Shown here: positions 1-64,000 of the stretch, piece after piece
Position numbering within the stretch: the first letter of the stretch is position 1
Layout: every line of letters starts with the position of its first letter
The notes under the pieces: model-generated
What the model was told of the DNA's origin: nothing
Seen by the model: the letters and a program-made list of their open reading frames with translations, nothing else
Database searches by the model: none
Source: a virus
IMG/VR virus record: IMGVR_UViG_3300020392_000005
Strand: one strand, 5' to 3'
DNA length: 64,000 bases
Made by a program: the position numbers and the translations under genes

Positions 1-217
1 CTTCTAATTTATTTATTCGTTTTGATAACATAGGAAACTTTTTAATTAACTTTTCCTCTTTTGTCAAAACATCTAAATCATATCTTTTCGCTGCCCAATT
101 ATAACATCTGTCAACTTTCTTATAAAACCATACGCCCATTTTAGTTTTCTTAAACCAAGCGTTAGTTGATTGACCTATAATTGCACCTGCGATTGCTTTT
201 ACTAAAAAGAAATACAT
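1..217 (-). CDS. Hypothetical protein, 3'-truncated by the window edge (MYFFLVKAIAGAIIGQSTNAWFKK...)
   Basis: Hand-translated from ATG at 217; frame stays open to position 1; abuts the stop of 219..701. Confidence 0.7.
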   Translation of the reverse strand, partial: MYFFLVKAIAGAIIGQSTNAWFKKTKMGVWFYKKVDRCYNWAAKRYDLDVLTKEEKLIKKFPMLSKRINKLE

Positions 218-218
218 A

Positions 219-701
219 TTACTTCGTAGGTTTCGCTCCTCTAGGTGCTGATGAGTTTATAGCGAAACGACCAAACAATCTTACACTATAATAAGCGGAC
301 TTAATTTTCCACTTAGGAACAGAAGGTTCAGCGTATTGCATACCTTGTAAGAATATCTTATCCGCTATACTTCTATATATCTCTCTGGCTTTTTTCGTAG
401 GTATAACACCATCTTTAAATGCACCATTTATTTTTTCGTATAATATATCGTGTACTACTGCACCTCTAGCGATATCAAACGGAGCAATAAATGCCCACGC
501 CGCTCTCGGTACACTTGCAAGGTCAGTAATGTATCCTTTAGGTACGGTTACTTCACCTGTGTCTTTTACTGAAACACCACACTCAATTAATTTTGCTTTT
601 TCGTCATCCGATAAGTCTGCTAAAAATGTTAACTTGTTGTTTAACACCCAATTCCTCGGTGGCAAGAATATAGCGTCTAGCAGTCCATTAAATCTACTCA
701 T
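219..701 (-). CDS. DUF1353-family protein
   Basis: VPKGYITDLASVPR and VVHDILY motifs typical of DUF1353. Confidence 0.75.
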   Translation of the reverse strand: MSRFNGLLDAIFLPPRNWVLNNKLTFLADLSDDEKAKLIECGVSVKDTGEVTVPKGYITDLASVPRAAWAFIAPFDIARGAVVHDILYEKINGAFKDGVIPTKKAREIYRSIADKIFLQGMQYAEPSVPKWKIKSAYYSVRLFGRFAINSSAPRGAKPTK

Positions 702-707
702 ATATTT

Positions 708-1769
708 TTATTTACCTTTTTTGTTTTTGTCAATAAAGTTCTGGTAGACTTTACTTGCTTGACCTAAATCCTTTTTCTTTTCAGGATCCTTTGCTCTTTG
801 ACTTGCTACTTTTGCTCTTTGTCCCATTGCAATTGCAGCCTGTATCTTATGAGCGTGTGTCTTGCCAGAATTTTTAATTTTGTTTACAGATTGAGTTGCT
901 TTTTGTTTATCTGTAAAACCTAAACCGTGAATTGTACCTTTAGGATTTTCATCTGTATACAAATCACTATGTTTATCTGACCCAGCTTTCTGACCTTTCT
1001 TTCTAGGTATTCTAGCGTCTGCTTCTCTCGCTACTACTTTTAGATTGTGGTCTTTCTTACTTTGGTCAATGCCGTGTCTAGCATCCTTTTGCGACATTAG
1101 TCCTACACTTCGCATAGTTCTATGTCTTCCTTTAGGTGGTGTATCTCCTAGACTGGCGATTGGGTGCATTGCACCATAACTGCCACCACCTAAACCAATA
1201 CTGCCTAATGGTCCAACACCACCAGCACCGTATTCTTTTAATTTTGCTTTTTCTAAAATCGTTTTCTTTCTAGGTTCTTCAACAAACTCAATTTCTGTTT
1301 TACCATAAGTTTTATTATCAACAATAACATCTAGTCTATCTAACTGGTCTAGTATAGACTTCATCATTGTAGAGTTTGTTTCTTTATTTTCTTTGACGGT
1401 TGTACTAAACTTTTTCATTATAAGTTGTCGTAAAGCTTTCTCAGCTTCATTTTCGTCTTTGTACTTTTTATGTGATTTAGATAATGGGTGCATTCCGTTA
1501 GGGTTCATATCTACACCGCCGTGTGCGACAGCATTTGCTGGGGCGTCTTCTTTGACTACCTTCCAACCCATTTGTAAATAAGTTCTTAATTCAGCATCCC
1601 AAACAAGTCTTTCTTTTCCGTTCTTTGAAATCTTAACTTTCTTTTCAGTTATGTTTTCTTCAGGTACGCAATTAGGCACTTGTTTATTGCCTTTCTTTTT
1701 CATACCTACTTGTTTGTAACCTGTCCAGCAGGCTTCCCATACATCTTTAAATGTTTTAATATCTCGCAT
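708..1769 (-). CDS. Modular, probable internal-head protein (CWxGY...VPNCVP module; KHSDLYTDENPKG module)
   Basis: N-terminal KTFKDVWE leader; short modules separated by x-x-E sites; modules recur in marine T4-like phages. Confidence 0.6.
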   Translation of the reverse strand: MRDIKTFKDVWEACWTGYKQVGMKKKGNKQVPNCVPEENITEKKVKISKNGKERLVWDAELRTYLQMGWKVVKEDAPANAVAHGGVDMNPNGMHPLSKSHKKYKDENEAEKALRQLIMKKFSTTVKENKETNSTMMKSILDQLDRLDVIVDNKTYGKTEIEFVEEPRKKTILEKAKLKEYGAGGVGPLGSIGLGGGSYGAMHPIASLGDTPPKGRHRTMRSVGLMSQKDARHGIDQSKKDHNLKVVAREADARIPRKKGQKAGSDKHSDLYTDENPKGTIHGLGFTDKQKATQSVNKIKNSGKTHAHKIQAAIAMGQRAKVASQRAKDPEKKKDLGQASKVYQNFIDKNKKGK

Positions 1770-2343
1770 TTAAATAATCTCCAGGTATTAATACCTCTCT
1801 ATTATCTGTCTCTAAAGTATATATGTCCATACCGAACGCTGTATTTGTTGGTTTTACTTCGTTCTCTACATCAAAAGGTGTGCCTGCAGGTAAAAACTCT
1901 TCACCATCAAATACACTTTCTTTTAATTGATACAGACCAGGTACTAAAGTTCTATTCTCAAAATACTCTTCGTTTAGTTCCTGTGTATACTTAAACTCGT
2001 CAACAGATTTTAAATACTTAACACAGGTACTCTCTAAATTGTTACCGTGTTCAGTATAGTAATCTTTATCTTCTTTTACTAATAGAGTTAAAGCAGTTGC
2101 AAAACTACCTATACGACCACCTAATCCTACTTTACTTAATATTCTTTTCAGATTGAATACAAATCTATGTAGCATTGTGTAGGCGTTCTTTTCTTTTGTA
2201 GTTTTCAAAGATAAAAATTTCTTTAATACTTTACCTTTCTCATCAATAATACCTAATTTAAAAGCAGGTTGCTTGTTAAAAGGTGTTACCAACATCTTCA
2301 CTACTCTATACGCTATCAATAAATCAATTGCTCTTGTTGCCAT
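1756..2343 (-). CDS. Conserved T4-like marine phage hypothetical protein
   Basis: YRVVKMLVTPF...AFKLGIIDEKG...FVFNLKR signature; overlaps neighbours. Confidence 0.7.
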   Translation of the reverse strand: MATRAIDLLIAYRVVKMLVTPFNKQPAFKLGIIDEKGKVLKKFLSLKTTKEKNAYTMLHRFVFNLKRILSKVGLGGRIGSFATALTLLVKEDKDYYTEHGNNLESTCVKYLKSVDEFKYTQELNEEYFENRTLVPGLYQLKESVFDGEEFLPAGTPFDVENEVKPTNTAFGMDIYTLETDNREVLIPGDYLNARY

Positions 2344-2705
2344 TATAGTTTCTCTAACTCTCTTTTTATTAACTCGTCTTCCGTTAAAGCGATTAACTCT
2401 TTCGGATACAAGTAATCCAAATATGTAAAAACAGACTTTAATATCGGCCAGTATTTTGTGTCATTTTTATATAACAACAATGTAATACAAGCGTCTATAC
2501 CAAATACATTTTGCAACACTACAATATGATTTACAACAAGTCTAATCTTTATAGAACCAGTTGTTTCATATTTTCTGAATAACCTTTTGAGATATTTAAA
2601 TCTCTTTATATCATCCCAAAATTCTTTTTCAGTTTCAAATGTCGGATTGTCGTAATGCTTTTGTGCATACAACAACCAATTATCTTTGGTTATCTGTTTG
2701 AACAT
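2343..2705 (-). CDS. Conserved T4-like hypothetical protein (NWLLYAQKHYDNP family)
   Basis: YA.KHYDNP...EF.DD.KRFKY.KRL...NH motif. Confidence 0.75.
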   Translation of the reverse strand: MFKQITKDNWLLYAQKHYDNPTFETEKEFWDDIKRFKYLKRLFRKYETTGSIKIRLVVNHIVVLQNVFGIDACITLLLYKNDTKYWPILKSVFTYLDYLYPKELIALTEDELIKRELEKL

Positions 2706-2710
2706 CTAAT

Positions 2711-3166
2711 TTACACTAATTTAGCGTAAACCTTTGATGAACCGTTAGACAATGTTTCAAACTTAACCTCTAATTTCAAGTTATCAATTCCAGGACCATT
2801 ATCTACTACCACATCTTCAGGTTTAGTTTCAGTTGTTTTACCATATGTACCACCGAATTGTTTTACTTCAGCAGTAACCGTACCAGCGTCACCTTCTAAT
2901 TTAACAGGACTAATATCTAATCCTATTCTCATTAGATTTTCTCTTAATTTGTCAACTGCGTATTGTGGTTTAATGTATTCCATATCGGCTACACTACCTA
3001 CAAAAGCATTAACTCTTTTAAGAACGCTTGGGTCTTTCAAATTTGCTGTTCCTAATGAACCATCTTCAACTGCATTACTTGTAGAAGTACCAGTTGTAGC
3101 GGCACCATATTTGATAGCATTTGATTTCACATTGCCTTCTTTTAAATGTTCTTTAAAAGTTTTCAT
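2711..3166 (-). CDS. Hypothetical protein with capsid-targeting-like leader MKTFKEHLKE
   Basis: ORF track; GGAG RBS; leader resembles T4 internal-protein CTS. Confidence 0.65.
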   Translation of the reverse strand: MKTFKEHLKEGNVKSNAIKYGAATTGTSTSNAVEDGSLGTANLKDPSVLKRVNAFVGSVADMEYIKPQYAVDKLRENLMRIGLDISPVKLEGDAGTVTAEVKQFGGTYGKTTETKPEDVVVDNGPGIDNLKLEVKFETLSNGSSKVYAKLV

Positions 3167-3175
3167 TTTTTTCTC

Positions 3176-3385
3176 CTACTTATATTTGTCCGACTTTACT
3201 TTAGAACCATCTGCTCTAGGTATCATACCTTTTGCTTTTAGATGAGCCTTATCTGTAAAGCCTGCCTTACCTGCTTTGTATCGCTTCATAGCGTCAGCAG
3301 TATTAGGCGCTTTCTCATTTACTAAATCTTCTTCAAAGTCTTTCAACTCTTCGTCTTCGTTAAACTTTGTGAACGACTTAACCAT
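3176..3385 (-). CDS. Small hypothetical protein with MVKSFTKFNE leader
   Basis: ORF track; coupled to neighbours. Confidence 0.6.
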   Translation of the reverse strand: MVKSFTKFNEDEELKDFEEDLVNEKAPNTADAMKRYKAGKAGFTDKAHLKAKGMIPRADGSKVKSDKYK

Positions 3386-3614
3386 CTTTTTTATCTTCTT
3401 TTTTAAGTTGTTGTTCAGCGCTTCTCAATGTCAAATCGCTTTCTTCTTTTCTCATCAACTTTTCAAGTATCTGTACTGCACCGTGAACGGCGTTTAAACT
3501 TGCTCTGGACTTTGCTAAGTCTTCTTCAAGTCTTTGTACGGATTCTTGTAGTTTTGTTCTTTCGCCAAGAAGTTGATTATATTCTTTCTCAACGACACCT
3601 ATACTTAAACTCAT
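3378..3614 (-). CDS. Small coiled-coil protein
   Basis: Heptad pattern; AGGAG RBS. Confidence 0.65.
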   Translation of the reverse strand: MSLSIGVVEKEYNQLLGERTKLQESVQRLEEDLAKSRASLNAVHGAVQILEKLMRKEESDLTLRSAEQQLKKEDKKDG

Positions 3615-3634
3615 TATGTTCTCCTAATTATAAA

Positions 3635-4084
3635 TTACGCAACTACAAAACCGTGTCCGCCTATTACATTCCATTTAGAATTTTTAAATAAACATACAAC
3701 GGTTTCACCTTCAGCATTAAGAGTGATAGTTGAACCACCTCTTAAATTTGTTGGTGTTATTGTTATCGCATTAGAAGCTGTTCCTGTTGCGATAATTACT
3801 TTTTGTTGTCCATCAGCACCATCTTGTAATGATAATGCAGCTACACCAGCACTTTGGTCAACTTCAGTTATTGCTGAAGATGTATCAATTGCTGTATCTG
3901 TATGTGTTAACGCTTCAGACGCTTGTTTCAAACCTACGAAAGTAGGAATGTTTTCAAAAACATCTTTTGCGGTAACTCTTTTATTGATTGGTGTATTTTG
4001 GACATCATCAACAATATGAAATAAATCTCCACTTGCTAATGATTTACCTAGGTCGTCTAGGGCTGTGATTTTTTTATCTGCCAT
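3635..4084 (-). CDS. Probable virion structural protein
   Basis: MADKKITALD start; T/A/G-rich beta character; late promoter at 4151. Confidence 0.55.
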   Translation of the reverse strand: MADKKITALDDLGKSLASGDLFHIVDDVQNTPINKRVTAKDVFENIPTFVGLKQASEALTHTDTAIDTSSAITEVDQSAGVAALSLQDGADGQQKVIIATGTASNAITITPTNLRGGSTITLNAEGETVVCLFKNSKWNVIGGHGFVVA

Positions 4085-4150
4085 TTTATTCTCCTATAAT
4101 TCCGAGTTAACGGTAAACTACTCATTGCATTATACAATGACCATATACAC

Positions 4151-4158
4151 TATTTATA
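4151..4158 (-). promoter_or_regulatory. T4-type late promoter TATAAATA
   Basis: Exact consensus, intergenic. Confidence 0.8.
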
Positions 4159-4163
4159 CAAAC

Positions 4164-4189
4164 AAAAAGGGGACCACAAAGGATCCCCT
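4164..4189 (-). terminator. Rho-independent terminator
   Basis: GGGGATC-CTTTGT-GGTCCCC-TTTTTG on the minus strand. Confidence 0.7.
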
Positions 4190-4215
4190 AATTATTATAT
4201 TTGAATTTTTACTTA

Positions 4216-4710
4216 TTAAGCGTCTGCAAATTCTGTATCGTCACCTTGGTCACCTGCGATAGATGACATAGCAACTAGTACTTCTGTCTGCACTCTTCCA
4301 CTTCTTCCACCAGAACCGGCTACTCTTCGTACCCAACCAGCGTGTGCTGTTTTTGTAGTACCAACACCTTGTTCAGTAGTGTCAACACCGAATACTTTTG
4401 TCGGGTCTCCTTGAGTACCAGATGAATTGGCACTTTCAGAAGTTGTTACCGATTTAGGTTTTTCGGATAAAGTGTATGCTGTAGCACTTCCTACTGCTGT
4501 TAATGTTGCACCAGGTACACCAGCAACAACCGTTGCTGAAGTATCACTAGCAATAGCAGTAATTAAGTAATCTTCGCTTGCAACTCTAATATAGTCTCCA
4601 ACAGCTGCTTGTGTTGTTAAAGCAGTTGAAGAACCAGTAACCGCACCAGCAGAGCTGATTGCTACCGTTCCTGAAGCTGTTTTAGAGTCCTTGTTTCCCC
4701 ACGCACTCAT
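4216..4710 (-). CDS. Probable virion structural protein (MSAWGNKD...HAGWV...EVLVAM family)
   Basis: S/T/A/G-rich; own late promoter and terminator. Confidence 0.6.
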   Translation of the reverse strand: MSAWGNKDSKTASGTVAISSAGAVTGSSTALTTQAAVGDYIRVASEDYLITAIASDTSATVVAGVPGATLTAVGSATAYTLSEKPKSVTTSESANSSGTQGDPTKVFGVDTTEQGVGTTKTAHAGWVRRVAGSGGRSGRVQTEVLVAMSSIAGDQGDDTEFADA

Positions 4711-4770
4711 AGTTGTTCTCCTATTTCTAAATTAATTTTTAAGCTTAAAGATTAATCTAATCTTCGTTAT

Positions 4771-4778
4771 TATTTATA
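4771..4778 (-). promoter_or_regulatory. T4-type late promoter TATAAATA
   Basis: Exact consensus upstream of 4216..4710. Confidence 0.8.
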
Positions 4779-4779
4779 A

Positions 4780-5364
4780 CTATTTGAAACCTAGTTTTTT
4801 GAGTTGGGATATAGTGTTGGAAGTAGAGGTGTGTAGTATTCCGATACCGCCTCTTGCTTTGAATTGTGATATGTTCTTTGAATAGTCGTCAATCAGTATA
4901 GTAGGCATACCTCCTACTTTAGCAAAGTTTTGTTTCTCTCTTCTTTTTACTAGATTAACTTTTGCACCAGACATACCTAATCTTGTTCTAGCCCATTTAC
5001 TTTTGCCAGGTATACAATTAGGGTCAGTAGTTTGTTCTACGAAAGCAGATAATATGTGTGGGTCATACTTATTAATAAATGACCATAGTCTTTGACCACC
5101 TGGATTCCAAGGTAGATTACTCCAGAAGTTAGGAGTATTCATAATTGGTTTCCACTTATCTCTTATTGTCTTAAATTTTGTTCTAGGTTCTTTTGCCCAT
5201 TGGGACATAGGCATACCAACTGCTCTTTCTGCAGCCTGTTCAAAATTACACAGGACTCCGTCCATATCACAATAAATTCTAGGTAGTTTTTTGTCAACGA
5301 GAGAATACTCGTTTAGGTTTTTTACCTGATAGATAACATCTTGTCTTAATTCTTTAAACTTCAT
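4780..5364 (-). CDS. HAD-family 5'(3')-deoxyribonucleotidase-like phosphatase
   Basis: IYCDMDGVL motif I, ILS motif II, GK, LIDD motif IV; start moved to 5364 behind AAGGAA RBS. Confidence 0.75.
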   Translation of the reverse strand: MKFKELRQDVIYQVKNLNEYSLVDKKLPRIYCDMDGVLCNFEQAAERAVGMPMSQWAKEPRTKFKTIRDKWKPIMNTPNFWSNLPWNPGGQRLWSFINKYDPHILSAFVEQTTDPNCIPGKSKWARTRLGMSGAKVNLVKRREKQNFAKVGGMPTILIDDYSKNISQFKARGGIGILHTSTSNTISQLKKLGFK

Positions 5365-5390
5365 AGTGTTTCCTTGTCTCATTATGCTTT

Positions 5391-5439
5391 ATTATTACAC
5401 ATTTTCTAGCAAAAGTCAAGCAAAAAATGAGCAATTTTT
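5391..5439 (-). promoter_or_regulatory. Sigma70-like promoter with upstream near-palindrome (copy 1)
   Basis: TTGACT-17-AATAAT; plus strand aaaaaatgagcaattttt at 5422-5439. Confidence 0.6.
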
Positions 5440-5744
5440 TACACTTGATAGTCTATTTTAGGGTTTACTTCTACCTTATCTGACTTTGTTTTGTTATCTG
5501 TTAATTTCTTTTCAGGTGCCTTTGATTTAATGTCTAAAGGGTCTTTCTCTACTGCATTTTTAGGTAGAACCGTATCACCAGAATGGTCTTCTTTCTTTGC
5601 TCTTAATTTTGCAAGGTCAGAACCATCTATTTTACCGTTCTTGTTAACATCTAATTTCTTTTGTTTAGGTGTTAACTTTTCATTTACTTTAGAGATTGCG
5701 TCTTCTAACGAACCTGGTTTAATATCTAAATATCTTTTTCCCAT
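5439..5744 (-). CDS. Small protein with EF-hand-like loop (DVNKNGKIDGSD), probable internal-head protein
   Basis: DxNxxGxIDxxD motif after a VNE site. Confidence 0.6.
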   Translation of the reverse strand: MGKRYLDIKPGSLEDAISKVNEKLTPKQKKLDVNKNGKIDGSDLAKLRAKKEDHSGDTVLPKNAVEKDPLDIKSKAPEKKLTDNKTKSDKVEVNPKIDYQV

Positions 5745-7903
5745 TATTTACTTCCTCTAACTTTCTTTGCTAAATCTTTATCTGCACCGCCCCAAGTACC
5801 ACTTGATTTGGTTACAAAAGAGTTTACTCTAGCAAGTGCCCATTGTTGTTGTGTAGCACCTGGTCTATGACCACCTTTCCACGCAGCCATTCCTCTATCA
5901 TAAACTTTCTTTAAAATAGAATACGGCATACCTGTCTTATCAGCTTTGTTTCTTACTGCTTTAATACTTTCATAAGTCATTTTAGCAGGATGATTTTTGT
6001 TTTCTACTTTCATTTTTTTCTTTACCATATTAGTTGCGGTACCGTATCTTACATCATCGCCTTTTTCTTTACCATATCTATCTCTAAATGATTTCTTTGG
6101 TAAGTCATCAGCAACTTTGTGTACCATTTTTATTTGTTTTTTAGATAGGTCAGCTTCAGTTTTAAGTGCCTTCTCTAAATCTTTTGCTTGTTTAGTATGT
6201 GCCTTAACTGCACCTTTCAATTGTTTGATAACATCTTTTACAGCAGGTTTATCTTTACTATCTAAATCTTCTTTCTTCATTTCTTTGTCTCTTAATAATT
6301 TGTTTGCGAGACCTATTGATAATGGTACCTCACCTGTATCTGGATTAGGTTCAGGTTTTACAGCTTTATTCTTTTCTATTTCTAATTTCTGTTTAAGTAA
6401 TGCGACTTGGTCTTTTAGAGCAGCGATACTCTCTTTAGATTTATCTTCTTTCTCTTTAGACTTATCTTCGTCTTTACCTTTTAACATATCTTTTAATTTC
6501 ATTTTTTCCTCTGGTTCTTGTTCTTGTTCAAACATACTACCAAATATTCTAGCGTATGGGTCTCTTGCATATAAGTGACCGCCGTGTGTATCAAATCTAG
6601 TTTTTAACTTATTCATAAAGTCTTTGTTGGTTACATTACCTCTTGCACCTTTGGCAGGAGCATTAACACCAGCAGGTTTAAATAAGTCACCTGTATTCTT
6701 ATCTATGAAAGCGTGTATACTTCTCTTCTGTCCGTTTTCTGTATCGTGTATCTTAATGTATTTAGGACCTACCGTTTTCATTAAATCTCTTTTTTGTTTT
6801 GCATAAAGACCTTTGAAACTAGGATGATTTTTAATCTTGTCTTGTCCTATCTTAATGTAATCATCAACGCCTTTCATTACGGCAGCGTTTTCTGCTACAT
6901 ATTCTTCTTTCTGCATAACTCTTACATCATCGCCAAACTTTGCGACAACTTGTTTGTGTATGTTCTCTATATCTTTTGCACTATCAACTCTTACTTCTGA
7001 ACCAGAAGCTGATAGTTCACCACCACCAATCTTACCTTTAAACATATTGGCAACTTGTTTTGCTTGTGATGAGTTCTTACACATATATTCAATGTATTCT
7101 GCATATTCTTTTAATTCGTTTTCTTCTCTAATTCTTACATAAAATCTATTGTTAAATGGTGATTGATAACCGTCTGCTTTAGCACCTTTGTTTGATTGCA
7201 TATAAGCACTAGCGGCATTTCTTGCCATTGTCATATTAGGATAAACCTTATCTAAAACTTTTGTACCATTTCTTAATTTCATAGTCTCTTCTTTAGTAGG
7301 TTTCATACCTTGTTTTTTTAATCTGTCTATGTCTGCTTCTGACGGAGCGTTCTCATTAGTTTCTGTATTATTATCTTTATAGTCGTCTGTCTTTTTCTTT
7401 TGAATACCTTTAGCGCCGTGGTCACTAGTATGTGTTTCTGTAATCTCTTCCCAAGATTTATTTTCAAAAGCAGATAACTTAACTCCTTTAGGTACTTGAA
7501 TACCTTTCTGTATCATACGACTAGCAGCCATCGCTGAAAGAAAAGGAATGTCTGCTTTGTAAAGTTTAGGTAGTTGTGAATTTGTAATTTTGTCAAAGAT
7601 GTTTCTTAATTGATTAGCTCTTGCAAGTGAAATTCTTGCACCTTTAAGTCCTGAATATTCTTTTTTAAGTTTCTGTATTTGTGCGTCTGTAAACTCCCAC
7701 AACATACTTTCAGGTAAGTCTTCCTCACCTAGTATTGACTTAACCGTAGACAACGGAAGTTTCATCTTCTTTGCTATCTCTTCAGGTGATGAACCACCTG
7801 CGAACATAGTGGCAATTGTTTTCATCTTACCTTCGTCTAGCTGTATATCGTTTGCCCAGACTTCAGCGATTGCTTCTGCCATTGTCTTTTTGTATCTTGT
7901 CAT
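5744..7903 (-). CDS. Large modular protein, C-terminal DUF5824-like domain; probable gp21-processed internal-head polyprotein
   Basis: C-terminal KVYDRGMAAWKGGHRPGATQQQWALARVNSF; many x-x-E boundaries. Confidence 0.6.
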   Translation of the reverse strand: MTRYKKTMAEAIAEVWANDIQLDEGKMKTIATMFAGGSSPEEIAKKMKLPLSTVKSILGEEDLPESMLWEFTDAQIQKLKKEYSGLKGARISLARANQLRNIFDKITNSQLPKLYKADIPFLSAMAASRMIQKGIQVPKGVKLSAFENKSWEEITETHTSDHGAKGIQKKKTDDYKDNNTETNENAPSEADIDRLKKQGMKPTKEETMKLRNGTKVLDKVYPNMTMARNAASAYMQSNKGAKADGYQSPFNNRFYVRIREENELKEYAEYIEYMCKNSSQAKQVANMFKGKIGGGELSASGSEVRVDSAKDIENIHKQVVAKFGDDVRVMQKEEYVAENAAVMKGVDDYIKIGQDKIKNHPSFKGLYAKQKRDLMKTVGPKYIKIHDTENGQKRSIHAFIDKNTGDLFKPAGVNAPAKGARGNVTNKDFMNKLKTRFDTHGGHLYARDPYARIFGSMFEQEQEPEEKMKLKDMLKGKDEDKSKEKEDKSKESIAALKDQVALLKQKLEIEKNKAVKPEPNPDTGEVPLSIGLANKLLRDKEMKKEDLDSKDKPAVKDVIKQLKGAVKAHTKQAKDLEKALKTEADLSKKQIKMVHKVADDLPKKSFRDRYGKEKGDDVRYGTATNMVKKKMKVENKNHPAKMTYESIKAVRNKADKTGMPYSILKKVYDRGMAAWKGGHRPGATQQQWALARVNSFVTKSSGTWGGADKDLAKKVRGSK

Positions 7904-8199
7904 TTTTTTTCCTCGTATTCTTTAATGTCTATTATTAATCTACCTTCACCTTTGTGTAATCTATGATACACCATTTTAGGTATATAATACTCACTACCTA
8001 CTTTTAACTCTTCAGGCAACTGATTATCCATTTGAAGTTTCCAATTAACACCAGAGACAATCTTAATCTTTCTATCTAACTTGTCTCTATGCCAAATTAG
8101 TTCTTTGTCTTCAATGTCATTATTGAAAACTCTCTGGTGTATACCATTTGTTTTAAAATCAGTATACGGTTTACCAAAAGAAGTTTCCACCATTGCCAA
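7900..8199 (-). CDS. Small cupin-like conserved phage protein
   Basis: ELIWHRD...WKLQMDN..P...IPK..YHR..KG pattern; start uncertain. Confidence 0.6.
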   Translation of the reverse strand: MAMVETSFGKPYTDFKTNGIHQRVFNNDIEDKELIWHRDKLDRKIKIVSGVNWKLQMDNQLPEELKVGSEYYIPKMVYHRLHKGEGRLIIDIKEYEEKK

Positions 8200-8707
8200 G
8201 TCCTAAACTCTTTGCATATCTAGGCAAATTACAAGCCCAATATGACGCCTTTGTTTTATCCTTTTGACTAGCACATCTATGTCTAGCTGCAAAGGACTTT
8301 CTAGCTTTGGGGTCGTTTAGTTTCACTTTCAATCCTGTTGTATCTCCCCAAGTCACCTTCTTAATCTTATCGCCGTCTTTGACGAATACATAAAACTTTT
8401 TAGGTCCACCTCTTTTAGGTTTGTTCAAAGGAGGATTCTTTTCCTCTTCTGCAATCGGTATATCTAAAGGCACATTTTGCTCTTCGTATATACCAAACTC
8501 ACCTATATCAGTTGATAGTAATTCTCTATCCCAAGCACTATCTACTTCTAATAGACCTTCATTATACATATCTCTTGCCTCTCTAAACAAGGCATAAAAT
8601 TCTTCACTATGAATACGATAGATGTTATTCGCTAGAGGTATGTTATTCTCTATGTGATAATGCAACGACTTCGTTATCTTTTCTGCGTAATCACTAAATC
8701 TTAACAT
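8171..8707 (-). CDS. DUF6321-like protein
   Basis: LNKPKRGG.KKFYVFV...ARKSFAARHRC...YWAC; MLRFSDYAE leader. Confidence 0.65.
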   Translation of the reverse strand: MLRFSDYAEKITKSLHYHIENNIPLANNIYRIHSEEFYALFREARDMYNEGLLEVDSAWDRELLSTDIGEFGIYEEQNVPLDIPIAEEEKNPPLNKPKRGGPKKFYVFVKDGDKIKKVTWGDTTGLKVKLNDPKARKSFAARHRCASQKDKTKASYWACNLPRYAKSLGLGNGGNFFW

Positions 8708-11636
8708 ACTCTTTAAACGATTGCACTTTCAACCGTTCCTCCATCTTTTTCACAGCTTCGTCAATCTCTTTTTGATACTCTTCGCCGTATCGTTTCTTAT
8801 ATTTATCAATAGTCTCACTTGAAGCAGCCCACTCTTTTATATCTTCTGTGGTAATCTTCTCTGGTGCTTGTTCAGCACGCTTTTTAGTGTCTACTGATTT
8901 CTCATTTGGCGTCTGTCCAGGCGTGATTTCTTTAGTATGATTGGCATAATCAGCACCTATTTCGTATGCTTCTTTGCCGTACATCTGGTTAAATTTCTTT
9001 GTGTGTTTAGATGTTTTAGTCTTTGCACCTTTATCACCTGGGGCAGCTTTGTAATCACTATCTTTGTCTGATTTACTATACTTCTGTTTAGAGAAATGAC
9101 TTGCTCTCTTTTCTTTTTCACCTTTTTTCAAATCTTTATAGTATTTTTTAGGTTGTGTTCCGTCTTTCTTTTTGACATCTTTATCTTGTGGTAACTTCTT
9201 ACCATATGCTTCTTTTAGTTTCATATCTATTTCTTTCTCGGACATAGCTTCAAAACCATAATCTACATTTAAATCGTGTTCGTGTATTCTAACTTCATCT
9301 ACTTGTGGTGTAGGAATACAATCCCATATCCAACATTTGTGTAAGTTAGAATTGTTATCTTCTAATACAATGTAATTTGTTCCTCTTCTTACTACTTTAC
9401 CAGAAACATCTTGTTTTTGGTCTTCAACTATATCGTCTTGTTTAAATAATTGTTCTCTTATGTAAAGGTCTCTTACCTGCCATTGAGTAAAGTTTTCAAT
9501 AGAAGATATAGGTTTCATAGTACCTAATCCGTGAGATTGCATATTCGCTTGTAAGTTCATACCTTTTCTAACTAGACCAAACAACTTCTGTTTGTCTCTA
9601 AATGAAGTAGGTAATCCTCTTTGAAAAGATTTAAAATCATCTTTTGCGGCTGCGTCTCTCATCTTACTTGCACTCATACCTGTTGCACCTTCAGCGTCTG
9701 GGTCTCTTTCGCCAGCACTTACAACATTAATTTTATCGTACTCGTAATCAGTACCTCTTGCCTTTACGCCGTTATATCTGTTTAGTAGTGTTTCAAATTC
9801 TCTTACTCTATCTGAACCAACTACCATTGTTATTTCGTTTGCTTTACCATTTAGTTTATTGATAACTTCAATCGCTGTTCTAGCGCCAGGTATTTGTTTT
9901 ATCTTACTAGCATATCTAGGAAACATTGATTTCATAATTCTAATTTTGTCATCAACTTTTAATGGATTCTTTTTACTATCAAAAGAACCACTAGGTACTA
10001 TAATAAAATCATTTGCACCTACACTCGCAACTTTATTAATAAGTTTTTCGTGTCCTATTGTTGGTGGATTAAATCTACCAAAGGTAAATGCAATATGTTT
10101 TTTAGGTGTACCTGTTGCTTCTTTTAAACTATCTATTTCTCTATCTGTTATATTACCATCATCTAAAATATCTTTACACTTCTTATAGAATTTTAAGTAA
10201 TGGTATTTCTCTAACATTTTATAGATAACATTTTTAGGAAGTTTGTGTTTCTTACCAAACTCTCTAATTTCTTCTGGCGACATATCACTTTGAAATGCAG
10301 CTTGTCTGTCTTGTATAACTTGGTCGCCTGTATCAATGATAGATTGTATACTATCTTCAATCTCATCTAATTTATTTCTTATCATAGATTGTAGATTGTC
10401 AACATCATCATTTGATAATCCTCTTAATTCTTTGTAATCAATTATATCTCTTACTAGTTCGCCTTTGACAACATCTAACTCCATAACTTTCTTACCGAAG
10501 TCGTCCATATATTTGTCTTTGTCAAACTCTTCTTTCTCTGGTCTTCTGACAAACTTATTATTCTCTACATCAAATACGCCATCTGCCATACTATCATTTT
10601 TCTCTTTGACAGCAGGGTCTACTATTACAAAATAATTGATTGGGTGTTTAGTACCTGGTACTAGTTTACCATTTACATCTTTTAAGTTCTTTCTTAATGC
10701 CTCTAACGCAGCTTCTCTTTCTTCTTCTTTGACATCAAACAATATATTAATATCTAAATCTGCGTCTTCTCTATATCTCTTTGTTAAGATAGAACCGATT
10801 AATGAATACTTTTTGATTGGGTGATATTGTGCAAATTGTTTTAGTTGTGCGTCTATCATATCTTTCACAACTTTTTTTAATTTAGGATTGTTTGTTTCTG
10901 CGTCATCAAATACGCCAGGTGCATATCTCTTTCTAGGAATATCTATAATACTTTCCTGAATATTAACCATATTGATTAATTTTTTAGCAATCTTAACACT
11001 TTCCTCGTGGTCAGAAGGATAATGCCAACCTGCAATAACTCTTCCATAACCACACTCGTCAGCAAGTTCAATAAGATTATCTTTATGTTTAGGATATAAT
11101 TTACCATAGTATTCTGCAAGTAATCTACTTTGCAAACTATGACCTGATGGATACGCAGGAGTTTTCATAGTATCAGAAATTAATTCCATACTATCAAACT
11201 TTAAATTCATTGCGTCTGCAAGTTCATATGGTCTAGGTCTTTGAAATTTATTCTTGTAATATCTAACAACACCACTACCTGCTTTTTTAATCTCGCTTAT
11301 ATCACTATCTTTGTATTCTAAATTGTTTTCATCTAGGTATTTTTTTATACCATAAAAAGTTTCTTGGTCGTGGTTCTCTACACTTTTTTCTATATCACTA
11401 TTTCTACTCTTAAATAGTTCTATCATAGTGTTCATTTCATCTTTAGTTTCAGGACTATCGTTCTCTGGTGGCGTCTCTACATCAATATCTTTCCAGTTAC
11501 CATCTATATTCTGTACAGGTTTAGGTTCTACTTTAGGGTGTGTCAAATCATTTAGGTCTTCGTCAACCATCTTCTTTCTTTTAAGAAGTTCTTTCACATA
11601 GTTTCTATAATATGCGTTTTGAAAATTATCTGGCAT
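8694..11636 (-). CDS. Multidomain enzyme: PAP2/haloperoxidase-type phosphatase + pol-beta-type nucleotidyltransferase + HIGH cytidylyltransferase-like domain + basic tail
   Basis: K..FQRPRP / PAYPSGH / GRVIAGWHYPSD; GSILTKRYREDADLDI; FGRFNPPTIGH...VVGSDR...MSASKMR. Confidence 0.75.
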   Translation of the reverse strand: MPDNFQNAYYRNYVKELLKRKKMVDEDLNDLTHPKVEPKPVQNIDGNWKDIDVETPPENDSPETKDEMNTMIELFKSRNSDIEKSVENHDQETFYGIKKYLDENNLEYKDSDISEIKKAGSGVVRYYKNKFQRPRPYELADAMNLKFDSMELISDTMKTPAYPSGHSLQSRLLAEYYGKLYPKHKDNLIELADECGYGRVIAGWHYPSDHEESVKIAKKLINMVNIQESIIDIPRKRYAPGVFDDAETNNPKLKKVVKDMIDAQLKQFAQYHPIKKYSLIGSILTKRYREDADLDINILFDVKEEEREAALEALRKNLKDVNGKLVPGTKHPINYFVIVDPAVKEKNDSMADGVFDVENNKFVRRPEKEEFDKDKYMDDFGKKVMELDVVKGELVRDIIDYKELRGLSNDDVDNLQSMIRNKLDEIEDSIQSIIDTGDQVIQDRQAAFQSDMSPEEIREFGKKHKLPKNVIYKMLEKYHYLKFYKKCKDILDDGNITDREIDSLKEATGTPKKHIAFTFGRFNPPTIGHEKLINKVASVGANDFIIVPSGSFDSKKNPLKVDDKIRIMKSMFPRYASKIKQIPGARTAIEVINKLNGKANEITMVVGSDRVREFETLLNRYNGVKARGTDYEYDKINVVSAGERDPDAEGATGMSASKMRDAAAKDDFKSFQRGLPTSFRDKQKLFGLVRKGMNLQANMQSHGLGTMKPISSIENFTQWQVRDLYIREQLFKQDDIVEDQKQDVSGKVVRRGTNYIVLEDNNSNLHKCWIWDCIPTPQVDEVRIHEHDLNVDYGFEAMSEKEIDMKLKEAYGKKLPQDKDVKKKDGTQPKKYYKDLKKGEKEKRASHFSKQKYSKSDKDSDYKAAPGDKGAKTKTSKHTKKFNQMYGKEAYEIGADYANHTKEITPGQTPNEKSVDTKKRAEQAPEKITTEDIKEWAASSETIDKYKKRYGEEYQKEIDEAVKKMEERLKVQSFKEYVKI

Positions 11637-12303
11637 TGCTTCTCTTTAATTGTAGTTCTTTTTCTATCCACTTTTTCGCTACATAATTTTGTACAGGAAC
11701 ACTAATTAATCTCCTTACTTGTTTAAATACTTTTAATAGTTCATCTTCTTTTGCGTCATTGTTATCAACGACTATCATATTTCTCATACCAAACATATTT
11801 TGAAATCTACCGATATTATTTTGTACGGTTTGCCAACTCTTTCTAGTAATATCTTCTGGCACGCTTCTAGTTCTAATTCTATTTCTTTGTAATGCAACTT
11901 CTAAACTAGTGTTTACAAATATCATATAAGTGTCATAACCTAACATCTGTAGCATACTTCTTTGTTTATTAATTACATTATAATCTCTACCTGTTGCGTC
12001 TATAACTAAACCTAGTCTACCTCTAATGTATCTGTCCATCTGGTCGCCTGTAATCTGTTTTGCTCTTTGTCTCAATGGGTCTCTAGCACTTGCTTCATTA
12101 TCAGGCATTTTCAATGATAGACCTGCTTTCTTTAGATACATTTCAAATCTTGTATCAGAATTAACCATCTTTAAACCTAATCCTAAAGTTGTTCTATTGG
12201 TTACATAAGTCTTACCAGAACCAGGACCACCTGCAAGAAAAAATGCTTTGAATATTCCTGGGTCGTAAACACCTTCTTGTATTATAGATTTAAATTGTTT
12301 CAT
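11626..12303 (-). CDS. P-loop kinase (zeta-toxin/polynucleotide-kinase-like)
   Basis: GGPGSGKT, LVIDATG, ALQRNRIR lid; MKQFKSIIQE leader. Confidence 0.75.
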   Translation of the reverse strand: MKQFKSIIQEGVYDPGIFKAFFLAGGPGSGKTYVTNRTTLGLGLKMVNSDTRFEMYLKKAGLSLKMPDNEASARDPLRQRAKQITGDQMDRYIRGRLGLVIDATGRDYNVINKQRSMLQMLGYDTYMIFVNTSLEVALQRNRIRTRSVPEDITRKSWQTVQNNIGRFQNMFGMRNMIVVDNNDAKEDELLKVFKQVRRLISVPVQNYVAKKWIEKELQLKRSNAR

Positions 12304-12590
12304 ACTTTATATAGAGTATACTTTAAAGTTATCTCTTCTCCTTTTTTAATATCTTTTAATGTTTGCACATAAAACTTACCATCAACTTCTATCTTCTGTA
12401 CATTTGGTTTATCACTATGATTTATGAAACCACCTAGTGGCGTTCTATATAATTCTCTTCCATAGTTCAACCAACCTATACCCAAGTCTGTCCACTTGTC
12501 AATCTTCTTTGTTGCGAAAACTCCGTAACCTTCTATGGGCGATAACTTTAGTGTCAAATTATCAGGCAAAGGTCTATACTTATCTGTCAT
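12300..12590 (-). CDS. Minimal SET-domain protein (putative lysine methyltransferase)
   Basis: GYGVFA...GGFINHSDKPN...IKKGEEITLKY. Confidence 0.8.
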   Translation of the reverse strand: MTDKYRPLPDNLTLKLSPIEGYGVFATKKIDKWTDLGIGWLNYGRELYRTPLGGFINHSDKPNVQKIEVDGKFYVQTLKDIKKGEEITLKYTLYKV

Positions 12591-12894
12591 CTCCGCTACC
12601 GTGTATCTTGTCCTCTTCTAATCGTTTCTGTAATTTAAATATATTAGATTGTGCTACATCATCTAATCGTATATCTAAATCGTTTGCTAATGCACTAACA
12701 TACCATAGTACATCACCTAATTCTTTTTTAATATCTTCTTTTGAGAAAGTGTTACCGTCTCTCATATTCTTTTTAATTTTATCTGCAACTTCGCCAACTT
12801 CTGAACAAAGTCCTATCATAGGATAAGTTATCTTATCTTTTGCAGGATAAACTGCTGATGATATACTTAATGCTTGATAATCATTAAAGTTCAT
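12580..12894 (-). CDS. mazG: MazG-like NTP pyrophosphohydrolase
   Basis: GLCSEVGEV...ELGDVLWY...N..KL..R...GSGDDR. Confidence 0.85.
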   Translation of the reverse strand: MNFNDYQALSISSAVYPAKDKITYPMIGLCSEVGEVADKIKKNMRDGNTFSKEDIKKELGDVLWYVSALANDLDIRLDDVAQSNIFKLQKRLEEDKIHGSGDDR

Positions 12895-13468
12895 TTTGTA
12901 TCTCCTTTATAATATCTTTCGCAATATCACCAGGCTCTTTTCCTTGTGCCTTAATACTAACAAAGCCTGGTTGTCTTTTGAAGTAATCAATCGCTGGACC
13001 TGTTTCTTTTTTATACAAGGCAATTCTATCAGATATAATATCTGGTTTATCATCGGCTCTTCCTCTCTTTGTCAATCTTCTAATTACTTCTTCTTTATCC
13101 ACATCTAAAAATACAACAACATCATAACCTATGCCAAACTTTTCCATATCTCTAACTTGTTGCATATATCTAGGATAACCATCTAGTACATAACCTTTTG
13201 TTGCACTTGCAACTTCTTTTCTAATAAGTTTTAAAACTATATCGTTAGGTGCAAACTTACCTTGGTCTAATAAATTCTTAATCTTCTGACCATCAGGACC
13301 ACCTTTGTCAATTTCTTTTCTCAATAAACCACCTGGGTATATGTGTTTGATACCAAAGTGTCTAATGATGTATTCAGAATAGGTTGACTTACCTGAACCA
13401 GGACCACCCATAATGACTACACGAACCATCTTGGCTTCTTTTAAAAAATTAACAAATGTCTGTACCAT
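12884..13468 (-). CDS. adk: Adenylate kinase (short, LID-less type)
   Basis: GGPGSGKST, G.LLR, LDGYPR, RGRADD. Confidence 0.85.
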   Translation of the reverse strand: MVQTFVNFLKEAKMVRVVIMGGPGSGKSTYSEYIIRHFGIKHIYPGGLLRKEIDKGGPDGQKIKNLLDQGKFAPNDIVLKLIRKEVASATKGYVLDGYPRYMQQVRDMEKFGIGYDVVVFLDVDKEEVIRRLTKRGRADDKPDIISDRIALYKKETGPAIDYFKRQPGFVSIKAQGKEPGDIAKDIIKEIQNEL

Positions 13469-13502
13469 TCTTTCTCCTGTTTCTGTTTCTAAAAAAATCT
13501 TT

Positions 13503-13634
13503 CTATCCTATTAAATACATTATTAAAATACCGATTGCTAATCCTTCTAACCACGCCAGATATACTGACTTCAAAGGATGCTCGTGTATGAAATTAAACT
13601 TCCAGTCTAATATTTCTTTTATAAATTTTTTCAT
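13503..13634 (-). CDS. Small membrane protein, 43 aa (MKKFIKEILDWKFNFIHEHPLKSVYLAWLEGLAIGILIMYLIG)
   Basis: Hand-translated; ATG overlaps upstream TAA; hydrophobic C-terminus. Confidence 0.6.
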   Translation of the reverse strand: MKKFIKEILDWKFNFIHEHPLKSVYLAWLEGLAIGILIMYLIG

Positions 13635-14851
13635 TATCCTTTTACCCAATCTTTTGCGATAGTAAAGTTTGCTCTACTAAACTCTAATCTATCTACTAGT
13701 TTGACTACATTACCTATCTTATCTGTAGCAACAAATCCTTCAGGTGCGGTAACTCTATAACCACTATCAGTTCTAATAAAGTGACCAACACTTTGTATCT
13801 GTGCTAACTTCTGCAATATTGTATTCTTCGCTGTTTGCAAAGTCATATATGTTGCGATAGAAAAATATAGTGCTTGTTTGTTTCTATCAATAAATTTTAA
13901 ATTGTTATCTTTTGCATTTATATATTTCTCTTTACCTCTAGCAGTTTTCTTACTATCTATTTCTGCTTGTATAAAGTTCTCATAGTAATCTCTAAATCTA
14001 TCTTGTAATGTTCTAACACTACCCATACCACCTTTACTATCTCTAATGACAGAATTGAAAAATGTCTTTAGTCTGAAACCAACTGACAACTGGTCATTAC
14101 TATCAAATAGATTTAACAAAGGTCCTGCCTTCTGTAAACTACCTTCTGCCATTCTTAATTGTGCATTAAACTTAGCAACTTCTGCTCTACTCATTGTTGC
14201 ACTACCACTAGTATCTTTGTATTGTGCCGATGGTACGAATACACTAGCAGAATTGATACCTCTTACATAACCGAAACTTGCATTTAAACTATCCATTGCA
14301 TTACCATTATATTGAGTATGAAATACAATACCTAGTCTTGCTCTTGCAACTTTTCTACCAGCGCTACTATCAACTGGTAAAGCATATGTAATTGTGTTAG
14401 GTGTAAAAGAAATCATAGATTGACCATCTATGTTTACTACTTTCTTTTCTTCACTAGTAAATAATAAATCGCCTTGTAAGATACCTCTTATACCTAACTT
14501 TTTTAATTCTCTTAAACAGACTTGAAGTTTAGACGCAACAGGACCACTATGGTTTCTGTTTATGTCTGAAACGGTATAATTGATTTTGGGAGTTCTATTG
14601 AATACAGATTTTGTTCCAACAAAGAATTTGTTGTTTTCAGGATTGATACCACAAACTATGGCAGGTGCACCGTCCCATTTAACGGTTACATTTACTTTCT
14701 TGCTTGAGTTACCTACAAGCATTTTTTGTAAAGACTTTAAAAATGCAATCGCATTTCTACCACCTTTAGCGCCGTCATTTATAATACTATCTTCTAAATG
14801 CTCTAGGTGTGTGTTCGTACCTGAGCTTGAATATCCTTTAAAACTAAACAT
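13634..14851 (-). CDS. DUF6267-family protein, possible ATP-dependent ligase-type nucleotidyltransferase
   Basis: HLEHLED, TVKWDGAP, QGD, PEGFV, VKLVDR. Confidence 0.7.
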   Translation of the reverse strand: MFSFKGYSSSGTNTHLEHLEDSIINDGAKGGRNAIAFLKSLQKMLVGNSSKKVNVTVKWDGAPAIVCGINPENNKFFVGTKSVFNRTPKINYTVSDINRNHSGPVASKLQVCLRELKKLGIRGILQGDLLFTSEEKKVVNIDGQSMISFTPNTITYALPVDSSAGRKVARARLGIVFHTQYNGNAMDSLNASFGYVRGINSASVFVPSAQYKDTSGSATMSRAEVAKFNAQLRMAEGSLQKAGPLLNLFDSNDQLSVGFRLKTFFNSVIRDSKGGMGSVRTLQDRFRDYYENFIQAEIDSKKTARGKEKYINAKDNNLKFIDRNKQALYFSIATYMTLQTAKNTILQKLAQIQSVGHFIRTDSGYRVTAPEGFVATDKIGNVVKLVDRLEFSRANFTIAKDWVKG

Positions 14852-14918
14852 TTTTGTCCTTCATTTTTTCCATATACAAATAAACTATCCATCAATATAA
14901 TACTCACTTCGTCTCTTA

Positions 14919-14926
14919 TATTTATA
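14919..14926 (-). promoter_or_regulatory. T4-type late promoter TATAAATA heading the enzyme block
   Basis: Exact consensus. Confidence 0.8.
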
Positions 14927-14929
14927 AGA

Positions 14930-16348
14930 CTATGACACTTTTACAAAGAAACTAGATAAATCAGTATTACTAGCCGCATATCTGATAATATCAGTAGCGA
15001 TAGCGTTTCTTTGTGCTCCTGTGCCTGACATAAAAGTGTCTAAAAATTGTAGACACATATTCTTTGAGAAGATAAAACCACCTTTGAGTTCTAAACATTT
15101 TGCAATAAATGTCTTTACATCAACAGGATTCTTTGCATATTTTTTATATAAAACATACATATCGTTTAACTTCACTTGATTACTAGGTGTCTCTCGCCAA
15201 CCTTGACCTTTGAGACCACCACCTATACTTCTTCTCATATGTTTCTCACAATAGAAGTTTAGGTTACCACCACCAATCTTACCACCGGCAGCAGCCACAC
15301 CTTTTATTTCACCTTGCCAACTTGAAGTAGAATTAAATGCTCTGAATTGTACCTCACCTGTACCTATCTTAAAGTACATATCAACACTTGAAAAGAAATC
15401 ATTGTTTCTTCCAAAAGTAAAACCTTTAAAGGTATGTGTTATTTCTTTTGTTCTAGTAGGTTCGTTAAACTCTTTTAGAGAAACCGTATTGCCTAGTTTC
15501 TTTAATGAGATTCCTAAAAGAAATGTTTTAGGACTTCCTATACGACCTGCTTTATCTAATACTGCCTGATTAATTACAGACCAATCTTTTGTAAATTCTT
15601 TTAATGGGTCACTTGCAGGTGACATTGTTGTCATCCATATATCACCTGGATTCCATTTATCATCTGAAAACGAACCTGGTGCCTGTGGCATTTTACCATC
15701 TTTTTGTGCTTGTGCTTTATCCATTCTTGCAACTTCTTTTTTAGCACGATATACTTTACTCATAAAATTACTACCTCTATGAAAGTATACTGCACCTTGC
15801 ACTTTGTTTTTATATTTTCTGTATACTGCGTTTGCACTCTTAATAAATGTATCAGATTGTAACCAATCTTCAGGACATCTATCTTTAAATGCTTTGTATG
15901 CTACGGTTGCCTGTACATACTTTGCGGCCTTCTCCATATTCTTATCTGTAATATCAGAAGAAGTTATAGGTCCTCTCTTAACATTAAAGGCAAGTGAACA
16001 ATAATAACATTGACCACTCTCGGTTACTGCGGTTACAGCCGCACCACCACCAGAACCACCACCTCCTCCGAAGAGTGGCGATTTATATATCTTCGTAATA
16101 GGAACAACTTCTGTTTTGTTTCCTGTATCTGATTTACAAACGATTGAGAAAGGATAGGTATTAGGTTTACCTTCTATTGATATACCTGTAAGTTTACGAC
16201 CTGAAGAAGTCTTACCTTCTACAAATCGTTCTTTATTCTTAATCATAAGTTCGCATATGGCAAATCTAGTCTTGCCTGCGTACTTACCATTCTTTGAGAC
16301 ATATGCTTTGCCGTCTCTAATGAAATCGTTTTTTCCTAATGTTGCCAT
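14930..16348 (-). CDS. Hypothetical protein, possible PD-(D/E)xK-like endonuclease
   Basis: TES.Q, DKWNPGDIW, GISLKK motifs; Gly linker after an N-terminal domain. Confidence 0.45.
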   Translation of the reverse strand: MATLGKNDFIRDGKAYVSKNGKYAGKTRFAICELMIKNKERFVEGKTSSGRKLTGISIEGKPNTYPFSIVCKSDTGNKTEVVPITKIYKSPLFGGGGGSGGGAAVTAVTESGQCYYCSLAFNVKRGPITSSDITDKNMEKAAKYVQATVAYKAFKDRCPEDWLQSDTFIKSANAVYRKYKNKVQGAVYFHRGSNFMSKVYRAKKEVARMDKAQAQKDGKMPQAPGSFSDDKWNPGDIWMTTMSPASDPLKEFTKDWSVINQAVLDKAGRIGSPKTFLLGISLKKLGNTVSLKEFNEPTRTKEITHTFKGFTFGRNNDFFSSVDMYFKIGTGEVQFRAFNSTSSWQGEIKGVAAAGGKIGGGNLNFYCEKHMRRSIGGGLKGQGWRETPSNQVKLNDMYVLYKKYAKNPVDVKTFIAKCLELKGGFIFSKNMCLQFLDTFMSGTGAQRNAIATDIIRYAASNTDLSSFFVKVS

Positions 16349-16368
16349 AATAGTTCTCCTTTAAGAGT

Positions 16369-16397
16369 ATACTAGACAATATTTATTCTTATGTCAA
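16369..16397 (-). promoter_or_regulatory. Sigma70-like promoter
   Basis: TTGACA-17-TAGTAT. Confidence 0.55.
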
Positions 16398-16406
16398 GCA
16401 CAAACT

Positions 16407-16483
16407 TGGCGACCTTGGCAGGACTTGAACCTGCAACATCTAGTTTAGAAGACTAGTGCTCTATCCAGTTGAGCTACAAGGCC
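16407..16483 (-). tRNA. tRNA-Arg(UCU)
   Basis: Cloverleaf: GGCCTTG acceptor, CTAGT-CTTCTAA-ACTAG anticodon arm, GGTTCAAGTCC T-arm, encoded CCA. Confidence 0.95.
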
Positions 16484-16493
16484 TTCTTCCAAG

Positions 16494-16757
16494 TTAGTCG
16501 TAATAAGAACAAAGAAAGTGAGGAATACCACCATTGACTTCCCAAACTCTATGTTTGTTTTGAAATCTTACAAGAGCTCTGGCGTCTTTCTCAAAGAAGT
16601 AGTCTTTGATAATAGTACCGGTAGGTTTTTCAGTAACCCTCCAGTATATCTTACCTCTCTTCTTAACCATAGATTTAGTGTAATGTAATTTCTCACCTTC
16701 TTCTAATGGTCGTGTTCCTTCTTGTCTTGTTTTTGTTATATTTTTTTTACGAGGCAT
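16494..16757 (-). CDS. Small basic hypothetical protein
   Basis: Start moved to MPRKK directly after the gene 41 stop. Confidence 0.6.
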   Translation of the reverse strand: MPRKKNITKTRQEGTRPLEEGEKLHYTKSMVKKRGKIYWRVTEKPTGTIIKDYFFEKDARALVRFQNKHRVWEVNGGIPHFLCSYYD

Positions 16758-16758
16758 A

Positions 16759-18123
16759 TTAAACTTTGAAATCAGAAAACTTATCGTATGGGTCAGTTTC
16801 AATCTCTTTCTCCTGATTGGCGTCTACAATGTTTTGTGCTTTTTGCTCTACATCATACAATCTCATCTTACTTCTATCAACGCCGATTATAAAAGAACGA
16901 TTGATTGCTGGGTCGCTATATCTGTTTTTAAGTTGTTTAACTTTCATCTGATTAAGACTATCTAGTTCTTCACTAGTCATTAATGCAAACATAAAATCAG
17001 CAGTAGCAGGTAGACCAAAACTTTCTGAAGTATCTTCTAATCCAATATCAGTAGATACAAAACCACTTCTTGTGGTTTGAGTTGCCGTGAATATAGGTAA
17101 TTTAAATTCAACAGCAAGACCTCGTAATTCTTCTGCGATTGCTTTTATATAGAAATAAGATGATATATTACCACCTTTAAATCTACTAGAGGCACATATA
17201 TTCAAATAGTCAATAAACAATACATCAGGTTTAAAACTCTTCTTTAATGCAAGTTCATTTAACAATGCTTTGAAATGTCCACTATGAGCAGAAGCAGTAG
17301 GATATTCTTTAATGATTAATTTACCAGGCGACTTACTTTTTAATCTTTCAACTCTATCATCAAACATTGTTTTAGGTAGAGCGTGTAAATCATCTGTACT
17401 AACATCTAATAGGTTAGCGTCTATTCTTTCTGCAATTCTTTCCTCAGCCATTTCTAGGGTTACATACAATACATTTTTACCTTCAAGTATACTAGAGGCG
17501 GCGAGGTGACACATAAACAAAGATTTACCAACACCTGTACCTGCAAGACAAACATTTAAAGTCTTCTGCGGAACACCGCCTTTAGTTATCTTATTGAAAT
17601 ATTGTAAGTCAAATGGTAATCTTAATTCAGTTCTATGGTACCAATCAAATCTATCATCTGCGTCATCAATGTAATCGTGCCCAATATGATTATCAAAAGA
17701 CACAGCAAGAGCTTCAGATAAAATTGAAGGAATGGCCTCCGGAGTTCTTTTCTTGTCTTTTCCATCCAAGATTTTAATGCCGTTAAGTACTGCATTGTTT
17801 ACCGCCTTGTCTTTACAGAATTTCTCCGTAGTATCAAACAACCATTGTAATTCGTTCTCTTCGTAAGAAAGTCCGTTTATAGTTTGTTTAATTGCCTTAT
17901 ACTCTTCCTCGGTAATATCTTTTCTATTTCCTAATTCTATAATCAAGGTTTCTTTTGTAGGAAGATTATTATATTTATCTACAAACTGATATATTTGGTC
18001 AAACAAAATTTTATCTGTACGATTAGCAAAGTAATCATCTTTTAGAAAAGGCAAAACTTTTCTACAATAATCTTCATTAAAAATTAAGTTTGTTAGTATT
18101 GTGTCTTCTATTCTATTTGTCAT
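16759..18123 (-). CDS. 41: Replicative DNA helicase (T4 gp41)
   Basis: LAGTGVGKS, TLEMAEE, IDYLN, SESFGLPATAD, QLKNRY. Confidence 0.95.
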   Translation of the reverse strand: MTNRIEDTILTNLIFNEDYCRKVLPFLKDDYFANRTDKILFDQIYQFVDKYNNLPTKETLIIELGNRKDITEEEYKAIKQTINGLSYEENELQWLFDTTEKFCKDKAVNNAVLNGIKILDGKDKKRTPEAIPSILSEALAVSFDNHIGHDYIDDADDRFDWYHRTELRLPFDLQYFNKITKGGVPQKTLNVCLAGTGVGKSLFMCHLAASSILEGKNVLYVTLEMAEERIAERIDANLLDVSTDDLHALPKTMFDDRVERLKSKSPGKLIIKEYPTASAHSGHFKALLNELALKKSFKPDVLFIDYLNICASSRFKGGNISSYFYIKAIAEELRGLAVEFKLPIFTATQTTRSGFVSTDIGLEDTSESFGLPATADFMFALMTSEELDSLNQMKVKQLKNRYSDPAINRSFIIGVDRSKMRLYDVEQKAQNIVDANQEKEIETDPYDKFSDFKV

Positions 18124-18436
18124 CAAGGATTGTACCATTCTTTATTCTTTCATCTAATATTTCAACTAATATATCACCAATATACTTTATAAATGCAGGT
18201 TGGTCAATATCCAAGTCCAGTTCTTCTGGTTTTCTCAATAGAGTCCATTGAAACTGCAAAGGAAGATTGCCGTCAGATTGTTCTTCATTACCAAACTGCA
18301 CCTTGCCGTATTTGTAGATTACATCTTTGTACTTGCCTTCAACGATTTTTATACTACTAAAATCGTCTCCGTCTCTTTGTACATAGACATATCTCTTATT
18401 CGCCGTAGAGGAATTTTCTTTTTGCTTGTTCATCAA
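18113..18436 (-). CDS. Conserved hypothetical protein at the T4 gene 40 position
   Basis: [12 protein letters not shown]...IGDIL; lies between uvsX and 41. Confidence 0.55.
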
Positions 18437-19415
18437 TCTTTTCTAATACTTCTTTTGTAAAATACTTTTCAGGTTCGTTCATTATAGACTTACCGAAGAC
18501 TTTAGTACCATCAGGCATTTCATATCTAGTAGATACCTTTTTGAATACACCACTCTCTTCTGCAAGTTCAATTAAACCATAATGTTTATCTAAACCTTTT
18601 TCGTAAGTTAAAAGTACATCTATCATTGCATTTTCTTTTGTCAACCTTGACTTGTAGTTTTTACAATGAATAATATTACCGACAACTTCTGTGCCGTCTT
18701 TGACTTTTCTCTTACCTAAATAAATGATTGATGAGGCAGCGTATTTAAGACCAGAGCCGCCGCCCATTTCTTTTTGTGGGAACATTGAACCGATTACATC
18801 ATAAGTATGATTGGTCATAATCATAGGTACATTTGCCTTACCTAGTTTCAATGTTAATACTCTAAATGTTGACTTCACAATTTGAGACCTTGTCATATCT
18901 CTAGTCTCTTTACCTTCGGCAGTATCTTCCATTTCTTTTGTAGTAGATAACATACCTAAACTATCTAAAACAAACATAATAGGTTTTCTATCTTTTTCAG
19001 GTTGTTCTAGGTACTTGTCAACGATTTTAATTGATTGTGTTCTAAATTCTTGTACGGTTGCAACAGGAACAACTACAAATCTTTTACTATCAATACCTCT
19101 ATCTTCAATCATATTTTTAGATACTGCACTCTCACTTTCAAAGTAAATGATACCTGCGTCTTTGTCCATATCTAAAAAGTTCTTACAGATAGATAAAGCA
19201 AAAAATGTTTTACCTGTAGCACTTTCACCAGCGATAGCGGTGATTTTATTAGCAGGCATACCGCCATATATACTGCCTGATAATAACGCATTAAGAGAAT
19301 AGCAACCTGTGTCAACAAAGTTGGTCACATCGCCAGCGTCTATGCCTTCACTTGCTAGTGTAGCATATTCATTGCCAGTCTCTTTAATAATGTCTTTAAG
19401 AAAGTCTTTTGTCAT
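18396..19415 (-). CDS. uvsX: RecA-like recombinase UvsX
   Basis: [29 protein letters not shown]. Confidence 0.95.
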
Positions 19416-19424
19416 AATTTCTCC

Positions 19425-19453
19425 ATACTATACTAATTTAACTTATTTGTCAA
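19425..19453 (-). promoter_or_regulatory. Sigma70-like promoter for uvsX
   Basis: TTGACA-17-TAGTAT. Confidence 0.55.
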
Positions 19454-19769
19454 CAGCCTGTTTCGCTCTTAACACAACTTTTCTACCAGTAGAAATGCCT
19501 TCGCCTTCTATCCGATATTGTTCATCTTTGGGAACCCAACTTGCTGGTGGTTCTTCGTACTCTTCTGGTGGTATTCTATCCCAAAGGTGTTGACCAAAGT
19601 CGCTAGGTGCAACCTCACCATATTGAGTATTGAACATACGGCCATCAAACTTATGTGCCATTTCAAATATCTTTTCTTTATTGTATGCAACTTTCCGTTG
19701 ATAATCGTAATAAGGTTTTAAGTCGCTTTCGTATTCTGATTTTTTTATCATTTCTCTCCGTTGTGTCAT
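19443..19769 (-). CDS. Hypothetical protein
   Basis: ORF track; ATGA overlap with upstream gene. Confidence 0.6.
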   Translation of the reverse strand: MTQRREMIKKSEYESDLKPYYDYQRKVAYNKEKIFEMAHKFDGRMFNTQYGEVAPSDFGQHLWDRIPPEEYEEPPASWVPKDEQYRIEGEGISTGRKVVLRAKQAVDK

Positions 19770-21019
19770 AGAAAACTTTCCAATGTCGCTCTTCTGCTTG
19801 AAGAGAAGAAGTCGTAATCTTTAGGACCAAAACACCATACATTTTCAATATACTTCATTGCCATAAATTTATTCAGTTCTTCTTTGGTCTTAAACTTTGC
19901 ATTACCTTGAGGTCTTTGCATAATGACCATACCAATCTGACCTATGAATTTGTCTCTATTACTATTTATTAATTCATCACTTGACCTGTATCGTACATTT
20001 TTGACTTTCGGATCCATTATATTTACTAACATAAATTTAGATTTAGAAAGTGTCTTTTCTGCGACAGGTAAATAGAAGTCATCACGCCATCTTTCATATT
20101 CATTAAATTTAAACCAAGATTGATTTTCTTCTAGTTCACCACCTTTATTATATTCTTCTGTACTAAAATAAGGCGGACTTGTAAACGCACAATCTATATC
20201 TGGTAACTCATCATAAGGTAAATTTTCTGCACCACAATTGTATATCTTAACTTTCTTATTAGGAAAGAATTTACTATACTCTTCAATCTGTTTCATATAT
20301 TGTTTATATGTGTTAGGGTTTGGGTCACAACCATAATATTCAGTTGCATTACTAGCAAAGAAACCTGCAAGTCTATCACCCCAACCACAAGAGGTATCTA
20401 ATACGGTGTTCGCTTTTGTCATATCATATATTGTCTTCGCAACGACAGGTTTAAATTGTGTTGCAATATATGTACCTAATCTAAAGGCACTCATATATGT
20501 ACCTTCTCTTAAATGTCTTTCAGTATTAATGCCACGCCATATAGGACCTAGACAACGCCATACATCTTTTGCGTCACCATTATTCCACACATCAATAGGT
20601 GCTTTGAAACCATAACTACTACAATTCAATCTTAAATGTTGATGAAAGTAATTAGATGATACATTGTATATTGAAGGAGCGTCTATGATACCTAGACCAT
20701 AATCTTTAAAGTTATATTCGTAATCATCATACTTCTCAAATACTTCTTTCTCTATCTGTTCTTTAGGTGTACAGATTTTAGATGTATCAAACTTACTTAA
20801 ATCAATTATATTCTTTCTCATATCTGCATATGATATTTGTTTCAAAGGAAACTTCGGTCTTTCATTTGCGATATATTGAGACAACAAAACTCTAAATTGT
20901 TCTTTGCCTAACTCTTCTGTCCATCTATCAAACTGGATAGTGTCCATTATAGGCAAACCGTTTTCGTCTGCGTAATCTTTAAGATTTAAGGTCGTATTCA
21001 AAGTTATAACTCGTTTCAT
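19766..21019 (-). CDS. Amino (N4-C/N6-A) DNA methyltransferase
   Basis: VLDTSCGWGDRL SAM motif, FTSPPYF catalytic motif. Confidence 0.8.
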   Translation of the reverse strand: MKRVITLNTTLNLKDYADENGLPIMDTIQFDRWTEELGKEQFRVLLSQYIANERPKFPLKQISYADMRKNIIDLSKFDTSKICTPKEQIEKEVFEKYDDYEYNFKDYGLGIIDAPSIYNVSSNYFHQHLRLNCSSYGFKAPIDVWNNGDAKDVWRCLGPIWRGINTERHLREGTYMSAFRLGTYIATQFKPVVAKTIYDMTKANTVLDTSCGWGDRLAGFFASNATEYYGCDPNPNTYKQYMKQIEEYSKFFPNKKVKIYNCGAENLPYDELPDIDCAFTSPPYFSTEEYNKGGELEENQSWFKFNEYERWRDDFYLPVAEKTLSKSKFMLVNIMDPKVKNVRYRSSDELINSNRDKFIGQIGMVIMQRPQGNAKFKTKEELNKFMAMKYIENVWCFGPKDYDFFSSSRRATLESFL

Positions 21020-21461
21020 TATTATTCAATAGAAAGGCACCGTTCTTTATATGAAACTTATATGCCATTTCTGTCAATGGTGATAAAGTCACCAATCTTT
21101 TTATATTAGGATAGTTTTTCAAATCGTCTCGTATTGCAAATATAATATCTCTACCTGCACCTTTACGCCAACCTGTTGACCATACGGTATATGCAACTGC
21201 AATATGACCATCAGGATTAGAAAACCTATCTAGTTCTTCTTCGTTCTTCGGTACTTCTGTACAATATGCTACACAACATATCGCAAGAGGAACATCTACG
21301 AAAGAACCATCTGCTCTACTAATATCACTATTCATAAGACCATATATTTCTCTACCTTTTGAAGTTCTAAACTCAATAGATAGATGAGGTCTTACTGGAT
21401 CCACATCAACTTTTTCAGGATCCAATTCTGTTTGTTTCTGTAAAATATCCAACTTATCCAT
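20979..21461 (-). CDS. GNAT-like conserved phage protein
   Basis: DPVRPH, YTVWS...GAGR, TLSP.T.MA..FH..NGA. Confidence 0.55.
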   Translation of the reverse strand: MDKLDILQKQTELDPEKVDVDPVRPHLSIEFRTSKGREIYGLMNSDISRADGSFVDVPLAICCVAYCTEVPKNEEELDRFSNPDGHIAVAYTVWSTGWRKGAGRDIIFAIRDDLKNYPNIKRLVTLSPLTEMAYKFHIKNGAFLLNNNETSYNFEYDLKS

Positions 21462-21467
21462 AAACTC

Positions 21468-21617
21468 CTAACTTGTATATGCAATCTCTAAAAATTTTAT
21501 TGCACCACAAATAATTAATAGTTGTATAAACGACAATCTAGTCAACGCTAAATTTGCACCTAATCTAAATGCAAATATCAATAAGAACCAGGCGATGATT
21601 ATATCTAGTTGTGTCAT
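21468..21617 (-). CDS. Small two-helix membrane protein, 49 aa (MTQLDIIIAWFLLIFAFRLG...)
   Basis: Hand-translated; ATGA overlap with the gene 43 stop. Confidence 0.6.
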   Translation of the reverse strand: MTQLDIIIAWFLLIFAFRLGANLALTRLSFIQLLIICGAIKFLEIAYTS

Positions 21618-24109
21618 ACAAAAAAACTTTCTAAACTTGCTTTTGGTTCAGCAGTCCAATTAATCGCACCCAATATAAATCTCATTGGGTCTAAAAATGT
21701 TTTCTCAAACTGCAAATCATAATCAACATATTCCTTTAGTTTAAACTCTCTAGGTAAAGTAGAGATATAACTACACACATTGAATTTGAAAGGATTAGGT
21801 TCTTTTAATAATATAAACTTAATCTTGTCACCTTCTTGTATTAAAGGATACTTGTAATCTAAATTTTGATTTTTTAGATGATAATTATATATAAGACTTC
21901 CTTTAATGTGTATCGGCGTACCTTTAATAAAAATGTCGCTAGGTGAGAAATACTTTCTCAAATTATTACAACTTCTAGGAAACGCAATCTGTTCAGGTTC
22001 ATAGTCTTTATATTCTGCTCTAAACTTTGCGATATAATTATGTAAATCAGTTTCTTCTTTATTCATAACTATTTTAATCGCTTCTCTAATCGCAACTCTA
22101 CAAACTTCAGGTGTTGAAGATTTAACTGCCTCAATGCCCATAATCTTTAGTTTAGGTTCTTCGTATCTAAAACCTTCTTCATCTAATACATTTAACATAT
22201 ATCTTTTCTTGGCAGTCCAGATACCTTTGTCTGCGATACACTCTCGTTTCATAACCATCTTTTGTTGAAATGCGTTTGTGTATCTTGCAAGTTCATTGAA
22301 ACACTTATCAATAAAAGGTTCAAGTTTATTCTCTACAACTTTATTGATAAAGTTTATCTTCTGTTCTTTAGTTTTATCTTTACATACTTTGTCAACAAGT
22401 TTATCTAAACACAAATAGATACTATCGGTATCACTTGCAACGATATAATCAACTTGGTCTTTAGTCTGTAATATATCGTTCATATATTTGTTTACTTGTT
22501 GTTCAATATACTGAATAATAAACTGCCCAGCAGTTGTAATCGCTGTCGCCTGGTGAACATTATAAAATCTAAAATACTGATTACCTATTGCACCATAAGC
22601 ACTATTCAATGATATTTTCTTTGCCCATTGTATATTATGACAACGAGATATTTCTTTTTCATATATTGGGTCTTTTGTTTTCTGAAATTCTTTCTTTGCT
22701 TCAAACTCTAATTTCTTAAAATGCACTCGGTCATTATACATCTTTTCCATAAGTTTAGGTAAGAAGCCTTGACTATCTGTTTTAAACATAGCACCATTAG
22801 GCGTAATCGTACACCCCTCCGTTTCCAGATAGTCTAAAGGCGTCTTTTGTTGCAACATTTTATTAACACTAATACCTTGAGGTTTTACACCTATCATTTT
22901 TTCAGGCGATATATTATATTGCATAATCAAATGAGGATATAGTGAGTTAATATCAAATGAAACAATCCATTTGTGTTGACCAACTTGTGGCGTCTTAACA
23001 TATGCGCCAGTATATTTCTCTTCTTTTACATTGTCGCCTCTAGGCGGCAGATGTATATTCTCTTTAAGAAGATGATTATAGATTAATGTATCCCATAGTC
23101 TTACTTCCGAAAAGACATCTTGGTAATTAATCTTTGCCTCATAGGCCATTGTTAAGATAAGTTCAATCAATCTTAACTTGTCTTCAAGTTGGTCAACAAG
23201 TTCAACATCTTTAATATTGTAATCAACAAAACTTTGAAAATCGTTTGTATACCATTCTCTAAATGTATCGTATGGGTTACTATCTTTACCATCGCTACCT
23301 AATTCTACTTTTGCGATATAGTCTAGTTTATAACTCTCTTGTCTAACAGGTATAAACTTCTTATACAAGTCAAGGTAATCTAACATTGTAATACCTTTTA
23401 TATCATAAGCAGTTTGGGCACGACCTCTTACCGTAATTTGTTCGTGTTCTATCAAACCCCAAGGCGATAATTTATTAATTACTTTGTCGCCTACTAGATG
23501 TTTTATTCTATTACATAGATAAGGTAAGTCAAAGAATTTAGTATTCCAACCTGTGATAATATCAGGATAGTTTTTAGTCCAGAATTTAAAAAACTCCATC
23601 AGTAATTGTTTTTCTGATTGACACTCAATATAGGTTACATCTGGACGCTTTGTGAAGAATGGTTTAGTTCCCCAGGTGATTATATTTTTATTTGATTGAT
23701 TTTTGATAGTAAGACATAAAATCTCTTCAATAGGATTTTCAACATCAGGGAAACCTTTTTCAGCGGTCACCTCTATATCTAATGTGAATATCTTAATTAA
23801 GTTTTTATCAAACTGAATATCACCTGGGTAGTTCTTTGCGATATACTGGAAATGATATCTGTCGTTTCCGTATAAGGGAGCAGAAGAATTTGTATAATTT
23901 CTTTTGAAGTCTCGGCACTTGTATATACTATCAAATGAGATAGGTTTTAAATTCTGACCTTGTAATGTTTTGTGATTAGTTTCGTTTTGTGTGATTGCAA
24001 ATAGAGTAGGTCTAAAATTTACCTTCTCTCTAAACTCTTCGCCTTCGTGTACACCTCTAACTAAAAGGTTGCCTTTATATTCTATTACATCTTTGTAAAA
24101 ATTAAACAT
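21614..24109 (-). CDS. 43: Family B DNA polymerase (T4 gp43)
   Basis: DIE exonuclease, SFDINSLYP, KISLNSAYG, SDTDS, KKRY. Confidence 0.97.
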   Translation of the reverse strand: MFNFYKDVIEYKGNLLVRGVHEGEEFREKVNFRPTLFAITQNETNHKTLQGQNLKPISFDSIYKCRDFKRNYTNSSAPLYGNDRYHFQYIAKNYPGDIQFDKNLIKIFTLDIEVTAEKGFPDVENPIEEILCLTIKNQSNKNIITWGTKPFFTKRPDVTYIECQSEKQLLMEFFKFWTKNYPDIITGWNTKFFDLPYLCNRIKHLVGDKVINKLSPWGLIEHEQITVRGRAQTAYDIKGITMLDYLDLYKKFIPVRQESYKLDYIAKVELGSDGKDSNPYDTFREWYTNDFQSFVDYNIKDVELVDQLEDKLRLIELILTMAYEAKINYQDVFSEVRLWDTLIYNHLLKENIHLPPRGDNVKEEKYTGAYVKTPQVGQHKWIVSFDINSLYPHLIMQYNISPEKMIGVKPQGISVNKMLQQKTPLDYLETEGCTITPNGAMFKTDSQGFLPKLMEKMYNDRVHFKKLEFEAKKEFQKTKDPIYEKEISRCHNIQWAKKISLNSAYGAIGNQYFRFYNVHQATAITTAGQFIIQYIEQQVNKYMNDILQTKDQVDYIVASDTDSIYLCLDKLVDKVCKDKTKEQKINFINKVVENKLEPFIDKCFNELARYTNAFQQKMVMKRECIADKGIWTAKKRYMLNVLDEEGFRYEEPKLKIMGIEAVKSSTPEVCRVAIREAIKIVMNKEETDLHNYIAKFRAEYKDYEPEQIAFPRSCNNLRKYFSPSDIFIKGTPIHIKGSLIYNYHLKNQNLDYKYPLIQEGDKIKFILLKEPNPFKFNVCSYISTLPREFKLKEYVDYDLQFEKTFLDPMRFILGAINWTAEPKASLESFFV

Positions 24110-24464
24110 TATTATAGTCTCTCAAATACACTTTCATACCATTATGTTTAGGTCTTAATACGACCTGACACGCTAACCTAGAATACATACGGTCATATTC
24201 AGGTTGTTGTTCTAAAATTTCTGTTTCTAAACTATTATAGTCTGCAATTCCAACTTTGTCAATATCCTCTTTAATATTAATATGACAGGTACCACAACTT
24301 TGATTGCCGCCACAATCTCCTGGTACTTCATCAATAGTAGGTTCTGCATACACACGAGCAGCATCCATCAATGTCATACCTACCGGTACTCTAACATCTT
24401 GCACTTGACCTTGTTTATTAACGAAATGAATTGTTAGAGTTTCTTTATACTCTATACCACTCAT
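24102..24464 (-). CDS. 2Fe-2S ferredoxin (adrenodoxin/putidaredoxin type)
   Basis: CGGNQSCGTCH...SRLACQ. Confidence 0.85.
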   Translation of the reverse strand: MSGIEYKETLTIHFVNKQGQVQDVRVPVGMTLMDAARVYAEPTIDEVPGDCGGNQSCGTCHINIKEDIDKVGIADYNSLETEILEQQPEYDRMYSRLACQVVLRPKHNGMKVYLRDYNNV

Positions 24465-24766
24465 TATGTTATTAATTGAGGTCCTGTTTTCTGTATTATT
24501 TTGCTTACGCTTTGATTATAACTAGCAAGTAAATCTTGTTTAGGTTCAACGATTACTAATATATGTTTCTCGTCAAAAGTAATATCGTCTGTTTCTGCAT
24601 ATGGTATATATGTGAACATACCAAACTTAATTGCCTCACCAGGTTTAGGTTGAGAAGTTGGATATATGATGTAAGGTTTCTTAATGTTTACAACACCAGA
24701 ACCTTCTTTTACTTCACCAATCAAATCTTCACCAGTTGTTAATCTTACTATCTTTATATTTTTCAT
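24464..24766 (-). CDS. Conserved T4-like Sm-fold-like protein
   Basis: IKIVRLTTGEDLIG signature; usual position downstream of regA. Confidence 0.65.
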   Translation of the reverse strand: MKNIKIVRLTTGEDLIGEVKEGSGVVNIKKPYIIYPTSQPKPGEAIKFGMFTYIPYAETDDITFDEKHILVIVEPKQDLLASYNQSVSKIIQKTGPQLIT

Positions 24767-24784
24767 AATATCTCCATACTATCA

Positions 24785-26272
24785 TTATTTTTTCTTTTTG
24801 TCAATAGGTGGTAACCTTTTACTTAATACAAAAGTCCTGTTAGGATTAACAGACGCATTGAACATACGGATAACTTCTCTATTAAGTAATACATCGGACC
24901 TCGCCCTAGGTCTTTGGTCTAGTCCAAATTCTATATCTTTATATGTGAAACCATTAAAGGTTAAATCTAATAGTACGGTAGTTCTTACTTCTGATGGTTC
25001 GTCTCCTTCTGCGTTTGCTCTAAACACTCTGGACTCCCCGTACTTCGGTGCCGAATATTTTTTGCCATTGTAGTTCCAAGTTACCGTTTTACCATTTACT
25101 TTGATATCTTCGGCGTGCATTGAACAAGCGTGAGCACCGTTACCTGTATCCATCTTCGCTCTAATCTTACCTATGTCACCAACTTCAATAGTCTCTAACC
25201 AACCTACCTCTTGTAGTGATTGTCTATCCCAGTTGTCTCTATCTATGACATACTTAACAAAATTCTTAACAAGTTGCTTACCTGATATTGCACCCCCAGG
25301 TGTAGGTCCTTGTAAATCTTTATATAGATAACCTTCGTAATCTGCACCAGTACCTGGCGAACCATTTACTTCTAATAGATAATGTTTACCATCGTGGATT
25401 ATATGGTCAACTCCTACTAGGTATGCTTTACTTACTCTACTTGCTTTTAATACTAATTCAATCTCTTCTTCACTTAACTTATAAGGTTTCGCTTCTGCAC
25501 CTCTATGAGTATTAGTTCTAAAGTCAAATGATGATTGTATTCTTTTTGTACTTGCAAATATCTTATTGTCTACCACGAAAGTTCTTACATCAAACTTAAC
25601 AGGCATAAATTCTTGTATCAACAATTCAGCACCGTGTTTCCATAATGCCTGAATAGTAGATACTAGGGATTCATAACTATCTAATTTTACAACACCAATA
25701 CCTTGCGTTCCTGTTAGAGTTTTTAAGACAACAGGAAACTTATTACCTATTAGTTTCATTGCGTCATCTATATTCTTCTCGTTAGAAACGAAAGCAGTTC
25801 TAGGTGTAGGTATACCAAACTTCTCAAATAATAGAGCAGTTGTCAATTTGTTATTACAAGTTAACATAGCGTTTCTAGTATTACACATAAACGCACCTGA
25901 ATTTTGAAAGGCAGATATAATTGATAATCCACTTTCATCTTCTACTGCACCTGCTCTGGTAACACAAACGGTATCTTTACCTATAAATGTATGTTCAGTA
26001 TCTTTACCATCATAGTTATAGATTGTTAGAGTATTCTTCTCTTCGTCTTTACCTGTAATGATAGCGTGTCTAGTTTCAATAACTACACACTTGATATTTA
26101 ATTCTTCGCAAGTATCGTTAATAAGTTTTACGGTAAGTTCTTTGTCTTCTTTACCACCGACTTTTCTCTTTTTTAAATTAGGATTAGTCTTGGTAACAAC
26201 GGCAATCGTAATTGGTTTGCCTTCTCGTTCAACCTTTTCTGTTATGAAATCTTTAAACTTTGGTACTTGCAT
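24785..26272 (-). CDS. rimK: RimK-type ATP-grasp ligase fused to a C-terminal RimB-like (retropepsin-like) protease
   Basis: GTQGIGV, LLIQEF, DFRTN.HRG, GVD, LEVNGSPG; then VGW.E, AKMDTG, VLLNR. Confidence 0.8.
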   Translation of the reverse strand: MQVPKFKDFITEKVEREGKPITIAVVTKTNPNLKKRKVGGKEDKELTVKLINDTCEELNIKCVVIETRHAIITGKDEEKNTLTIYNYDGKDTEHTFIGKDTVCVTRAGAVEDESGLSIISAFQNSGAFMCNTRNAMLTCNNKLTTALLFEKFGIPTPRTAFVSNEKNIDDAMKLIGNKFPVVLKTLTGTQGIGVVKLDSYESLVSTIQALWKHGAELLIQEFMPVKFDVRTFVVDNKIFASTKRIQSSFDFRTNTHRGAEAKPYKLSEEEIELVLKASRVSKAYLVGVDHIIHDGKHYLLEVNGSPGTGADYEGYLYKDLQGPTPGGAISGKQLVKNFVKYVIDRDNWDRQSLQEVGWLETIEVGDIGKIRAKMDTGNGAHACSMHAEDIKVNGKTVTWNYNGKKYSAPKYGESRVFRANAEGDEPSEVRTTVLLDLTFNGFTYKDIEFGLDQRPRARSDVLLNREVIRMFNASVNPNRTFVLSKRLPPIDKKKK

Positions 26273-26702
26273 CCGAGGTCTCTTCCTTTTTGTCTTCTAG
26301 TTTCTTACCAATATTATATTTAGCACTCAAATTCCATTCTTTCTTTTCTTTAAAAGGTAATACTTTTATCTGACTTAAAGGTGCCTTATCTTCGGCTGCC
26401 TCTTTCTTAACTACTGATATTAAGTTCCAATCTTGTAGTAGTACGGCGATTGTATTTCTTCTTTGAATATCGTTTTGAGTTAATGTTGCTTTCTTACCAT
26501 CTAAAGCAAATAGTTCTTTGAAGTGTACAATGAAGTATTTACCTTGTTTGTGAAGTATATGGCAAGATTGAAATAGTGTCTTGTCTTTACGACTTGCAAC
26601 GCCTATTCTTGTTAATGTCTCTCTTACTTTTAAAAAATCGTCAGGTTGCTTTATTGTTACCTCAAGCATATCTTCTGGCGACCAGTTAACGCTATCTGTC
26701 AT
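26253..26702 (-). CDS. regA: Translational repressor RegA
   Basis: DDFLKVRETLTRIG...CHILHKQG..YFIVHFKELF. Confidence 0.97.
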   Translation of the reverse strand: MTDSVNWSPEDMLEVTIKQPDDFLKVRETLTRIGVASRKDKTLFQSCHILHKQGKYFIVHFKELFALDGKKATLTQNDIQRRNTIAVLLQDWNLISVVKKEAAEDKAPLSQIKVLPFKEKKEWNLSAKYNIGKKLEDKKEETSDASTKV

Positions 26703-27094
26703 TTCTGTTTTCTCCCACCCTTTTGCAAGGATTTTTTTATAAGTTCAATTTGTTGTTTAGTCAATATGCTGAGAGCGGTCTTTGCTTTTTCATTACTATA
26801 ACCATAATACTCTTTTACATACTCTAAATTTGAAAGTTTTTCAACTTTTGCCCAACGAGCAAATCGCTTTTTCTTTCTTACAATATTTAGTAAAAACGAA
26901 TATTGAACCTGATTGGGAAGAAAATGATACCCGTTCATTTCATTTGCAATGGGTAAGGTATCGTGGTGATAAGATAGACAACGATTAACAATATACGCTG
27001 GGTACTTCTTCTCCCAGAATATATCTCCGTCTGCCATCAAGTCCTGTTTAGTGAAGTTAATACTATTCAGGTAATCTTTGAGTTCGTAAGCCAT
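26699..27094 (-). CDS. 62: Clamp loader small subunit (T4 gp62)
   Basis: RKKKRF..W.K, VKEYYGYSNEKA. Confidence 0.9.
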   Translation of the reverse strand: MAYELKDYLNSINFTKQDLMADGDIFWEKKYPAYIVNRCLSYHHDTLPIANEMNGYHFLPNQVQYSFLLNIVRKKKRFARWAKVEKLSNLEYVKEYYGYSNEKAKTALSILTKQQIELIKKSLQKGGRKQK

Positions 27095-28038
27095 TATTTA
27101 AACTTACAATTTGCCATTATCTCGGTTAGACAAGCGACCATATTAATTTCTTGGTCTGCGACAAAAGCCGCCTTGTACTGATAACCTGCAAGAATAAGAA
27201 CAGATTGAGGTATAGATTTAGGGTCTAGTGCTTTATGTAATAACTCATAGATTGCTCTAAACATAGAGACAGGCTCTTTATCTATATTCTGTATAACCCA
27301 TTTACGCATATCATTAAATCTTTTTTCTTTTAATGTTGCGATTAGTTCTTTATTGTTTGCTTCTGATATGGAAAATAGTATCCCGCTATCAATCTTACCT
27401 CTTACTGAATATCTTTGAAGTTCATTGATAGTCCGTCTGAAATCAGGAAAGTGTTTGATAATTAATTCTGCTAATACTTTTTTATCAAAAGGTACCTTCT
27501 CTTCATTTAGAACACTAGTTAATCTTGTTAATAACTGGTCAGCACATTTCTTTCGTTGACCATTTACAACTTTAAAATCAATAACCGTACACCTTGATTG
27601 TAAGGCAGGTATGATTTTACTTTTAAAATTACAAGTAAATATAAATCTACAATTCTTATGAAACTCTTCCATAAAGTTTCTTAACGCAGGTTGCACACTA
27701 TCAGCATTTGTATAGTCTGCCTCGTCTAATATAATAACTTTATGTGGGGAATCTTCTGTAAGACTTACGGTACTCGCAAAGTTTTTGATTGTAGTTCTCA
27801 ATGTATCAATTTGACGACCTTCGTCTGACCCATTGAGGACCATATAATCAACACCTAACTCTTCACACAAAGCACGAGCAACGGTTGTCTTACCTGTGCC
27901 TGCTGTGCCTGATAGAAGTAGGTGACTTATCTGACCTTGTTTTAGAAAGTTTTGAAAAGTAGTTTTGATATCCTCTGGTAGAATACACTCACTAATTTTC
28001 TTGGGACGATATTTCTCAACCCATAAAAAATCTGCCAT
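27094..28038 (-). CDS. 44: Clamp loader large subunit (T4 gp44)
   Basis: LWVEKYRP, GTAGTGKT, DEAD, SRC. Confidence 0.95.
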   Translation of the reverse strand: MADFLWVEKYRPKKISECILPEDIKTTFQNFLKQGQISHLLLSGTAGTGKTTVARALCEELGVDYMVLNGSDEGRQIDTLRTTIKNFASTVSLTEDSPHKVIILDEADYTNADSVQPALRNFMEEFHKNCRFIFTCNFKSKIIPALQSRCTVIDFKVVNGQRKKCADQLLTRLTSVLNEEKVPFDKKVLAELIIKHFPDFRRTINELQRYSVRGKIDSGILFSISEANNKELIATLKEKRFNDMRKWVIQNIDKEPVSMFRAIYELLHKALDPKSIPQSVLILAGYQYKAAFVADQEINMVACLTEIMANCKFK

Positions 28039-28058
28039 AATATATACCTCATCACAAT

Positions 28059-28724
28059 TTAAAATTCACTTTCAGGTTCTAATGCAATCCAGTATTGTAC
28101 TGGTTTTTGTCTTCCAACAAAATGACTTATCTTCTGTTTTGAAACAGAAACATCATAATCATCTTCAATCATTTTAAAGTTTTCTGCCTTGAAGTATGCT
28201 TTGAAAGTCTTATCAGTTGTACCGATATCAATACTAAACTTATTAGACGCTTTGTTTTTTCTGTCATTAGCGACTAACTGAATTGTACTGCCGTTACCTA
28301 TAACTTCAATGTCAGGCAAGTTAAGAGTAACCACACCTTTCATTAATTTTGATAAGTTGTCTTTAGATAATTTAAATGCGATTTCAGTATCAGGCATTGT
28401 TATCGTTTTAGTAGGTGCAACAATAACTGATTTATCAGCGAAAGTATATTTACTAGCAGACTTACCATCTTTGCCAGATATACCTACACTTGTTCCACCA
28501 TTAAACTTCAATGTTGGAGTTTCAAATAAATCTAAAGTTCTCAAAAATTCAGGCAAGTCATATATTGCAAACTCTTGCTCAAAGTTTTCTTTAATACTAG
28601 CAGTTGCCAGTATGTTTTTCATAGTAGAAATTGTATTTAATTTCTCACCAGGTTTAACCAGAATATTCTGATTAATATTCGCAAAGTTTTTTAAGATTGC
28701 GATTGTATCGTTAGATAGGTTCAT
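28059..28724 (-). CDS. 45: Sliding clamp (T4 gp45)
   Basis: LKNFANIN...FAIYDL...YWIALE. Confidence 0.95.
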   Translation of the reverse strand: MNLSNDTIAILKNFANINQNILVKPGEKLNTISTMKNILATASIKENFEQEFAIYDLPEFLRTLDLFETPTLKFNGGTSVGISGKDGKSASKYTFADKSVIVAPTKTITMPDTEIAFKLSKDNLSKLMKGVVTLNLPDIEVIGNGSTIQLVANDRKNKASNKFSIDIGTTDKTFKAYFKAENFKMIEDDYDVSVSKQKISHFVGRQKPVQYWIALEPESEF

Positions 28725-28750
28725 AATAAAGTTTCTCCTTAATTGTTTTC

Positions 28751-28779
28751 ATTATATAATAGTGTGGGTCCTTTGTCAA
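28751..28779 (-). promoter_or_regulatory. Consensus sigma70 promoter for the 45-44-62-regA operon
   Basis: TTGACA-17-TATAAT. Confidence 0.85.
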
Positions 28780-28786
28780 TAGGCGA

Positions 28787-29326
28787 CTAATTATTTCGTA
28801 AATAGTCAATAACATTTTTAGGTGTACTCTCAAAGTAAGGGTCATCATCTAATCCTTCGTTATTAATTCCAGGTTCTTGCCACCATTTCTCAATAACTCC
28901 GTCATTGATAACAGCCATATATCTCCAAGAACGATTACCGAAACCTAGATGGTTCTTACCTACAAGCATACCCATAAATCGTGTAAAGTTTCCTGAGCCA
29001 TCAGGTATCATTTTGACATTATCAATACCTAAACTCTTTGCCCAAGCGTTCATAACGAAACTATCGTTTACTGAAACGCAATAGACATCATCTACAGCTA
29101 GAAGTTTAATCTGACCATACTCTTTTTCAAAGCCTGGTAGTTGTTGTGAGGAACAAGTAGGCGTAAATGCACCTGGGAGAGAGAAAAGAACAACACGCTT
29201 ACCTTTAAAGTAATCGTCTGTCGTCATATTCTTCCACTCACCACCGATTGCACACCCGCCGTCTGTTGGAACCTCGTCACCAGTTCTAACTCTAAATGTA
29301 ACCTTTGGGATTTTCATACCTTGCAT
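28787..29326 (-). CDS. Peroxiredoxin (Prx5/redoxin type)
   Basis: LPGAFTPTCS, SVND.FVM.AW, RSWRY. Confidence 0.9.
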   Translation of the reverse strand: MQGMKIPKVTFRVRTGDEVPTDGGCAIGGEWKNMTTDDYFKGKRVVLFSLPGAFTPTCSSQQLPGFEKEYGQIKLLAVDDVYCVSVNDSFVMNAWAKSLGIDNVKMIPDGSGNFTRFMGMLVGKNHLGFGNRSWRYMAVINDGVIEKWWQEPGINNEGLDDDPYFESTPKNVIDYLRNN

Positions 29327-29365
29327 ATAGTTTACTCCATATTATAATTAACAAATCAATTCACT

Positions 29366-29394
29366 AATATATCAAATTGAGGTGGGATTGTCAA
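29366..29394 (-). promoter_or_regulatory. Sigma70-like promoter for peroxiredoxin
   Basis: TTGACA-17-TATATT with extended TG. Confidence 0.7.
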
Positions 29395-29420
29395 TAGCCT
29401 GGCCCGAAGGCCAGACTATC
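29394..29420 (-). terminator. UUCG hairpin after hsp20
   Basis: TAGTCTGGCC-TTCG-GGCCAGGCTA; short U tail. Confidence 0.65.
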
Positions 29421-29428
29421 TATTAATA

Positions 29429-29869
29429 TTACTTAATCGCAATATTTCTTGGTTTCTTATGGTCAGGTATAATTCTTTCCATAGATACCTTTAAAAGACC
29501 GTCTTTCAACTCGGCACCTTTGACTTCTACATCATCAGCGATTGTGAAAGATTTAGAAAAATACCTTTTAGCGATACCTTTATGGATTACTTCGCCATCT
29601 TTAGTTTCTTCTTTGTCTTCTTTTTTAGATTTAATTGATAGTACACCTTCTTCTAGGTTTACTTCAATGTCTTTTTTTGAATAACCAGCAAGAGCGATTT
29701 CTATATCGTACTTGTTCTTATCAGTTTTCACAATATTGTAATGTGGAAAACTAGGCATACTTGATAACATATCGCCTTCAAACATTTGTTCAAAATGGTC
29801 AAAGACATTATCAAATCCTACTGATACTGGTCTTAATTGATTGAAAATAGATAGTGCTTTATGTGTCAT
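29429..29869 (-). CDS. Small heat-shock protein Hsp20
   Basis: P.YNI, IEIALAG, HKGIA.R.F...F, A.LKDGLL. Confidence 0.95.
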   Translation of the reverse strand: MTHKALSIFNQLRPVSVGFDNVFDHFEQMFEGDMLSSMPSFPHYNIVKTDKNKYDIEIALAGYSKKDIEVNLEEGVLSIKSKKEDKEETKDGEVIHKGIAKRYFSKSFTIADDVEVKGAELKDGLLKVSMERIIPDHKKPRNIAIK

Positions 29870-29937
29870 TTCTAACCTCCTTTATTAAGCAAAGTTATTT
29901 TCTTTATATTACGACACCCTATTAGGCGTGTCATTAT

Positions 29938-29945
29938 TATTTATA
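29938..29945 (-). promoter_or_regulatory. Late promoter TATAAATA for hsp20
   Basis: Exact consensus followed by a leader hairpin. Confidence 0.75.
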
Positions 29946-29970
29946 TAATCATTATTATATAAAATTCAAG

Positions 29971-30164
29971 TGGCTGTTTCTTTAAAGAGTATACAGCCAA
30001 AACTCTAGCGCTTTAGGTTCTTTTTTTAGATGTTGAACCACAGGGACACCCCAAACAAACATCAGCGACACCGCATTTGATTTTTGAAATCTGGTAGCGG
30101 CAACCTTTTACGCCTCAACTAGGACTTACGAACAGCCTAGCATATTATATATATCGGCGTAAAA
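29971..30164 (-). ncRNA. Putative structured ncRNA with two tandem H-type pseudoknots
   Basis: Multiple perfect helices in a non-coding gap; see findings. Confidence 0.6.
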
Positions 30165-30167
30165 CCC

Positions 30168-30377
30168 TTAATAACCTCTTTGAGCTTTTAATTTCTTCTG
30201 CTTCTTAATCCAAGCTCTAGTCATTTCTTTCTTTTTACGATTTCTTTTATCGCAAGGCTTTTCATAATATTGCCTTTGTCTCAACTCTTTAACAATACCT
30301 GCTTTCTGTACCTTCTTTTTAAGTACTCGCATTGCTTGTTCCAAGTTGTTATTTCTTACAACGACCGTTATACTCAC
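30168..30377 (-). CDS. rpsU: Ribosomal protein bS21
   Basis: V.VRNNN.EQA.R.LKKK...G...E...R.YYEKP; GGAGG RBS, GTG start. Confidence 0.9.
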   Translation of the reverse strand: MSITVVVRNNNLEQAMRVLKKKVQKAGIVKELRQRQYYEKPCDKRNRKKKEMTRAWIKKQKKLKAQRGY

Positions 30378-30390
30378 TTACATTACCTCC

Positions 30391-31041
30391 TTATCCATAG
30401 TAAACTCCTCCGTCAGTACCATTTAAATATGTATCTGGAACCTCGTTAGGTTTGTTATAACTAATTTGTAAATCCCATTTGGCATAAACATCACCACTTG
30501 ATATAACCTCTTCAACACCTTCGTGTGATAAGAAGTATCTCTTAACAATCTCTTCGCCGATGGTACCTTTCTTACCCATAACATTTGTATCGTTCTTTTT
30601 GTTTTTTGAATAAGTTGTATAACCATTATAAGTTCGCCACTTACCATTACCCATATGTCTTAAATGTTCTAGGTCGTCTTTATTCGTTATCTTACCCATT
30701 ACTTTCAACCAATCTTTAGTTGCCTTATGTCCTATAGGTATATTAAACCAGGGGTCATTGTAACCTTTAGGATATACAATCATACGATTTTGAAAGTGTA
30801 AACTTTGTTCTTTAGTTAACCAGTTGTGTAATGCAGGACCACTTGCCCTAACAATCTCACCTTCTCTAGGATGATTTATTGTCTGTGGTAACTTATAATC
30901 ACCACAACCTAGAAAGTAAACATACCTGACACCAAGTAAACTTTCAACTTGACTACCTTTGGCAGGATGTGCTACGATATCAAAACCGTGGTTTCTAGTG
31001 TATCGTAATGTTTGTGTTTTTATACTCACTTTAAATTTCAT
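30391..31041 (-). CDS. Hypothetical protein
   Basis: ORF track; tightly packed. Confidence 0.6.
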   Translation of the reverse strand: MKFKVSIKTQTLRYTRNHGFDIVAHPAKGSQVESLLGVRYVYFLGCGDYKLPQTINHPREGEIVRASGPALHNWLTKEQSLHFQNRMIVYPKGYNDPWFNIPIGHKATKDWLKVMGKITNKDDLEHLRHMGNGKWRTYNGYTTYSKNKKNDTNVMGKKGTIGEEIVKRYFLSHEGVEEVISSGDVYAKWDLQISYNKPNEVPDTYLNGTDGGVYYG

Positions 31042-31043
31042 AA

Positions 31044-31352
31044 TTAACTCCCGTTAAAAGCGTCTACATCAATACCCATATCAGGTTTTTCATTAGACTT
31101 GTTTTCACTATCTAATAACAATACTATGTAATGTATCGCCTTAAATAAATCCATTTTATTTCTGCCTGACTTCTTACCATATCTACATAGGTATTTAATC
31201 GCATTTGATTGACAGAAATCTTTATCAATATTTAAATGTCTTAACATATCTTGGACTTGAAATCCATCTTTAGTAGATGAATAATGTTGCCCATATGTTT
31301 TTTCAATATAACTTTTAATTTCGTCTAGTATTTTATCTTCATTGTATTTCAT
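31044..31352 (-). CDS. DUF3310-like conserved T4-like protein
   Basis: TY.QHY, F...NAIKYL.RYGKK.G....DL.KAIHY. Confidence 0.75.
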   Translation of the reverse strand: MKYNEDKILDEIKSYIEKTYGQHYSSTKDGFQVQDMLRHLNIDKDFCQSNAIKYLCRYGKKSGRNKMDLFKAIHYIVLLLDSENKSNEKPDMGIDVDAFNGS

Positions 31353-31377
31353 ATAGTCCTCATAGTTAGAGTGTGAT

Positions 31378-31408
31378 AAAAAGGAGAGGCGCCACTACAC
31401 GCCTCTCC
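31378..31408 (-). terminator. Rho-independent terminator after cobS
   Basis: GGAGAGGCG-TGTAGTGG-CGCCTCTCC-TTTTT. Confidence 0.85.
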
Positions 31409-31436
31409 AAGGACCACACTATGGATAGATTTTAAA

Positions 31437-32687
31437 TTAGACAAGGTCTTCCTCGTCTTCTTCGTCCTCACTATCATTGGACTCCATTTGTTGAGCTTTC
31501 AAGGCTTCAGCCTTTTGTTCTTCAGCGATACTTTCGGCAGTTGCCCCAGCATCCACTTTAGTGTACAAGTCAACAAAAGAAGCTTTTGTATCGTCATCAA
31601 ATCTATTCGTACACAATTCAATTGCCTTCATCTTATTACCGAAGATTGAATATGCTTGTACGATATGGACAAGTCTTCTAGTTGATATAATCTCATCAAC
31701 CCCACCATCAAAGTAGGTTTTTCTGATTACATCAGCCCAAGTTGATAACTTCTCAACATACTTTTCGTCTCTTTTGCCAGCGGCAGCAAGAGTGTTGTTA
31801 AGAATTTTCTGCTCTGTTTTTACAGCAGGATATTTCTGTTCAAAGGTTACTGGAAATCTTTCTAGGAACGCTTCGTTCAATATGTTAGTACCGATAAACT
31901 TGCCGTCTTCACTACCTTGACCTTTAGTGTTAGCAGTTGCAACAACATTGAAACCTTGAGCAGGTTTAACAAACTTGTTTATCTTTTTAACATAGACACC
32001 ATTACCTTCTAGGATTGGTTGTAAACACATTATCTTATTAGAAGCAAGGTCAATCTCATCAAGGAGCAATATTGCACCTCTCTCCATTGCCTCAATAACA
32101 GGACCATTTTGCCATACGGTCTGACCATCTTTAAGTCTGTAACCGCCGAGTAAATCGTCCTCGTCTGTTTCAATAGTAATGTTTACCCTAATCATTTCTC
32201 TCTTACTCTCGGCACAAGCCTGAACAACAGAAAAAGTCTTACCGTTACCAGAAAGACCAGTAATGAATATCGGATAAAATCTTTTTGATTTAACGATACT
32301 TCTTACATCTGGATGATTACCAAATGATACGAAGCCATCATCTTTTTGTGGAACGATATCGCCTTGTAAAGATGAAATCACATAAGCAGCTTCTGATACT
32401 TTTTCAGAAACAACTTCTTTTTTAGTTTCAACTTTAGGTGAAGAATTTGTATCAGACAATACCTTGTCATTAGATACAGGTTCAACGGCAGGGATACCGT
32501 CTAAAGGCAATTTGTATTCGCCTCTACCAACTCTCAATTCAGGATTTCTTACCAACCATTGTGGTTTGAAATTCATTCCAAGAGACTTGGATACTTTCAA
32601 TAACTCATCATTATTCAAAGTAGGTTTGTTGTACATCTTTTGGGCAGCGTCAACAAACTCTTTTTGTTTAGTGTTCAAAGTTAACAT
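31437..32687 (-). CDS. cobS: CobS-like MoxR-type AAA+ ATPase
   Basis: GLSGNGKT, LLLDEID, TANTKG.G, NEAFLERF, ISTRRL. Confidence 0.9.
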   Translation of the reverse strand: MLTLNTKQKEFVDAAQKMYNKPTLNNDELLKVSKSLGMNFKPQWLVRNPELRVGRGEYKLPLDGIPAVEPVSNDKVLSDTNSSPKVETKKEVVSEKVSEAAYVISSLQGDIVPQKDDGFVSFGNHPDVRSIVKSKRFYPIFITGLSGNGKTFSVVQACAESKREMIRVNITIETDEDDLLGGYRLKDGQTVWQNGPVIEAMERGAILLLDEIDLASNKIMCLQPILEGNGVYVKKINKFVKPAQGFNVVATANTKGQGSEDGKFIGTNILNEAFLERFPVTFEQKYPAVKTEQKILNNTLAAAGKRDEKYVEKLSTWADVIRKTYFDGGVDEIISTRRLVHIVQAYSIFGNKMKAIELCTNRFDDDTKASFVDLYTKVDAGATAESIAEEQKAEALKAQQMESNDSEDEEDEEDLV

Positions 32688-32720
32688 AATGTAGTTCTCC
32701 TTTTTTTAGTTTATGTATAT

Positions 32721-32769
32721 ATGCTACCATATTTTGATACATATGTCAAGCAAAAAATGAGCATTTTTT
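32721..32769 (-). promoter_or_regulatory. Sigma70-like early promoter with upstream palindrome (copy 2)
   Basis: TTGACA-17-TAGCAT; aaaaaatg-ag-catttttt at 32752-32769. Confidence 0.7.
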
Positions 32770-32809
32770 CAACTTTTTTTGTCATATATATCAACGCTTT
32801 TTGCATATA

Positions 32810-35125
32810 CTAGGCGACCTGTCTGATAAATTTGTTTAGTAATACTCTGGAAACGGTTCTTTGTTTCATTGATTTACTAAACACTCTTCTAATATCGCCT
32901 TTTTTAGCGTCTTCTTTTAACTCATCAAGGTTGGCATTTTGTACTACCATATCTTTACCATTGATTAGATAAAATTCGTTATACCCATATGCTTCAACTG
33001 AAGCAGCTTTGTGTTTATTATATTCTTGTCTGACCTTCATTTTAATTTGGTCTTGTAAATCCCAAGTCAATTTTTGTTGTCTTTGAGATAAAGCGTATCT
33101 ATCAAACTCCCATCTTCTAGCAGACTTTAGAATAAAGAAACCGATAGTAGTAATACCAAACTTCTTTTTAAGTCCTTGTAGTAATAAACCGGTTGTACCG
33201 CCTTGACTTTTAATTTCTTTACCTTTAGATAATTTTAAGATACCTTGCGAACCATAACCTCTTTCAGGCAATTCTACTAGTCTACCATCAACGGTTGCAA
33301 AGTTTCCTTTATTGTTATTATTACTATGACCATCTGTCAAAGTAATTAAAGAAAGTTTTGACACTTGATACTTTGTTTTAAACAAAGGAATTACTTTATA
33401 CATAGTAGCAAGTGCCTCGTTCAAAGGAGTAGAAGAAAGATGAAACTCACTAGGCGGATATAATCTCTCAATATATTCACCATCAAATCTTCTTCTATAT
33501 GAATAATGGTCATTATAATACTTACCATAAGCATATAAGTAAAATAATGATTGGTCTAATTTTTGTTTTTTCAAAGTATGATTAGCAATCTCAACTAGAT
33601 TGTATGCTTCAAATCTACTATCACCTGCTTTGAAATTATAACAAGATTTCTTATTCTCTTTGGCGTCAAATCTTCTCTCATTCCAAGTGGCGTCTGATAT
33701 TCTATCTGAAAAGAAATATACTTTGAAAGGTATATTAATTTGTTTACAGAACCAAACTAATTGTAATAACTGGTCAACCGTCTTGCCAATACAATTTGAC
33801 ATACTACCTGACCAATCAAGTAATAAAATCATTCCGTGGTTTTTAGCGTCAGGTATAACTGATAGTCTTTTAAATATGTCTTCTGATATTTTGTATTTGT
33901 GTAATTTAAGTGGGTCAATAATTCCAGTCTTGTCAGTAGTCTGCCTCTTGTAACCTTCAGCAGATTTCTTCATTTCAAACTCTTTAACAAGGTATGAAAT
34001 AGTTGCCTTACTATCTCTTTTGAATTTTTTGTATTCTTCAAAGTTAGATTGAATATGTACTTTACTATGGTGTTGGTTCATATAATCATTATTAACTTGT
34101 AACCAATTCTTGTTAGAGTAAATAATGTTATCTAAATTGGCGTCTGGTATTTGAAAGTAATTGTAACCTCTACTTTCACTATCTACATATCTCTTCTGAA
34201 TTGAATTGTCAATATTGTTTTGAGTAATAGATTTCATAGGCATATTAATCTTAACATCTTTACCACCGGCACCGTCAGGATTACCAGTTTGATTTTTTAT
34301 GCTTTCAGATTTATCTTTTTCTTTTCCGTCTTCACTCTCTTTTGAACCGTCGCCGTTTTCGTTTGAGGCGTCTTCTGATTTAACAGGTTCGTTTTGACTA
34401 TCGGATTCACTTTTCTCCTGTTCGTTATTCTGGTCAGATGATTGAGAAGTTGAATTTGATTGTGAATTATCATTGTCGTCCTCTTCTGATTTTTCTTGTT
34501 CACCATACATCTTTGTTAGTGGGTGACTATCAAAGTCTGGTAACTTTTTAAGATTTTCATTTTGTTTCTTCTGCCAATCAGATAATTTTTTTGCAGCCTC
34601 AACAACATCAGCAAATGTTTTACAACTATCTACTAGGTCTACAAATAACTTATCTTCGTTAGAGAAGTTAATCTCATCTAATTGTTTTGAAGATTTAAAG
34701 TATAAGTTGATTTTATCAATCAACATCAATTCTGTATTTAAGTTCTTATTTCTAACATTGAAGAAATCATCATTCCAAAGAATATTGAAACCATCTTTAT
34801 AATCTTGTACAACACCAGGATATTTCTTTTGAATTAATTTGTCAATTCTAACATCTTCAATTACATTTATATAGTCTTTAATTTCTAATAGACCTTCATC
34901 TAAACATTTTTTCCACTCATCAGCAGGAGTATGTAAAGCGTGTGAAACTTCGTGTGCAATTAACATATCGTAAACAGCACCTTTAGGATTTTTGAAAACT
35001 GGAATAGTAAGTACCCTGTCTTCTAAATTAAAAGAAGCAGTCTGTACATTGTTATGTTGAATAGTAATATTTTCTGTAGCAAGTAATTTTGCTAGTTGTG
35101 ATTTGGAATCAATGTTGATGTTCAT
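32810..35125 (-). CDS. CobT-like protein: HExxH metallopeptidase-like domain + acidic linker + VWA domain
   Basis: LAKLLATE, AHEVSHAL, NVIEDVRI, LDWSGSM, TPLNEA, LTDG; start at 35125 behind AAGGA. Confidence 0.85.
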   Translation of the reverse strand: MNINIDSKSQLAKLLATENITIQHNNVQTASFNLEDRVLTIPVFKNPKGAVYDMLIAHEVSHALHTPADEWKKCLDEGLLEIKDYINVIEDVRIDKLIQKKYPGVVQDYKDGFNILWNDDFFNVRNKNLNTELMLIDKINLYFKSSKQLDEINFSNEDKLFVDLVDSCKTFADVVEAAKKLSDWQKKQNENLKKLPDFDSHPLTKMYGEQEKSEEDDNDNSQSNSTSQSSDQNNEQEKSESDSQNEPVKSEDASNENGDGSKESEDGKEKDKSESIKNQTGNPDGAGGKDVKINMPMKSITQNNIDNSIQKRYVDSESRGYNYFQIPDANLDNIIYSNKNWLQVNNDYMNQHHSKVHIQSNFEEYKKFKRDSKATISYLVKEFEMKKSAEGYKRQTTDKTGIIDPLKLHKYKISEDIFKRLSVIPDAKNHGMILLLDWSGSMSNCIGKTVDQLLQLVWFCKQINIPFKVYFFSDRISDATWNERRFDAKENKKSCYNFKAGDSRFEAYNLVEIANHTLKKQKLDQSLFYLYAYGKYYNDHYSYRRRFDGEYIERLYPPSEFHLSSTPLNEALATMYKVIPLFKTKYQVSKLSLITLTDGHSNNNNKGNFATVDGRLVELPERGYGSQGILKLSKGKEIKSQGGTTGLLLQGLKKKFGITTIGFFILKSARRWEFDRYALSQRQQKLTWDLQDQIKMKVRQEYNKHKAASVEAYGYNEFYLINGKDMVVQNANLDELKEDAKKGDIRRVFSKSMKQRTVSRVLLNKFIRQVA

Positions 35126-35159
35126 AGTGTTGTGTCCTTTTTTAATCATTTATATACAT

Positions 35160-35208
35160 ACGCTACCATACTTTTAAACATATGTCAAGCAAAAAATGAG
35201 CATTTTTT
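35160..35208 (-). promoter_or_regulatory. Sigma70-like early promoter with upstream palindrome (copy 3)
   Basis: TTGACA-17-TAGCGT; aaaaaatg-ag-catttttt at 35191-35208. Confidence 0.7.
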
Positions 35209-35288
35209 AACTTTTTTTTAGCGTTGATTTATAAGGGTTTTATATAATATAGTCTTATTGACCCTTAAATCGTAGGTTTTCGGCGGGT

Positions 35289-35308
35289 CTGGAGGGCGCT
35301 GGAGGGCG
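35289..35308. repeat. GC-rich 10-bp tandem direct repeat CTGGAGGGCG x2
   Basis: Seen directly in an intergenic region. Confidence 0.8.
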
Positions 35309-35345
35309 ATTGTGAGTGTCCCACGATAGATTGTATCTAGGGATT

Positions 35346-36494
35346 TTAGGGTTTTCTGAATATAAACACAGGCTCATATTTCGCACCACTCTCCTGACTA
35401 CTCAACTGCAACTTGTATGTATCAGTATGTTCAAAACCTTCTTCAACTGCTAGTCTTACGGTGTCGTCTTCAAATGTCTTATGTGATTTAATGTTCGCTA
35501 CATTAAGACCCATATACTTACCTGACTTCAAACCGACTTTAACATTTTGTATAGTCTTTCGTAAGAAGCCTTCGTTCCAGTCTTCGTTAGTAGAAAACTG
35601 ATTAAATGATTGTGCCTCGTCTTCTGAATATTGTTCCCAATTAAAATATGGTGGACTTGTAAATGCGAAATCTAAACTATTCGCTTTAGGTACAAATGTT
35701 TCACTACCTTGTTTATTTAAGAAGTAATGATTATCTGGATTAGCGTGGTCTTCTTTAATCTCTTTTAAACCTTTAAATGTTAGTGTCGCTGGGTCAGTAC
35801 CTACATAATTAACACCTGATATAATCGCACCTAATATACGACCACCATAACCCATAGACATATCCCAGACTAGTTCGCCTGGTTTCATAAAGTTTTGATA
35901 TAAACAAGCAGCTGCTGTAGGTCTAAAGTTAGATACACATTGAGTTCCTGTATATCTTCTTAATAGACTTCTCATTGTGCTTTCTGCTTTGTGTTTACTT
36001 TCGGCAGAAGAATATGTCTCTTCGCCATATAGATTATATGCAATAGGTTTTAAATCGTCTACTTTGTATTTGCCAAAGAAAGAACCAGTTAATAGTTTTC
36101 TGATACCTTTCTTAAAGTGTTCTTCACTCTCAAATATCTCCATAGGTGTCTTCATCTTACCACATCTAATACCAAAACTATGTGGCATATAAGACCACGC
36201 CAATGATAAACCTTCTTGGTGTGGTTTAATAACTTTATCTTTAGTCAATAGATTTTTGCAATCAACTGCTCTTAACTTAGCCATCTTCTCTTGTCGCCAA
36301 GTTTTATCTGTACTATAATAAGGAAAACCTTTTGTTTGCCAGAAAGTATAAACTTCGTCTATGTTCTTTTCTAGTTCAGTTTCATCAACCTTCTCGCCTT
36401 TTAGATTACCTTTACTAGTGATTAAGTCTTCACCTTGTATATCTACAAAAGCTGCTAAACTAGCACTACCTTTTATGTCTGTTAACTTTTTCAT
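35346..36494 (-). CDS. Amino DNA methyltransferase, same family as 19766..21019
   Basis: NFRPTAA, WDMSMGYGGR, FTSPPYF. Confidence 0.8.
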   Translation of the reverse strand: MKKLTDIKGSASLAAFVDIQGEDLITSKGNLKGEKVDETELEKNIDEVYTFWQTKGFPYYSTDKTWRQEKMAKLRAVDCKNLLTKDKVIKPHQEGLSLAWSYMPHSFGIRCGKMKTPMEIFESEEHFKKGIRKLLTGSFFGKYKVDDLKPIAYNLYGEETYSSAESKHKAESTMRSLLRRYTGTQCVSNFRPTAAACLYQNFMKPGELVWDMSMGYGGRILGAIISGVNYVGTDPATLTFKGLKEIKEDHANPDNHYFLNKQGSETFVPKANSLDFAFTSPPYFNWEQYSEDEAQSFNQFSTNEDWNEGFLRKTIQNVKVGLKSGKYMGLNVANIKSHKTFEDDTVRLAVEEGFEHTDTYKLQLSSQESGAKYEPVFIFRKP

Positions 36495-36808
36495 TATTCC
36501 TCGTCTGGTCTAAACTTCGCTCTCATCTTTAATAATTTAGGTAAGTATACTACAACGAATACTATAATCCAGAAACCTAATACTAATCCTAGAAAGAACC
36601 ATCTGTATTCTGAAAATATAATACCTATTGAAACAAACGATACCCATACTATATCCATTGCACTATGAAATATCTGCCACTTCTTGCCATATTTCTTAAT
36701 TAGTTTTTCTCTTTTCTTTGCCATCTTTTTAGATAGATGACGCAATATAACAAAGCCTTCATTTAAGACCATTGTCAAATAACCTAATATAAAAATTAAT
36801 GTAATCAT
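36494..36808 (-). CDS. Membrane protein
   Basis: Three hydrophobic segments. Confidence 0.6.
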   Translation of the reverse strand: MITLIFILGYLTMVLNEGFVILRHLSKKMAKKREKLIKKYGKKWQIFHSAMDIVWVSFVSIGIIFSEYRWFFLGLVLGFWIIVFVVVYLPKLLKMRAKFRPDEE

Positions 36809-37083
36809 TGTCCTTGACTATCTGCCTTTCCTGTACCTCTACTATTTGTTGGTACTTTATCAGAATAGGTAACCGTGTTGCCGTCTCTTGCCTCTTGTTT
36901 TCTTATACTTGTTAAGTCAGGCATAGGTGCTGTTCCTTTATCTTTGCCACTTTCTACTTCGTATTTGTTAAATCTAGGTTTCTTTGATTTATCTAAACTA
37001 CCTACATCTAAAGGATAACCAGGTCTGCATTTAGTAACCTTGCCACCTCTTTTTAAAAACTCTTCTATTGTTTCTTTCTTCAT
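36805..37083 (-). CDS. Hypothetical protein (IEEFLKRGGKVTKC motif)
   Basis: Start at MKKET, overlapping the upstream stop. Confidence 0.6.
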   Translation of the reverse strand: MKKETIEEFLKRGGKVTKCRPGYPLDVGSLDKSKKPRFNKYEVESGKDKGTAPMPDLTSIRKQEARDGNTVTYSDKVPTNSRGTGKADSQGQ

Positions 37084-37244
37084 AGATATTTCTTTTTGTA
37101 CCAACTATAAAATTTCTTATCATTAAAGTATTGTGCAATATGATTAGCAGGCACTTGGTCACTTCTAATACAATCTGCGATATCCTGATAATCTGTAATA
37201 TCAACTTTAATTTGTTTGTCTTGTTTTATTTTACTTAATGCCAT
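37080..37244 (-). CDS. Small hypothetical protein (ADCIRSDQVPA family)
   Basis: Start moved to MALSK to avoid overlap with 37231..37401. Confidence 0.55.
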   Translation of the reverse strand: MALSKIKQDKQIKVDITDYQDIADCIRSDQVPANHIAQYFNDKKFYSWYKKKYL

Positions 37245-37401
37245 TAATGTTCTTTTTCCGTTTTCGCTCTTGTAATATTCTGCCATAATTAGGCCAACCG
37301 AAATCATCAGGATGCTCGTCTGTATATCTCCAACGAATAACTCCTGTACTTGGGTTCCTCTCGTATATCTTTTGTCTTACTTGTTTTGTTCTTTTCGCCA
37401 T
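37231..37401 (-). CDS. Small hypothetical protein, 56 aa (MAKRTKQVRQKIYERNPSTGVIRWRYTDEHPDDFGWPNYGRIL...)
   Basis: Hand-translated; fills an otherwise empty gap. Confidence 0.6.
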   Translation of the reverse strand: MAKRTKQVRQKIYERNPSTGVIRWRYTDEHPDDFGWPNYGRILQERKRKKNINGIK

Positions 37402-37574
37402 TTATTATATCCTTCTAACCACTCTTCTTGTGGAGTATCTTTCGCTTCTCTTGCTTTGTCTTCATACTTCAATATTAAATTTGATAGTTGTTGAAATGGA
37501 TAGTTTCTAGCAACCATATCGTTTCTGTGCTTTTTCAAGTCTTCTAATAATTCTTCAAATAACATAATACTCAT
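37377..37574 (-). CDS. Small hypothetical protein
   Basis: ORF track. Confidence 0.55.
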   Translation of the reverse strand: MSIMLFEELLEDLKKHRNDMVARNYPFQQLSNLILKYEDKAREAKDTPQEEWLEGYNKWRKEQNK

Positions 37575-37580
37575 ACGCTA

Positions 37581-38273
37581 TCATACTTTCCCGAACCTGT
37601 CAAGCAGGTCTAATCTTTTAAAGTACGATTTCTCATATACCTCTTTATCTAGTTCAATACCTATATATTGTCTTCTCATTTCTTTTGCAATCCAAGGCAC
37701 AACACCTGAACCTGCAAATGGGTCAGATACTATATCTTGTTCTTTTGATAGGTATTCTATTATTAATTTAATGAAGTTGTCGTTCCACACATATAGGTTG
37801 AAAGGACCTTTTACATTACCTAGTCTTTTCGTATCATACACTAATATGTTCTTTAACCAATCACCACTTCTTTTGATTGTGCCTTTCTTTGTAAATACTA
37901 AACAATGTTGATAATTGAAATAGTACATATCTCTTTTATCTACTGGATAGTTTCTGACCATTATCTTATAGTCTTTTAGACAATATCCGTTTCTTAACAT
38001 TGCATTGTAATATGTAATATGATTAGGTAGTATCTCACCATTTATCTTTCTATCTGTTTGTGATATAACTACGAAACCATCATCTTTAGTTGTTCTCGCC
38101 ATTTCATCACACGCTTGATTTTGTAATACTTGATACTTCTTAACATCTTTACCATAAGGCGTTTGTGATATATCTGGTAAACTAGTAAATGTTAAGTTAA
38201 CACTCTGGTCTGGCATTTGTTTAAATACATCAAAGGCGTCTCCGTGTATAAACTGATTAATTATATTCTTCAT
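37581..38273 (-). CDS. Beta-class amino-methyltransferase-like protein with atypical catalytic motif
   Basis: IHGDAF, FTSLPD in place of SPPY, DPFAGSG, YIGIELD. Confidence 0.7.
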   Translation of the reverse strand: MKNIINQFIHGDAFDVFKQMPDQSVNLTFTSLPDISQTPYGKDVKKYQVLQNQACDEMARTTKDDGFVVISQTDRKINGEILPNHITYYNAMLRNGYCLKDYKIMVRNYPVDKRDMYYFNYQHCLVFTKKGTIKRSGDWLKNILVYDTKRLGNVKGPFNLYVWNDNFIKLIIEYLSKEQDIVSDPFAGSGVVPWIAKEMRRQYIGIELDKEVYEKSYFKRLDLLDRFGKV

Positions 38274-38727
38274 ATTCTTTCCACTTCTTTCTCATTTTTA
38301 CATATGTCAAGTCATTACAAACTCTATCTCTTATATTCTTAAATATTCTAGCACTCTTTGCCTTATCACTATACAATGCGTCTTTCTCTTGTGGTAATAC
38401 TTTACCATTACTATCATACTTTCTTCCGTCTTTATGATTAGCGTATCTTCTCGCTCTAGTGAAACCCATTTCTAAAAACTTTCTACACATATCCATACCG
38501 ACAAAATCATCTTTCAATCTGTAATCACAATACAAATCATATATCTTGTTTGCTGATTGTGTTGCAATATCTGGTGTTTTAAATCGCCAGTATTTACATA
38601 TATCATTTGTGTATGGTCTAACTAATAATACGCCTTGTTCACCACGACCTATTCTGTATAGTTTTCTAATATCTTGTTTTGTAAAATCTAGTTTCTTGTA
38701 ATCTAATTTATAATCAAACTTTTTCAT
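38257..38727 (-). CDS. DUF4385-family protein
   Basis: YRIGRGEQGVL..PY...WRFKT...DFVGMDM.RKFL.MG.TRARRYANH. Confidence 0.85.
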   Translation of the reverse strand: MKKFDYKLDYKKLDFTKQDIRKLYRIGRGEQGVLLVRPYTNDICKYWRFKTPDIATQSANKIYDLYCDYRLKDDFVGMDMCRKFLEMGFTRARRYANHKDGRKYDSNGKVLPQEKDALYSDKAKSARIFKNIRDRVCNDLTYVKMRKKWKEYEEYN

Positions 38728-39100
38728 TAATATATCTCTTCAATTCTTTATCTTTGACATCTTTAGGTATATCATTTAGATAGAATATTCTATAACTATC
38801 ACTACCATATTTACCTATGCCGTGTAAATCTTTTGCGTCTTTATAATCCCAAGTTAGAAAGTCAACACTCATTTGTTTCAATCTCATCAATCTTATATTA
38901 ACCATACCTAGAGGTTCTAACATCTTCTTTTGTGTATTACTATTACCTCTAATAAATTTTATAGGTGTAGGATATCTCTTAAATAATTTAGGCAACACTC
39001 GTTTTACTTGTACTCTATTTGTAAGATTTAAACATATGACACCTACCATATGTTGCCATACTGATTTAACTTGTTGTTGTACCATCAATTCTTTTTTCAT
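38714..39100 (-). CDS. MBD4-like HhH DNA glycosylase catalytic domain
   Basis: I.LN.T, F.RYP, L.PLG, LHGIGKYGSDSYRIF, DKEL. Confidence 0.75.
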   Translation of the reverse strand: MKKELMVQQQVKSVWQHMVGVICLNLTNRVQVKRVLPKLFKRYPTPIKFIRGNSNTQKKMLEPLGMVNIRLMRLKQMSVDFLTWDYKDAKDLHGIGKYGSDSYRIFYLNDIPKDVKDKELKRYINEKV

Positions 39101-39303
39101 TATTTAGGTCTCTTACTTCTCTTAAATAGATATTCAGCGACTTTGTATATTCTATGTAAATTAGTCACCTCATCTTTCCAATGTTTTGCCATTAGTGGTT
39201 CTGCAATTCGTCTTATTGCTTTGTGTTCTTTAGATTGTTTTACGCCTCTTTCAAAAACAGCGCCACCTGATAACTTCTCTTCTTTTTCAAACTCATTTAT
39301 CAT
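39100..39303 (-). CDS. Small hypothetical protein
   Basis: Start at MINEFE overlapping the upstream stop. Confidence 0.55.
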   Translation of the reverse strand: MINEFEKEEKLSGGAVFERGVKQSKEHKAIRRIAEPLMAKHWKDEVTNLHRIYKVAEYLFKRSKRPK

Positions 39304-39712
39304 ATTGATATTTACATAATATAACTTTAATAGAACCTGCACCTCTTGTACTATATCTATTGAAGACATTTATATCGTTAAATAATACTGCCTCTTTCTG
39401 TTTACAAACTATTCTACATCTATCTACTTTGTTTACTACTTCAATAAAGTTTTCCATTTCAGGTAATACTTCTTCCAGATATACTACAACATTTATATTT
39501 CTATCTCGTAAGATATCTTCGTTATTACCGATATAAACAACTGGTCTTTCTAAACACTTACCTTCTGTTATAGTATCAAGTTGTTTTACTATCTTATCTA
39601 TTTCTGCGTTTGCTCTATCTGACTTTTCATTGTGAAATGCTGATACATCAAAATCTAGTTCGTGTATATCAAAGCCACTTTCTTTAAATAATTTTTCGTC
39701 TATGTATTTCAT
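39293..39712 (-). CDS. Hypothetical protein
   Basis: ORF track. Confidence 0.55.
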   Translation of the reverse strand: MKYIDEKLFKESGFDIHELDFDVSAFHNEKSDRANAEIDKIVKQLDTITEGKCLERPVVYIGNNEDILRDRNINVVVYLEEVLPEMENFIEVVNKVDRCRIVCKQKEAVLFNDINVFNRYSTRGAGSIKVILCKYQYDK

Positions 39713-40206
39713 TTTTTTATCTCTGGTATATAATATGCAAAGTGTATTACTCGTCTAATACCTTTACCATTGTTTGCTCTATGAAAGAAACCAGGTGCCT
39801 GATTTAACCACATATATTCTCCTACTTCAGGATAAATTCTATGTGGAGCACTATTAGTTTCTTTTACTTCTATATAGTTATCGTTTTCTTCTGTACCTTT
39901 ATCTAGGTAGACTAATATATTTGAATTAAATTTATCACCATAAACATAGTCATTATGAAACTCGTTGTTTTCTTTGGTTACATTTTGCCATAGTCCTGGT
40001 CTTTCAGTTAACTCATAGTTATCAAAAGTCTGTACAATTTTATTCTCTAATTGACCTTGTATATGTCCTAGTGTTCTTTGTTGATACTCACTTAAATTTA
40101 AATCATTTGTTTCATAATCTATTTCAGGAAAGTTTATGTTGTCAAATGCTTTGTAATCAAAGTCAACTTTGCCTTTATAGTATCCGTGTATAAAGAAACT
40201 CATCAT
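39709..40206 (-). CDS. 2OG-Fe(II) oxygenase-like protein
   Basis: FHND...LVYL...FHRA....RR. Confidence 0.6.
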   Translation of the reverse strand: MMSFFIHGYYKGKVDFDYKAFDNINFPEIDYETNDLNLSEYQQRTLGHIQGQLENKIVQTFDNYELTERPGLWQNVTKENNEFHNDYVYGDKFNSNILVYLDKGTEENDNYIEVKETNSAPHRIYPEVGEYMWLNQAPGFFHRANNGKGIRRVIHFAYYIPEIKK

Positions 40207-41099
40207 TGTATACCACCTGTAATAGTATGTACTTCGTCATTAGATAATCTTCTGCCTACACACCAGAATACATTAGTACCTGTGCCTGTGTCAACATTTT
40301 CAAGCATCCATTTATATGCTTTCGCTTCGTATAAGTCGTCTAGTTTAAATGATGATTGTTCTGGTTGATACTCTTTCTCATCATACATAGGTGTATCAAT
40401 AGTAATATTGAGAGGAGTACTATAACTTGTTTTGGGAGTGTAAAATTCAAAGTCATAATCGCCACTTTCTAAACCAAAATAACTTCTTATGTTTTTAGTT
40501 CTATCTGGTCCTACACCGACACCGATTATTCGTTTGACTTTCTTATTGTATTTCTTAATACCATACATAACGGCAGACATCTGAATACCTACACCACAAC
40601 TCATAACTAAAGTATCCATTTCATCTGGTAAATTCTTTGCTTGTTCACCATTAGTCTCTAACATTAATTCAGGTTCTTGCATAATCCATTTATCAAAAGA
40701 TGTATAGAAATAATTGTTTTGTTCTATTATATCTCTAGTTCTTTTTGCAAGTACACTATTGATACCGTGACCTGCAACTATTCTAATCTCACCACCATAA
40801 TATTGTGCAAGTTGTATTATGTGGCGTTTCTGTAAAGTTTCAGGTTTAGTACCACCAACTGCAAAAATTGAATTGAAACCATACTCTTTTGCAACCCTAC
40901 TGATAACACTAGCGGTAGGACTATGTACTGAAACAGATTGTATAACTCCGTTATTGTGTTCATTTTTTATCTTATCTTTATACTTTTCAAACAAGGCGAT
41001 TGTCTGTCTCATCTTACCACCATTAACATCGCCGTATGGTGCAAACTTATCGTCTCGTTTAAAGTATATATTATTGTACTTTTCTATGGGCGTCAGCAT
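40203..41099 (-). CDS. PLP-dependent enzyme (ACC deaminase/D-Cys desulfhydrase-like, fold type II)
   Basis: LTPIE, FKRDD, NGGKMR, SCGVG, LD.LYEAKA. Confidence 0.75.
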   Translation of the reverse strand: MLTPIEKYNNIYFKRDDKFAPYGDVNGGKMRQTIALFEKYKDKIKNEHNNGVIQSVSVHSPTASVISRVAKEYGFNSIFAVGGTKPETLQKRHIIQLAQYYGGEIRIVAGHGINSVLAKRTRDIIEQNNYFYTSFDKWIMQEPELMLETNGEQAKNLPDEMDTLVMSCGVGIQMSAVMYGIKKYNKKVKRIIGVGVGPDRTKNIRSYFGLESGDYDFEFYTPKTSYSTPLNITIDTPMYDEKEYQPEQSSFKLDDLYEAKAYKWMLENVDTGTGTNVFWCVGRRLSNDEVHTITGGIQ

Positions 41100-42267
41100 T
41101 AAATAAACTTCTCACTTGTTCGTTGGCAACTACATCTATAACTAAATGTGTTCTCCAATCATTACCATTATTAATCGCCATATGTGGTTTTCTAATATCT
41201 AGGTACCAACAATGACCTTCTTCCATATTTACTTTAACTTTAGAACCTGTCGTTGACCAACTTGTAAACTCTACATTAGGATTAGTCTTAATAGGAATAT
41301 GTATTCTCATTAACTTACCATCTTGTATACCGACATCTGGATCCACTTGGTCTGTATGTCGTTCTAGTTCACCACCACCAGGTTTTAGTTTCATAAATCT
41401 AACTCTATGTATTTCTGTTTCAAATACATCTAATATCTTTTCTACTAATGGAAACTTCTTACGCCAATCTGTATCTTGCATTTCAAAGTGTTCGTTCTCA
41501 TTTTCTTTCTGCCACTTCTTATTCATTTCAACAGGTTTAGTAATAAATCTGTAATCGTTCTTGTAACCTCTTAATGAGATAGCAGACCAAGACTTTGCCT
41601 TATTGTAATTAGAATAATGGTTTGTGTATTCTATATCCATTTCTTCTAATTGTTTTGCAAGTTGTTTTGTAATATCTGTAAATGACACTTGTAAAGGTTT
41701 CAATGTATACTTCTCATATACAGGTACTTCTCTATGTTGTCTATCTTCTAATACTTGTCCTGCATTTCTAAAATACACACCTATAATATCTGCAACTGAA
41801 TTGTATTTGACACCGACTTTTTCAAAGTATGCTTCACTTGCGATTGATTTATCAGGACCACTCTCTTCGTTAATCAATAACCATACATTAGAGTTTGTGT
41901 AGTATGCGTCATCTGTTAATGCTGTTATAATATTTCGTCTATCAAACTCATCTGAATAACCTAGATGTTTAATCTCTATATCGCCAGGTAGTTTCTCACC
42001 TATGACTACACCAGGAAACATATTGATTTTAGTTTTGACTTTTACTTTAGTTTGATGAATAAGACCTTTACCTAGAAGTTGTATCTGGTCTTTTGATAAT
42101 GCTTCTGCAATATTATTCTTCTTAAATTTTGATAATTCGTGTTGGGCGTATTCGTTATAACTATTAAATCTCTTTTCTAGTTCTTTTAAATAGTCTAACT
42201 CAAAACCTTTTTGCCAAGGCTTTATTTCTTTTGTTGTGCTTTCAACGCCTTCTGATATCGTTTCCAC
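41071..42267 (-). CDS. Two-domain protein with C-terminal aspartyl/asparaginyl beta-hydroxylase-type 2OG oxygenase
   Basis: RVRFMKL.PGG...HTD, RIHIPI.TN, PH.AIN...R.HLVID. Confidence 0.75.
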   Translation of the reverse strand: METISEGVESTTKEIKPWQKGFELDYLKELEKRFNSYNEYAQHELSKFKKNNIAEALSKDQIQLLGKGLIHQTKVKVKTKINMFPGVVIGEKLPGDIEIKHLGYSDEFDRRNIITALTDDAYYTNSNVWLLINEESGPDKSIASEAYFEKVGVKYNSVADIIGVYFRNAGQVLEDRQHREVPVYEKYTLKPLQVSFTDITKQLAKQLEEMDIEYTNHYSNYNKAKSWSAISLRGYKNDYRFITKPVEMNKKWQKENENEHFEMQDTDWRKKFPLVEKILDVFETEIHRVRFMKLKPGGGELERHTDQVDPDVGIQDGKLMRIHIPIKTNPNVEFTSWSTTGSKVKVNMEEGHCWYLDIRKPHMAINNGNDWRTHLVIDVVANEQVRSLFNADAHRKVQ

Positions 42268-42890
42268 TTATCCATCTCCTTTTCTGCTTTTTTATATGCC
42301 ATATCAAGTTTTAGTTTACTTACTTTTTGCACCATTAGAATACCTGCCTGATGGTCATATTCGTGTTGACAAACTCTACTCATCATACCATCTAATTGTG
42401 CCTCTTTTAAATCACCTTTCTCATCTTCGTACTTCATCAAGCACTTACGAGGTCTCTTAATGCTAACAAATAAGAAAGGAAAAGTCAAGCATCCTTCTTT
42501 CATTAAAACCTCTTCTTTACTTGAAGACATTATTACAGGATTAAACATTGCAAGTTTTAGACCATTTTCTACTGATTTATGGTCTCCTGCAACAAACATA
42601 TTGAAAGGTAACCCTACCTGTATTGCACTCAAACCTATACCACCATATTTGTGCATAAGTTCAAACATACCTGATACTAATTCTTTTCTATCTTTGATAC
42701 CATATTCTTCTAACATATGGTCTTTGAAAGGTGCAACTGGCACTCTAACTCTCGGGTCGTTAGGTGGTAACAATTCATAATGAAATGTTTTAGGATTTAC
42801 ACCTTTTCTTATTTCTGCTGTTTCTTCTACAGCAGGTGCTACTTCTGCTTTTGTATCTTCTTTGGTCACTTCTATTTTATCAGACATCAA
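42222..42890 (-). CDS. def: Peptide deformylase
   Basis: GIGLSA.QVG, EGCLT, QHEYDH. Confidence 0.92.
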   Translation of the reverse strand: MMSDKIEVTKEDTKAEVAPAVEETAEIRKGVNPKTFHYELLPPNDPRVRVPVAPFKDHMLEEYGIKDRKELVSGMFELMHKYGGIGLSAIQVGLPFNMFVAGDHKSVENGLKLAMFNPVIMSSSKEEVLMKEGCLTFPFLFVSIKRPRKCLMKYEDEKGDLKEAQLDGMMSRVCQHEYDHQAGILMVQKVSKLKLDMAYKKAEKEMDKWKRYQKALKAQQKK

Positions 42891-44595
42891 CTATCCTCGT
42901 AAAGTTTTGGTATTTCTCAAATTTAATTATGTTAGTAAACTTATCAAACATTATATCACCTTTGTGAGATATAATATAGATGTTTTCTTTTGTAAGTGTT
43001 TTGACAATCTTAAAGAAGTCATCTGTTCCTTGACCATCTAAACTACTATCAAATATCTCATCTAATATTAATAAGTTCGTGTTGACACTATTTTTCATCT
43101 TTGCGATACTTCGCCAAGTAAATAATAATGACAAGTCTATTCTCATCTTCTCACCTTCACTAAAGTTATTATAGTTAAAGGTGTCCATATGTCTACTTCG
43201 TACCGTCTCTTTAAACTCTTCGTCTAAATGAAATGATACAAAGAAGTCCATAGATTGTAAGTATTGATTAATTAACTTGTTCATAACAGGTAGATACTTC
43301 TTAATAATCTGTGCTCTAGCACCACTATCATCTACTATCTGTCTCAACACATCAATATACTTTTTCTCATCAACAACATTGTCTCTATCTTGTTTTGTTT
43401 TGACAAGTTCTTGTTTTAATCTTACTATCTCTTCTTTTATATTTAGGCCTGAGGTATCTTCTATTCTTAATTTTTCTATCTCATCTTCAAGTCTATCTGA
43501 ATATCTTTTTAACTCATCAATAGAAGTGTTAAGTTTTGCAACATTAGTTTCTATACTTCTAATTCTTTCTGATACCTTATCAAAGTTAGATATCTTTTCT
43601 TCTTGTTTTGTTATCTCACTTAATAGTTGTTTGTAACCATCTTGTAATTTAACTACTGCTCTTCGTTCTTCATCTATCTTATCTTGTCTAAACTCTTCTT
43701 TGATATCCTGTGTACAGGTAGGACAATTCTTATTCTCTTCAAAAAACTTCAATGCCTTTTTATGTGTCTTTAAATTCTGGTCTATCTTCGCTTCTAGTTT
43801 TTGTAGTTGTGTCATCTTTTCTGACACTTTAACTTTGTCTGCTATCTGTAATTGATTTTGCACTATCTCTTTATTCAGACTTTCTATTCTGAACATATAA
43901 TCTCTTTTATCGTTTTGTGCTTTTGTAATATCTTTTTGTTTTACATCTATCTGGTCTGTATCTCTTTTAGATAGTTCATTGTAATGTTGTTCTTGTAGAT
44001 TAACTTTGTTCTCAATCAAGTCTACACTATGTCTCAATGTAGTAATATCTTTTGTAAGTTCTTGTTGTTTACTTCTTAATAACAAGTTCATACTTGCAAA
44101 GACTTTGATATCTAATATCTCTTCAATAACATCACGCCTATAACTTGCTCTCATCTTCATAAATGGTTCATAAGAAGATGAACCTAGTATTACGACTTGA
44201 CAAAATGACCTGTAATTTAGTTTTAAGATATTTGTTTCTAGGTACTTCTGATAATCTACACCACTTGCATTTTGATTTAGAAGTTCGCCGTCTTGGTATA
44301 TTTCAAATATGTTAGGTTTGATACCTCGTCTTACTTTGTATGCCTTAGGACCTATACTAAAATAAACTTCAACAATACTATCTGCATTATTGATAGTATT
44401 AATCATCTGGTCTTTCTTAATAATTCTGTAAGGTTTGTTGAACAAGGCAAAACATAAGGCGTCTAATATAGTTGACTTACCTGAACCGTTTTTACCTATG
44501 ATAAGAGTAGTAGGACTTTCTCTTAAATTTATTTCTATCGGTGTATTACCTGTACTTAAAAAGTTTCGCCAAGTTATCTTATGAAATATAACCAT
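42880..44595 (-). CDS. 46: Recombination endonuclease ATPase subunit (T4 gp46, Rad50-like)
   Basis: GKNGSGKS, CPTC hook, FSEGEK, LDEIFDSSLD. Confidence 0.95.
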   Translation of the reverse strand: MVIFHKITWRNFLSTGNTPIEINLRESPTTLIIGKNGSGKSTILDALCFALFNKPYRIIKKDQMINTINNADSIVEVYFSIGPKAYKVRRGIKPNIFEIYQDGELLNQNASGVDYQKYLETNILKLNYRSFCQVVILGSSSYEPFMKMRASYRRDVIEEILDIKVFASMNLLLRSKQQELTKDITTLRHSVDLIENKVNLQEQHYNELSKRDTDQIDVKQKDITKAQNDKRDYMFRIESLNKEIVQNQLQIADKVKVSEKMTQLQKLEAKIDQNLKTHKKALKFFEENKNCPTCTQDIKEEFRQDKIDEERRAVVKLQDGYKQLLSEITKQEEKISNFDKVSERIRSIETNVAKLNTSIDELKRYSDRLEDEIEKLRIEDTSGLNIKEEIVRLKQELVKTKQDRDNVVDEKKYIDVLRQIVDDSGARAQIIKKYLPVMNKLINQYLQSMDFFVSFHLDEEFKETVRSRHMDTFNYNNFSEGEKMRIDLSLLFTWRSIAKMKNSVNTNLLILDEIFDSSLDGQGTDDFFKIVKTLTKENIYIISHKGDIMFDKFTNIIKFEKYQNFTRIVDV

Positions 44596-45656
44596 TAATT
44601 ATCATTTACCTCATTATAAAATTCTTTTGTAATATCTTTCATACGACCTTTGTCTAGTTCAGTATCTAAACTATCAATGTAATTGTGTAAGAAAGTTAGT
44701 GTATCTTCACCTTGGTCTACAACATTGACATCTGCACTCGCATTAATATTAAAACTATCTTCTATGATATTAACTTCGTGTGTATCTATCTCGTTGTGTA
44801 GTCTATCAATAAATTCACCAAACATATTAGTGTCTGTCTTCTCTTCTACAATAACTTTTAAATGACAATCTTTATATTCAGATATATCTTTTGTTAAGTA
44901 ATTCTCTTTTGTATCATTGTAAAATATCTTCTTAAATATATTGATAGGATTAGGCACTCTAGTTAGTTCTCTAGTTTGTGTATCAAATATATGAAAACCT
45001 TTAGGGCAGTTATAATCTGACCAAGTTATCTCGTATTGAGTACCTAGATAATATATCGTTCCGTTATCTGACTTTCTATGAAAGTGTCCTGATAATACTT
45101 TTTCAAATCTATTGAATTGTGCCATTTCTAAACCGTGTTCGTTTATATGGCCTTTGTGCATTTCAAAACCTTTGACTTCTAAATGACCCATTGCAATCTG
45201 AGCCGTTGAGTTGTCTATTGCATAGATACTTTCTTCTTCAATATCAGGTGCAATCCAAGGTAAGAACAATATATCTAAACCATCAAAGTTAACCGTCTTC
45301 GGTTTCTCATAGATAAAAGGTTCGTTAACACCATCGTGGGAAGTGATTAATTGTTGCATAGCATTAATATCATTTGTATTCTTATAATAGGTATCGTGGT
45401 TACCTAGTATAATATGAGTATCAATCTTCATATCCCAAAGTCTCTTCCAAAACTTATGTTGAAAGTTATGTGCCGTGTTATAATTAATAAACTTTCGTCT
45501 ATCAACTACATCGCCTAAATGAATAAGTGTCGTAATGTTATGTTCTTGCAAATAAGGAAAAAATATCTCATCATAGAAACGATTGAAATACTTTATAAAT
45601 GCAGGACTATCATTACGAGCACCAAAATGTGTGTCGTTAAGTAGTGCTATCTTCAT
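44595..45656 (-). CDS. 47: Recombination endonuclease nuclease subunit (T4 gp47, Mre11-like)
   Basis: DTHFG, LGD, GNHD, SGHFH. Confidence 0.95.
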   Translation of the reverse strand: MKIALLNDTHFGARNDSPAFIKYFNRFYDEIFFPYLQEHNITTLIHLGDVVDRRKFINYNTAHNFQHKFWKRLWDMKIDTHIILGNHDTYYKNTNDINAMQQLITSHDGVNEPFIYEKPKTVNFDGLDILFLPWIAPDIEEESIYAIDNSTAQIAMGHLEVKGFEMHKGHINEHGLEMAQFNRFEKVLSGHFHRKSDNGTIYYLGTQYEITWSDYNCPKGFHIFDTQTRELTRVPNPINIFKKIFYNDTKENYLTKDISEYKDCHLKVIVEEKTDTNMFGEFIDRLHNEIDTHEVNIIEDSFNINASADVNVVDQGEDTLTFLHNYIDSLDTELDKGRMKDITKEFYNEVNDN

Positions 45657-45832
45657 TATAATACATCATCAGGAGGCCACTTCGTAGCCTTCAATTTGTC
45701 CTTTGCTCGTAATTTAAGTTTCTTCAAATTCTTTAAATCAAACCAAGACTTCCAACCTCGGTCTGTTTTTCTTTCCATTTCTTTAGTTAATACTAGTTTC
45801 TTTAAGTCTTTGTGTTTCTCTTTTGCTGTCAT
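45656..45832 (-). CDS. Small basic protein, 58 aa, DUF465/YdcH-like
   Basis: Hand-translated MTAKEKHKDLKK...LKKLKLRAKDKL; overlaps the 55 stop and 47 start. Confidence 0.6.
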   Translation of the reverse strand: MTAKEKHKDLKKLVLTKEMERKTDRGWKSWFDLKNLKKLKLRAKDKLKATKWPPDDVL

Positions 45833-46398
45833 AAAAAATCTTCAAGGTTTGCCTTTGCCTTTCTAACTCTTTTCTTTGTTGCACCTTTAGTAGTCTTCTT
45901 AATAGGTTCGCTAGTCTTCTCTTCTGTTGGTAAATTCTTTTGTAGAAATTCTGTAAATTGATTTTTAAACTCTCTATCATCACCAGGTTGTAAAGTCATA
46001 TCATCATAGTTTGCTTCTTGTATCAACTTATGTTTGATAGTAGTTTGTTTCTTTTCTTTCTGTATTCGTCTCACAAAAGCATAATAGATTATCTGCGTAA
46101 AATACGCAAACGGATTCTTACTTTTAGCAGGATTAAAATTATCCAGATATTGTAAGCAGTTCTCTATGCCATCTGATATCATATCGTCTCTAAATGTATA
46201 ATTGATAAAGTTAGGTCTATAAGACAAATGGTTTGCGATTTTTAAAAAACACTCACCAATATAATTGGTTACTGGTGGGTTCTTTCTTCCTCGTTTCTTT
46301 GCCTTATTACACTTATCCTTGTATTCAATCATAGCAGCTAGAAACTCTTTGTTATCAACATAATGTTCTTTTTTTGTTGTACTTCGTGTTCTTGCCAT
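45829..46398 (-). CDS. 55: Late-transcription sigma factor (T4 gp55)
   Basis: HYVDNKEF, RPNFINY, NPFAYFTQI...AF.RRI.KEK. Confidence 0.95.
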   Translation of the reverse strand: MARTRSTTKKEHYVDNKEFLAAMIEYKDKCNKAKKRGRKNPPVTNYIGECFLKIANHLSYRPNFINYTFRDDMISDGIENCLQYLDNFNPAKSKNPFAYFTQIIYYAFVRRIQKEKKQTTIKHKLIQEANYDDMTLQPGDDREFKNQFTEFLQKNLPTEEKTSEPIKKTTKGATKKRVRKAKANLEDFL

Positions 46399-46407
46399 AA
46401 TTATCTC

Positions 46408-46436
46408 ACTATACTATATTTTGTTGTTAAGGTCAA
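46408..46436 (-). promoter_or_regulatory. Sigma70-like promoter for gene 55
   Basis: TTGACC-17-TATAGT. Confidence 0.7.
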
Positions 46437-46473
46437 GCACCTAACAATTTTTGCCGTCCCATATGATAGGTGC

Positions 46474-46502
46474 TTGACAAGGTGATTTTTTGGTGTTATA
46501 TT
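46474..46502 (+). promoter_or_regulatory. Plus-strand (antisense) sigma70-like promoter
   Basis: TTGACA-17-TATATT with extended TG. Confidence 0.6.
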
Positions 46503-46548
46503 CAGCGTGTCGCTGGTTGCTAGAGAATATATAGAGTAAGAGATACTA

Positions 46549-47019
46549 TTAATGTATCGTCTTATCTTTCTTTTTAAGGTCGTCAAAGTCATCAAATATT
46601 TCCTCAAACTCTTCTCGTTCGGACGGCGACATAACTTCTCGGTCCATTAACTTACGAGTTCTTTCATTTTCTTCTCGTCTTACGAGTTTATCATAATTGT
46701 TATAATCTACGATAACACTTCTATAACTTTTAATCATTTCACTACTTGCATTTGTTATCGTCAATATCTTATCTTTTGGTATGGTAACCAATTTATCGTT
46801 AGTGTAGCCTGCCCATTTAACTAGAGCAATATAATCTTTGATACCTATGTTTGTTATTTGAGGTACATACTTTACTTCTAATGGTTTGTCTAGTGTAAGT
46901 AAAGGTTTGTTTTGTTCAGCGTGAGCAATCTCGCATACAATATCTGTACCATTAATTAACTTAATGATTTTGATTTTAGTAGTGCCGTCTGGTTTGATTT
47001 CGTTTGGATTCTGTGGCAT
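46549..47019 (-). CDS. Conserved T4-like hypothetical protein between uvsW and 55
   Basis: IIKLING.DIV...W; C-terminal TIH. Confidence 0.7.
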   Translation of the reverse strand: MPQNPNEIKPDGTTKIKIIKLINGTDIVCEIAHAEQNKPLLTLDKPLEVKYVPQITNIGIKDYIALVKWAGYTNDKLVTIPKDKILTITNASSEMIKSYRSVIVDYNNYDKLVRREENERTRKLMDREVMSPSEREEFEEIFDDFDDLKKKDKTIH

Positions 47020-47022
47020 AGA

Positions 47023-48501
47023 TTACTCCTTTAGTTCTACATTATGAATTTCATAATCAAAACTTTCCTCATTGTAAATATTTATTCTTTCTCGGAAGTG
47101 CTGAAGAGTATAATTTTCTTTTTCTCCATATGATACATCATCGGCTATATCATATAAAGTTGCATTTGTCTTGTTATCTCCTAGTCTTAAACCTCTTCCT
47201 ATTGATTGCAAGTTTCTTATCCTACTCTTACTAGGACTAGAAAAAATAATATTATGTAAGTTTCGTATATTGATACCAGTTGAAAATGTACCATAACTTG
47301 CGACAATAATCGCATTATCCGATTTTTCTGTAATCGCTCTAATTTCTTCTCTTTCATCTGCATTAACTCCTCCGTATACAAAGAACACTTTTCTTTCAGG
47401 ATCCTTCTGTCTTATAAGTTCTTCTAATACTTTTCCGTGTTTCTCTACATATTGAAATAAACAAAGTGAATTACCTTGTAGACCAACACATAGATTTTTT
47501 ATGTAATTGTTTCTTGCTTTACTAGCACACAAAAAGTCCATTTCTTCTTGGTATGTCTTATCTCTTAAAAAGTCTCTACTATTCTTTCCGTGTTGCAATA
47601 TCAAACAATGTATCTTAAACTTCGCTAGTTGTTTCTTTTCTATCAAGTCTGTCGTTTGTGCAACCTTATTTACTGCACCAAACAATCCTTCTAATACTAG
47701 TTTATGTGTTTTAGAACCATCTAAAGTACCTGTCATACCTATTCTGTATTTACAATTAGTCATCTTTGTCATTATAGTTGTTAGGGACTGGGATTTAAAT
47801 AAGTGTGCCTCGTCACCAATAACAACACCGAAGTCTGCAAACCACTTTTTAGGTAGTTTATATACAGATTGCCAAGTAGATATAACAACTCTTTTAGTTG
47901 TTTCTTTTTCGTGTCCTTGATATATTCTATGAATATGTTTTACATTATATCCATAATCTCTAAAATCTTTATACAATTGTTCTACTAGTGAAGTCGTAGG
48001 TACAATTATTAATACTTTGTTTGCTTTCTTTTCTTTCAATCGTAATAGTTGAAATCTTAATATTAGATACGCAATCAATGACTTACCACTAGCAGTTGGC
48101 GATAGTAGTAAACATCTATCCTCTTGTATTGCGTGATAGAAAGCATTGAATTGATAGTCTCTAATCTGTAAAGGTATATTTAATGCCTTACAAAATTTAG
48201 CACACTCTATCTTATCTAATGGTTTATTCTTCTCTTTTATCTTTGTGATTACTTGTATATTATTATCTTCACAAAACTTTTTTACATATGGCAATAGACC
48301 ATAGTATATCTCACCTTTTGCATATTTAAATAATCTTATCTTGCCGTCCCAATATCTATTTCTATATTGTGGCATAAACTTATAACCAGGTACTTCAAAA
48401 GTAAAAAACTCACTTAACTCTCTACGAATATCGCTCTCAGCGTCTATCGTTAGATACACCTCGTCTTTCTTCTCAATTATAATATAACGATTTTCTACCA
48501 T
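47023..48501 (-). CDS. uvsW: UvsW helicase
   Basis: WDGKIRL, SPTASGKS, DEAH, QSIGR.LR. Confidence 0.95.
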   Translation of the reverse strand: MVENRYIIIEKKDEVYLTIDAESDIRRELSEFFTFEVPGYKFMPQYRNRYWDGKIRLFKYAKGEIYYGLLPYVKKFCEDNNIQVITKIKEKNKPLDKIECAKFCKALNIPLQIRDYQFNAFYHAIQEDRCLLLSPTASGKSLIAYLILRFQLLRLKEKKANKVLIIVPTTSLVEQLYKDFRDYGYNVKHIHRIYQGHEKETTKRVVISTWQSVYKLPKKWFADFGVVIGDEAHLFKSQSLTTIMTKMTNCKYRIGMTGTLDGSKTHKLVLEGLFGAVNKVAQTTDLIEKKQLAKFKIHCLILQHGKNSRDFLRDKTYQEEMDFLCASKARNNYIKNLCVGLQGNSLCLFQYVEKHGKVLEELIRQKDPERKVFFVYGGVNADEREEIRAITEKSDNAIIVASYGTFSTGINIRNLHNIIFSSPSKSRIRNLQSIGRGLRLGDNKTNATLYDIADDVSYGEKENYTLQHFRERINIYNEESFDYEIHNVELKE

Positions 48502-48502
48502 T

Positions 48503-49075
48503 TTATTGAAACCTAGTACCTAATGTCCAACCTACTAGTGATTTTCTGAAACCTGTTTTTACAGGTAATACTCTATGCCATAAACCAGAATAGAATATAA
48601 TAATTGTTCCTGGTGTAATTTTATCAAACTTATGAAATGTTGTCTTCTTCGGGTCTGGGTGTGGTACACATATCTCTAACTCACCACCAGTATACTCATC
48701 ATTTAAACATAATGTAAAACTTACCTTTCGTACCGTTAAGTCTCTATAAGCGTGAGTATGTGTATCTTGGTGCCAACCATAATGATGACCTACTCCGTAA
48801 GTTGTATATTGGAAGTCTTCAAACTTCTTTAGTTTAAAGTGCCACATACACTCCTCGTTTGCTTGATTGATTGCAGGAGTTATATTGTCTATAAGATACT
48901 TGTCATTTATGAAACAGCCTTTGCTATCTCTTACCGTACTCATACCTTCTTTGCCGTGAATTTTTAAGTCAACGATTTTTTTCTGTTTTGCTATCTCGTC
49001 AACTCTTTGTAGGAAGTCTTTATTAAAGGCGTTATCTCTACGCCAATATATCTTGTCGCCTATGTAGTGTGCCAT
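48503..49075 (-). CDS. PKHD-type 2OG-Fe(II) oxygenase
   Basis: Y.WHQD, RKVS, YTGGEL, HRV.PV..G.RKSLV.W. Confidence 0.85.
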   Translation of the reverse strand: MAHYIGDKIYWRRDNAFNKDFLQRVDEIAKQKKIVDLKIHGKEGMSTVRDSKGCFINDKYLIDNITPAINQANEECMWHFKLKKFEDFQYTTYGVGHHYGWHQDTHTHAYRDLTVRKVSFTLCLNDEYTGGELEICVPHPDPKKTTFHKFDKITPGTIIIFYSGLWHRVLPVKTGFRKSLVGWTLGTRFQ

Positions 49076-49503
49076 TAAATCGCTCCGCTAGTAAACTTAC
49101 GCCACTCAATCGCATCCTTTATTAAGAAACCTCTATTTTGTATTTGTCTGATTGTTCTATCTAGGAAGTCAACAATAGTTTCCAAGTAATCTACTTTCTG
49201 TTTTATCTTCTGATAATCTTCGTCTGCTTCAATATACTTGTCTACATCTTGTTTTAGAATTTTAAGATTGAATGGTTTTTGTTGATAGACCATAGGGTCT
49301 GCTTTACCTGTATAATATTCCCATTTATGTAATTTGATTGTTGCAAGTTCAGCGCTTGCTTTAGTTCTCATTAACTTAAACTTATTGTAATGTTTCAAAA
49401 ATTCATTATGTAATTGTGGTGTTTTAAGAGCTTCTAAATCCAACTCCGTATCATTAATCTTTAATTTTTTCTCAACGATATCTTGTAATTCTTCAAGTGT
49501 CAT
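49075..49503 (-). CDS. uvsY: Recombination mediator UvsY
   Basis: P.LH, WEYYTGKA, R.F.IK.AIEW.KF. Confidence 0.9.
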   Translation of the reverse strand: MTLEELQDIVEKKLKINDTELDLEALKTPQLHNEFLKHYNKFKLMRTKASAELATIKLHKWEYYTGKADPMVYQQKPFNLKILKQDVDKYIEADEDYQKIKQKVDYLETIVDFLDRTIRQIQNRGFLIKDAIEWRKFTSGAI

Positions 49504-49532
49504 ATTATTTTTTCACCTTTGTTAGCCTTATA

Positions 49533-49561
49533 ATAGTATACTATTTCTAGTCGTTTGTCAA
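49533..49561 (-). promoter_or_regulatory. Sigma70-like promoter for uvsY
   Basis: TTGACA-17-TACTAT. Confidence 0.6.
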
Positions 49562-49565
49562 GCTT

Positions 49566-50186
49566 TTAAGTGTTTGTAAGTGTGGATTTCTTACCTGGTT
49601 CTGCAAAGTCGTATAGTGTATATTTGAAAGCAACCGTTGAAGTTAAGTATTGTACATCTGTCGCTTGTGTTGAAAATCCTACACCAGATAAACCTGTAGG
49701 AAATATGTCTGTAAATCTTACTTCTTTAATTACATTGTTTTTCGCTGATAGTATTGATAGTGTAGCGTCTGATAATACTGAACCTTGACTTACGGCAGTA
49801 CCTTCTTTACCTGCGTTTCTATTTAATCTATCTTTCCCCTGGGCAGGAAACCTATCTCTACCTGCTTGTACTAAATTTGCATATTCAGTATGGTCAGCAG
49901 GAAAACCTAGACCTCTTAACCAAGTGTATATCTCTTCAAAGTTCTCAAACTTTTCATCTACTAAAAATGTTAAGTTTAAATCACCAAACTCTAGTTTAGT
50001 GCCAGGTAGAGGTATATCTCTTAATGTAGTTAGTTGTGTAGCGTTACCTAGATTGATACCAGGTATATTAACTTCTGTACAGAAAAACTCCACTTTAGGT
50101 AGTTTTGCAATACTGAATTTAAATTGACTAGGACTAGCATAGTCTTGTTGAGTAGGTTGTCTACTTATAGCGTTTGTAGTTGTCAT
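49566..50186 (-). CDS. 3: Tail tube terminator / tail completion protein (T4 gp3)
   Basis: P.VEFFC..VNIPG, FLVDE...N, SDATL, F..IFP..LS. Confidence 0.85.
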   Translation of the reverse strand: MTTTNAISRQPTQQDYASPSQFKFSIAKLPKVEFFCTEVNIPGINLGNATQLTTLRDIPLPGTKLEFGDLNLTFLVDEKFENFEEIYTWLRGLGFPADHTEYANLVQAGRDRFPAQGKDRLNRNAGKEGTAVSQGSVLSDATLSILSAKNNVIKEVRFTDIFPTGLSGVGFSTQATDVQYLTSTVAFKYTLYDFAEPGKKSTLTNT

Positions 50187-50191
50187 ACTAC

Positions 50192-50199
50192 TATTTATA
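50192..50199 (-). promoter_or_regulatory. Late promoter TATAAATA for gene 3
   Basis: Exact consensus a few nt from the ATG (near-leaderless). Confidence 0.8.
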
Positions 50200-50205
50200 C
50201 GACCT

Positions 50206-50232
50206 AATAATCCCCTAGTAAAAACTAGGGGA
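50206..50232 (-). terminator. Terminator hairpin after the alkB-like gene
   Basis: TCCCCTAG-TTTTTA-CTAGGGGA-TTATT. Confidence 0.7.
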
Positions 50233-50238
50233 CCGATA

Positions 50239-51303
50239 TTAGACTAGTTGTTTTGCGATTTCTTGTTCTTCTTTACTTGCATAATCTCTATCCCATTTGT
50301 CTAAATGTTTCTTCATAAACTTTCTAAACAATGGTGGTATTAATGCAATTGTAAATAGAGTGAAATATCCAACACCTGTATTAGGAGCGCCAACATCATC
50401 AAGTTCCCAGAAGTGAGTTTCCCCTCTATCGTGGTGGTCTGCTTGTCTTCCGATTTCAATAAAGAACCAAGAAGTAAACAATGTTGAATTGTCCCAATTG
50501 TGTCTGTAATCAATAGGTTGAGATTTTACTCTTATCAAACCATAATGTTCCAGATAGTTCAAAGCTTCTAATTCAAAGTTTGAAATTACCCACATTACAG
50601 CGAGACAAGTAATACCTACCCAACCACCTGCCATAAAGAAAAGTGCTACGGTAGGTACGGACATTAGATAACCTCTAATCCATCTGTTATCAAAACTGAT
50701 AAAAGATTTATCTAGTCTTTGTAATCTTGCTTTCTCCATTTCAAAAAGAAACTTTGATTGACCAAGATATGAAAGTAGATAATGTCCATAGATTGTACGA
50801 CCACGAGGAGCAGTCGCTGGGTCGTCTTCTGTCGCAAGTTCTAAATGATGATTATAACAATGAGCATAACAGAAATGTGCTGACCCACTTAACGCCATCA
50901 TCCATCTACTAATAACAAAAGCAAAACCTTTTGTATGCGATAGTTCGTGTCCGTAGATGATACCGATACCTAAAAAGATACCAGCTGATAAGGTAGTGCC
51001 TACAAGTTCTAGTCCTGTGATACCGCTAAAAATTTTGTATGCGACAGCACATTGTAGAAATATAAACACAGGTAACATAAGATACATAACCGTGTTTTGC
51101 AACCAAGCAATACCTAGTGTTTCTCCGTTTTCATCAACGGCACCTTTCGTCTGCTTTGTGATTAATGTATCTAGTATTATTCCAACACCTAATAACGCAA
51201 CGCCAGTCCACGCAAATAGACCGCCATACAATATTGATATTGCTGTTGTGATTATTAATACTGGTGCAATGAAATAACGGACATTAGTTAATAACTTTAA
51301 CAT
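50239..51303 (-). CDS. alkB: AlkB/XylM-family membrane di-iron monooxygenase (auxiliary metabolic gene)
   Basis: HELSH, HCYNHH, NYLEHYG, RQADHH boxes; D.ATA.RG; multiple TM helices; start at 51303 behind GGAGG. Confidence 0.85.
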   Translation of the reverse strand: MLKLLTNVRYFIAPVLIITTAISILYGGLFAWTGVALLGVGIILDTLITKQTKGAVDENGETLGIAWLQNTVMYLMLPVFIFLQCAVAYKIFSGITGLELVGTTLSAGIFLGIGIIYGHELSHTKGFAFVISRWMMALSGSAHFCYAHCYNHHLELATEDDPATAPRGRTIYGHYLLSYLGQSKFLFEMEKARLQRLDKSFISFDNRWIRGYLMSVPTVALFFMAGGWVGITCLAVMWVISNFELEALNYLEHYGLIRVKSQPIDYRHNWDNSTLFTSWFFIEIGRQADHHDRGETHFWELDDVGAPNTGVGYFTLFTIALIPPLFRKFMKKHLDKWDRDYASKEEQEIAKQLV

Positions 51304-51362
51304 AATGCCTCCTGTCCTTTCAGACATTAATTGCAAAGATAACTCGTTTATCTTATTAATAT

Positions 51363-51393
51363 TATTTATAACATAAGTGGTTTTATTTGTCAA
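51363..51393 (-). promoter_or_regulatory. Overlapping sigma70 and late promoter for the alkB-like gene
   Basis: TTGACA-17-TATAAA whose -10 extends to TATAAATA. Confidence 0.7.
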
Positions 51394-51430
51394 GCTTTTG
51401 ACACATATAAGAAAATCTGAATATTCTAAT

Positions 51431-51745
51431 TTACTTCTTAAAATATTTTTCGTATTTGTTAGGTTCGTCTTTTAGTTTATCACCAAAAGGACTTTCTTTA
51501 TTTTCTGTAATGTTAGGCCATATCCTAGAGTATTCATCATTTACTTTTTTCATAAGACCACTTGCTTCGTTTTCAGGAACGATTGCGTCTATCGGACACT
51601 CGGGTTGACATACGCCACAATCAATACACTCGTCTGGATTTATAACTAACATATTAGGTCCTTCGTAGAAACAATCTACAGGACAAACATCAACGCAATC
51701 CATCAGTTTACATTGTATACATTTCTCATTAACAACATATGTCAT
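51431..51745 (-). CDS. fdxA: FdxA-type 7Fe/8Fe ferredoxin
   Basis: MTYVV...[16 protein letters not shown]...[18 protein letters not shown]. Confidence 0.9.
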
Positions 51746-51766
51746 AGGTATATTTATGGGAAGGCC

Positions 51767-51798
51767 AAAAAAAAGGCGACCCGAAAGTCGCCTTTTTT
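51767..51798 (-). terminator. Rho-independent terminator after gene 23
   Basis: GGCGAC-TTTCGG-GTCGCC-T8. Confidence 0.9.
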
Positions 51799-51819
51799 CG
51801 TTTTCAGTATAAACTGATA

Positions 51820-53157
51820 TTACGCCAAGTTAACTACTTGTACTTTTCTGTAATATCTGTTTGAGTTAGCAGCACCAGAACCGTCAATAACAGCGTCAGA
51901 CGAAGCACTAGCTTCAGCAAATGGGTTTGCTTGTAAGCCGTATCTTGTCTTAAATCCGATTTTCGGTTGGAAAGTGTCCTGACCAACTGCTCTAACCATT
52001 TGTAATGGTACATAAGGGCAGTAGAACATACCAGCGTCATAAGGAGAAGTTCCTTTATAACCTACTACATAGAATTGTTTTGTAGCAGCGTTTGCTGAAT
52101 ATGGGTCAATGTATACTTTAAATCTGCCGTTTAATACACCAGCAAATGTGTTTCCTGTGTCATCAACATTTAGGTTGTTGTTTAACGCAGGTGTGTAATC
52201 AAGTATACCAGCCATTTGTAATGCACTAGCAACATCAGAAGAACAGATAAGGATATTTCCTTTTCCTCTTCTTGTTCTTTGTGCGATTACATTAGCGTCT
52301 CTTTCTAATTGGAACATTAAACCTTTAAATCTTTCAACAGACCATCTACCGTTGGAATCAGTATCTAAATCAAAGATTCCTGCGTTAGTTGTATCAGTTT
52401 GAGCACCTTTTTCTGAATTGATATAGATTGTTCTTACGACTTCTCTATTGATTTCAGCAAGGATTTCAGCAGAAAGAATATTAGCAAGTTCAGTTTCAGC
52501 GTCTAAGCCGTGAATTGCTTTAAGGTCTTGTGCTAATTCCATTGTGTACTCAGCTTTAAGAGCTCTTGACTTAGCAGTTACCGTTGATTTCTCAATTGAG
52601 AAAGCCATTTCAGCAAATGCGTTACCAGAAGAGTCCCCTAGGGCTTCAGCAGAAGCTGTTGCCATTCCAGTTCCAGTAGTATAAGTACCAGCTGGGGAAT
52701 CGTTAAGTACAGATGGGTTGTTTTGTGCAGGCGAATTTGTTGAAGTTCCAGCAGATCCAGGAATGTTTGCGTTAGCAGCGTTTCCAGAAAATTTACTTTC
52801 TGCTTCATCAAATAGCGCTTCAGTTCCGCCTTGAGTTTTATATCTGCTTCTCATTGCAAATATAAGTCCAGTCGGTCCGCTCATAGGTTGAACGCCAGCG
52901 ATATCGTATGCGATAAGGTTTGGCATTGCTCTTCTTACAAGACTAATTAGGATTGGATCCCAGTTAGCAATGTTAGAACCTGTAGCGTTAGTTGGAGCAG
53001 CTTCCGATAAGAAAGCAGCATCCTCTTTCAGCGCTCTTTCTTGGTTTTCCAAGATAACGCTGGTTACAGCTCGTTTATAGCTATCCGTAACCTTTGGAAG
53101 GTCAGGATGGTCTAATACTGGCTGCCATTTTTTTTGGTAAGTTTCAGATAAGTACAT
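51820..53157 (-). CDS. 23: Major capsid protein (T4 gp23)
   Basis: [42 protein letters not shown]. Confidence 0.98.
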
Positions 53158-53180
53158 ATCTTTTTCCTCTCTCCTATTAA

Positions 53181-54371
53181 TTACGACAACTTAATGTCTT
53201 TAGTTTTACTAATAGCGGTAGTATAAGCAGCCATTGCATTAGACAAATCTTCTGTATTTACTACATTGGAATTATCCGCTACCGCATTATCTACTTCGCT
53301 GTCAGAATTAGCTTCTTTTTTGTTTCCGAAATATGATTCCTTAATAGTCTCACATTTCTTCTTAAAGTCATCAGCGTTAGAATACTCAACTTCTTCTGTT
53401 AATTTAGCAAACTTCTCTTTTGAAGTGTCTGCTAAGTCAGAAGCAACTTCTGCAATAATGTCAGTTCTTTTCAAAGAAGAATTTTCTTTGTTCATTTCAA
53501 CATTGTTTGCAATCTGTTCGTTAAGTTTCTTCTCTAACTCTTCAATCTTTGAAGCTTGGTCTTCTAACACATCATATTTTTCATCAGGAACATCAATATA
53601 GTGGTCTTCAAAAAGTTTTTTCAGACCATTGATAAAGTCCTCAGCAATCTCTCCCTTGATACCTCTTTCAATAGCAAGTTCGTTTTCTTTCATCCACTCG
53701 TTGACAACATAGTTCATATATGCGTCTACCTTCTCAACAAGGTCTGTTTTTGCTTTAGATACTTCTTCGTCAAATTTCTTATTGTAATCTGCTTCCATTT
53801 CTTCTGCAATTTCTTTTACTTTAGAAGTAATCGCAGCTTCAAAAATCGTAGCAGCTTTTTGTTTAAACTCTTCAGACAAGTCGGACTCTCCAGAGGTTAA
53901 AGCGTCAATGTGTTCCTTTACATCAACATCTTTTGCTTTCTGGTCGTCTTCACTTTTCTCGGACTTCATCATCTTCTCTTTATCTTTAGAAGCTTTCATA
54001 TATCCTTCTTCCTTCTTCATTTCTTTTTCTTTATCAGAAGTTTCGGATTTTTCTTTCTTTTTGTCCAAGTATTTTTTCAGACCGTCTGGCATTTCTCCTT
54101 CGGATATCTTCTCGCCTTCAGCTTCGTCAGCTTCTTCCTTCTTTACAGAAGGCATTGGGTCAGCCGCACCTTGATTTTTTTGTTGTGCGTCACCTGAAAC
54201 TGGCTTAACTTTTTTCGTTGCGTCAGGATTACTATCTGTTGGTTTAACAACAGCAGCACCTAAATCTTCGGCGTCATTTTTTAACGGCGAAGTTTCAGCA
54301 GCTACAGCGTTCTTTTTAGGAGCGTCTGGAGCTGTCGCTTCAACAACTTTATTAGTTTCTGTCTCGGCCAT
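53181..54371 (-). CDS. 22: Prohead core scaffold (T4 gp22)
   Basis: LSEEFK.KA.TIFEAA, Y..YVV.EW..EN, LFEDHYIDVP. Confidence 0.92.
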   Translation of the reverse strand: MAETETNKVVEATAPDAPKKNAVAAETSPLKNDAEDLGAAVVKPTDSNPDATKKVKPVSGDAQQKNQGAADPMPSVKKEEADEAEGEKISEGEMPDGLKKYLDKKKEKSETSDKEKEMKKEEGYMKASKDKEKMMKSEKSEDDQKAKDVDVKEHIDALTSGESDLSEEFKQKAATIFEAAITSKVKEIAEEMEADYNKKFDEEVSKAKTDLVEKVDAYMNYVVNEWMKENELAIERGIKGEIAEDFINGLKKLFEDHYIDVPDEKYDVLEDQASKIEELEKKLNEQIANNVEMNKENSSLKRTDIIAEVASDLADTSKEKFAKLTEEVEYSNADDFKKKCETIKESYFGNKKEANSDSEVDNAVADNSNVVNTEDLSNAMAAYTTAISKTKDIKLS

Positions 54372-54420
54372 TTGAAGTTCTCCTTAATTTAAAAAAATAA
54401 TTATTTTTTTCGTTATAATA

Positions 54421-54428
54421 TATTTATA
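54421..54428 (-). promoter_or_regulatory. Late promoter TATAAATA for genes 22-23
   Basis: Exact consensus. Confidence 0.85.
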
Positions 54429-54452
54429 AAATTGCGTTCTTTTGTACGCAAA

Positions 54453-55100
54453 TTATAGTTTTTTTAAGAAATCTTTGAATACATTTGCCTTAGCTTCTGC
54501 AATTTTCAGTCGTTTTGCTTGTGCTATATACTCTTTATACTCTTCAATCTCTCTTTCTTTTATAACGCCATTGTCCCAAACCCACTCTTTATTCTCCATA
54601 ATACCTTCTACGAAAGCGTCTGGAGCGCTTGGGTCTGCAACTATATCAGCAGCTGTTGCCAAATAGAAGTCTTTTCCGACTACTGCTTGACCACCTCTAC
54701 CTCTTTCTAATGAACCCATACCACGACTTGATACGCCTAATTTAGCGCCCTCATCTATAAGATTTTTTACTATCTTACCGTATGGAGTGTCCATTATCTT
54801 CGCCTCACCAATAAAATTGTTTCCATCTTCGTGTATATCTGTTATCATATGAGATACACGCTCAAGGTTTACCGTAGGTCCGTCAGGATGTCCTAACTCG
54901 CCGAACGCTCTTTTTTGGTTGACAAATTCTCTATTATATCTACTAACTTCTTTTGCTAGAGTTTCTTTAGGATAAACTCGTCCATTTCTATTTTTGATTT
55001 CTGATTGTAAGAAGACACCACGGATTTTGTAATTCTTTTTTCCGCCTACATCTTCGCATATGTACTCAACATTTTCAACTTGTTCAGTAATTAGTTTCAT
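54453..55100 (-). CDS. 21: Prohead protease (T4 gp21)
   Basis: NRNGRVYP, GELGHP, GVSSRG.GS, DIVADPSAPDA. Confidence 0.97.
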   Translation of the reverse strand: MKLITEQVENVEYICEDVGGKKNYKIRGVFLQSEIKNRNGRVYPKETLAKEVSRYNREFVNQKRAFGELGHPDGPTVNLERVSHMITDIHEDGNNFIGEAKIMDTPYGKIVKNLIDEGAKLGVSSRGMGSLERGRGGQAVVGKDFYLATAADIVADPSAPDAFVEGIMENKEWVWDNGVIKEREIEEYKEYIAQAKRLKIAEAKANVFKDFLKKL

Positions 55101-55124
55101 ATGAATTATCCCTCTCTTTCCTAA

Positions 55125-55132
55125 TATTTATA
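55125..55132 (-). promoter_or_regulatory. Late promoter TATAAATA for gene 21
   Basis: Exact consensus. Confidence 0.85.
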
Positions 55133-55139
55133 ATATTTT

Positions 55140-55535
55140 TTATCTAAATTCAACAACTAAAGTATAGTTATCGCCTAACGCAAAGTTTTTAGTTGATAGA
55201 TGTACTTTTCCGTTAGGTGTTGTTGCATTATTAGGAATATCGTTACCAGCAGTTCTAAAATCTAGGTATCCGTTACCACTTAATAAAAGTGTAGTAGTGT
55301 TCTCCGTTGCACCTCCCCAGGCTAACTCAACTGCTGATTTTGAGTTTGCAACATTTATAGAGTACCAGACTTTTGATATTGATTTAGTACCATCAGCGGT
55401 CATAAAATTTGAAGTCGCTGGGTCTACTAATACACTATCAGTTTCGCCTGTACCATCACTATGGTTTGTTCTCTTTACAACAAATTTAACACCTGCTGTA
55501 TCGGCTACTACCTGCGTTGTAATTGCGTCTGCCAT
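55140..55535 (-). CDS. Hypothetical head-cluster protein
   Basis: ORF track; resembles adjacent 55535..55882. Confidence 0.6.
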   Translation of the reverse strand: MADAITTQVVADTAGVKFVVKRTNHSDGTGETDSVLVDPATSNFMTADGTKSISKVWYSINVANSKSAVELAWGGATENTTTLLLSGNGYLDFRTAGNDIPNNATTPNGKVHLSTKNFALGDNYTLVVEFR

Positions 55536-55882
55536 TATCCTGGATACCTCTCCGTTTCTTTATGCAGTTCTACTGCCATATTAAATTTACTTACATTAGC
55601 ATCCGTAGTAATTTTTAACTCGGTTGCTGTATTAAGTTCTTGTTGAGGTACTAATCTGGCCTCGCCATTTTTTAAACCCCAATTACCAAAACCTGTAAGT
55701 TCTAATGTATCACTTCCTATTGTTAGAGTAGCAGTTCCTGTTCCTCTAATCTCATAATATACATTAGCTAGTGAAACGCTTTTATCGGAACTATACAAAG
55801 TTCCACTTTCGTTATCAGCGCCACTAGCATTAACAATTGCTTTAGTAGCGTCATCTGTTTTAGAGACAACACTTAAAGTCAT
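55535..55882 (-). CDS. Hypothetical head-cluster protein
   Basis: ORF track. Confidence 0.6.
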   Translation of the reverse strand: MTLSVVSKTDDATKAIVNASGADNESGTLYSSDKSVSLANVYYEIRGTGTATLTIGSDTLELTGFGNWGLKNGEARLVPQQELNTATELKITTDANVSKFNMAVELHKETERYPG

Positions 55883-55884
55883 TT

Positions 55885-56121
55885 TTATTCCTCAAAGTAT
55901 GCTTTAATGTCGTCAGCAGATATACCACTTGCAGCTGCAACTTCATCAACTTTAGTTTCAATTATGCTTACTAAATCTTGTGGTTCTGACCAATCAATAC
56001 CATCTAGTCCTTCAATCAATCCTTTGATAGCGTCTTTTGTTGCAGGCGCCAAAGCATTGTATCTGTCGTTTCCTAGAAATCCTGATACATTACCAACTAT
56101 ACTTGATACCGTTAATGCCAT
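55885..56121 (-). CDS. Small acidic head-cluster protein
   Basis: ORF track; GGAG RBS. Confidence 0.6.
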   Translation of the reverse strand: MALTVSSIVGNVSGFLGNDRYNALAPATKDAIKGLIEGLDGIDWSEPQDLVSIIETKVDEVAAASGISADDIKAYFEE

Positions 56122-56123
56122 TT

Positions 56124-56480
56124 TTATTCTCCTGTTTTAACTTCTGTTTCTGTACTTGTTTCAGGATTATGTGCAGCTTGCACTTCGTCCTGTGTAGCTT
56201 GTGCCGTAAACGGTTCCGCAACTTCTGGTTTTGGATCCGAGTGAGGTTGTGCTGTATCTACTGCTACTTCAGTTGCACCATCAGACGGAGTTCCAGTCAT
56301 AACATCTCTAGCGGCATTGAAAAGATTACTTGCATATTCTTTTCTACCTGTATCTAAAGCGTCACCAACTTTATCTCTCATTGCGTCTTTAAATGCTTCA
56401 CCAGCACCTGTATTATCTCCACTTGCAAGTTTATCAACAAATGTTTCTACATTACTTGGTTGTTTTTCATTATCAGCCAT
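56124..56480 (-). CDS. Probable prohead core protein (gp67-like position)
   Basis: Acidic; A...FKDAM..KV..ALD; directly after gene 20. Confidence 0.55.
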   Translation of the reverse strand: MADNEKQPSNVETFVDKLASGDNTGAGEAFKDAMRDKVGDALDTGRKEYASNLFNAARDVMTGTPSDGATEVAVDTAQPHSDPKPEVAEPFTAQATQDEVQAAHNPETSTETEVKTGE

Positions 56481-56490
56481 ATTATTTCTC

Positions 56491-58017
56491 CTATATTATT
56501 TCGTCTGGTTCATTGCCTGACACACTAGTTTGTGGACTTGCAATAATACCATCATCAATTTCTCTTTTGATTTCGTTATCAATGTCAGATATTTCTCTTT
56601 CAGATTGTTTCAATATGTTTTTTCTAACATAGTTGACTGAAAAATATTTACCAACATAGTCTCTTACATCATTAGCAAGAGCAATTCTTTCTCTTAATAA
56701 CTCAGCGTTTTTAAGTTCGCTGAAATGACCATCGGCAAGAAAATCATATTTGATTTTCTCTTTCATATCTATCCAATCGTCATCATTGATTATTGATTTA
56801 AGAACCAATTGAGTTCTTAATAAATCATTAAACAATTCTGTAAATTTCTTTCTTAATCTTTGTACAAACTTTGTAAATTTAAGTTCGTCTCTAGTTATCT
56901 CGGTACTTCTACCTAGATTGAAACCTTGACTACTTTCTAATCTACTAATAGGTACATTTAGAGAACGATATAGTTTTCTTTGGAAGTATTCTATATCTGC
57001 AACTTCACCTAGGTTTTGACCACCAGGTAATGTAGATATATCAGTTCCTCTACCACCTTCTCTACTAGGTAACCAAAAGTCTTCAAGCATAGACATATAG
57101 TTTCTATCGTCTCTAATCTCTCCTGTACTTGCGTCATAGACAAGTTTGTTTCTGTATCTTGCCATAACATCACGGAGATATTGCTCTGCTTTTACTTTAG
57201 GTAAGTTACCTACATCAATCTTAAATATTCTTCTTTCAGGTGCTCTTGCAATTCTGTAAATAACAACAGCGTCTTCAATCATACGCAATTGATTTACAGG
57301 TTTGATTGCCTTATGTAAATAAGACATAACCATATTTTTGTTCAAGTCTACTAAACCACTTGGACAAAAAGATATAGCGTCTGGTGCAATCTTAATACCA
57401 CCACTTGCCATACCAGGTCCTGCAACACCTTTTTCATTGTATAAAAAGTATTCGTTATAGTCGTGTACCACTTGTATGTTTGCCATAGCAACTGGACGAC
57501 CTTTTTTAATTTCTCTTAACTTCTTAATCTTTCTAGGGTCTATGTATCGTAATTCAGTAATACCCTTAACTGGACTTTCTCTATCAATAATCTTATGATA
57601 GTATATTCTTCCGTCTACATACCATCTACGAAAGATATCGTGTCCTCTTGTAGAAAAATTAAGTAGTCTTAATATTTCTTTAAATTCATCTTCAATTTTT
57701 CGTTTAATTGCACTTGAAAGTGTTGTATCAGATAAGTCAACTCTAACTGGATCCTTATCAATTTCATTTGCCACTATGGCTTCGTTTACGATATCCTCTA
57801 TGGCCATATCGCACTCTGGATGAATTGATACCTCTCTATATCTCCTAATTAAGTCTTGCTCAGTTTTCGCCGTACCTTCCATATCAAGGTACTGACCAAA
57901 ATAACCTCCAGCGGCGACGGTTTGTGTACCGTCATCCGCTTTAGGTTGAGTAAAACTTTGTTTAGGGTCTACTTTAGGTTTAGTTCTAGTTATCTGAAAA
58001 CCGAAAAGCTCTGCCAT
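56491..58017 (-). CDS. 20: Portal protein (T4 gp20)
   Basis: WYVDGR, YRIARAPERR.F.IDVGNLP, EDFWLP.REGGRGT. Confidence 0.97.
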   Translation of the reverse strand: MAELFGFQITRTKPKVDPKQSFTQPKADDGTQTVAAGGYFGQYLDMEGTAKTEQDLIRRYREVSIHPECDMAIEDIVNEAIVANEIDKDPVRVDLSDTTLSSAIKRKIEDEFKEILRLLNFSTRGHDIFRRWYVDGRIYYHKIIDRESPVKGITELRYIDPRKIKKLREIKKGRPVAMANIQVVHDYNEYFLYNEKGVAGPGMASGGIKIAPDAISFCPSGLVDLNKNMVMSYLHKAIKPVNQLRMIEDAVVIYRIARAPERRIFKIDVGNLPKVKAEQYLRDVMARYRNKLVYDASTGEIRDDRNYMSMLEDFWLPSREGGRGTDISTLPGGQNLGEVADIEYFQRKLYRSLNVPISRLESSQGFNLGRSTEITRDELKFTKFVQRLRKKFTELFNDLLRTQLVLKSIINDDDWIDMKEKIKYDFLADGHFSELKNAELLRERIALANDVRDYVGKYFSVNYVRKNILKQSEREISDIDNEIKREIDDGIIASPQTSVSGNEPDEII

Positions 58018-58056
58018 TTTATATCCTCAAAGTTTTATTATATATTTAGTCTACTA

Positions 58057-58584
58057 TTAAGTAGTTGTTCTTGCTTCAAAGAACAAGTATCTAAACGATA
58101 CTTCAAAAGTTTCAACTGCTTCTGTCGGTTCCATAGACAAGTCTATCGCACCAATAGATACTGGAAAGCATCCTCTTAATGTGTAAGACTTAATCGTGCC
58201 ACCATTTCTGTCAAGGTGGTCAATAAAAGCGTCAACTTGATAGTCTGCTGGATTTACTAATCCTTCGTTATCAGACATATTGTTGATACCATTTTGCCAT
58301 CTTTCAAAAGCGTCTCTTAATTTAAAGTTTGTATCGTTAAGTACCGTTATGTTCCAAGGTTCAAAAGTTCTATCAGCTGCAAGATATATTGGTCTACCAC
58401 GGAAGTTAACCGTTGTTGTACCGATACTCATAGCAGGAATAGAAGTTGCATTACATAAGAACGCTAACTCTTCTGTTTCTCCACCAACTTGGGCGTAACC
58501 AGGAAAAGGCATTGTAACCTTAAACTGATTGGCTCTTGCGCCGCCGCCAGTAAGTTTAGTTTTGAAGTCATTAATGTTTGCCAT
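58057..58584 (-). CDS. 19: Tail tube protein (T4 gp19)
   Basis: GGAR.NQF, FRGR....DRTF..W..TV.ND. Confidence 0.93.
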   Translation of the reverse strand: MANINDFKTKLTGGGARANQFKVTMPFPGYAQVGGETEELAFLCNATSIPAMSIGTTTVNFRGRPIYLAADRTFEPWNITVLNDTNFKLRDAFERWQNGINNMSDNEGLVNPADYQVDAFIDHLDRNGGTIKSYTLRGCFPVSIGAIDLSMEPTEAVETFEVSFRYLFFEARTTT

Positions 58585-58605
58585 TGTTTATTTTCCTCTC
58601 TACTA

Positions 58606-60540
58606 TTAACCTGCTATCTCTTCAAAAGAGACACCAGTTCTGGTTGCAACGAAAGATAAAGTGATAAAGTTGATACTTCTTGCTGGTTTTACAAAAATCT
58701 CAGCAATAAATTCGTTTCTATCAATTACTTCGCCTGTGTTGTTTGTTTCATCACACACTACTAAAAAGTCTGTGATACCTCGTCTACCTTGTACTTCTCT
58801 TAGGAAAGGTTCTACTAGGTTTCTAAAGTTCGCTCTTGTAAACTCGTCATTAAATTCAAAGAGTTGGAATTTAGAAGCTGTCGCAATCGCCTTTTCTAAA
58901 ACGATAAACAATCTTCTTACATTTATTCTATCAAACGCAGAAGGTTTTGCCAATCCAGTTTTGTCTCCGAAAAGAACAATACCTTGACCTGGGAATGAAA
59001 CAACTGGGTTTATTCTCGCTCTGTATAGTTCGTCTCTTTGAGTTTTATTTGGATTGTAAGCAAGTTTACTAGCACCTCTAATAATACCTCTGTTTAATCC
59101 TGCAGGACTAAACCAAGCGTCATTAGTTAAATCAGTTCTAGCAGCCAAGCCAGCCATATCTCCGTTTAGCGGAACATATCTGAATACATCATTGTATCTG
59201 TCGTACATATATTTGTAACCACTATCAAATATTACATATGAAGATGATTGTATTGCATTGAAGAAAGCAAGTACATTGTTTGTTTGATTGATAGCTGATG
59301 TAATACCTACTACATCGCTTCTTTGTGGACTTGCAAATACAACAGCGTCTTTTCTTGTTTCAGCGATTGTAATTAAATCACCGATTAAAGTTGCTGAAGC
59401 GTTACCAGCCATTATCAAACTAACATCTACGGATTCACTATCTTGGAATAATTCAAACGCAGACTTTCTAACACCGTCAGTTGCCGTACCATCATCACCA
59501 CCTGCGAAAGATAATGCGATAGGAGCGGTAACATCTGTAAATGTTTTACCTGCTTTTGCGTCTCCCCAATTTGTTCCGTTAGAGTTGTGGTCTCCCCAAT
59601 AAATCATACCAGATTTTCTGTATATGACTTCTGGATAGAAGTTGTTATTTCCACTTGCGTCTTTAGCGTCTTTAGCTTTTGAAACACCTTCAAAAACTTC
59701 TAACACTTCGCCTTTTGTTCCGTTTATAGTACCATCGGCGTCTACTACGATAATGTGCATTTCGTCATTAGAACCACCAGCAGCAGATACATCTGGAGAA
59801 GTTCCTGGAGCACCAGACACTTGGTCATAGTACTTCCATCTTCTTCTTACATTTGCACCGTTTGTGATAACTCTACTTAATCCGCCAGTACCAACACTTT
59901 TCTTTAATGTGATATCGTTAGAAGAAACTTGCGTTACCTCGTACTCAACACCATCATCATAGTCGTTAGTTCCTGCAGAAGTTGAAAAAGCGATAATATC
60001 GCCTACACCTATATTAGTTCCACTTGTAACCGTAATTGTAGTGTCACCCACAGAAACAGCACTATCGTTAACGGTTGTTACCGCAACGGCTTCATATGCT
60101 GTAGCTGAAGGACAAACAGAAACTTCTAAACTATTTCCGTATGCACCAGCAAATCTTGCTACAAATTCTACGCCAGAGATACCAGTATACGCACCACTAG
60201 CTAAATAACTAGTGTTATAATCATTTGTATTTCTCACCAATAAAGCTGTACCAGAGTTGGTAACAGCGTTCTTAATACCTGTATTTTCAGTTCGTACAAC
60301 TTTTAAGGCGTTTGAGTATTGCAGAAAAGATGAAGCAGTAAAATACTCTTCAAAATTATCTGTTGTCGGTTTACCAAACAAACTTACTAGGTCTTGTTCA
60401 TTAGAGATTAATGTAATCTCTCCAACTGGTCCTCTTTTAGCACTAAAAGCGTATGCGCCAATGCTAGTAGAAACAGCAGGAACTATGTTAGTAAGGTCCT
60501 TTTCTTGTACGAGAACCCCAGGTGATACTTGAAATGCCAT
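58606..60540 (-). CDS. 18: Tail sheath protein (T4 gp18)
   Basis: SPGV...E.DLT, WFSPAG..RG, FDRINVRRLF, KPARSINFI. Confidence 0.97.
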   Translation of the reverse strand: MAFQVSPGVLVQEKDLTNIVPAVSTSIGAYAFSAKRGPVGEITLISNEQDLVSLFGKPTTDNFEEYFTASSFLQYSNALKVVRTENTGIKNAVTNSGTALLVRNTNDYNTSYLASGAYTGISGVEFVARFAGAYGNSLEVSVCPSATAYEAVAVTTVNDSAVSVGDTTITVTSGTNIGVGDIIAFSTSAGTNDYDDGVEYEVTQVSSNDITLKKSVGTGGLSRVITNGANVRRRWKYYDQVSGAPGTSPDVSAAGGSNDEMHIIVVDADGTINGTKGEVLEVFEGVSKAKDAKDASGNNNFYPEVIYRKSGMIYWGDHNSNGTNWGDAKAGKTFTDVTAPIALSFAGGDDGTATDGVRKSAFELFQDSESVDVSLIMAGNASATLIGDLITIAETRKDAVVFASPQRSDVVGITSAINQTNNVLAFFNAIQSSSYVIFDSGYKYMYDRYNDVFRYVPLNGDMAGLAARTDLTNDAWFSPAGLNRGIIRGASKLAYNPNKTQRDELYRARINPVVSFPGQGIVLFGDKTGLAKPSAFDRINVRRLFIVLEKAIATASKFQLFEFNDEFTRANFRNLVEPFLREVQGRRGITDFLVVCDETNNTGEVIDRNEFIAEIFVKPARSINFITLSFVATRTGVSFEEIAG

Positions 60541-60651
60541 TAGGTTTCTCCTCTATTTGTTATTTGTATTTAAATTTAAATACATAATGTTTCCTTTTAG
60601 TTCAAAATTCGTATTATTCATACGCCCATTGCAAATTTTCTCAATCAATAC

Positions 60652-60659
60652 TATTTATT
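60652..60659 (-). promoter_or_regulatory. Late promoter variant AATAAATA for gene 18
   Basis: One mismatch to consensus; intergenic. Confidence 0.65.
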
Positions 60660-60675
60660 ATATGCCATTCCTACA

Positions 60676-62313
60676 CTAGTTACCTTTGCGTACAACAGGA
60701 TGCCAGACCGTTCCATACTCATCAACGGTGGGTTTTTCCTCTTCAGGAGTGCCATCATCTACGAATCCAAAAGGTGCCATATCCTGCTCTATGAGTTTTT
60801 CCTGTTCTCTATACATTTCTGCTCGTATATTTCTATCGGTCATTTCTTTAAAGTATCTTTGATTGACTAACCAACCGAATATTACGAGACAGGTCATAAG
60901 GTCATCATTACAACCTTCTTCTGCTTGCCAAGATTGATTTTTTCTGACAAAGGTTGACATTTCTTCTATAATTTTAAAATCATTGATAACAAGTTTATCT
61001 GCTTCAATGATTGCTTTGATATTTGCAGTTCCCATTTTCTTAATCTGTTTAGTCATACGAACACCTAGTTGTGAACCTCTTTGACTAAACATTGCACCTA
61101 GTATCTGACCTGCTCTACCTTTTTGAGTAGTCATTAATATATTATCATACTCTATCTCAAAGTGTAGACCATCAGATATCTGAGCGCCAATATCATTTAC
61201 TTCAACAAGTATATGTGCCTTGTTATATTGACTACATACTTTCGCAATCATTTCAGGAAACAATATTGGTTTTAATTCATTATCTCTAAATGTTGCAACT
61301 ACTCTATAAGGTAGTTGGGTTACATCATAGATTATAAACGCTGAATAATCTTTTAATGTACCACGAGCAACATCAACACAAGCAACATAAGTGTTACCTT
61401 TTATTGGTTTCTCAAAGATACTTAATCGTCCATTTGTTTGTAATGGTGTTATATACGGTGTCGCTTTAATCTTCGCAGGACTGATTAATGTATCTACTGA
61501 ACCTAAAAACTCACACTCAAATTCACTTGCGAATTGAGTAGCACTTGTATTTCTTATTGTTTCTTCTTTCCACTTTTCGTCTCTACCTGGTACTTCTGAC
61601 CAATGTACTTCCATAGGTACATAGTCATTGTTTTTATTTTCAGCGTCTACCCATAGTTTGTAAAACTGGTTCATACCATAAGGAGTAGAAACGATAATAA
61701 CTTTTGTTTTCTGACCTGAAGTAATCGTAGGATAAACAGACGAGAAAAACTGCTCAGCGATTGTAGTAGGTACGAAAGCAAACTCATCTAAAAATATTAT
61801 GTTGTATGAACCTCCTCGTATCGCACTTGAAGAAGTTGCGGCTGCAACAATTTTAGATTTGTTTTCTAATTCTATATTACCTTTGTTCCAGTTGATTACA
61901 CCTTGTTGTAACCATTTAGGTAAGTTCTCATATGCAAGTTGTAGTCTACCTAGTATATCTCTAGCAGTTGAAGACTTGTTGGCAAGTATCGCTATGTTAG
62001 AGTTAGGATTAAATATTGCATAATGTAATAAGTAAGATATGATAGTTGTAGACTTACCACTTTGTCTAGGCAACTTGTAAATAGTAAATCTATTTTTGTG
62101 CATATTAGTAATCATCTTGTCCTGAAACTTATATGTCTTAAATGGTATAAGTCCTTCGTCAAGTGAAACTATCTGTACATAGTTCTTAATAAAATATAAA
62201 GGGTCTTCTTCACACCTTTTAAATTCTACAATCTGCTCTTCTGTAAATTCAATAGGTGTATTGACTTTCTTTAAATTAGGATTACCTAGATATGCGTCTG
62301 AAAAATTATTCAT
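60676..62313 (-). CDS. 17: Terminase large subunit (T4 gp17)
   Basis: YLGNPNLK, PRQSGKST, LDEFAF, STP.G, DVARG, DDL. Confidence 0.97.
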   Translation of the reverse strand: MNNFSDAYLGNPNLKKVNTPIEFTEEQIVEFKRCEEDPLYFIKNYVQIVSLDEGLIPFKTYKFQDKMITNMHKNRFTIYKLPRQSGKSTTIISYLLHYAIFNPNSNIAILANKSSTARDILGRLQLAYENLPKWLQQGVINWNKGNIELENKSKIVAAATSSSAIRGGSYNIIFLDEFAFVPTTIAEQFFSSVYPTITSGQKTKVIIVSTPYGMNQFYKLWVDAENKNNDYVPMEVHWSEVPGRDEKWKEETIRNTSATQFASEFECEFLGSVDTLISPAKIKATPYITPLQTNGRLSIFEKPIKGNTYVACVDVARGTLKDYSAFIIYDVTQLPYRVVATFRDNELKPILFPEMIAKVCSQYNKAHILVEVNDIGAQISDGLHFEIEYDNILMTTQKGRAGQILGAMFSQRGSQLGVRMTKQIKKMGTANIKAIIEADKLVINDFKIIEEMSTFVRKNQSWQAEEGCNDDLMTCLVIFGWLVNQRYFKEMTDRNIRAEMYREQEKLIEQDMAPFGFVDDGTPEEEKPTVDEYGTVWHPVVRKGN

Positions 62314-62761
62314 CTTTTTTCTTCTCTGGTGTAATATCTTTTATATCTTTATCTTTTATCATCTTTTGTAATTCAGTCGTACTACCTACAAATAATGCGT
62401 TCTTAATTTGAGGACTTGCACTTTTAGGTAGTTCTTTCAAGTCTTTTAATTTCTTATTTAAATCTTGTAGTTTGTCAACGGTGTCTGCTACATTTTTGAT
62501 ACCTGCTAATGCAACTTCATATGCTCTAGGGTGTTGACCTTCTTTTGCAACATCAAGTATACCTTGTATCGCCTCTTGTCCTTTTTCAATTAGATTATAA
62601 TAGTATTCTCTACTATTCTTATGGTCATTATCCACATCTTGCTTTTCTTTATCTTCTTCTCTAGCAACAGGTGGTTTAAATTCTTTTTGTTGCATAAGTT
62701 CAGCGTTAGGTTTACTTTCTACACCTAATATTTCGTTTACTCTATCTTCTAGTTTGCCCAT
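62306..62761 (-). CDS. 16: Terminase small subunit (T4 gp16)
   Basis: HPRAYEVA, NALFVGST.ELQK. Confidence 0.92.
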   Translation of the reverse strand: MGKLEDRVNEILGVESKPNAELMQQKEFKPPVAREEDKEKQDVDNDHKNSREYYYNLIEKGQEAIQGILDVAKEGQHPRAYEVALAGIKNVADTVDKLQDLNKKLKDLKELPKSASPQIKNALFVGSTTELQKMIKDKDIKDITPEKKKDE

Positions 62762-62762
62762 T

Positions 62763-63380
62763 TTATCTTACCGTAAAGTTTGCGTTTAATACTATTCTCC
62801 AGTTTGAGTGAATTGGTAATGATGAAGTGTGAAATATATTACCTTTAAACATAACAGCAGTATTGTTTTTAGGTGCCACTTTTTCTCTTATTGTAAGTTG
62901 TCTATCTTTTACAAACTTACCATCAAACTTCTCATTAAAAAATACCGTATCACCATCGCTATCTTCAGGATAGTAAATTAAATTCCATTGATTATCTTCT
63001 AATCCCCATTTAGTATCATCAATATGAGGTACATTATATTGACCTTCTCTAAATCTAGGATGTGGCATTAGTAAATTAAATTTTAATCTTAATACATCAT
63101 CAACTTCGTAACCACATTTTTGAACCATAACTTTTAGAGACCTATATACACTATCATATGCAGGAGACATAGGTGTTTGTTGAATTGTTTTATTTAAAAT
63201 TAAATGTGTGAATTGCATAGTTCTAAAACTATTCTTATCGTCAACTACGCCAGGGTTGTCTCTAAACTGCTCATCATAAATGTCCTTCGCAATAAACCAA
63301 CCACAATTAAATATATTTTGTTTATACTCTATATCTAAATCATCTGGTAAAGCATTGTCTATCTTTATTATATCGTTCAT
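62763..63380 (-). CDS. 2OG-Fe(II) oxygenase
   Basis: R.K.NL, PHID, IYY..DSDGDT.FF, H.SS.P....RIVLN.N. Confidence 0.8.
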   Translation of the reverse strand: MNDIIKIDNALPDDLDIEYKQNIFNCGWFIAKDIYDEQFRDNPGVVDDKNSFRTMQFTHLILNKTIQQTPMSPAYDSVYRSLKVMVQKCGYEVDDVLRLKFNLLMPHPRFREGQYNVPHIDDTKWGLEDNQWNLIYYPEDSDGDTVFFNEKFDGKFVKDRQLTIREKVAPKNNTAVMFKGNIFHTSSLPIHSNWRIVLNANFTVR

Positions 63381-63395
63381 CTTTTCCTCTCATAA

Positions 63396-64000
63396 TTATT
63401 CATCGCTTCCTGTTGAAGGATTATATCTCTTTATATCAGTAAAGAAATCAATAGAAGTTGTGAAACCAAAATCATCACCAGGTTTTGCACTTGCAGGATT
63501 AGGTGTGATTACTATTCTTTCATTTCTTGCTAAAGGTTCATCTGTACTAGAACCTAAATCTGTTTGTACTTTTCTTACAACACCTTGACTTGTTTGTGGA
63601 CCATATAGATAAGTCTTTGCTGTAAATGACATAGTATATATAACTGCTCTTCGTGTGTTAAAATCACCATCATAATTATCTTCGTAATTTATATCACCTA
63701 ATACAATAGGTACATCACGCTTGATATTCATTTTAGGTATCATATTAATTGTAACCGTATAATCAGGTTGAAAGAACGGAACAATCTGTTCAACTATTTG
63801 TAAACCATTTTCAGCAGTTGCTGTAAATATATAAAGTTGATATGTGATATTATAAGGCACAGGATTATAACTAAAGACCATCTTATTAGTCTGGTCACTA
63901 GAAGAACCATCTGTCTTTTGTGTTCTAATTCTTTCTATCTTATTTAATTTCCTACTTGCGTCATATTCTAAATTCGTAATCTGAAAACCCATACGAGGTA
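63396..64000 (-). CDS. 15: Tail sheath stabilizer/completion protein (T4 gp15), 5'-truncated
   Basis: PVPYN, QIVEQI.PFFQP, F.AKTYLYGP, DDFGF. Confidence 0.9.
   Translation of the reverse strand, partial: PRMGFQITNLEYDASRKLNKIERIRTQKTDGSSSDQTNKMVFSYNPVPYNITYQLYIFTATAENGLQIVEQIVPFFQPDYTVTINMIPKMNIKRDVPIVLGDINYEDNYDGDFNTRRAVIYTMSFTAKTYLYGPQTSQGVVRKVQTDLGSSTDEPLARNERIVITPNPASAKPGDDFGFTTSIDFFTDIKRYNPSTGSDE

Follow-up and report, generated by a model that had tools for sequence, protein, structure and literature searches.

Candidate capsid-targeting leaders of the T4 type on enzymes and small proteins of an uncultured marine phage

In phage T4, the internal head proteins IPI, IPII, and IPIII, as well as Alt, are processed by gp21 and carry N-terminal leaders of 10-19 aa, and the packaged enzyme Alt is able to act following ejection. 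As read from the T4 genome, IPII and IPIII begin with MKTYQEFIAE and IPI begins with MKTFKEF; genetic analysis has assigned targeting to residues 4 and 7 and processing to residues 8 and 10 (PMC9026906). Many head-packaged, protease-processed ejection proteins that enter the host are also described in the giant phages SPN3US and phiKZ (PMC5694885, PMC10052503), where propeptides are likewise cut after Glu by the prohead protease; these phages belong to another lineage, with another cut motif and long propeptides, and are not known to have a short portable leader of the T4 type. For cyanophages, the idea that virions bring enzymes into the host has already been published (PMC3037559, PMC10665884), and their virion proteomes are reported to contain kinases and NMNAT-like proteins repeatedly (PMC10665884).

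Here we report an analysis of a 64-kb stretch of viral DNA (the window; 34% G+C), in which all genes discussed lie on the minus strand (Table 1). Its major capsid protein is 83% identical to the counterpart in phage Mosig, and therefore we assign the virus to the T4-like pelagimyophages; the source is an uncultured marine T4-like phage related to the SAR11 pelagiphages. The original prediction, that enzymes of the block between the helicase gene gp41 and the primase gene gp61 (the latter beyond the window, according to the HTVC008M map) are made late, packaged, and injected, is partly supported overall. That their leaders are T4-type capsid-targeting sequences is supported at the sequence level by every test run, and the presence of an NMNAT-like orthologue and its neighbours in cyanophage virions indirectly supports packaging. 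Several unrelated enzymes bear an N-terminal tag nearly identical to the T4 head-loading tag, and therefore probably enter the virion as cargo and are processed there by the head protease.

Table 1. Features discussed, in order along the window; a slash marks the predicted cut
Feature	Position	Strand	Assignment and leader
353-aa protein	708..1769	-	start MRDIKTFKDVWE/ACW
151-aa protein	2711..3166	-	leader MKTFKEHLKE/G; PSSM score 14.1
69-aa protein	3176..3385	-	leader MVKSFTKFNE...LVNE/KAPNTAD
Two further late promoters	4771-4778, 4151-4158	-	exact-motif scan
Terminator-like hairpin	4168-4189	-	between the two further late promoters
NT5C/HAD-type 5' nucleotidase	4780..5382	-	phrog_2643 5.8e-28; variable N-terminal extension MKFKELRQD... 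from Met7
719-aa protein (DUF7717 + DUF5824)	5744..7903	-	leader MTRYKKTMAE/AIAE
178-aa protein	8171..8707	-	leader MLRFSDYAE/K; corresponds to C-terminal module of fused 650-aa Melnitz protein
980-aa multi-enzyme protein	8694..11636	-	Pfam: PAP2 phosphatase, pol-beta-type nucleotidyltransferase, NMNAT-like cytidylyltransferase, DUF5824
P-loop kinase, AAA_33/zeta-toxin type	11626..12303	-	Pfam; leader MKQFKSIIQE/GVYDPGIF
SET-domain protein, 96 aa	12300..12590	-	Pfam SET 4.3e-12; no leader
MazG-like pyrophosphatase	12580..12894	-	Pfam MazG 6.1e-14; N-terminus MNFNDYQ; no leader
Adenylate kinase (Adk)	12884..13468	-	Pfam ADK 2.6e-37; leader MVQTFVNFLKE/AK, codons 13436-13468
DUF6267 protein, 405 aa	13634..14851	-	Pfam DUF6267 1.9e-122; first late-block gene
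T4-type late promoter TATAAATA	14919..14926	-	block head, about 75 nt upstream of the block; 68 nt before DUF6267 start
RimK-type ATP-grasp + Zn_protease-like protein	24785..26272	-	Pfam; leader MQVPKFKDFITE/K; outside the block, in replication module
Major capsid protein	51820..53157	-	propeptide ends ...DAAFLSE52/AAPTN; Pfam Gp23 model from residue 63
Scaffold protein, T4 gp22 type	53181..54371	-	Pfam T4_CASP 1e-74; presumed leader docking partner
Prohead protease, T4 gp21 type	54453..55100	-	Pfam Peptidase_S77 6.2e-36; presumed processing enzyme

Leader enrichment and resemblance to T4 signals

A leader with the exact T4 spacing (aromatic-x2-hydrophobic-I/L-x-Glu) begins the adenylate kinase (F5, F8, L9, E11), the P-loop kinase (F4, I7, I8, E10), the RimK-like ATP-grasp protein (F6, F9, I10, E12), and several small proteins, including the 151-aa protein (F4, H7, L8, E10). 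The residue three positions past the leader Phe is not fixed (H, I, F, or Y), which counts against the targeting reading. Each N-terminus quoted in the original prediction was found at its gene, and the enrichment proved real: in a crude ORF set (first ATG taken as the start, minimum length 50 aa), nine of about 85 ORFs match its regular expression, whereas shuffled N-termini or internal positions predict 1.7-1.9, and a stricter T4-spaced pattern gave four matches against 0.15-0.18 expected. Two of the nine are chance matches, namely the DNA polymerase gp43, whose start MFNFYKDVIE is like that of T4 gp43 (MKEFYISIE), and an ORF at 63396-63992. The strict pattern matched three ORFs of Staphylococcus phage K against 0.8-1.0 expected; in HTVC008M and Mosig, both this pattern and the matrix described below show little enrichment, which also counts against the targeting reading.

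A position-specific scoring matrix (PSSM) was trained on the marine Adk, kinase, and RimK leaders only and then applied to other genomes. Among 256 T4 ORFs, its top four were gp61.1 (18.0), IPI (13.0), and IPII and IPIII (11.6), with 0.37 matches expected at a score of at least 10. First place in Syn9 went to gp184, and T4-GC190 of S-SM1 scored 14.3; Melnitz has five matches of at least 9.6 inside the syntenic block and another (11.4) outside it, and phage K has one match of at least 10. The 54-aa product of T4 gene 61.1 begins with MKTFKEFIKE, identical at 8 of 10 positions to the start of the 151-aa protein; the T4 gene is directly upstream of primase gene 61, and its marine counterpart lies in the gp41-gp61 block on the HTVC008M map, but their alignment is confined to the leader and the bodies are unrelated. 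A literature search for a tie between gp61.1 and the T4 head found none. The leader is retained throughout the relatives examined, with synonymous codon differences, and its occurrence in at least eight unrelated families among the loci compared indicates that it is portable.

Block layout and leader-bearing proteins

The late promoter predicted to head the block is present there, and TATAAATA lies 67-97 nt upstream of the DUF6267 gene in 10 of 11 IMG/VR relatives, the remaining one having CATAAATA. Each of the eight exact copies that the window contains lies on the coding strand. The two promoters further along serve leaderless structural-type genes at 4216-4710 and 3635-4084; in the common gene order, the former occupies the position of the annotated S-layer domain protein of HTVC008M, and a search for a sequence match found none. 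AGGAG stands 5 nt ahead of the Adk ATG.

The proposed comparison of phage and cellular adenylate kinases showed a difference: all of the best 120 Adk homologues carry a leader, most commonly MKTFRDFIFE/K, so that it extends across the clade of the viral Adk, and solved cellular Adks (AK1-type and bacterial) lack the motif. The solved AK1-type enzymes also possess a brief N-terminal segment; the phage Adk has only about two residues more ahead of the aligned core, and its LKEAK aligns with the natural AK1-type N-terminus, which counts against the leader reading. The P-loop kinase leader (PSSM score 14.6) takes the forms MKTFKHIIQE, MLRFSQFISE, and MKEFKGFKEQYLQE in relatives and invariably ends in E/G. 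LKE/A joints occur at residues 506 and 809 of the 980-aa protein, whose C-terminus reads QSFKEYVKI. In 80 relatives, the joint E/A precedes AFTFGRFNPP by 6-10 aa, at the position where the leader ends in the stand-alone Melnitz orthologue; this NMNAT-like module is 42% identical to Syn9 gp184. Relatives of the nucleotidase either retain MKFKELR or start directly at MKPRIYCDMDGV, the family thus having members with and without a leader.

HTVC008M and Melnitz keep the start of the 719-aa protein as MTRYxKTM[AS]E/A, and this N-terminus is the sole BLAST-aligned part of their two orthologues. Relatives of the 69-aa protein begin with MKRFKNFISE or MVKKFKSFVEE; in HTVC008M, this module is internal, behind GFKEFIMKYLE/QAPNTAD. 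Among 23 distinct relatives of the 151-aa protein, 19 score at least 8, and the other four do so only via an upstream ATG.

Three predicted carriers stood in part. The DUF6267 protein does begin with MFSFKGY (MF[ST]FKG[YF] in relatives), which resembles the first, targeting half of a leader, within residues 1-17 of pLDDT below 50, but a Glu site near its N-terminus is absent. MRDIKTFKDVWE does start the 353-aa protein; it is, as judged from sequence comparison, a module-start (joint) motif and not a free leader, since residues 2-40 match residues 326-367 of the Melnitz 650-aa protein (KKFKDMFGE/EDPCW), as well as internal positions of phrog_727. RimK has its leader, but not a late-block setting: its gene is located between regA and gp43, and a search for a late promoter nearby found none.

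Cleavage site, head machinery, and proposed packaging

Leaders end in F/L-x-E/A, for example FLKE/A, FLNE/A, FLEE/A, and AFLSE/A, and the capsid protein's own site, AAFLSE/A, is of the same form and lines up with GSFLTE65/AEIGG of T4 gp23. The prohead protease gene is preceded, at a distance of 25 nt, by a late promoter. The predicted likeness to T4 capsid-targeting sequences is thus upheld by spacing, by cross-detection of IPI, IPII, and IPIII, and by this shared cleavage motif. Common to both systems are near-identical starts, the Glu-Ala/Gly cut site, an S77 protease, a gp22-type scaffold, and a late promoter. The T4 cargo, however, consists of small basic proteins, whereas the predicted cargo here spans many more carrier families, among them enzymes of housekeeping type (Adk, P-loop kinase, ATP-grasp, NMNAT-like, and nucleotidase), and part of its modules are linked into chains that retain the cut site at the joints.

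The explanation that we favour, and consider reasonably probable as a whole from late expression to ejection, is that the leaders work as T4-like capsid-targeting propeptides. The block would be transcribed late from the TATAAATA promoter along with the head genes. During prohead assembly, the opening segment of the leader (M-K-T/S-F-K-x followed by an aromatic or hydrophobic residue at the third position past Phe) would attach the protein to the core formed by the gp22-type scaffold. The S77 protease would cut after the Glu of (F/L/I)-x-E, ahead of A, G, or K, a motif that it would also use for capsid protein trimming, and the mature enzyme would be retained in the head and exit with the DNA. 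The predicted cargo includes the adenylate kinase, the PNK/zeta-like P-loop kinase, several small proteins, probably the RimK-like protein, and modules of the 980-aa PAP2/nucleotidyltransferase/NMNAT-like chain, which may be cut apart at its E/A joints. We infer that the proteins are docked and cut, that the kinases are packaged, and that the cargo is ejected and acts early in the host; ejection, and enzyme action ahead of phage transcription, are speculative.

Virion proteomics and alternative explanations

In S-SM1 virions, the leader-bearing NMNAT-like T4-GC190 (MKKFSAFLNE/A) had 25 peptide counts versus 18 for the portal protein, and GC1453, GC1454, GC1455, GC425 (named S-layer domain protein), and GC426 of the syntenic gp41-gp61 block were also detected (PMC3037559, Table S8). 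NMNAT-like proteins are reported from four further cyanophage virion proteomes (S-CREM2, S-SZBM1, S-SCSM1, and S-CBWM1). GC190 was undetected in the S-PM2 and Syn9 virion studies, and the S-CREM2 authors caution that virion preparations may carry along cytoplasmic proteins of high abundance; 'N-terminal', 'propeptide', and 'cleav' do not occur in the text of their paper. In the literature searched, 'capsid targeting sequence' and 'cyanophage' appeared together in a T4 review only. The cyanophage NMNAT-like 'cytidylyltransferase' is a homologous module in the same block, whereas in the present phage, of pelagiphage type, it is fused in the 980-aa chain.

The leader could instead be a cytoplasmic signal, either a docking peptide grouping nucleotide-handling enzymes or a propeptide or degron through which a protease would turn the enzymes on or off at a late stage of infection. 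Many carriers are indeed nucleotide- or NAD-related (Adk, P-loop kinase, nucleotidase, and NMNAT-like), and RimK sits among replication genes; we nevertheless consider this unlikely, as the same leader is borne by small non-enzymatic proteins, is nearly identical to experimentally proven T4 capsid-targeting sequences, copies the capsid maturation site at its end, and marks GC190, which is present in virions. It is quite unlikely, in our view, that the proteins are packaged and trimmed but only fill the inside of the head or scaffold, as the small basic internal proteins do, or are inactive passengers delivering nothing useful to the next host. In relatives, the proteins of most leader-bearing families are small (40-180 aa) and without a recognisable enzyme domain, and large enzymes would be present in low copy number per head; against this, the catalytic motifs (the P-loop GGPGSGK of each kinase and FGRFNPPTxGH of the NMNAT-like module) are intact and conserved across relatives, and T4 Alt provides a precedent for enzyme activity after ejection.

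Largely refuted, and very improbable, is the notion that the shared N-termini have no function at the protein level and reflect an A+T-rich start context, a translation-initiation preference, or a gene-start cassette that recombines. The low G+C content, the A/T-rich codons of Lys, Phe, Thr, and Glu, and cellular ThyA-type starts (MKQY), which demonstrate that such N-termini can arise independently, would fit it; moreover, MK-x-F starts are not confined to cargo, since an unrelated 43-aa membrane-type ORF (13503-13634) begins with MKKFIKE. Yet shuffling residues 2-16 abolishes the leader signal, the original regular expression and a loose variant give no enrichment in phage K at 30% G+C, and a search around leader-gene starts found no nucleotide-level conservation. 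In 35 distinct RimK relatives, F6 and E12 are invariant while their codons alternate (TTT/TTC and GAA/GAG), and identity is 0.69 over residues 1-12 versus 0.33 over the variable linker 13-21; selection therefore operates at the level of the protein rather than that of the RNA.

Leader peptides of the block and their conservation

The original prediction held that many proteins of the minus-strand block at 708-14851 begin with a short N-terminal leader (for example, MKTFKEHLKE) resembling the capsid-targeting sequence (CTS) of phage T4. This observation was confirmed, since the quoted N-termini were all located as described, the protein identities matched Pfam (ADK, AAA_33/zeta-type kinase, DUF6267 and RimK), and the leaders were enriched over chance. 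The loose regular expression of the prediction matched nine ORFs versus about 1.8 expected, and a T4-spaced pattern gave four matches in the window versus 0.15-0.18 expected. In Staphylococcus phage K, which is more A+T-rich than the window, neither the original expression nor a loose variant of it was enriched, and a strict pattern gave three matches versus 0.8-1.0 expected. The gp43 polymerase gene, whose product starts like T4 gp43, and the ORF at 63396-63992 were counted as chance matches of the expression and rejected as leader carriers.

Features of the window discussed in the text
Feature	Coordinates	Strand	Remark
353-aa protein	708-1769	(-)	start MRDIKTFKDVWE|ACW
Leaderless ORF	1756-2343	(-)	
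Small leader protein	2711-3166	(-)	
69-aa leader protein	3176-3385	(-)	
Leaderless ORF	3635-4084	(-)	
Leaderless ORF	4216-4710	(-)	
Small leader protein	8171-8707	(-)	start MLRFSDYAE
980-aa protein	8694-11636	(-)	PAP2, nucleotidyltransferase and NMNAT-like modules
P-loop kinase	11626-12303	(-)	leader
SET-domain protein	12300-12590	(-)	96 aa; Pfam SET 4.3e-12
Adenylate kinase (Adk)	12884-13468	(-)	leader
43-aa ORF	13503-13634	(-)	
DUF6267	13634-14851	(-)	
Late promoter	14919-14926		heads the block
phrog_1462 gene	14930-16348	(-)	472 aa
AATAAATA	16380-16387		
gp41	16759-18138	(-)	T4-type replication module
gp43	21614-24109	(-)	T4-type replication module
RimK-like	24785-26272	(-)	leader; outside block
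S21-like ORF	30168-30377		GTG start
Ferredoxin-like ORF	51431-51745		adjoins capsid gene
Gp23-type capsid protein	51820-53157	(-)	Pfam Gp23
Scaffold core, gp22-type	53181-54371	(-)	T4_CASP 1e-74
S77 prohead protease, gp21-type	54453-55100	(-)	Peptidase_S77 6.2e-36
Chance match	63396-63992	(-)	

In the leader-bearing genes, an extreme N-terminal leader of 9-12 residues (8-25 in relatives) is followed by a variable linker and then by the conserved domain. The aligned start regions contain no common nucleotide element and have no nucleotide-level similarity, so an explanation at the RNA level or through RegA sites was set aside. In the RimK-like family, Phe6 and Glu12 never vary among 35 distinct IMG/VR relatives; position 9 invariably holds Phe or Tyr, and Ile, Leu or Phe occupies position 10. 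Synonymous codons alternate at the same four positions. Mean identity of this family is 0.69 over residues 1-12 and drops to 0.33 over the next nine; over residues 22-60 it is unusable because linker indels shift the register. The leader of the P-loop kinase varies in length and wording (MKQFKQIIQE, MLRFSQFISE, MKEFKGFKEQYLQE) and always ends in Glu-Gly, directly ahead of the conserved VYDPGIFKA.

For Adk, the leader is present in all of the best 120 homologues among 5.8 billion proteins, most commonly as MKTFRDFIFE|KLGRMRIVMLGGPGSGK, where the vertical bar marks the predicted cut site. The window Adk carries the P-loop GxPGxGK(S/T), scores 128.7 bits against Pfam ADK versus a cut-off of 26.8, and has short AK1-type kinases as its best solved relatives (E 1.5e-29). 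Bacterial adenylate kinases start directly with the first strand, and solved kinases of the AK1 type begin with a short N-terminal stretch of their own that lacks the motif; compared with AK1, the window Adk has only about two extra residues before the aligned core, which is a caveat on its leader. Leader carriers belong to at least eight unrelated families among the fetched loci. In the nucleotidase family some members have the leader and some lack it, and the leaderless neighbours, comprising DUF7207 and the three leaderless ORFs of the table, are leaderless in all relatives. We conclude that the leader is conserved, is a protein-level feature and is portable between families.

Likeness to T4 signals, predicted cut sites and joints

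In T4, genetics assigned residues 4 and 7 of the signal to targeting and residues 8 and 10 to processing (PMC9026906). This spacing is exact in the kinase, Adk, RimK and 2711-3166 leaders. The leaders predicted on the proteins at 8171-8707 and 3176-3385 are present and resemble the CTS positions only loosely, and DUF6267, which had also been named as a leader bearer, lacks the positional likeness. A nine-residue scoring matrix, trained on the marine Adk, kinase and RimK leaders only, placed gp61.1, IPI, IPII and IPIII as the top four of 256 T4 ORFs, with 0.37 expected at a score of at least 10. The same matrix ranked gp184 first in Syn9, scored S-SM1 GC190 at 14.3, gave five matches of at least 9.6 inside the syntenic block of Melnitz and one more (11.4) outside it, and found one match of at least 10 in Staphylococcus phage K. 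The spacing and the cross-detection of the T4 internal proteins IPI, IPII and IPIII bear out the view of the marine leaders as a T4-type signal.

T4 gene 61.1 (NC_000866 18966-19130, minus strand; 54 aa) starts with MKTFKEFIKE, and its product is the best T4 ORF with the marine matrix, outscoring IPI-III. T4 may therefore have a fourth internal protein with a CTS, hitherto unrecognised, in gp61.1; a literature search on gp61.1 found no link to the head.

The T4 cut sites, as read from the T4 genome, are MKTYQEFIAE|A in IPII and IPIII, MKTFKEFTSTTTPVSTITE|A in IPI, ...GSFLTE|AEIGG in gp23 and MAKINELLRE|S in gp24. Leaders of the window end in hydrophobic-x-Glu followed by the next residue (FLKE|A, IQE|G, LKE|G, ITE|K and MAE|A), and ends across the clade include FLKE|A, FLNE|A, FLEE|A, AFLSE|A in Syn9 gp184 and TFLSE|A in Melnitz. 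The propeptide of the window capsid protein ends in ...DAAFLSE52|AAPTN at the position aligned with T4 gp23 FLTE65|A, and the Pfam Gp23 model begins at residue 63 of this protein. The predicted leader cut site matches the phage's own capsid-protein site, and both the gp21-type protease and the gp22-type scaffold core are encoded in the window.

Which modules of the block are joined in one protein, and which stand alone, differs between phages. The 8171-8707 protein corresponds to the C-terminal module of a 650-aa protein of Melnitz, the 69-aa protein forms the end of an HTVC008M protein of 170 aa, where it stands behind ...GFKEFIMKYLE|Q, and the 353-aa protein has a start that resembles ...KKFKDMFGE|EDPCW, an internal segment. 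SLKE506|A precedes the NMNAT-like module of the 980-aa protein; the sequence and length of this joint differ across 80 relatives, which all keep x-E|A/N/K, with the Glu 6-10 residues ahead of AFTFGRFNPP. In the stand-alone protein of Melnitz, the leader ends at the same distance. The 980-aa chain contains four [LIFVM]-x-E-[AGS] sites versus 3.1 expected, which is no enrichment, so polyprotein processing, whose sole basis is the location of sites at homology breakpoints, may reasonably be inferred but does not count as a result. The 980-aa ORF ends in ...QSFKEYVKI and a stop codon, and the next ORF, read in a different frame, overlaps it by 14 nt at 8694-8707. Leader-like peptides are encoded in both frames, and the two parts are fused in Melnitz; the arrangement could reflect gene fission or be a shift site.

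Published virion proteomics and predicted packaging

Six proteins of the gp41-gp61 block of cyanophage S-SM1 were detected in purified virions by Sullivan et al. 2010, namely the T4-GC190 'cytidylyltransferase', with 25 peptide counts versus 18 for the portal protein, and GC1453, GC1454, GC1455, GC425 and GC426 (PMC3037559, Table S8); their locus tags place all six in this block. GC190 starts with MKKFSAFLNE|AERS and is homologous to the NMNAT-like module of the 980-aa protein, and GC1455 starts with MLSFKELQE|K. The S-CREM2 paper of 2023 describes kinases and NMNAT-like proteins in several cyanophage virion proteomes, suggests that these proteins enter the host, and cautions about contamination (PMC10665884); the strings 'N-terminal', 'propeptide' and 'cleav' are absent from its text. 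In the literature searched, 'capsid targeting sequence' and 'cyanophage' appear together only in a T4 review.

For most of the listed proteins, the capsid-targeting reading, with predicted packaging, cleavage, ejection and early action in the host, is the best available and, judging from the sequences, probably holds. The proposed mechanism is that of T4; what is new is the payload, together with how many families carry the leader and the chaining of modules through joints. The T4-like phages that infect SAR11 and picocyanobacteria rank with the most abundant viruses of the sea, and virion proteomics repeatedly finds enzymes in such phages, with their route into the head unexplained. The entry mechanism would be provided by a leader of the T4 type carrying a protease site, and cargo could then be predicted from sequence alone. 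The first biochemical events of infection would also be the work of delivered enzymes, and the T4 capsid-targeting principle would extend beyond a handful of small proteins to a wide, exchangeable payload.

A broader proposal, which we put forward tentatively and regard as rather unlikely in its entirety, sees in marine T4-like phages a plug-in cargo system. For any protein, an MKTFK-type leader or an E|A joint ahead of it would suffice for head loading and protease release, and the toolkit would enter slow-growing hosts, SAR11 among them, with the DNA and blunt defences that target nucleotides, NAD or tRNA before phage expression. Its contents would be an adenylate kinase, a PNK-like kinase, phosphatases, pol-beta and NMNAT-like nucleotidyltransferases and an ATP-grasp ligase, that is, a nucleotide, NAD and RNA-end set.

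Gene order, late promoters and neighbouring genes

All long ORFs of the window lie on the minus strand and include a T4-type replication module, with the clamp, clamp loader, RegA and UvsX besides gp43 and gp41, and a head and tail module of T4 type, in which terminase, sheath, tube and portal accompany the protease, scaffold and capsid genes. Identity of the capsid protein with its counterpart is 82.6% in Pelagibacter phage Mosig, 76% in Methylophilales phage Melnitz and 71% in HTVC008M. A near-identity DNA search of 50,697 phage records with the block as query returned no match, so the window phage is uncultured. The block lies downstream of gp41, in synteny with the stretch between gp41 and gp61 in HTVC008M, Melnitz, Syn9 and S-SM1. 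Although Mosig has the nearest capsid protein, BLASTP finds hardly any protein of the gp41-gp61 block in this phage; a RimK-like gene is retained there, leader included (MQVQPFKNYLEE). The S21-like ORF (VSITVVVRNNNLEQAMRVLKKKVQK...) strongly resembles a gene annotated in HTVC008M as 30S ribosomal protein S21.

The predicted late promoter heading the block, TATAAATA, was found in place. It has eight exact copies in the window, all on the coding strand, which precede the protease, the scaffold, other head-region genes, hsp20, DUF6267 and two structural-type block genes. The same element lies 67-97 nt upstream of DUF6267 in 10 of 11 relatives, and CATAAATA is found in the eleventh. No late promoter was seen near the RimK gene, which lies between regA and gp43. 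A scan for sigma-70 promoters was uninformative (58 sites versus 64 expected), and a literature search on Syn9 transcript timing yielded no usable paper. Just upstream of the block, AATAAATA stands 32 nt before the phrog_1462 gene, which may, by this element, also be late. The ferredoxin-like ORF has CATAAATA 6 nt upstream.

In DUF6267, K58-W-D-G61 is invariant in 10 relatives and is like motif I (KxDG) of ATP-dependent ligases, and the domain is fused to a cytidylyltransferase in other phages (phrog_455). An RNA or DNA ligase was considered and gained no support from structure and sequence searches: phmmer against PDB gave no match, and the mediocre AF2 model (mean pLDDT 66) gave no Foldseek match at E <=0.001 and generic helical-bundle matches only with VIA-align (Z <=7). 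We make no claim on its function. The 43-aa ORF between DUF6267 and Adk has a hydrophobic C-terminal helix (MKKFIKEILDWKFNF...LAIGILIMYLIG) and is found in the closest relatives only; elsewhere, Adk directly follows DUF6267. The SET-domain protein between MazG and the kinase is conserved in relatives; to our knowledge, such a minimal SET methyltransferase is unusual for a phage of this group.

Follow-up and report, generated by a model that had tools for sequence, protein, structure and literature searches.

Conditional loss of restriction-type words in a T4-like ocean phage suggests a context-specific DNA mark

Introduction

Restriction-site avoidance is known in phages, where palindromes and R-M (restriction-modification) targets are counter-selected and type II, type IIS and type III-type words are lost through synonymous changes, with an avoided set that varies between close relatives; GATC loss in staphylococcal phage K is one example. 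GANTC is depleted in some pelagiphages (PMC9516812). The DNA analysed here, a 64,000-nt stretch (the window) from a T4-like ocean phage of the pelagimyophage type, resembles these cases in how words were lost, but the SAR11 hosts of its cultured relatives are reported to be almost devoid of R-M systems (PMC7029224, PMC9516812). It also differs in that the purge is total (several 4-mers have 0 copies where 100-plus are expected) and depends on a single flanking base.

A second relevant phenomenon is cross protection, in which a methyltransferase of other specificity blocks an overlapping site, as at Dam/Dcm overlaps; M.BamHI, which writes GGATm4CC, places m4C on the C of GATC. The likeness lies in a mark at one word blocking cleavage of an overlapping word, and GGATCC is the BamHI methylase site. 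However, the sparing word here has only 3 nt (TCC, with any preceding N, as in GANTCC) and serves at least four sites, and what we see is a trace left in the genome by evolution, not a result obtained at the bench.

Viruses do encode writers of 2-3-nt motifs, among them chlorovirus M.CviPI (GpC) and M.CviPII (CCD), and we know of no TCC- or CCA-specific phage methyltransferase. Phage C5-methyltransferase (C5-MT)/TET modules act at GpC[C/T] (Burke et al. 2021, PMC8256090), and the footprint reported below, in which GCT spares sites and GCA does not, corresponds to a GpC[C/T(/G)] and not a GpCA specificity (PMC8256090). Marine Myoviridae-like genomes are reported to have several m4C motifs each and methyltransferases mostly predicted to be of the m4C type (Hiraoka et al. 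2022, PMC8919816); like our phage, they are T4-like genomes with several methyltransferase genes, but their motifs are RGCY, CCWGG and GGWCC, not TCC, CCA or GCT, and that study drew no connection to conditional site avoidance (PMC8919816). The OM43 phage Melnitz carries a C5-MT and TET pair of the GpC[C/T]-type module in the slot after its polymerase gene, whereas the local candidates in our window carry an SPPY motif, of the amino-methyltransferase type.

Mu Mom acts in the context S-A-S-N-Y, which differs from GGA, CCA and AGC. In T4 and RB69, gp43, gp55 and gp33 have sliding-clamp-binding C-terminal tails, and comparable putative tails end the polymerase (...ASLESFFV), gp55 (...ANLEDFL) and the candidate modifier SPPY1 (...ATLESFL) of our phage; the difference is that here such a tail sits on a methyltransferase-fold protein. 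Mom and the DruA/DUF4338 GNAT modifiers set context-specific non-methyl marks that act against many restriction enzymes (PMC13219725; PMC10853773). Two pelagiphages, HTVC008M and Mosig, have GNAT-fold genes in homologous slots, and in our phage a small GNAT-like ORF lies before SPPY1; neither a Mom (PF25680) nor a DruA homolog was detected in the window.

Results

Restriction-type words purged from the window

Exact k-mer counts were compared with codon-preserving shuffles, in which synonymous codons are exchanged while proteins and codon usage are kept constant.

1..64000, no strand: about 15 purged words (k-mer counts and codon-preserving shuffles)

The purged words were ACGT, CATG, TCGA, CGCG, GATC, GANTC, CTNAG, ACWGT, CASTG, GCATC, GAATG, CAGAG, GAATTC, TCTAGA and ATGCAT. 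Their depletion is far beyond chance, with observed/expected counts of 0/106 for ACGT, 0/112 for CATG, 0/113 for TCGA, 0/16.5 for CGCG, 0/87 for ACWGT and 0/44 for CASTG. CCGG and AGCT were depleted in part only, AGCT (72/194) despite having GCT on both strands. The initial annotation of this DNA had called CATG, TCGA and ACWGT scarce, and each is in fact absent; it had rightly called ACSGT (n = 91) and CACG (n = 105 with CGTG) common. The zero counts of ACGT, CGCG and CASTG had been overlooked.

Survival of sites next to TCC/GGA

It had also been proposed that sites survive only where they overlap GGA/TCC. For GATC, GANTC and GCATC this is exact: counts split by flank bear out both the depletion and its exceptions, and the purge is stronger than first reported. 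GATC occurred 11 times against 142 expected, as ten GGATCC and one AGATCC; GGATCC stood at 10 observed against 5.1-5.2 expected, and all remaining flank classes together at 1/137. The sites, from k-mer counts and without strand, match those listed earlier except for the last GGATCC, previously placed at 57689:

784..789: GGATCC, first of ten spared GATC sites
4181..4186: GGATCC, spared GATC
20010..20015: GGATCC, spared GATC within the SPPY1 gene
21397..21402: GGATCC, spared GATC within orf160
21418..21423: GGATCC, spared GATC within orf160
41339..41344: GGATCC, spared GATC
47399..47404: GGATCC, spared GATC
52753..52758: AGATCC, the sole GATC with a one-sided sparing flank
52955..52960: GGATCC, spared GATC
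56233..56238: GGATCC, spared GATC
57749..57754: GGATCC, spared GATC

GCATC/GATGC was found 14 times (92 expected), more than twice the six copies first noticed, and always as GCATCC/GGATGC (14/14), as had been claimed. The spared form stood at 14/12.7 and GCATC with any other flank at 0/79; A precedes (AGCATCC) in 11 of the 14. Likewise, GANTC numbered 26 rather than six (131 expected), and all 26 have the 5' G or 3' C described earlier; x-GANTC-C stood at 19/19.1 and unflanked GANTC at 0/97. Copies in the spared context are as frequent as expected, and other flank classes are empty or nearly so. Both sets, without strand, come from counts and shuffles:

1081..60704 (span): 14 GCATCC/GGATGC sites
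GCATCC starts: 1081, 1594, 24361, 26269, 31549, 40304, 42489, 49112, 53018, 55599, 58168
GGATGC starts: 13576, 37310, 60698
3541..60767 (span): 26 GANTC sites, as GGANTC and/or GANTCC
GANTC starts: 3541, 4685, 5103, 5254, 8434, 9965, 15127, 15509, 15649, 18241, 25032, 25668, 27749, 31480, 34404, 35106, 46113, 47007, 52355, 52375, 52631, 52697, 53335, 53884, 59432, 60763

The same rule is visible as a codon switch. In Asp-Pro pairs, Asp is GAT in 9/9 cases after G and GAC in 34/34 otherwise (Fisher p = 2e-9). The preference for GAC-GC in Asp-Ala, noted earlier, is likewise complete (70/70) except after G, where GAT is used in 8/8 (p = 4e-11). On both strands, no trinucleotides are more depleted at codon junctions than GGA/TCC and AGC/GCT, which are therefore probably recognised words themselves.

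Further sparing contexts

The claim that GGA/TCC alone spares sites did not hold. TCC/GGA spares GAATG as well as GATC, GANTC and GCATC, CCA/TGG spares CAGAG and GAATG, and GCT/AGC spares CTNAG and CAGAG and, more weakly, GCGC. Observed/expected counts were 21/15.2 for C-CAGAG, 10/11.3 for CAGAG-C, 14/18 for G-GAATG and 14/20 for GAATG-G, the GGA/TCC context accounting for half of the surviving GAATG. When the window was split by flank against the shuffles, no sparing by CCT, GCA or TCD was found, and the distinction between GCT, which spares, and GCA, which does not, was repeated in four site types (CTNAG, CAGAG, GCATC, GCGC). CCA did not rescue CATG or CASTG in the window (CCATGG, 0 against 5 expected; CASTG, 0 against 18).

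Distribution among relatives

Two cultured pelagiphages that share the host HTCC1062, HTVC008M and Mosig, follow the TCC rule, and so do many IMG/VR relatives: clades A and C obey it and more than 100 contigs from many samples show it. Mosig retains 19 of 422 expected GATC, all as GGATCC. HTVC008M retains 83 of 441, each with a 5' G or 3' C; its GASTC is GAGTCC/GGACTC in 15/15 copies and its GCATC is GCATCC in 14/23. Stringency varies: in clade A and Mosig the only surviving form is GGATCC, and in HTVC008M and clade C one flank suffices. The rule is absent from the sister clade B and from Melnitz, which avoids GATC (23 of ~450) but with random flanks.

Candidate writer genes

Several genes in the window, all on the minus strand, could bear on a DNA modification:

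19766..21019, minus: SPPY1, 417-aa amino-methyltransferase-like protein (GxG at about residue 212, TSPPY at 280-284, C-terminal tail ...ATLESFL)
19769..19789, minus: codons of the SPPY1 tail ATLESFL, a putative T4-type clamp-binding epitope that mirrors polymerase ASLESFFV and gp55 ANLEDFL
20979..21461, minus: orf160, small GNAT-fold protein resembling malonyl-CoA decarboxylase, overlapping the SPPY1 start and directly downstream of the DNA polymerase gene
21614..24109, minus: gp43-type DNA polymerase ending in ...ASLESFFV, which serves as the reference clamp-binding tail
28059..28724, minus: gp45-type sliding clamp (67% identity to that of Mosig), presumed docking partner of the tails
35346..36494, minus: SPPY2, 382-aa SPPY1 paralog (24% identity) with TSPPYF and without a clamp-type tail
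37581..38273, minus: 230-aa beta-class N6_N4 DNA methyltransferase homolog (Pfam E = 1.5e-18)
45829..46398, minus: gp55-type late sigma factor ending ...ANLEDFL, the third protein in the window with a clamp-type tail

SPPY1 is a candidate co-replicative DNA modifier. Its C-terminal tail is kept in ~40 distinct orthologs and, because it resembles the clamp-binding tail of the polymerase, SPPY1 probably acts on replicating DNA. SPPY1 and SPPY2 fall below the Pfam N6_N4 threshold, and the solved amino-methyltransferase folds closest to them are RNA m2G enzymes. The N6_N4 homolog has TSLPD instead of (D/S)PPY as motif IV and may be inactive or atypical.

Judged by gene content, relatives keep DNA-modification genes in the slot behind the polymerase gene: Melnitz has C5-MT and TET there, Mosig and the relative G001 have MT-A70, the relative G004 has N6_N4 and HTVC008M has a DruA GNAT protein; a DruA/DUF4338 GNAT protein fills the SPPY2 slot in HTVC008M and Mosig. 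No C5-MT or TET was found in the window, G001, G004, HTVC008M or Mosig.

SPPY1 is the best local candidate for the writer, with SPPY2 and orf160 as further candidates. The earlier suggestion that the SPPY methyltransferases write the mark gains from the polymerase-like tail of SPPY1 and loses from two relatives. HTVC008M follows the TCC rule, and no SPPY, N6_N4, MT-A70, C5, D12, Mom, TGT or TET homolog was found in it; clade B has an SPPY1 ortholog (52-58% identity, tail intact), yet no TCC rule. By these comparative data the SPPY genes appear neither necessary nor sufficient for the rule, and we consider it less likely than not that SPPY1 or SPPY2 is the writer.

Discussion

The best explanation of this conditional purge, to which we give a probability of about 0.5, would be a modification of DNA at short motifs, which shields the sites that overlap them. 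Selection at synonymous sites has purged the ~15 restriction-type words, and a site is tolerated when one flanking base makes its terminal base part of a sparing trinucleotide. In this reading, two or three very short words would be covalently marked in virion DNA. The marked base would most simply be the cytosine of T-C-C, C-C-A and G-C-T, or the paired G or A. Where such a mark falls on the terminal base of an overlapping site, the nuclease would be blocked. In this clade both strands of GATC would have to be marked (GGATCC), and one would be enough for GANTC. SPPY1, with its clamp-type tail, would fit a densely occurring motif that is written as the DNA replicates.

The TC-C rule is common to four unrelated sites (GATC, GANTC, GCATC, GAATG), and its lineage specificity is better accounted for by a shielding mark than by chance, by codon usage or by peculiarities of enzymes. 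No single base assignment covers all cases: sparing is not seen with CCT or GCA, and CCA fails for CATG and CASTG. Counting against the shielding explanation are the reported near-lack of R-M systems in SAR11 noted above and SAR11 methylation, which as read by SMRT is reported to be confined to GANTC/GAWTC (PMC8919816, PMC9516812).

A real shielding mark need not come from a classical phage methyltransferase; a DruA/DUF4338 GNAT protein, orf160 or a conserved host enzyme could write it, although we consider this unlikely. DUF4338 is a GNAT domain (PMC10853773), and HTVC008M, which has the rule without a recognisable DNA methyltransferase, encodes two GNAT proteins of the DruA family, the first immediately behind the polymerase gene and the second next to a CobT-like gene. 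Mosig encodes one, and between them these proteins occupy the two slots held here by SPPY1 and SPPY2. Yet searches of the window ORFs and of four partial contigs from clades A, B and C detected no DruA homolog, and it would be surprising if two unrelated enzyme folds wrote identical trinucleotide contexts. The GNAT fold of orf160 and its overlap with the SPPY1 start recommend it, but it is missing from HTVC008M and the clade-C contig. For a host enzyme speaks the common host of HTVC008M and Mosig, set against an OM43 phage without the rule; the GANTC/GAWTC-only SMRT methylomes of SAR11 (PMC8919816, PMC9516812) disfavour a host m4C or m6A mark at TCC/GGA.

Somewhat less probable still is that no modification exists and the selecting nucleases are themselves flank-dependent, with true targets such as HGATCD and GCATCD, so that G/C-flanked copies were never targets. 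Type II enzymes with degenerate flanking specificity exist (GDGCHC, RGATCY), different enzymes could account for the stringency differences between clades, and CATG, ACGT and TCGA are lost without any exception. But at least four unrelated words (GATC, GANTC, GCATC, GAATG) would need enzymes that exclude the identical flank, the GCT-not-GCA distinction would have to recur for CTNAG, CAGAG, GCATC and GCGC, some of these words are also avoided in Melnitz and clade B with no flank rule, and depletion of GGA/TCC on both strands is not predicted. An artefact or by-product, arising from systematic base-calling errors at methylated motifs, from constraints on codon usage or amino acids, or from a few sites inherited in common, is effectively refuted by the shuffle null, the rule in HTVC008M and the Asp codon switch. 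Coding GGATCC does lie in one reading frame (xxG GAT CCx, 9/9), and the relatives are statistically non-independent; however, Asp-Pro explains the common frame, a null that keeps proteins and codon usage still expects 142 GATC, the changes are all synonymous with ORFs intact, and the rule recurs in the independently sequenced isolates HTVC008M and Mosig and in the IMG/VR contigs.

The conditional purge thus points to an undescribed context-specific DNA mark in a T4-like ocean phage, as in cultured SAR11 phages.

Restriction-type words are purged from the window

The window has a GC content of 33.7%, carries all of its substantial ORFs on the minus strand, and, along the replication and head/tail modules, is collinear with the cultured pelagiphage Mosig, at protein identities of ~28–83%, mostly 40–83% (67% for the polymerase and 83% for the major capsid protein). 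It encodes a peptide deformylase and an Asp/Asn hydroxylase, both typical of pelagimyophages (PMC7029224).

Word use was compared with a synonymous-codon shuffle in which every protein and the codon usage were kept, a conservative null, as the purge has left its own imprint on codon usage. Measured this way, the window shows restriction-site avoidance, with the following words depleted (observed/expected): GATC 11/142, ACGT 0/106, CATG 0/112, TCGA 0/113, CGCG 0/16.5, GANTC 26/131, GCATC 14/92, CTNAG 25/156, ACWGT 0/87, CASTG 0/44, CAGAG 28/80, GAATG 24/92, GAATTC 0/16, TCTAGA 0/21, and ATGCAT 0/18. Counts of CTAG, GTAC, TGCA, and TTAA match the shuffle. The initial annotation, made by manual scan, had described GATC as rare and nearly confined to GGATCC; the 11 copies are indeed ten GGATCC and one AGATCC (at 52753), with one coordinate to be corrected from 57689 to 57749. 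Exact counts also bear out its restriction of GCATC/GATGC to GCATCC (all 14 copies) and of GANTC to flanked sites (all 26 with a 5′ G or a 3′ C). The scarcity of CATG, TCGA, and ACWGT proved stronger than it had claimed, each being absent from the window, as are ACGT, CGCG, and CASTG, which it had overlooked.

Two further words are asymmetric, and we know of no enzyme that matches either: TCAAGA/TCTTGA, nearly missing from the window (1 versus 29–42 expected) and from the cultured pelagiphage HTVC008M (0 versus ~100), and CATCTC, which is depleted as well.

Surviving sites share flanking contexts

The 5′ and 3′ neighbouring bases of each word were arranged in 4 × 4 tables and compared with the codon-shuffle expectation. 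Splitting the shuffle by flanking base, the check proposed in the initial annotation, separated spared classes, present at about the expected frequency, from the remaining flank classes, which were eliminated.

Flanking bases of restriction-type words in the window (observed/expected; the underscore marks the site)
Site; spared flanks; other flanks
GATC; G_C 10/5.1, and one G_T; remaining classes 0 of ~130
GANTC; x_C 19/19.1, G_x 12/18.5; unflanked 0/97
GCATC; _C 14/12.7 (5′ A also present in 11 of 14); others 0/79
GAATG; G_ 14/18 or _G 14/20; others 0/57
CAGAG; C_ 21/15.2 or _C 10/11.3; remainder 1 of ~55
CTNAG; G_ or _C 21 of ~46; W_W and W_G 0 of ~83

The trinucleotides that spare a site when formed across its boundary are TCC/GGA, CCA/TGG, and GCT/AGC, while TCA, TCG, TCT, GCA, and CCT do not. 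A C placed after a terminal TC spares GATC, GANTC, GCATC, and CATTC at an observed/expected ratio of ~1; a C placed before an initial CA spares CAGAG and CATTC, and a G before an initial CT spares CTNAG and CTCTG. Survivors of unrelated sites thus have one flanking context in common, at the frequency expected of it, as overlap protection by a short-motif DNA modification would predict. The earlier proposal that sites survive only where they overlap GGA/TCC was right but incomplete, since CCA/TGG and GCT/AGC also spare. The shield is not universal: CCATGG (0 versus 5 expected) and CCASTG (0 versus 18) are missing, and the purge of ACGT, TCGA, and CATG has no exceptions.

The same rule can be read in codon choice. 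Asp-Pro is written GAT-CCN after G (9/9) and GAC-CCN after other bases (34/34), an effect that accounts for the common reading frame of GGATCC. Asp-Ala, which had been noted as mostly GAC-GC, uses GAC in all 70 cases without a preceding G and GAT in all eight with one, and Asp before a codon starting with C and then a base other than C is GAC in 72/72. Coding necessity or a frame effect was ruled out, as every site is synonymously avoidable. At codon junctions, the trinucleotides most depleted against the codon shuffle are GGA/TCC (ratio 0.77, z = −16) and AGC/GCT (0.76, z = −14), the latter deficit mostly reflecting avoidance of AGCT (72/194). On the coding strand the deficit is seen for GGA and for TCC separately, and the depletion of coding-strand TCC rules out avoidance of Shine–Dalgarno sequences as the reason for the shortage of GGA.

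Simpler and more elaborate forms of the rule were also considered. Marking of all CC/GG and GC steps was rejected, because the GC-containing words CGCG and GCATC are purged and because CCT, GCA, and a G preceding GCATC do not spare. A fourth context base (TCCW or TCCA) was ruled out, as the base 3′ of TCC tracks background, and yet GATCCC is rare in HTVC008M and in clade C (loci L100–L137 of related contigs).

The flank rule is a lineage trait

Relatives were compared with the window, including HTVC008M and Mosig, both cultured on SAR11 HTCC1062, the OM43 phage Melnitz, and three groups of contigs: clade A (IMG/VR contigs with a polymerase at least 81% identical to that of the window), clade B (polymerase ~70%), and clade C. 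In Mosig, GATC occurs 19 times against 422 expected by composition, in all 19 cases as GGATCC, and ACGT and CGCG are absent. HTVC008M has 83 GATC against 441 expected, each with a 5′ G or a 3′ C; its GASTC sites are GAGTCC/GGACTC in 15 of 15 cases, its GCATC sites GCATCC in 14 of 23, and its surviving GGCC sites mostly TGGCC/GGCCA. Clade A contigs reproduce the flank pattern of the window, and in clade C GATC with one such flank is fully retained, against one unflanked copy in ~300, located in L102. Melnitz avoids GATC as well (23 of ~450 expected), but its survivors have random flanks, and clade B avoids GCATC, and GANTC in part, without the TCC exception. The rule thus holds for the window, Mosig, HTVC008M, and clades A and C but not for Melnitz or clade B, and is a trait of a lineage, not a property of GATC avoidance. 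A sequencing artefact was ruled out, since isolates sequenced independently and over 100 metagenomic contigs agree.

The avoided set differs among close relatives. Clade A avoids CATG and ACWGT, which Mosig does not; HTVC008M has no TCGA, whereas Mosig shows a partial deficit of it; and some clade A contigs lack AGCT altogether. Such shifts between close relatives are the signature of an arms race.

Two further patterns were seen among these genomes. In clade B (L030–L042, L048, L049, L052, L057, and L074) the flank effect on GANTC is reversed, despite an ortholog of SPPY1, a candidate methyltransferase of the window: GANTC is half depleted overall, and GGANTC/GANTCC about tenfold (10 versus ~95). 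In HTVC008M (L162, L175–L180) the 8-bp palindrome AGGATCCT is recurrent, GGATCC is found 28 times versus ~12 expected by composition, and C follows GATCC in 0 of 111 cases (~10 expected); this C-less 3′ side hints at a CCD-like extended context.

Candidate writers of a proposed protective mark

Two paralogous SPPY-motif proteins, SPPY1 (19766–21019) and SPPY2 (35346–36494), had been put forward as writers. Both contain TSPPYF, with the GxG motifs SCGWGDR and SMGYGGR ~70 residues upstream, all invariant in the alignment. Their scores against Pfam N6_N4 (PF01555), 21.2 and 17.4 bits, fall under the gathering cut-off of 26.7; they have weak PHROG matches to 'DNA methyltransferase', and one Atlas cluster is auto-named cytosine-N4 methyltransferase, which serves as a lead only. 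An AF2 model of SPPY1 adopts a class I methyltransferase fold (pLDDT 82.6), and Foldseek and VIA comparisons matched many class I methyltransferases, generic ones only (Z up to 13.3). Among solved amino-methyltransferases, the closest structures belong to RNA m2G enzymes, TrmN and Trm11 for example. DNA is argued for as the substrate by the position of the gene and by a clamp-type C-terminal tail.

Features bearing on candidate writers (genes on the minus strand)
19769–19789, C-terminal tail of SPPY1, ATLESFL
21617–21640, C-terminal tail of the polymerase, ASLESFFV
45832–45852, C-terminal tail of gp55, ANLEDFL
37581–38273, beta-class N6_N4 methyltransferase homolog, closest solved relative the H. 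pylori DpnA-like M1.HpyAVI
35346–42267, island between the CobT-like gene and the peptide deformylase gene, without counterpart in Mosig, HTVC008M, and Melnitz

Tails of this kind bind the sliding clamp in T4 and RB69. Around 40 distinct SPPY1 orthologs retain [A/G]TL[E/D]xF[F/L/I], paired with polymerases ending in ASLExFF. The tail suggests a clamp-tethered, co-replicative methyltransferase, and SPPY1 probably travels with the clamp as DNA is replicated, which would suit a motif occurring every ~76 bp.

While the tail speaks for the proposed role of these proteins, their presence and absence do not track the rule. In clade B, SPPY1 keeps its tail but the TCC rule is missing, and in HTVC008M, which obeys the rule, no homolog of SPPY, N6_N4, MT-A70, C5, D12, Mom, TGT, or TET was found. 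SPPY1 or SPPY2 as the writer of the TCC mark is accordingly a possible but doubtful assignment. SPPY proteins were not seen in the Mosig record either, and Mosig-like contigs L046 and L082 carry both. The Mosig record, however, lacks the whole UvsX/gp41/DUF6267 block and is probably incomplete exactly there: as deposited (MT647606; L001 1–232, L003 41033–41461), it has no UvsX, gp41 helicase, or DUF6267 and begins within an MT-A70 gene fragment. These three genes come after the polymerase gene in HTVC008M, Melnitz, and the window, and the 'complete genome' of Mosig is probably missing at least 10 kb at this junction.

The polymerase–uvsX interval is a swap site for DNA-modification genes (window 19766–21613; L084 4010–6194; L162 24535–25659; L174; L167). 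It holds SPPY1 and a small GNAT-like ORF, orf160, in the window, a C5 methyltransferase and a TET protein in Melnitz, and a DruA/DUF4338 GNAT in HTVC008M; the post-polymerase interval contains MT-A70 and SPPY1 in the related genome G001, N6_N4 and SPPY1 in G004, and MT-A70 in Mosig. DUF4338 is a GNAT domain (PMC10853773). DruA (PF14236) is present in two copies in HTVC008M and one in Mosig. In both phages a DruA gene sits at the position of the 35346–42267 island, and in HTVC008M the two DruA-like genes stand where the window has SPPY1 and SPPY2. Comparison by hhalign found no homology of DruA-like proteins to SPPY, nor of orf160 to DruA; orf160, which overlaps the start of SPPY1, is of a GNAT type resembling malonyl-CoA decarboxylase, different from DruA and Mom. 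The island itself encodes SPPY2, the beta-class methyltransferase homolog, DUF4385, several unknown ORFs, a PLP-dependent (threonine-dehydratase-like) enzyme, and an Asp/Arg hydroxylase-like protein. Catalytic motif IV of the beta-class homolog reads TSLPD in place of (D/S)PPY, and the protein may be inactive or repurposed.

Other modification enzymes were sought by Pfam scan. Neither Mom (PF25680) nor DruA was found among the window ORFs scanned, and neither C5 methyltransferases (PF00145) nor TET/JBP (PF12851) in HTVC008M, Mosig, G001, G004, or those ORFs; Melnitz has both PF00145 and PF12851, and is the only one of the relatives compared with a PF25680 match. Enzymes of 7-deazaguanine modification (TGT/DpdA), TET/JBP, C5 methyltransferases, D12 Dam, and Mom were not found in the rule-obeying relatives. 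The only window genes common to HTVC008M and Mosig but not Melnitz encode a redoxin, CobS-like and CobT-like proteins, and one head protein, with no obvious writer among them.

A separate gene cluster at 4780–14851 encodes an NT5C-like nucleotidase, a 980-aa protein combining PAP2, Pol-beta nucleotidyltransferase, and cytidylyltransferase domains, a zeta/PNK-like kinase, MazG, an adenylate-kinase-like protein, and DUF6267. Its interpretation as a DNA-hypermodification pathway was dropped, RNA repair being at least as good a fit.

Discussion

The reading best supported by these sequence patterns, to which we give a probability of roughly one half, is that a short-motif DNA modification shields the sites it overlaps. 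Marks at one or a few very short words would hit the terminal base of overlapping sites. Such an overlap would account for the TCC boundary shared by four unrelated sites, for the undiminished frequency of spared copies relative to expectation, and for the confinement of the rule to certain lineages. Placed on the middle cytosine of TCC, CCA, and GCT, the mark would fall inside the site in all well-supported cases and would also cover GCATC preceded by A, GCGC followed by T, and GGCC followed by A; an adenine assignment (the A of GGA, CCA, and AGC) would do nearly as well. Phage C5 methyltransferases target GpC(C/T), with one clade targeting GpC(C/T/G), but not GpCA (PMC8256090), so they share the footprint seen in the window, in which GCT spares and GCA does not, and provide a precedent for trinucleotide-motif writers. 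Marine myovirus-like genomes carry several m4C motifs, and their enzymes are mostly of m4C type (PMC8919816).

A shielding modification could also be the work of an enzyme other than a methyltransferase, or of the host, which we consider unlikely. In a still less probable, composite form, pelagimyophage DNA would bear an undescribed set of trinucleotide-specific modifications (TCC/GGA, CCA/TGG, and GCY) installed at replication by clamp-docked or polymerase-adjacent enzymes, with two unrelated folds, SPPY amino-methyltransferases in the clade of the window and DruA-type GNATs in HTVC008M and Mosig, interchangeable in the same two slots, and with an as yet unrecognised nuclease arsenal in SAR11 or in competing phages as the opponent. 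The separate elements are already known, namely avoidance of restriction sites, protection of overlapping sites by methylation, and viral methyltransferases with short motifs; for flank-conditional avoidance in pelagimyophages we found no description in the literature.

The avoided words look like a diverse restriction–modification (R-M) repertoire, resembling the sites of the prototypes MboI, HinfI, SfaNI, DdeI, NlaIII, TaqI, MaeII, FnuDII, TspRI, and StyLTI. SAR11 bacteria are reported to be almost entirely without R-M systems (PMC7029224, PMC9516812), with methylation reported as GANTC/GAWTC only (PMC9516812, PMC8919816). It is a paradox that phages of hosts reported as nearly restriction-free should show a purge among the most complete known. 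The near-total purge, set beside a host almost devoid of R-M, therefore points to unrecognised nuclease pressure from hosts or rival phages, and its source would be either different natural hosts, unrecognised SAR11 nucleases, or rival phages.

Few marine phages are as abundant as pelagimyophages. If the mark exists, the flank rule would offer a cheap, sequence-only predictor of modification motifs in uncultured phages, and a methyltransferase with a clamp-binding-type tail like that of the polymerase would, if confirmed, represent a new coupling of DNA marking to replication. Should such a trinucleotide-specific mark exist, a phage group dominant worldwide would carry a DNA modification of a kind new to phages.

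What the first reader, a model, noticed from the sequence alone, without database searches (positions are those of the whole stretch)
8694..11636. 980-aa phosphatase / pol-beta NTase / HIGH-NTase fusion with gp21-type sites at each domain boundary
Seen: the PAP2-type domain ends at IQE228|S, the pol-beta-type NTase (GS...DADLD) ends at LKE506|A just before FGRFNPPTIGH, and the HIGH-domain region ends at LKE809|A before a basic module. A CTS-like string (QSFKEY) sits at the extreme C-terminus. Known: gp21 cuts after (I/L)-x-E, and gp23 here has LSE|A. Inference: a viral enzyme polyprotein matured inside the prohead. The PAP2 unit looks like an added cassette.
Basis: partly seen in the sequence, partly recalled or inferred. 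Interest (0 to 1): 0.78.

Follow-up and report, generated by a model that had tools for sequence, protein, structure and literature searches.

The report
Capsid-tagged three-enzyme fusion protein
A marine T4-like phage encodes a 980-residue chain of three enzymes whose start and two of three domain joints resemble T4's capsid-targeting tag and head-protease cut sites, so it is probably loaded into the phage head, cut up and injected with the DNA, although nobody has yet shown this directly.

Summary
The ORF is real.

**Domains.** Three intact catalytic domains are confirmed:
- a class-A acid-phosphatase-like PAP2 domain
- a minimal pol-beta nucleotidyltransferase (NTase)
- an NMNAT/PPAT-like HIGH nucleotidyltransferase

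These are followed by a small beta domain, a disordered basic tail and a C-terminal helix.

**The three proposed cut sites.**
- E228|S and E506|A are conserved across 121 homologues. They sit in the only two short low-confidence linkers of the AlphaFold model.
- Both correspond in position to the N-terminal leaders of unfused homologues, for example MKKFSEFLSE|A. That leader closely matches the T4 capsid-targeting sequence MKTYQEFIAE|A.
- LKE809|A is not conserved.

**Links to the virion.**
- Homologues of the HIGH module are detected in several cyanophage virion proteomes.
- In S-CREM2, every ORF carrying this leader is in the virion proteome.
- The gene lies in a roughly 10-kb operon behind a T4-type late promoter.

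**Other points.**
- The PAP2 unit is a true cassette: a 93%-identical homologue lacks exactly that unit.
- The C-terminal "CTS" is really the leader of the next module, which is fused to this protein in other phages.
- Cleavage and packaging of this protein remain untested.

First-reader notes from this scan on the same genome reached a similar idea. Nothing was found on other DNA.

The parts
8694..11636 (-). 980-aa ORF (P0001): PAP2 / pol-beta NTase / HIGH NTase fusion
11589..11636 (-). N-terminal leader MPDNFQNAYYRNYVKE16|L. Residues 10-16 match the T4-CTS-derived pattern [FYW]..[FYW][ILV].E.
   Evidence: This is one of only 5 matches in the window proteome, and 3 of those 5 are N-terminal. 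Predicted helix 4-24.
10962..11570 (-). PAP2 (class A acid phosphatase-like) cassette, residues 23-225. The motifs KNKFQRPRP, PSGH and R-x5-H-x3-D are intact.
   Evidence: Absent from the 93%-identical P0003 and from the 781-aa forms.
10950..10961 (-). Joint 1, IQE228|S: candidate prohead-protease site in a low-confidence linker
   Evidence: Equals the N-terminal leader end of PAP2-less homologues, e.g. MSFKDFIKE|SIIDIPR.
10539..10940 (-). Minimal pol-beta nucleotidyltransferase core, residues 233-366 (G281 S282, D293xD295 invariant)
10128..10520 (-). Long-helix region following the NTase core, residues 373-503
10116..10127 (-). Joint 2, LKE506|A: candidate prohead-protease site in a low-confidence linker
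   Evidence: Positionally equals the CTS cleavage bond of standalone homologues, MKKFSEFLSE|A ... FAFGRFNPP.
9549..10103 (-). HIGH-signature nucleotidyltransferase, residues 512-696 (GRFNPPTIGH and GMSASKMR invariant)
9306..9449 (-). Small five-strand beta domain, residues 730-777, shared with cyanophage cytidyltransferases
9207..9218 (-). Joint 3, LKE809|A: present here and in the nearest relatives only
8850..9206 (-). Lys-rich basic, predicted disordered module, residues 811-929. Optional in homologues.
8727..8849 (-). Conserved C-terminal helix, residues 930-970
8706..8723 (-). C-terminal QSFKEY string, the leader motif of the next module
8171..8707 (-). Downstream 178-aa ORF (ends ...GNGGNFFW). 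Homologous to the C-terminal part of Melnitz gp18, where it is fused to the HIGH enzyme.
11626..12303 (-). Upstream AAA_33/Zeta-type P-loop kinase with leader MKQFKSIIQE|G. Fused in frame to this protein in P0015.
14919..14926 (-). T4-type late promoter box TATAAATA heading the operon
54453..55100 (-). gp21-type prohead protease of the same phage
52999..53010 (-). gp23 maturation site LSE52|A. Served as positive control for the leader/cleavage PSSM.

Best explanation
The protein is a late-expressed cargo of the phage head, built like beads on a string.

Proposed mechanism:
1. A T4-type capsid-targeting leader at the N-terminus takes it into the scaffolding core of the prohead.
2. The gp21-type protease then cuts after Glu in the flexible linkers. 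The likely bonds are E228|S and E506|A, possibly also E16|L and E809|A.
3. This releases a PAP2 phosphatase, a minimal pol-beta nucleotidyltransferase, and an NMNAT-like adenylyltransferase carrying a basic tail.
4. These stay in the head and enter the host with the DNA, acting on nucleotide, cofactor or RNA-end chemistry before any phage gene is expressed.

Status of each step:
- Shown: the architecture, the intact catalytic motifs, conservation and placement of two joints, their homology to N-terminal leaders, the late promoter box, and the PAP2 cassette.
- Inferred: targeting, cleavage, ejection and substrates.
For: 1. The T4 CTS is MKTYQEFIAE. Residues 4 and 7 serve targeting and residues 8 and 10 serve processing; gp21 cuts after L/I-x-E.
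2. Unfused HIGH homologues begin MKKFSEFLSE|A, MKKFNAFLIE|A or MKSFLQFLKE|A. The E|A bond lies about 11 residues before GRFNPP, as E506|A does here.
3. PAP2-less homologues begin MSFKDFIKE|SIIDIPR or MKTFKE|S, which is joint 1.
4. Joints 1 and 2 lie in the only two short pLDDT<50 linkers. Overall pTM is 0.31, so the domains are not modelled as one packed unit. Shuffle P=0.005.
5. E506-A507 is kept in 117/121 homologues, and [ILVF]xE|[SA] at joint 1 in 102/121, despite about 50% overall identity.
6. NMNAT-like or cytidylyltransferase homologues were detected by MS in virions of S-CREM2, S-SCSM1, S-CBWM1 and a further phage.
7. In S-CREM2, the predefined pattern at the N-terminus hits 3 ORFs, all in the 52-protein virion proteome (P=0.012). 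A post hoc broadened pattern gives 5/5 (P=6e-4).
8. In T4, the same strict pattern picks IPII and IPIII out of 271 ORFs.
9. A PSSM was built from those leaders. Among 19,783 window positions it ranks the gp23 maturation site 2nd and the E809 site 4th.
10. TATAAATA lies 68-75 nt upstream of the operon's first gene in the window and in two syntenic relatives, and no terminator-like site was found on the coding strand inside the operon.
11. Fusion and fission of modules occur exactly at these joints: the kinase is fused in P0015, and inserts in P0065/P0074 are flanked by a repeated EIDSLKxE| motif.
Against: - There is no proteomic or biochemical datum for this protein or for any pelagimyophage-like relative.
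- The leader of this particular sub-clade (MPDNFQNAYYRNYVKE) is offset by 6 residues and diverges from the canonical M-K-x-F-x-x-F-L-x-E. The PSSM ranks E16 only 201st and joint 1 only 390th.
- Strict T4 specificity ([IL] at P3, E at P1) is met at joint 1 in only 41/121 homologues (F at P3 in 54, D at P1 in 19) and at joint 2 in 72/121 (K at P3 in 29).
- Joint 3 is not conserved.
- The relaxed pattern also hits UvsX, a likely false positive.
- The S-CREM2 authors themselves warn that abundant late proteins may co-purify with virions.
- A shallower proteome (S-SCSM2R, 23 proteins) did not list a homologue.
Confidence: 0.5

Rival explanations
1. It is an ordinary cytoplasmic multi-domain enzyme of late nucleotide or cofactor metabolism and is never packaged. 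On this reading the leader-like strings are only the retained starts of formerly separate genes (amphipathic N-terminal helices favoured in AT-rich phage genes), and homologues seen in virion proteomes are contaminants.
For: - Neighbours are metabolic-looking enzymes: adenylate kinase, MazG, P-loop kinase, NT5C.
- [IL]xE is frequent by chance.
- Joint 3 is not conserved, and P3/P1 deviate from T4 rules in many homologues.
- The S-CREM2 authors caution about co-purification.
- UvsX is a false positive of the relaxed pattern.
Against: - The leader pattern is rare (5 strict matches in about 19,800 window positions) and concentrated at N-termini.
- It coincides with MS detection in S-CREM2 and with known CTS proteins in T4.
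- E506-A507 is conserved inside a linker that is predicted to be unstructured.
- Nucleotide-metabolism enzymes behind a late promoter are hard to explain if they serve replication.
Confidence: 0.25
2. It is packaged into the head through its leader but is not cut internally. It would travel as one 113-kDa tri-functional enzyme, like T4 Alt, which loses only short terminal propeptides. The conserved joints would then be vestiges of the fusion events.
For: - T4 Alt (76 kDa) and CTS fusions as large as beta-galactosidase are packaged whole.
- Deviations from [IL]xE at the joints in many homologues.
- Fusion could serve substrate channelling between phosphatase and transferases.
Against: - In fused forms the aromatic targeting residues at joint 2 have decayed, while L-x-E|A (processing residues) persists.
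- Modules occur free or fused at exactly these points.
- No confident inter-domain packing (pTM 0.31).
Confidence: 0.2

Closest known systems
T4 internal proteins IPI-III and Alt (CTS-tagged, gp21-processed, ejected head proteins)
   Same: - N-terminal leader with aromatic residues at P7 and P4, aliphatic at P3 and Glu at P1, followed by a small residue.
- The phage has gp20-gp23 with a gp21-type protease.
- Late promoter.
- Cargo diversity with a conserved tag.
   Different: - A multi-enzyme chain with candidate internal sites.
- The leader is offset in this sub-clade.
- The enzymes differ (phosphatase, NTases) from Alt's ADP-ribosyltransferase.
- Nothing has been shown experimentally.
Cyanophage 'cytidyltransferase'/NMNAT-like core protein (T4-GC 190; S-SCSM1 ORF91, S-CREM2 ORF154, Syn9 gp184)
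   Same: HIGH domain plus beta domain at 38-43% identity. A CTS-like leader ending E|A before GRFNPP. Detected in virion proteomes.
   Different: The cyanophage proteins are 286-409 aa and stand alone. Here the module is fused behind PAP2 and a pol-beta NTase and carries a basic tail.
Ejection/inner-body proteins of jumbo phages (phiKZ, SPN3US) cut at several sites by a gp21-related prohead protease
   Same: Several cuts after Glu in head-internal proteins, including enzymes.
   Different: A different phage lineage and a different motif (S/A/G-x-E), and no sequence relation.
Class A non-specific acid phosphatases (PhoN, PhoC, 7f17)
   Same: PAP2 fold and all three signature motifs.
   Different: No signal peptide. 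It is embedded in a phage fusion protein, with about 20-25% identity.
Minimal nucleotidyltransferases (MNT antitoxins, HI0073, 2rff)
   Same: Size and fold of the catalytic core, and the GS...DxD motif.
   Different: Weak structural scores (Z 5.9-6.5). It is followed by long helices, and there is no HEPN partner nearby.

Membership tests
PAP2 / class A acid phosphatase superfamily | Three signature motifs: K-x6-RP, PSGH, (S)R-x5-H-x3-D | tested here: met
   KNKFQRPRP, YPSGHS and GRVIAGWHYPSDH are visible. Pfam 33.7 bits against a 27.2 cut-off.
PAP2 / class A acid phosphatase superfamily | Fold similarity to solved members | tested here: met
   7f17: profile E=4.5e-9; Foldseek E=3e-7, TM(target) 0.63-0.69.
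Pol-beta nucleotidyltransferase superfamily | hG[GS] ... D-x-D catalytic motif on the conserved sheet | tested here: met
   G281, S282, D293 and D295 are invariant in 121 sequences. NTP_transf_2 scores 25.3 bits against a 21 cut-off.
Pol-beta nucleotidyltransferase superfamily | Assignment to a functional subfamily (MNT, CCA-adding, CD-NTase, ANT) | tested here: inconclusive
   Best hits are minimal NTases at Z 5.9-6.5. CD-NTase, ANT and Pol mu hits all have Foldseek E>0.01.
HIGH-signature (cytidylyltransferase-like) nucleotidyltransferases | (H/T)xGH motif and ISxSxxR-type motif in a Rossmann fold | tested here: met
   GRFNPPTIGH and GMSASKMR are invariant. Pfam 33.6 bits against 21. Foldseek matches NadD, PPAT and NadM.
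NMN/NaMN adenylyltransferase (NadD/NadR/NadM equivalogs) | Score above the curated equivalog cut-offs | tested here: not met
   TIGR01526 scores 20.7 against 341, and TIGR00482 scores 20.8 against 112. So it is NMNAT-like in fold only, and the substrate is unknown.
T4-type CTS-bearing head-internal protein | N-terminal ~10-aa leader with targeting residues (aromatic at positions 4 and 7) and processing residues (I/L at 8, E at 10) | tested here: inconclusive
   The pattern Y..YV.E is present but at residues 10-16, not 4-10. Most family members start M[KRS]FK[DE][FY].
T4-type CTS-bearing head-internal protein | The phage encodes the gp21 protease and gp22 scaffold into which the CTS docks | tested here: met
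   phrog_207 at 4e-79 and phrog_237 at 8e-84.
T4-type CTS-bearing head-internal protein | Physical presence in the virion and removal of the leader | not testable with these tools
   Only homologues have MS evidence.
T4-type CTS-bearing head-internal protein | Expression at the time of prohead assembly | tested here: inconclusive
   A TATAAATA box lies upstream of the operon and keeps that position in two relatives. This is motif evidence only, with no transcript data.

The most novel reading that the evidence does not exclude
The whole late operon of about 10 kb (roughly 4780-14926) is a capsid-delivered first-strike enzyme kit. It would include the DUF6267 protein, adenylate kinase, P-loop kinase, this PAP2/NTase/NMNAT-like chain and the DUF5824 proteins, plus the RimK-like ligase-protease elsewhere in the window.

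Because the prohead protease would separate modules again after translation, gene fusion and fission at protease-site linkers would be selectively neutral. That would explain the mix-and-match architectures seen in thousands of marine homologues.

The T4 capsid-targeting code would then be conserved from coliphages to cyanophages and pelagiphage-like myoviruses. [quoted passage not shown]
Probability: 0.35. Interest if true: 0.85.

Novelty: new variant of a known kind. Interest (0 to 1): 0.7.

Why it matters
If true, abundant ocean myoviruses inject ready-made enzymes, not only DNA. These enzymes could reset host nucleotide, NAD or RNA-end chemistry, or blunt abortive-infection systems, in the first seconds of infection.

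It would give a simple sequence rule, the T4-like leader, for predicting head cargo in uncultured T4-like phages. It would explain repeated but doubted proteomic detections of NMNAT-like proteins and kinases in cyanophage particles.

It would also show a route of protein evolution in which a maturation protease makes gene fusions reversible at the protein level. All of this is directly testable with cultured relatives such as Melnitz, S-CREM2 and S-SCSM1.

Tried and rejected
- **Whole genome:** not held.
- **Literature:** a search for the database spelling 'cytitidyltransferase' found nothing. No paper in the library links a CTS to cyanophages. The pelagimyophage paper treats adk as an auxiliary metabolic gene (AMG) and does not mention this gene.
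- **PDB sequence searches:** the NTase module, the HIGH module and the DUF6267 neighbour gave nothing usable.
- **Sigma-70 promoter scan:** below the chance level.
- **Second proteome test:** failed. The S-SCSM1 supplement holds no virion list as text. The 23-protein S-SCSM2R proteome lists no homologue.
- **Leader PSSM:** did not rank joint 1 or E16 highly. It is dominated by the aromatic targeting positions, so it is a poor test of internal sites.
- **Assembly artefact:** considered and rejected as an explanation of the fusion. The same architecture occurs in many independent clusters and on 130-156-kb contigs.
- **Programmed frameshift joining the kinase to this ORF:** considered and rejected. 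A stop lies 3 codons upstream in frame, and I saw no slippery sequence by eye.
- **C-terminal string as a functional CTS:** considered and rejected. It is the leader of the next module.
- **T4 hit at gp61.4:** the strict-pattern hit comes from my ORF start lying upstream of the annotated one, so it is an artefact.
Full report
**What is there**

The finding's coordinates hold a single uninterrupted ORF on the minus strand, 8694-11636, 980 aa.

Domain evidence:
- Pfam finds PAP2 (124-213), NTP_transf_2 (264-324) and CTP_transf_like (518-616), all above their gathering scores.
- PHROGs finds 'cytidyltransferase' families over 497-835 at 1e-66 to 1e-69.
- The three PAP2 signatures, the GS...DxD of the pol-beta fold and the T-x-G-H plus GMSASKMR motifs of the HIGH fold are intact. 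The latter two sets are invariant in 121 homologues.
- Structure comparison places the first domain with class A acid phosphatases (7f17, PhoN, PhoC) and the third with NadD, PPAT and NadM.
- The second domain matches minimal nucleotidyltransferases only weakly (Z 5.9-6.5).
- NMNAT equivalog models score far below their cut-offs. I therefore call the third enzyme NMNAT-like in fold, with unknown substrate.

**The setting**

The window is a marine T4-like myovirus with 33.7% G+C. It carries gp17, gp18, gp19, gp20, gp21, gp22 and gp23 at 51-62 kb. Its nearest named relatives are cyanophages and the OM43 phage Melnitz.

The gene sits in a tightly packed co-directional block:
- DUF6267 protein
- adenylate kinase
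- MazG
- SET-domain protein
- AAA_33/Zeta-type kinase
- this gene
- two small ORFs
- a 719-aa DUF7717/DUF5824 protein

The same order is found on 149-kb and 155-kb contigs of two relatives.

A T4 late-promoter box, TATAAATA, lies 68 nt upstream of the first gene of the block, and it keeps that position in both relatives. All eight such boxes in the window are on the coding strand and lie next to gene starts. Two of them precede gp21 and gp22. No terminator-like site on the coding strand interrupts the block.

**Is the fusion real, and is PAP2 a cassette?**

More than 2,600 database proteins match. Full-length forms (974-985 aa, 70-75% identical) occur on contigs of up to 156 kb, so the fusion is not an assembly error.

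The closest relative of all (P0003, 93% identical) has the same first 22 residues and then continues at ...VKE|SIIDIPR. It lacks exactly the PAP2 unit. Other forms:
- P0015 has the upstream kinase fused in frame.
- Some forms carry 55-100-aa inserts between the NTase and HIGH modules.
- Some lack the basic tail.
- Some continue past the C-terminal FK[DE][FY] string into a DUF5824 domain.

In Melnitz gp18 the HIGH enzyme is fused to the homologue of the window's next ORF, 8171-8707. The C-terminal QSFKEY is best read as the leader of the next module.

**The sites**

[IL]xE alone is uninformative: there are 14 copies against about 10 expected. Three other observations carry weight.

First, the AlphaFold model (mean pLDDT 70.8, pTM 0.31) shows confident separate domains. 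It has only two short inter-domain stretches below pLDDT 50, at 227-232 and 506-511, which are exactly joints 1 and 2. Joint 3 lies inside a long disordered stretch, 778-827. Both short linkers holding an [IL]xE bond has P=0.005 on shuffling.

Second, conservation across 121 homologues:
- Joint 1 reads [ILVF]-x-E|[SA] in 102, with D at P1 in the other 19.
- Joint 2 reads x-x-E|A in 117.
- Joint 3 is kept in 2.

Third, both conserved joints are the N-terminal leaders of unfused relatives:
- PAP2-less proteins begin MSFKDFIKE|SIIDIPR, MKTFKE|S or MIKE|S.
- Standalone HIGH enzymes begin MKKFSEFLSE|A, MKKFNAFLIE|A or MKKFSEIIE|A. The E|A bond lies 7-11 residues before FGRFNPP, as with E506|A here.

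**The link to T4**

The T4 capsid-targeting sequence is MKTYQEFIAE. Residues 4 and 7 govern targeting and residues 8 and 10 govern processing. gp21 cuts after L/I-x-E, and Alt is trimmed at both ends. The marine leaders share M, K, the two aromatic positions, the aliphatic P3, the Glu and the small P1' residue.

A pattern taken from the T4 tag, [FYW]..[FYW][ILV].E, behaves as follows:
- It matches 5 times in about 19,800 positions of the window proteome.
- Three of those matches are within 20 residues of an N-terminus: this protein at 10-16, adenylate kinase, and a RimK-like ligase-protease. This is 3 observed against 0.13 expected, P=3e-4.
- In T4 itself the same pattern picks IPII, IPIII and the uncharacterised gp61.1 out of 271 ORFs. 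A fourth hit is an ORF-start artefact.

**Independent check with proteomics**

Published virion proteomes report NMNAT-like or cytidylyltransferase proteins in S-CREM2, S-SCSM1, S-CBWM1 and another estuarine phage. The authors caution that co-purification is possible. The S-SCSM1 and S-CREM2 proteins begin MKSFLQFLKE|A and MKNFSSFLTE|A.

Across the whole S-CREM2 genome:
- The predefined relaxed pattern starting within the first 9 residues hits three ORFs: SAM hydrolase, APH-like kinase and cytidylyltransferase. All three are among the 52 of 221 ORFs detected in virions (P=0.012).
- A pattern broadened after seeing the data adds ORF13 and ORF136, both also detected (5/5, P=6e-4).

A PSSM built from these six leaders plus T4 gave these ranks among 19,783 window positions:
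- 1st: the adenylate-kinase leader
- 2nd: the gp23 maturation site, an unplanned positive control
- 4th: KEIDMKLKE809|A

It ranks joint 2 sixth within the protein, but joint 1 and E16 poorly, because it is dominated by the aromatic targeting positions.

**Reading**

The most economical account is that this family, like its unfused relatives, is head cargo tagged by a T4-type leader. The conserved E|S and E|A bonds in flexible linkers would then be prohead-protease sites that release the modules.

At joint 2 of fused forms the aromatic 'targeting' residues have decayed, while the L-x-E|A 'processing' residues persist. That fits an internal site that no longer has to target. Free and fused versions of each module meeting at exactly these points fit a protease that makes fusion harmless.

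Weak points:
- There are no direct data for this protein.
- The leader of this sub-clade is offset and atypical.
- Many homologues have F or K at P3 or D at P1.
- Joint 3 is unsupported outside close relatives.
- The relaxed pattern gives a false positive at UvsX.

I put the packaged-and-cut model at about 0.5, packaged-but-uncut at 0.2 and not packaged at 0.25.

**What the enzymes do after entry** cannot be settled here. A phosphatase, a P-loop kinase next door (sometimes fused), a minimal NTase and an NMNAT/PPAT-like transferase all act on phosphate esters of nucleotides, cofactors or RNA ends. NAD or cofactor resynthesis, RNA-end healing and neutralisation of abortive-infection effectors are all open possibilities, and none was tested.

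**Earlier notes.** First-reader notes of this scan on the same genome had already proposed CTS-tagged late cargo for 708-14926 and for this gene. They are unchecked notes on the same DNA, not independent evidence. My tests above were run without relying on them.

Noticed in passing
window 12884-13468 (-): The adenylate kinase carries an 11-residue extension MVQTFVNFLKE|A before the canonical start (MVRVVIMGGPGSGKS). It is the top-scoring leader in the whole window with the PSSM and is conserved in relative L010.
   Followed up: partly
window 24785-26272 (-): A 495-aa protein between gp43 and regA begins MQVPKFKDFITE|K. It combines a RimK-family ATP-grasp ligase (TIGR00768, 7e-43) with a retropepsin-like aspartic peptidase domain (RloA3-like, 4e-6).
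   Followed up: partly
window 11626-12303 (-): The AAA_33/Zeta-toxin-type kinase has the leader MKQFKSIIQE|G. Its stop overlaps the start of the 980-aa ORF by 11 nt. The first about 35 residues of the 980-aa protein resemble the kinase C-terminus, and the two are one protein in P0015.
   Followed up: partly
window 708-1769 (-) and homologues P0021, P0023, P0066; Melnitz gp18 (L003 5953-7905): A Cys-containing module, CWTGYKQVGMKKKGNKQVPNCVP, opens the 353-aa ORF here. In relatives it appears as an insert between the basic tail and the C-terminal helix of the fusion protein.
   Followed up: no
window 5744-7903 (-): The 719-aa protein has DUF7717 (372-445) and DUF5824 (640-702). Its C-terminus matches the C-terminus of the 'cytidyltransferase' family phrog_3041, which is further evidence of module shuffling.
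   Followed up: no
window 13634-14851 (-): The DUF6267 protein (405 aa) is the N-terminal half of phrog_455. The C-terminal half of that family is the HIGH enzyme, so the two are fused in other phages. No PDB sequence match.
   Followed up: partly
window 12300-12590 (-): A 96-aa SET-domain protein (PF00856, 4e-12) lies inside the same late operon.
   Followed up: no
S-CREM2 OR473000 (L004-L007), ORFs 6, 12, 13, 14, 136, 154: All non-structural proteins reported in the S-CREM2 virion proteome that I examined share the leader M-K-x-F-x-x-F-L-x-E. ORF12 has it at residue 19, which suggests a mis-called start.
   Followed up: yes
T4 NC_000866 18966-19130 (L024): T4 gp61.1 is a 54-aa hypothetical protein that begins MKTFKEFIKE|D. 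This is a CTS-like leader close to the marine ones.
   Followed up: no
window 18396-19415 (-) and L011 1745-2776: The N-terminus of UvsX/RecA-like recombinase (…FLKDIIKE|T) matches the relaxed leader pattern. This is probably a false positive and marks the limit of that pattern.
   Followed up: partly
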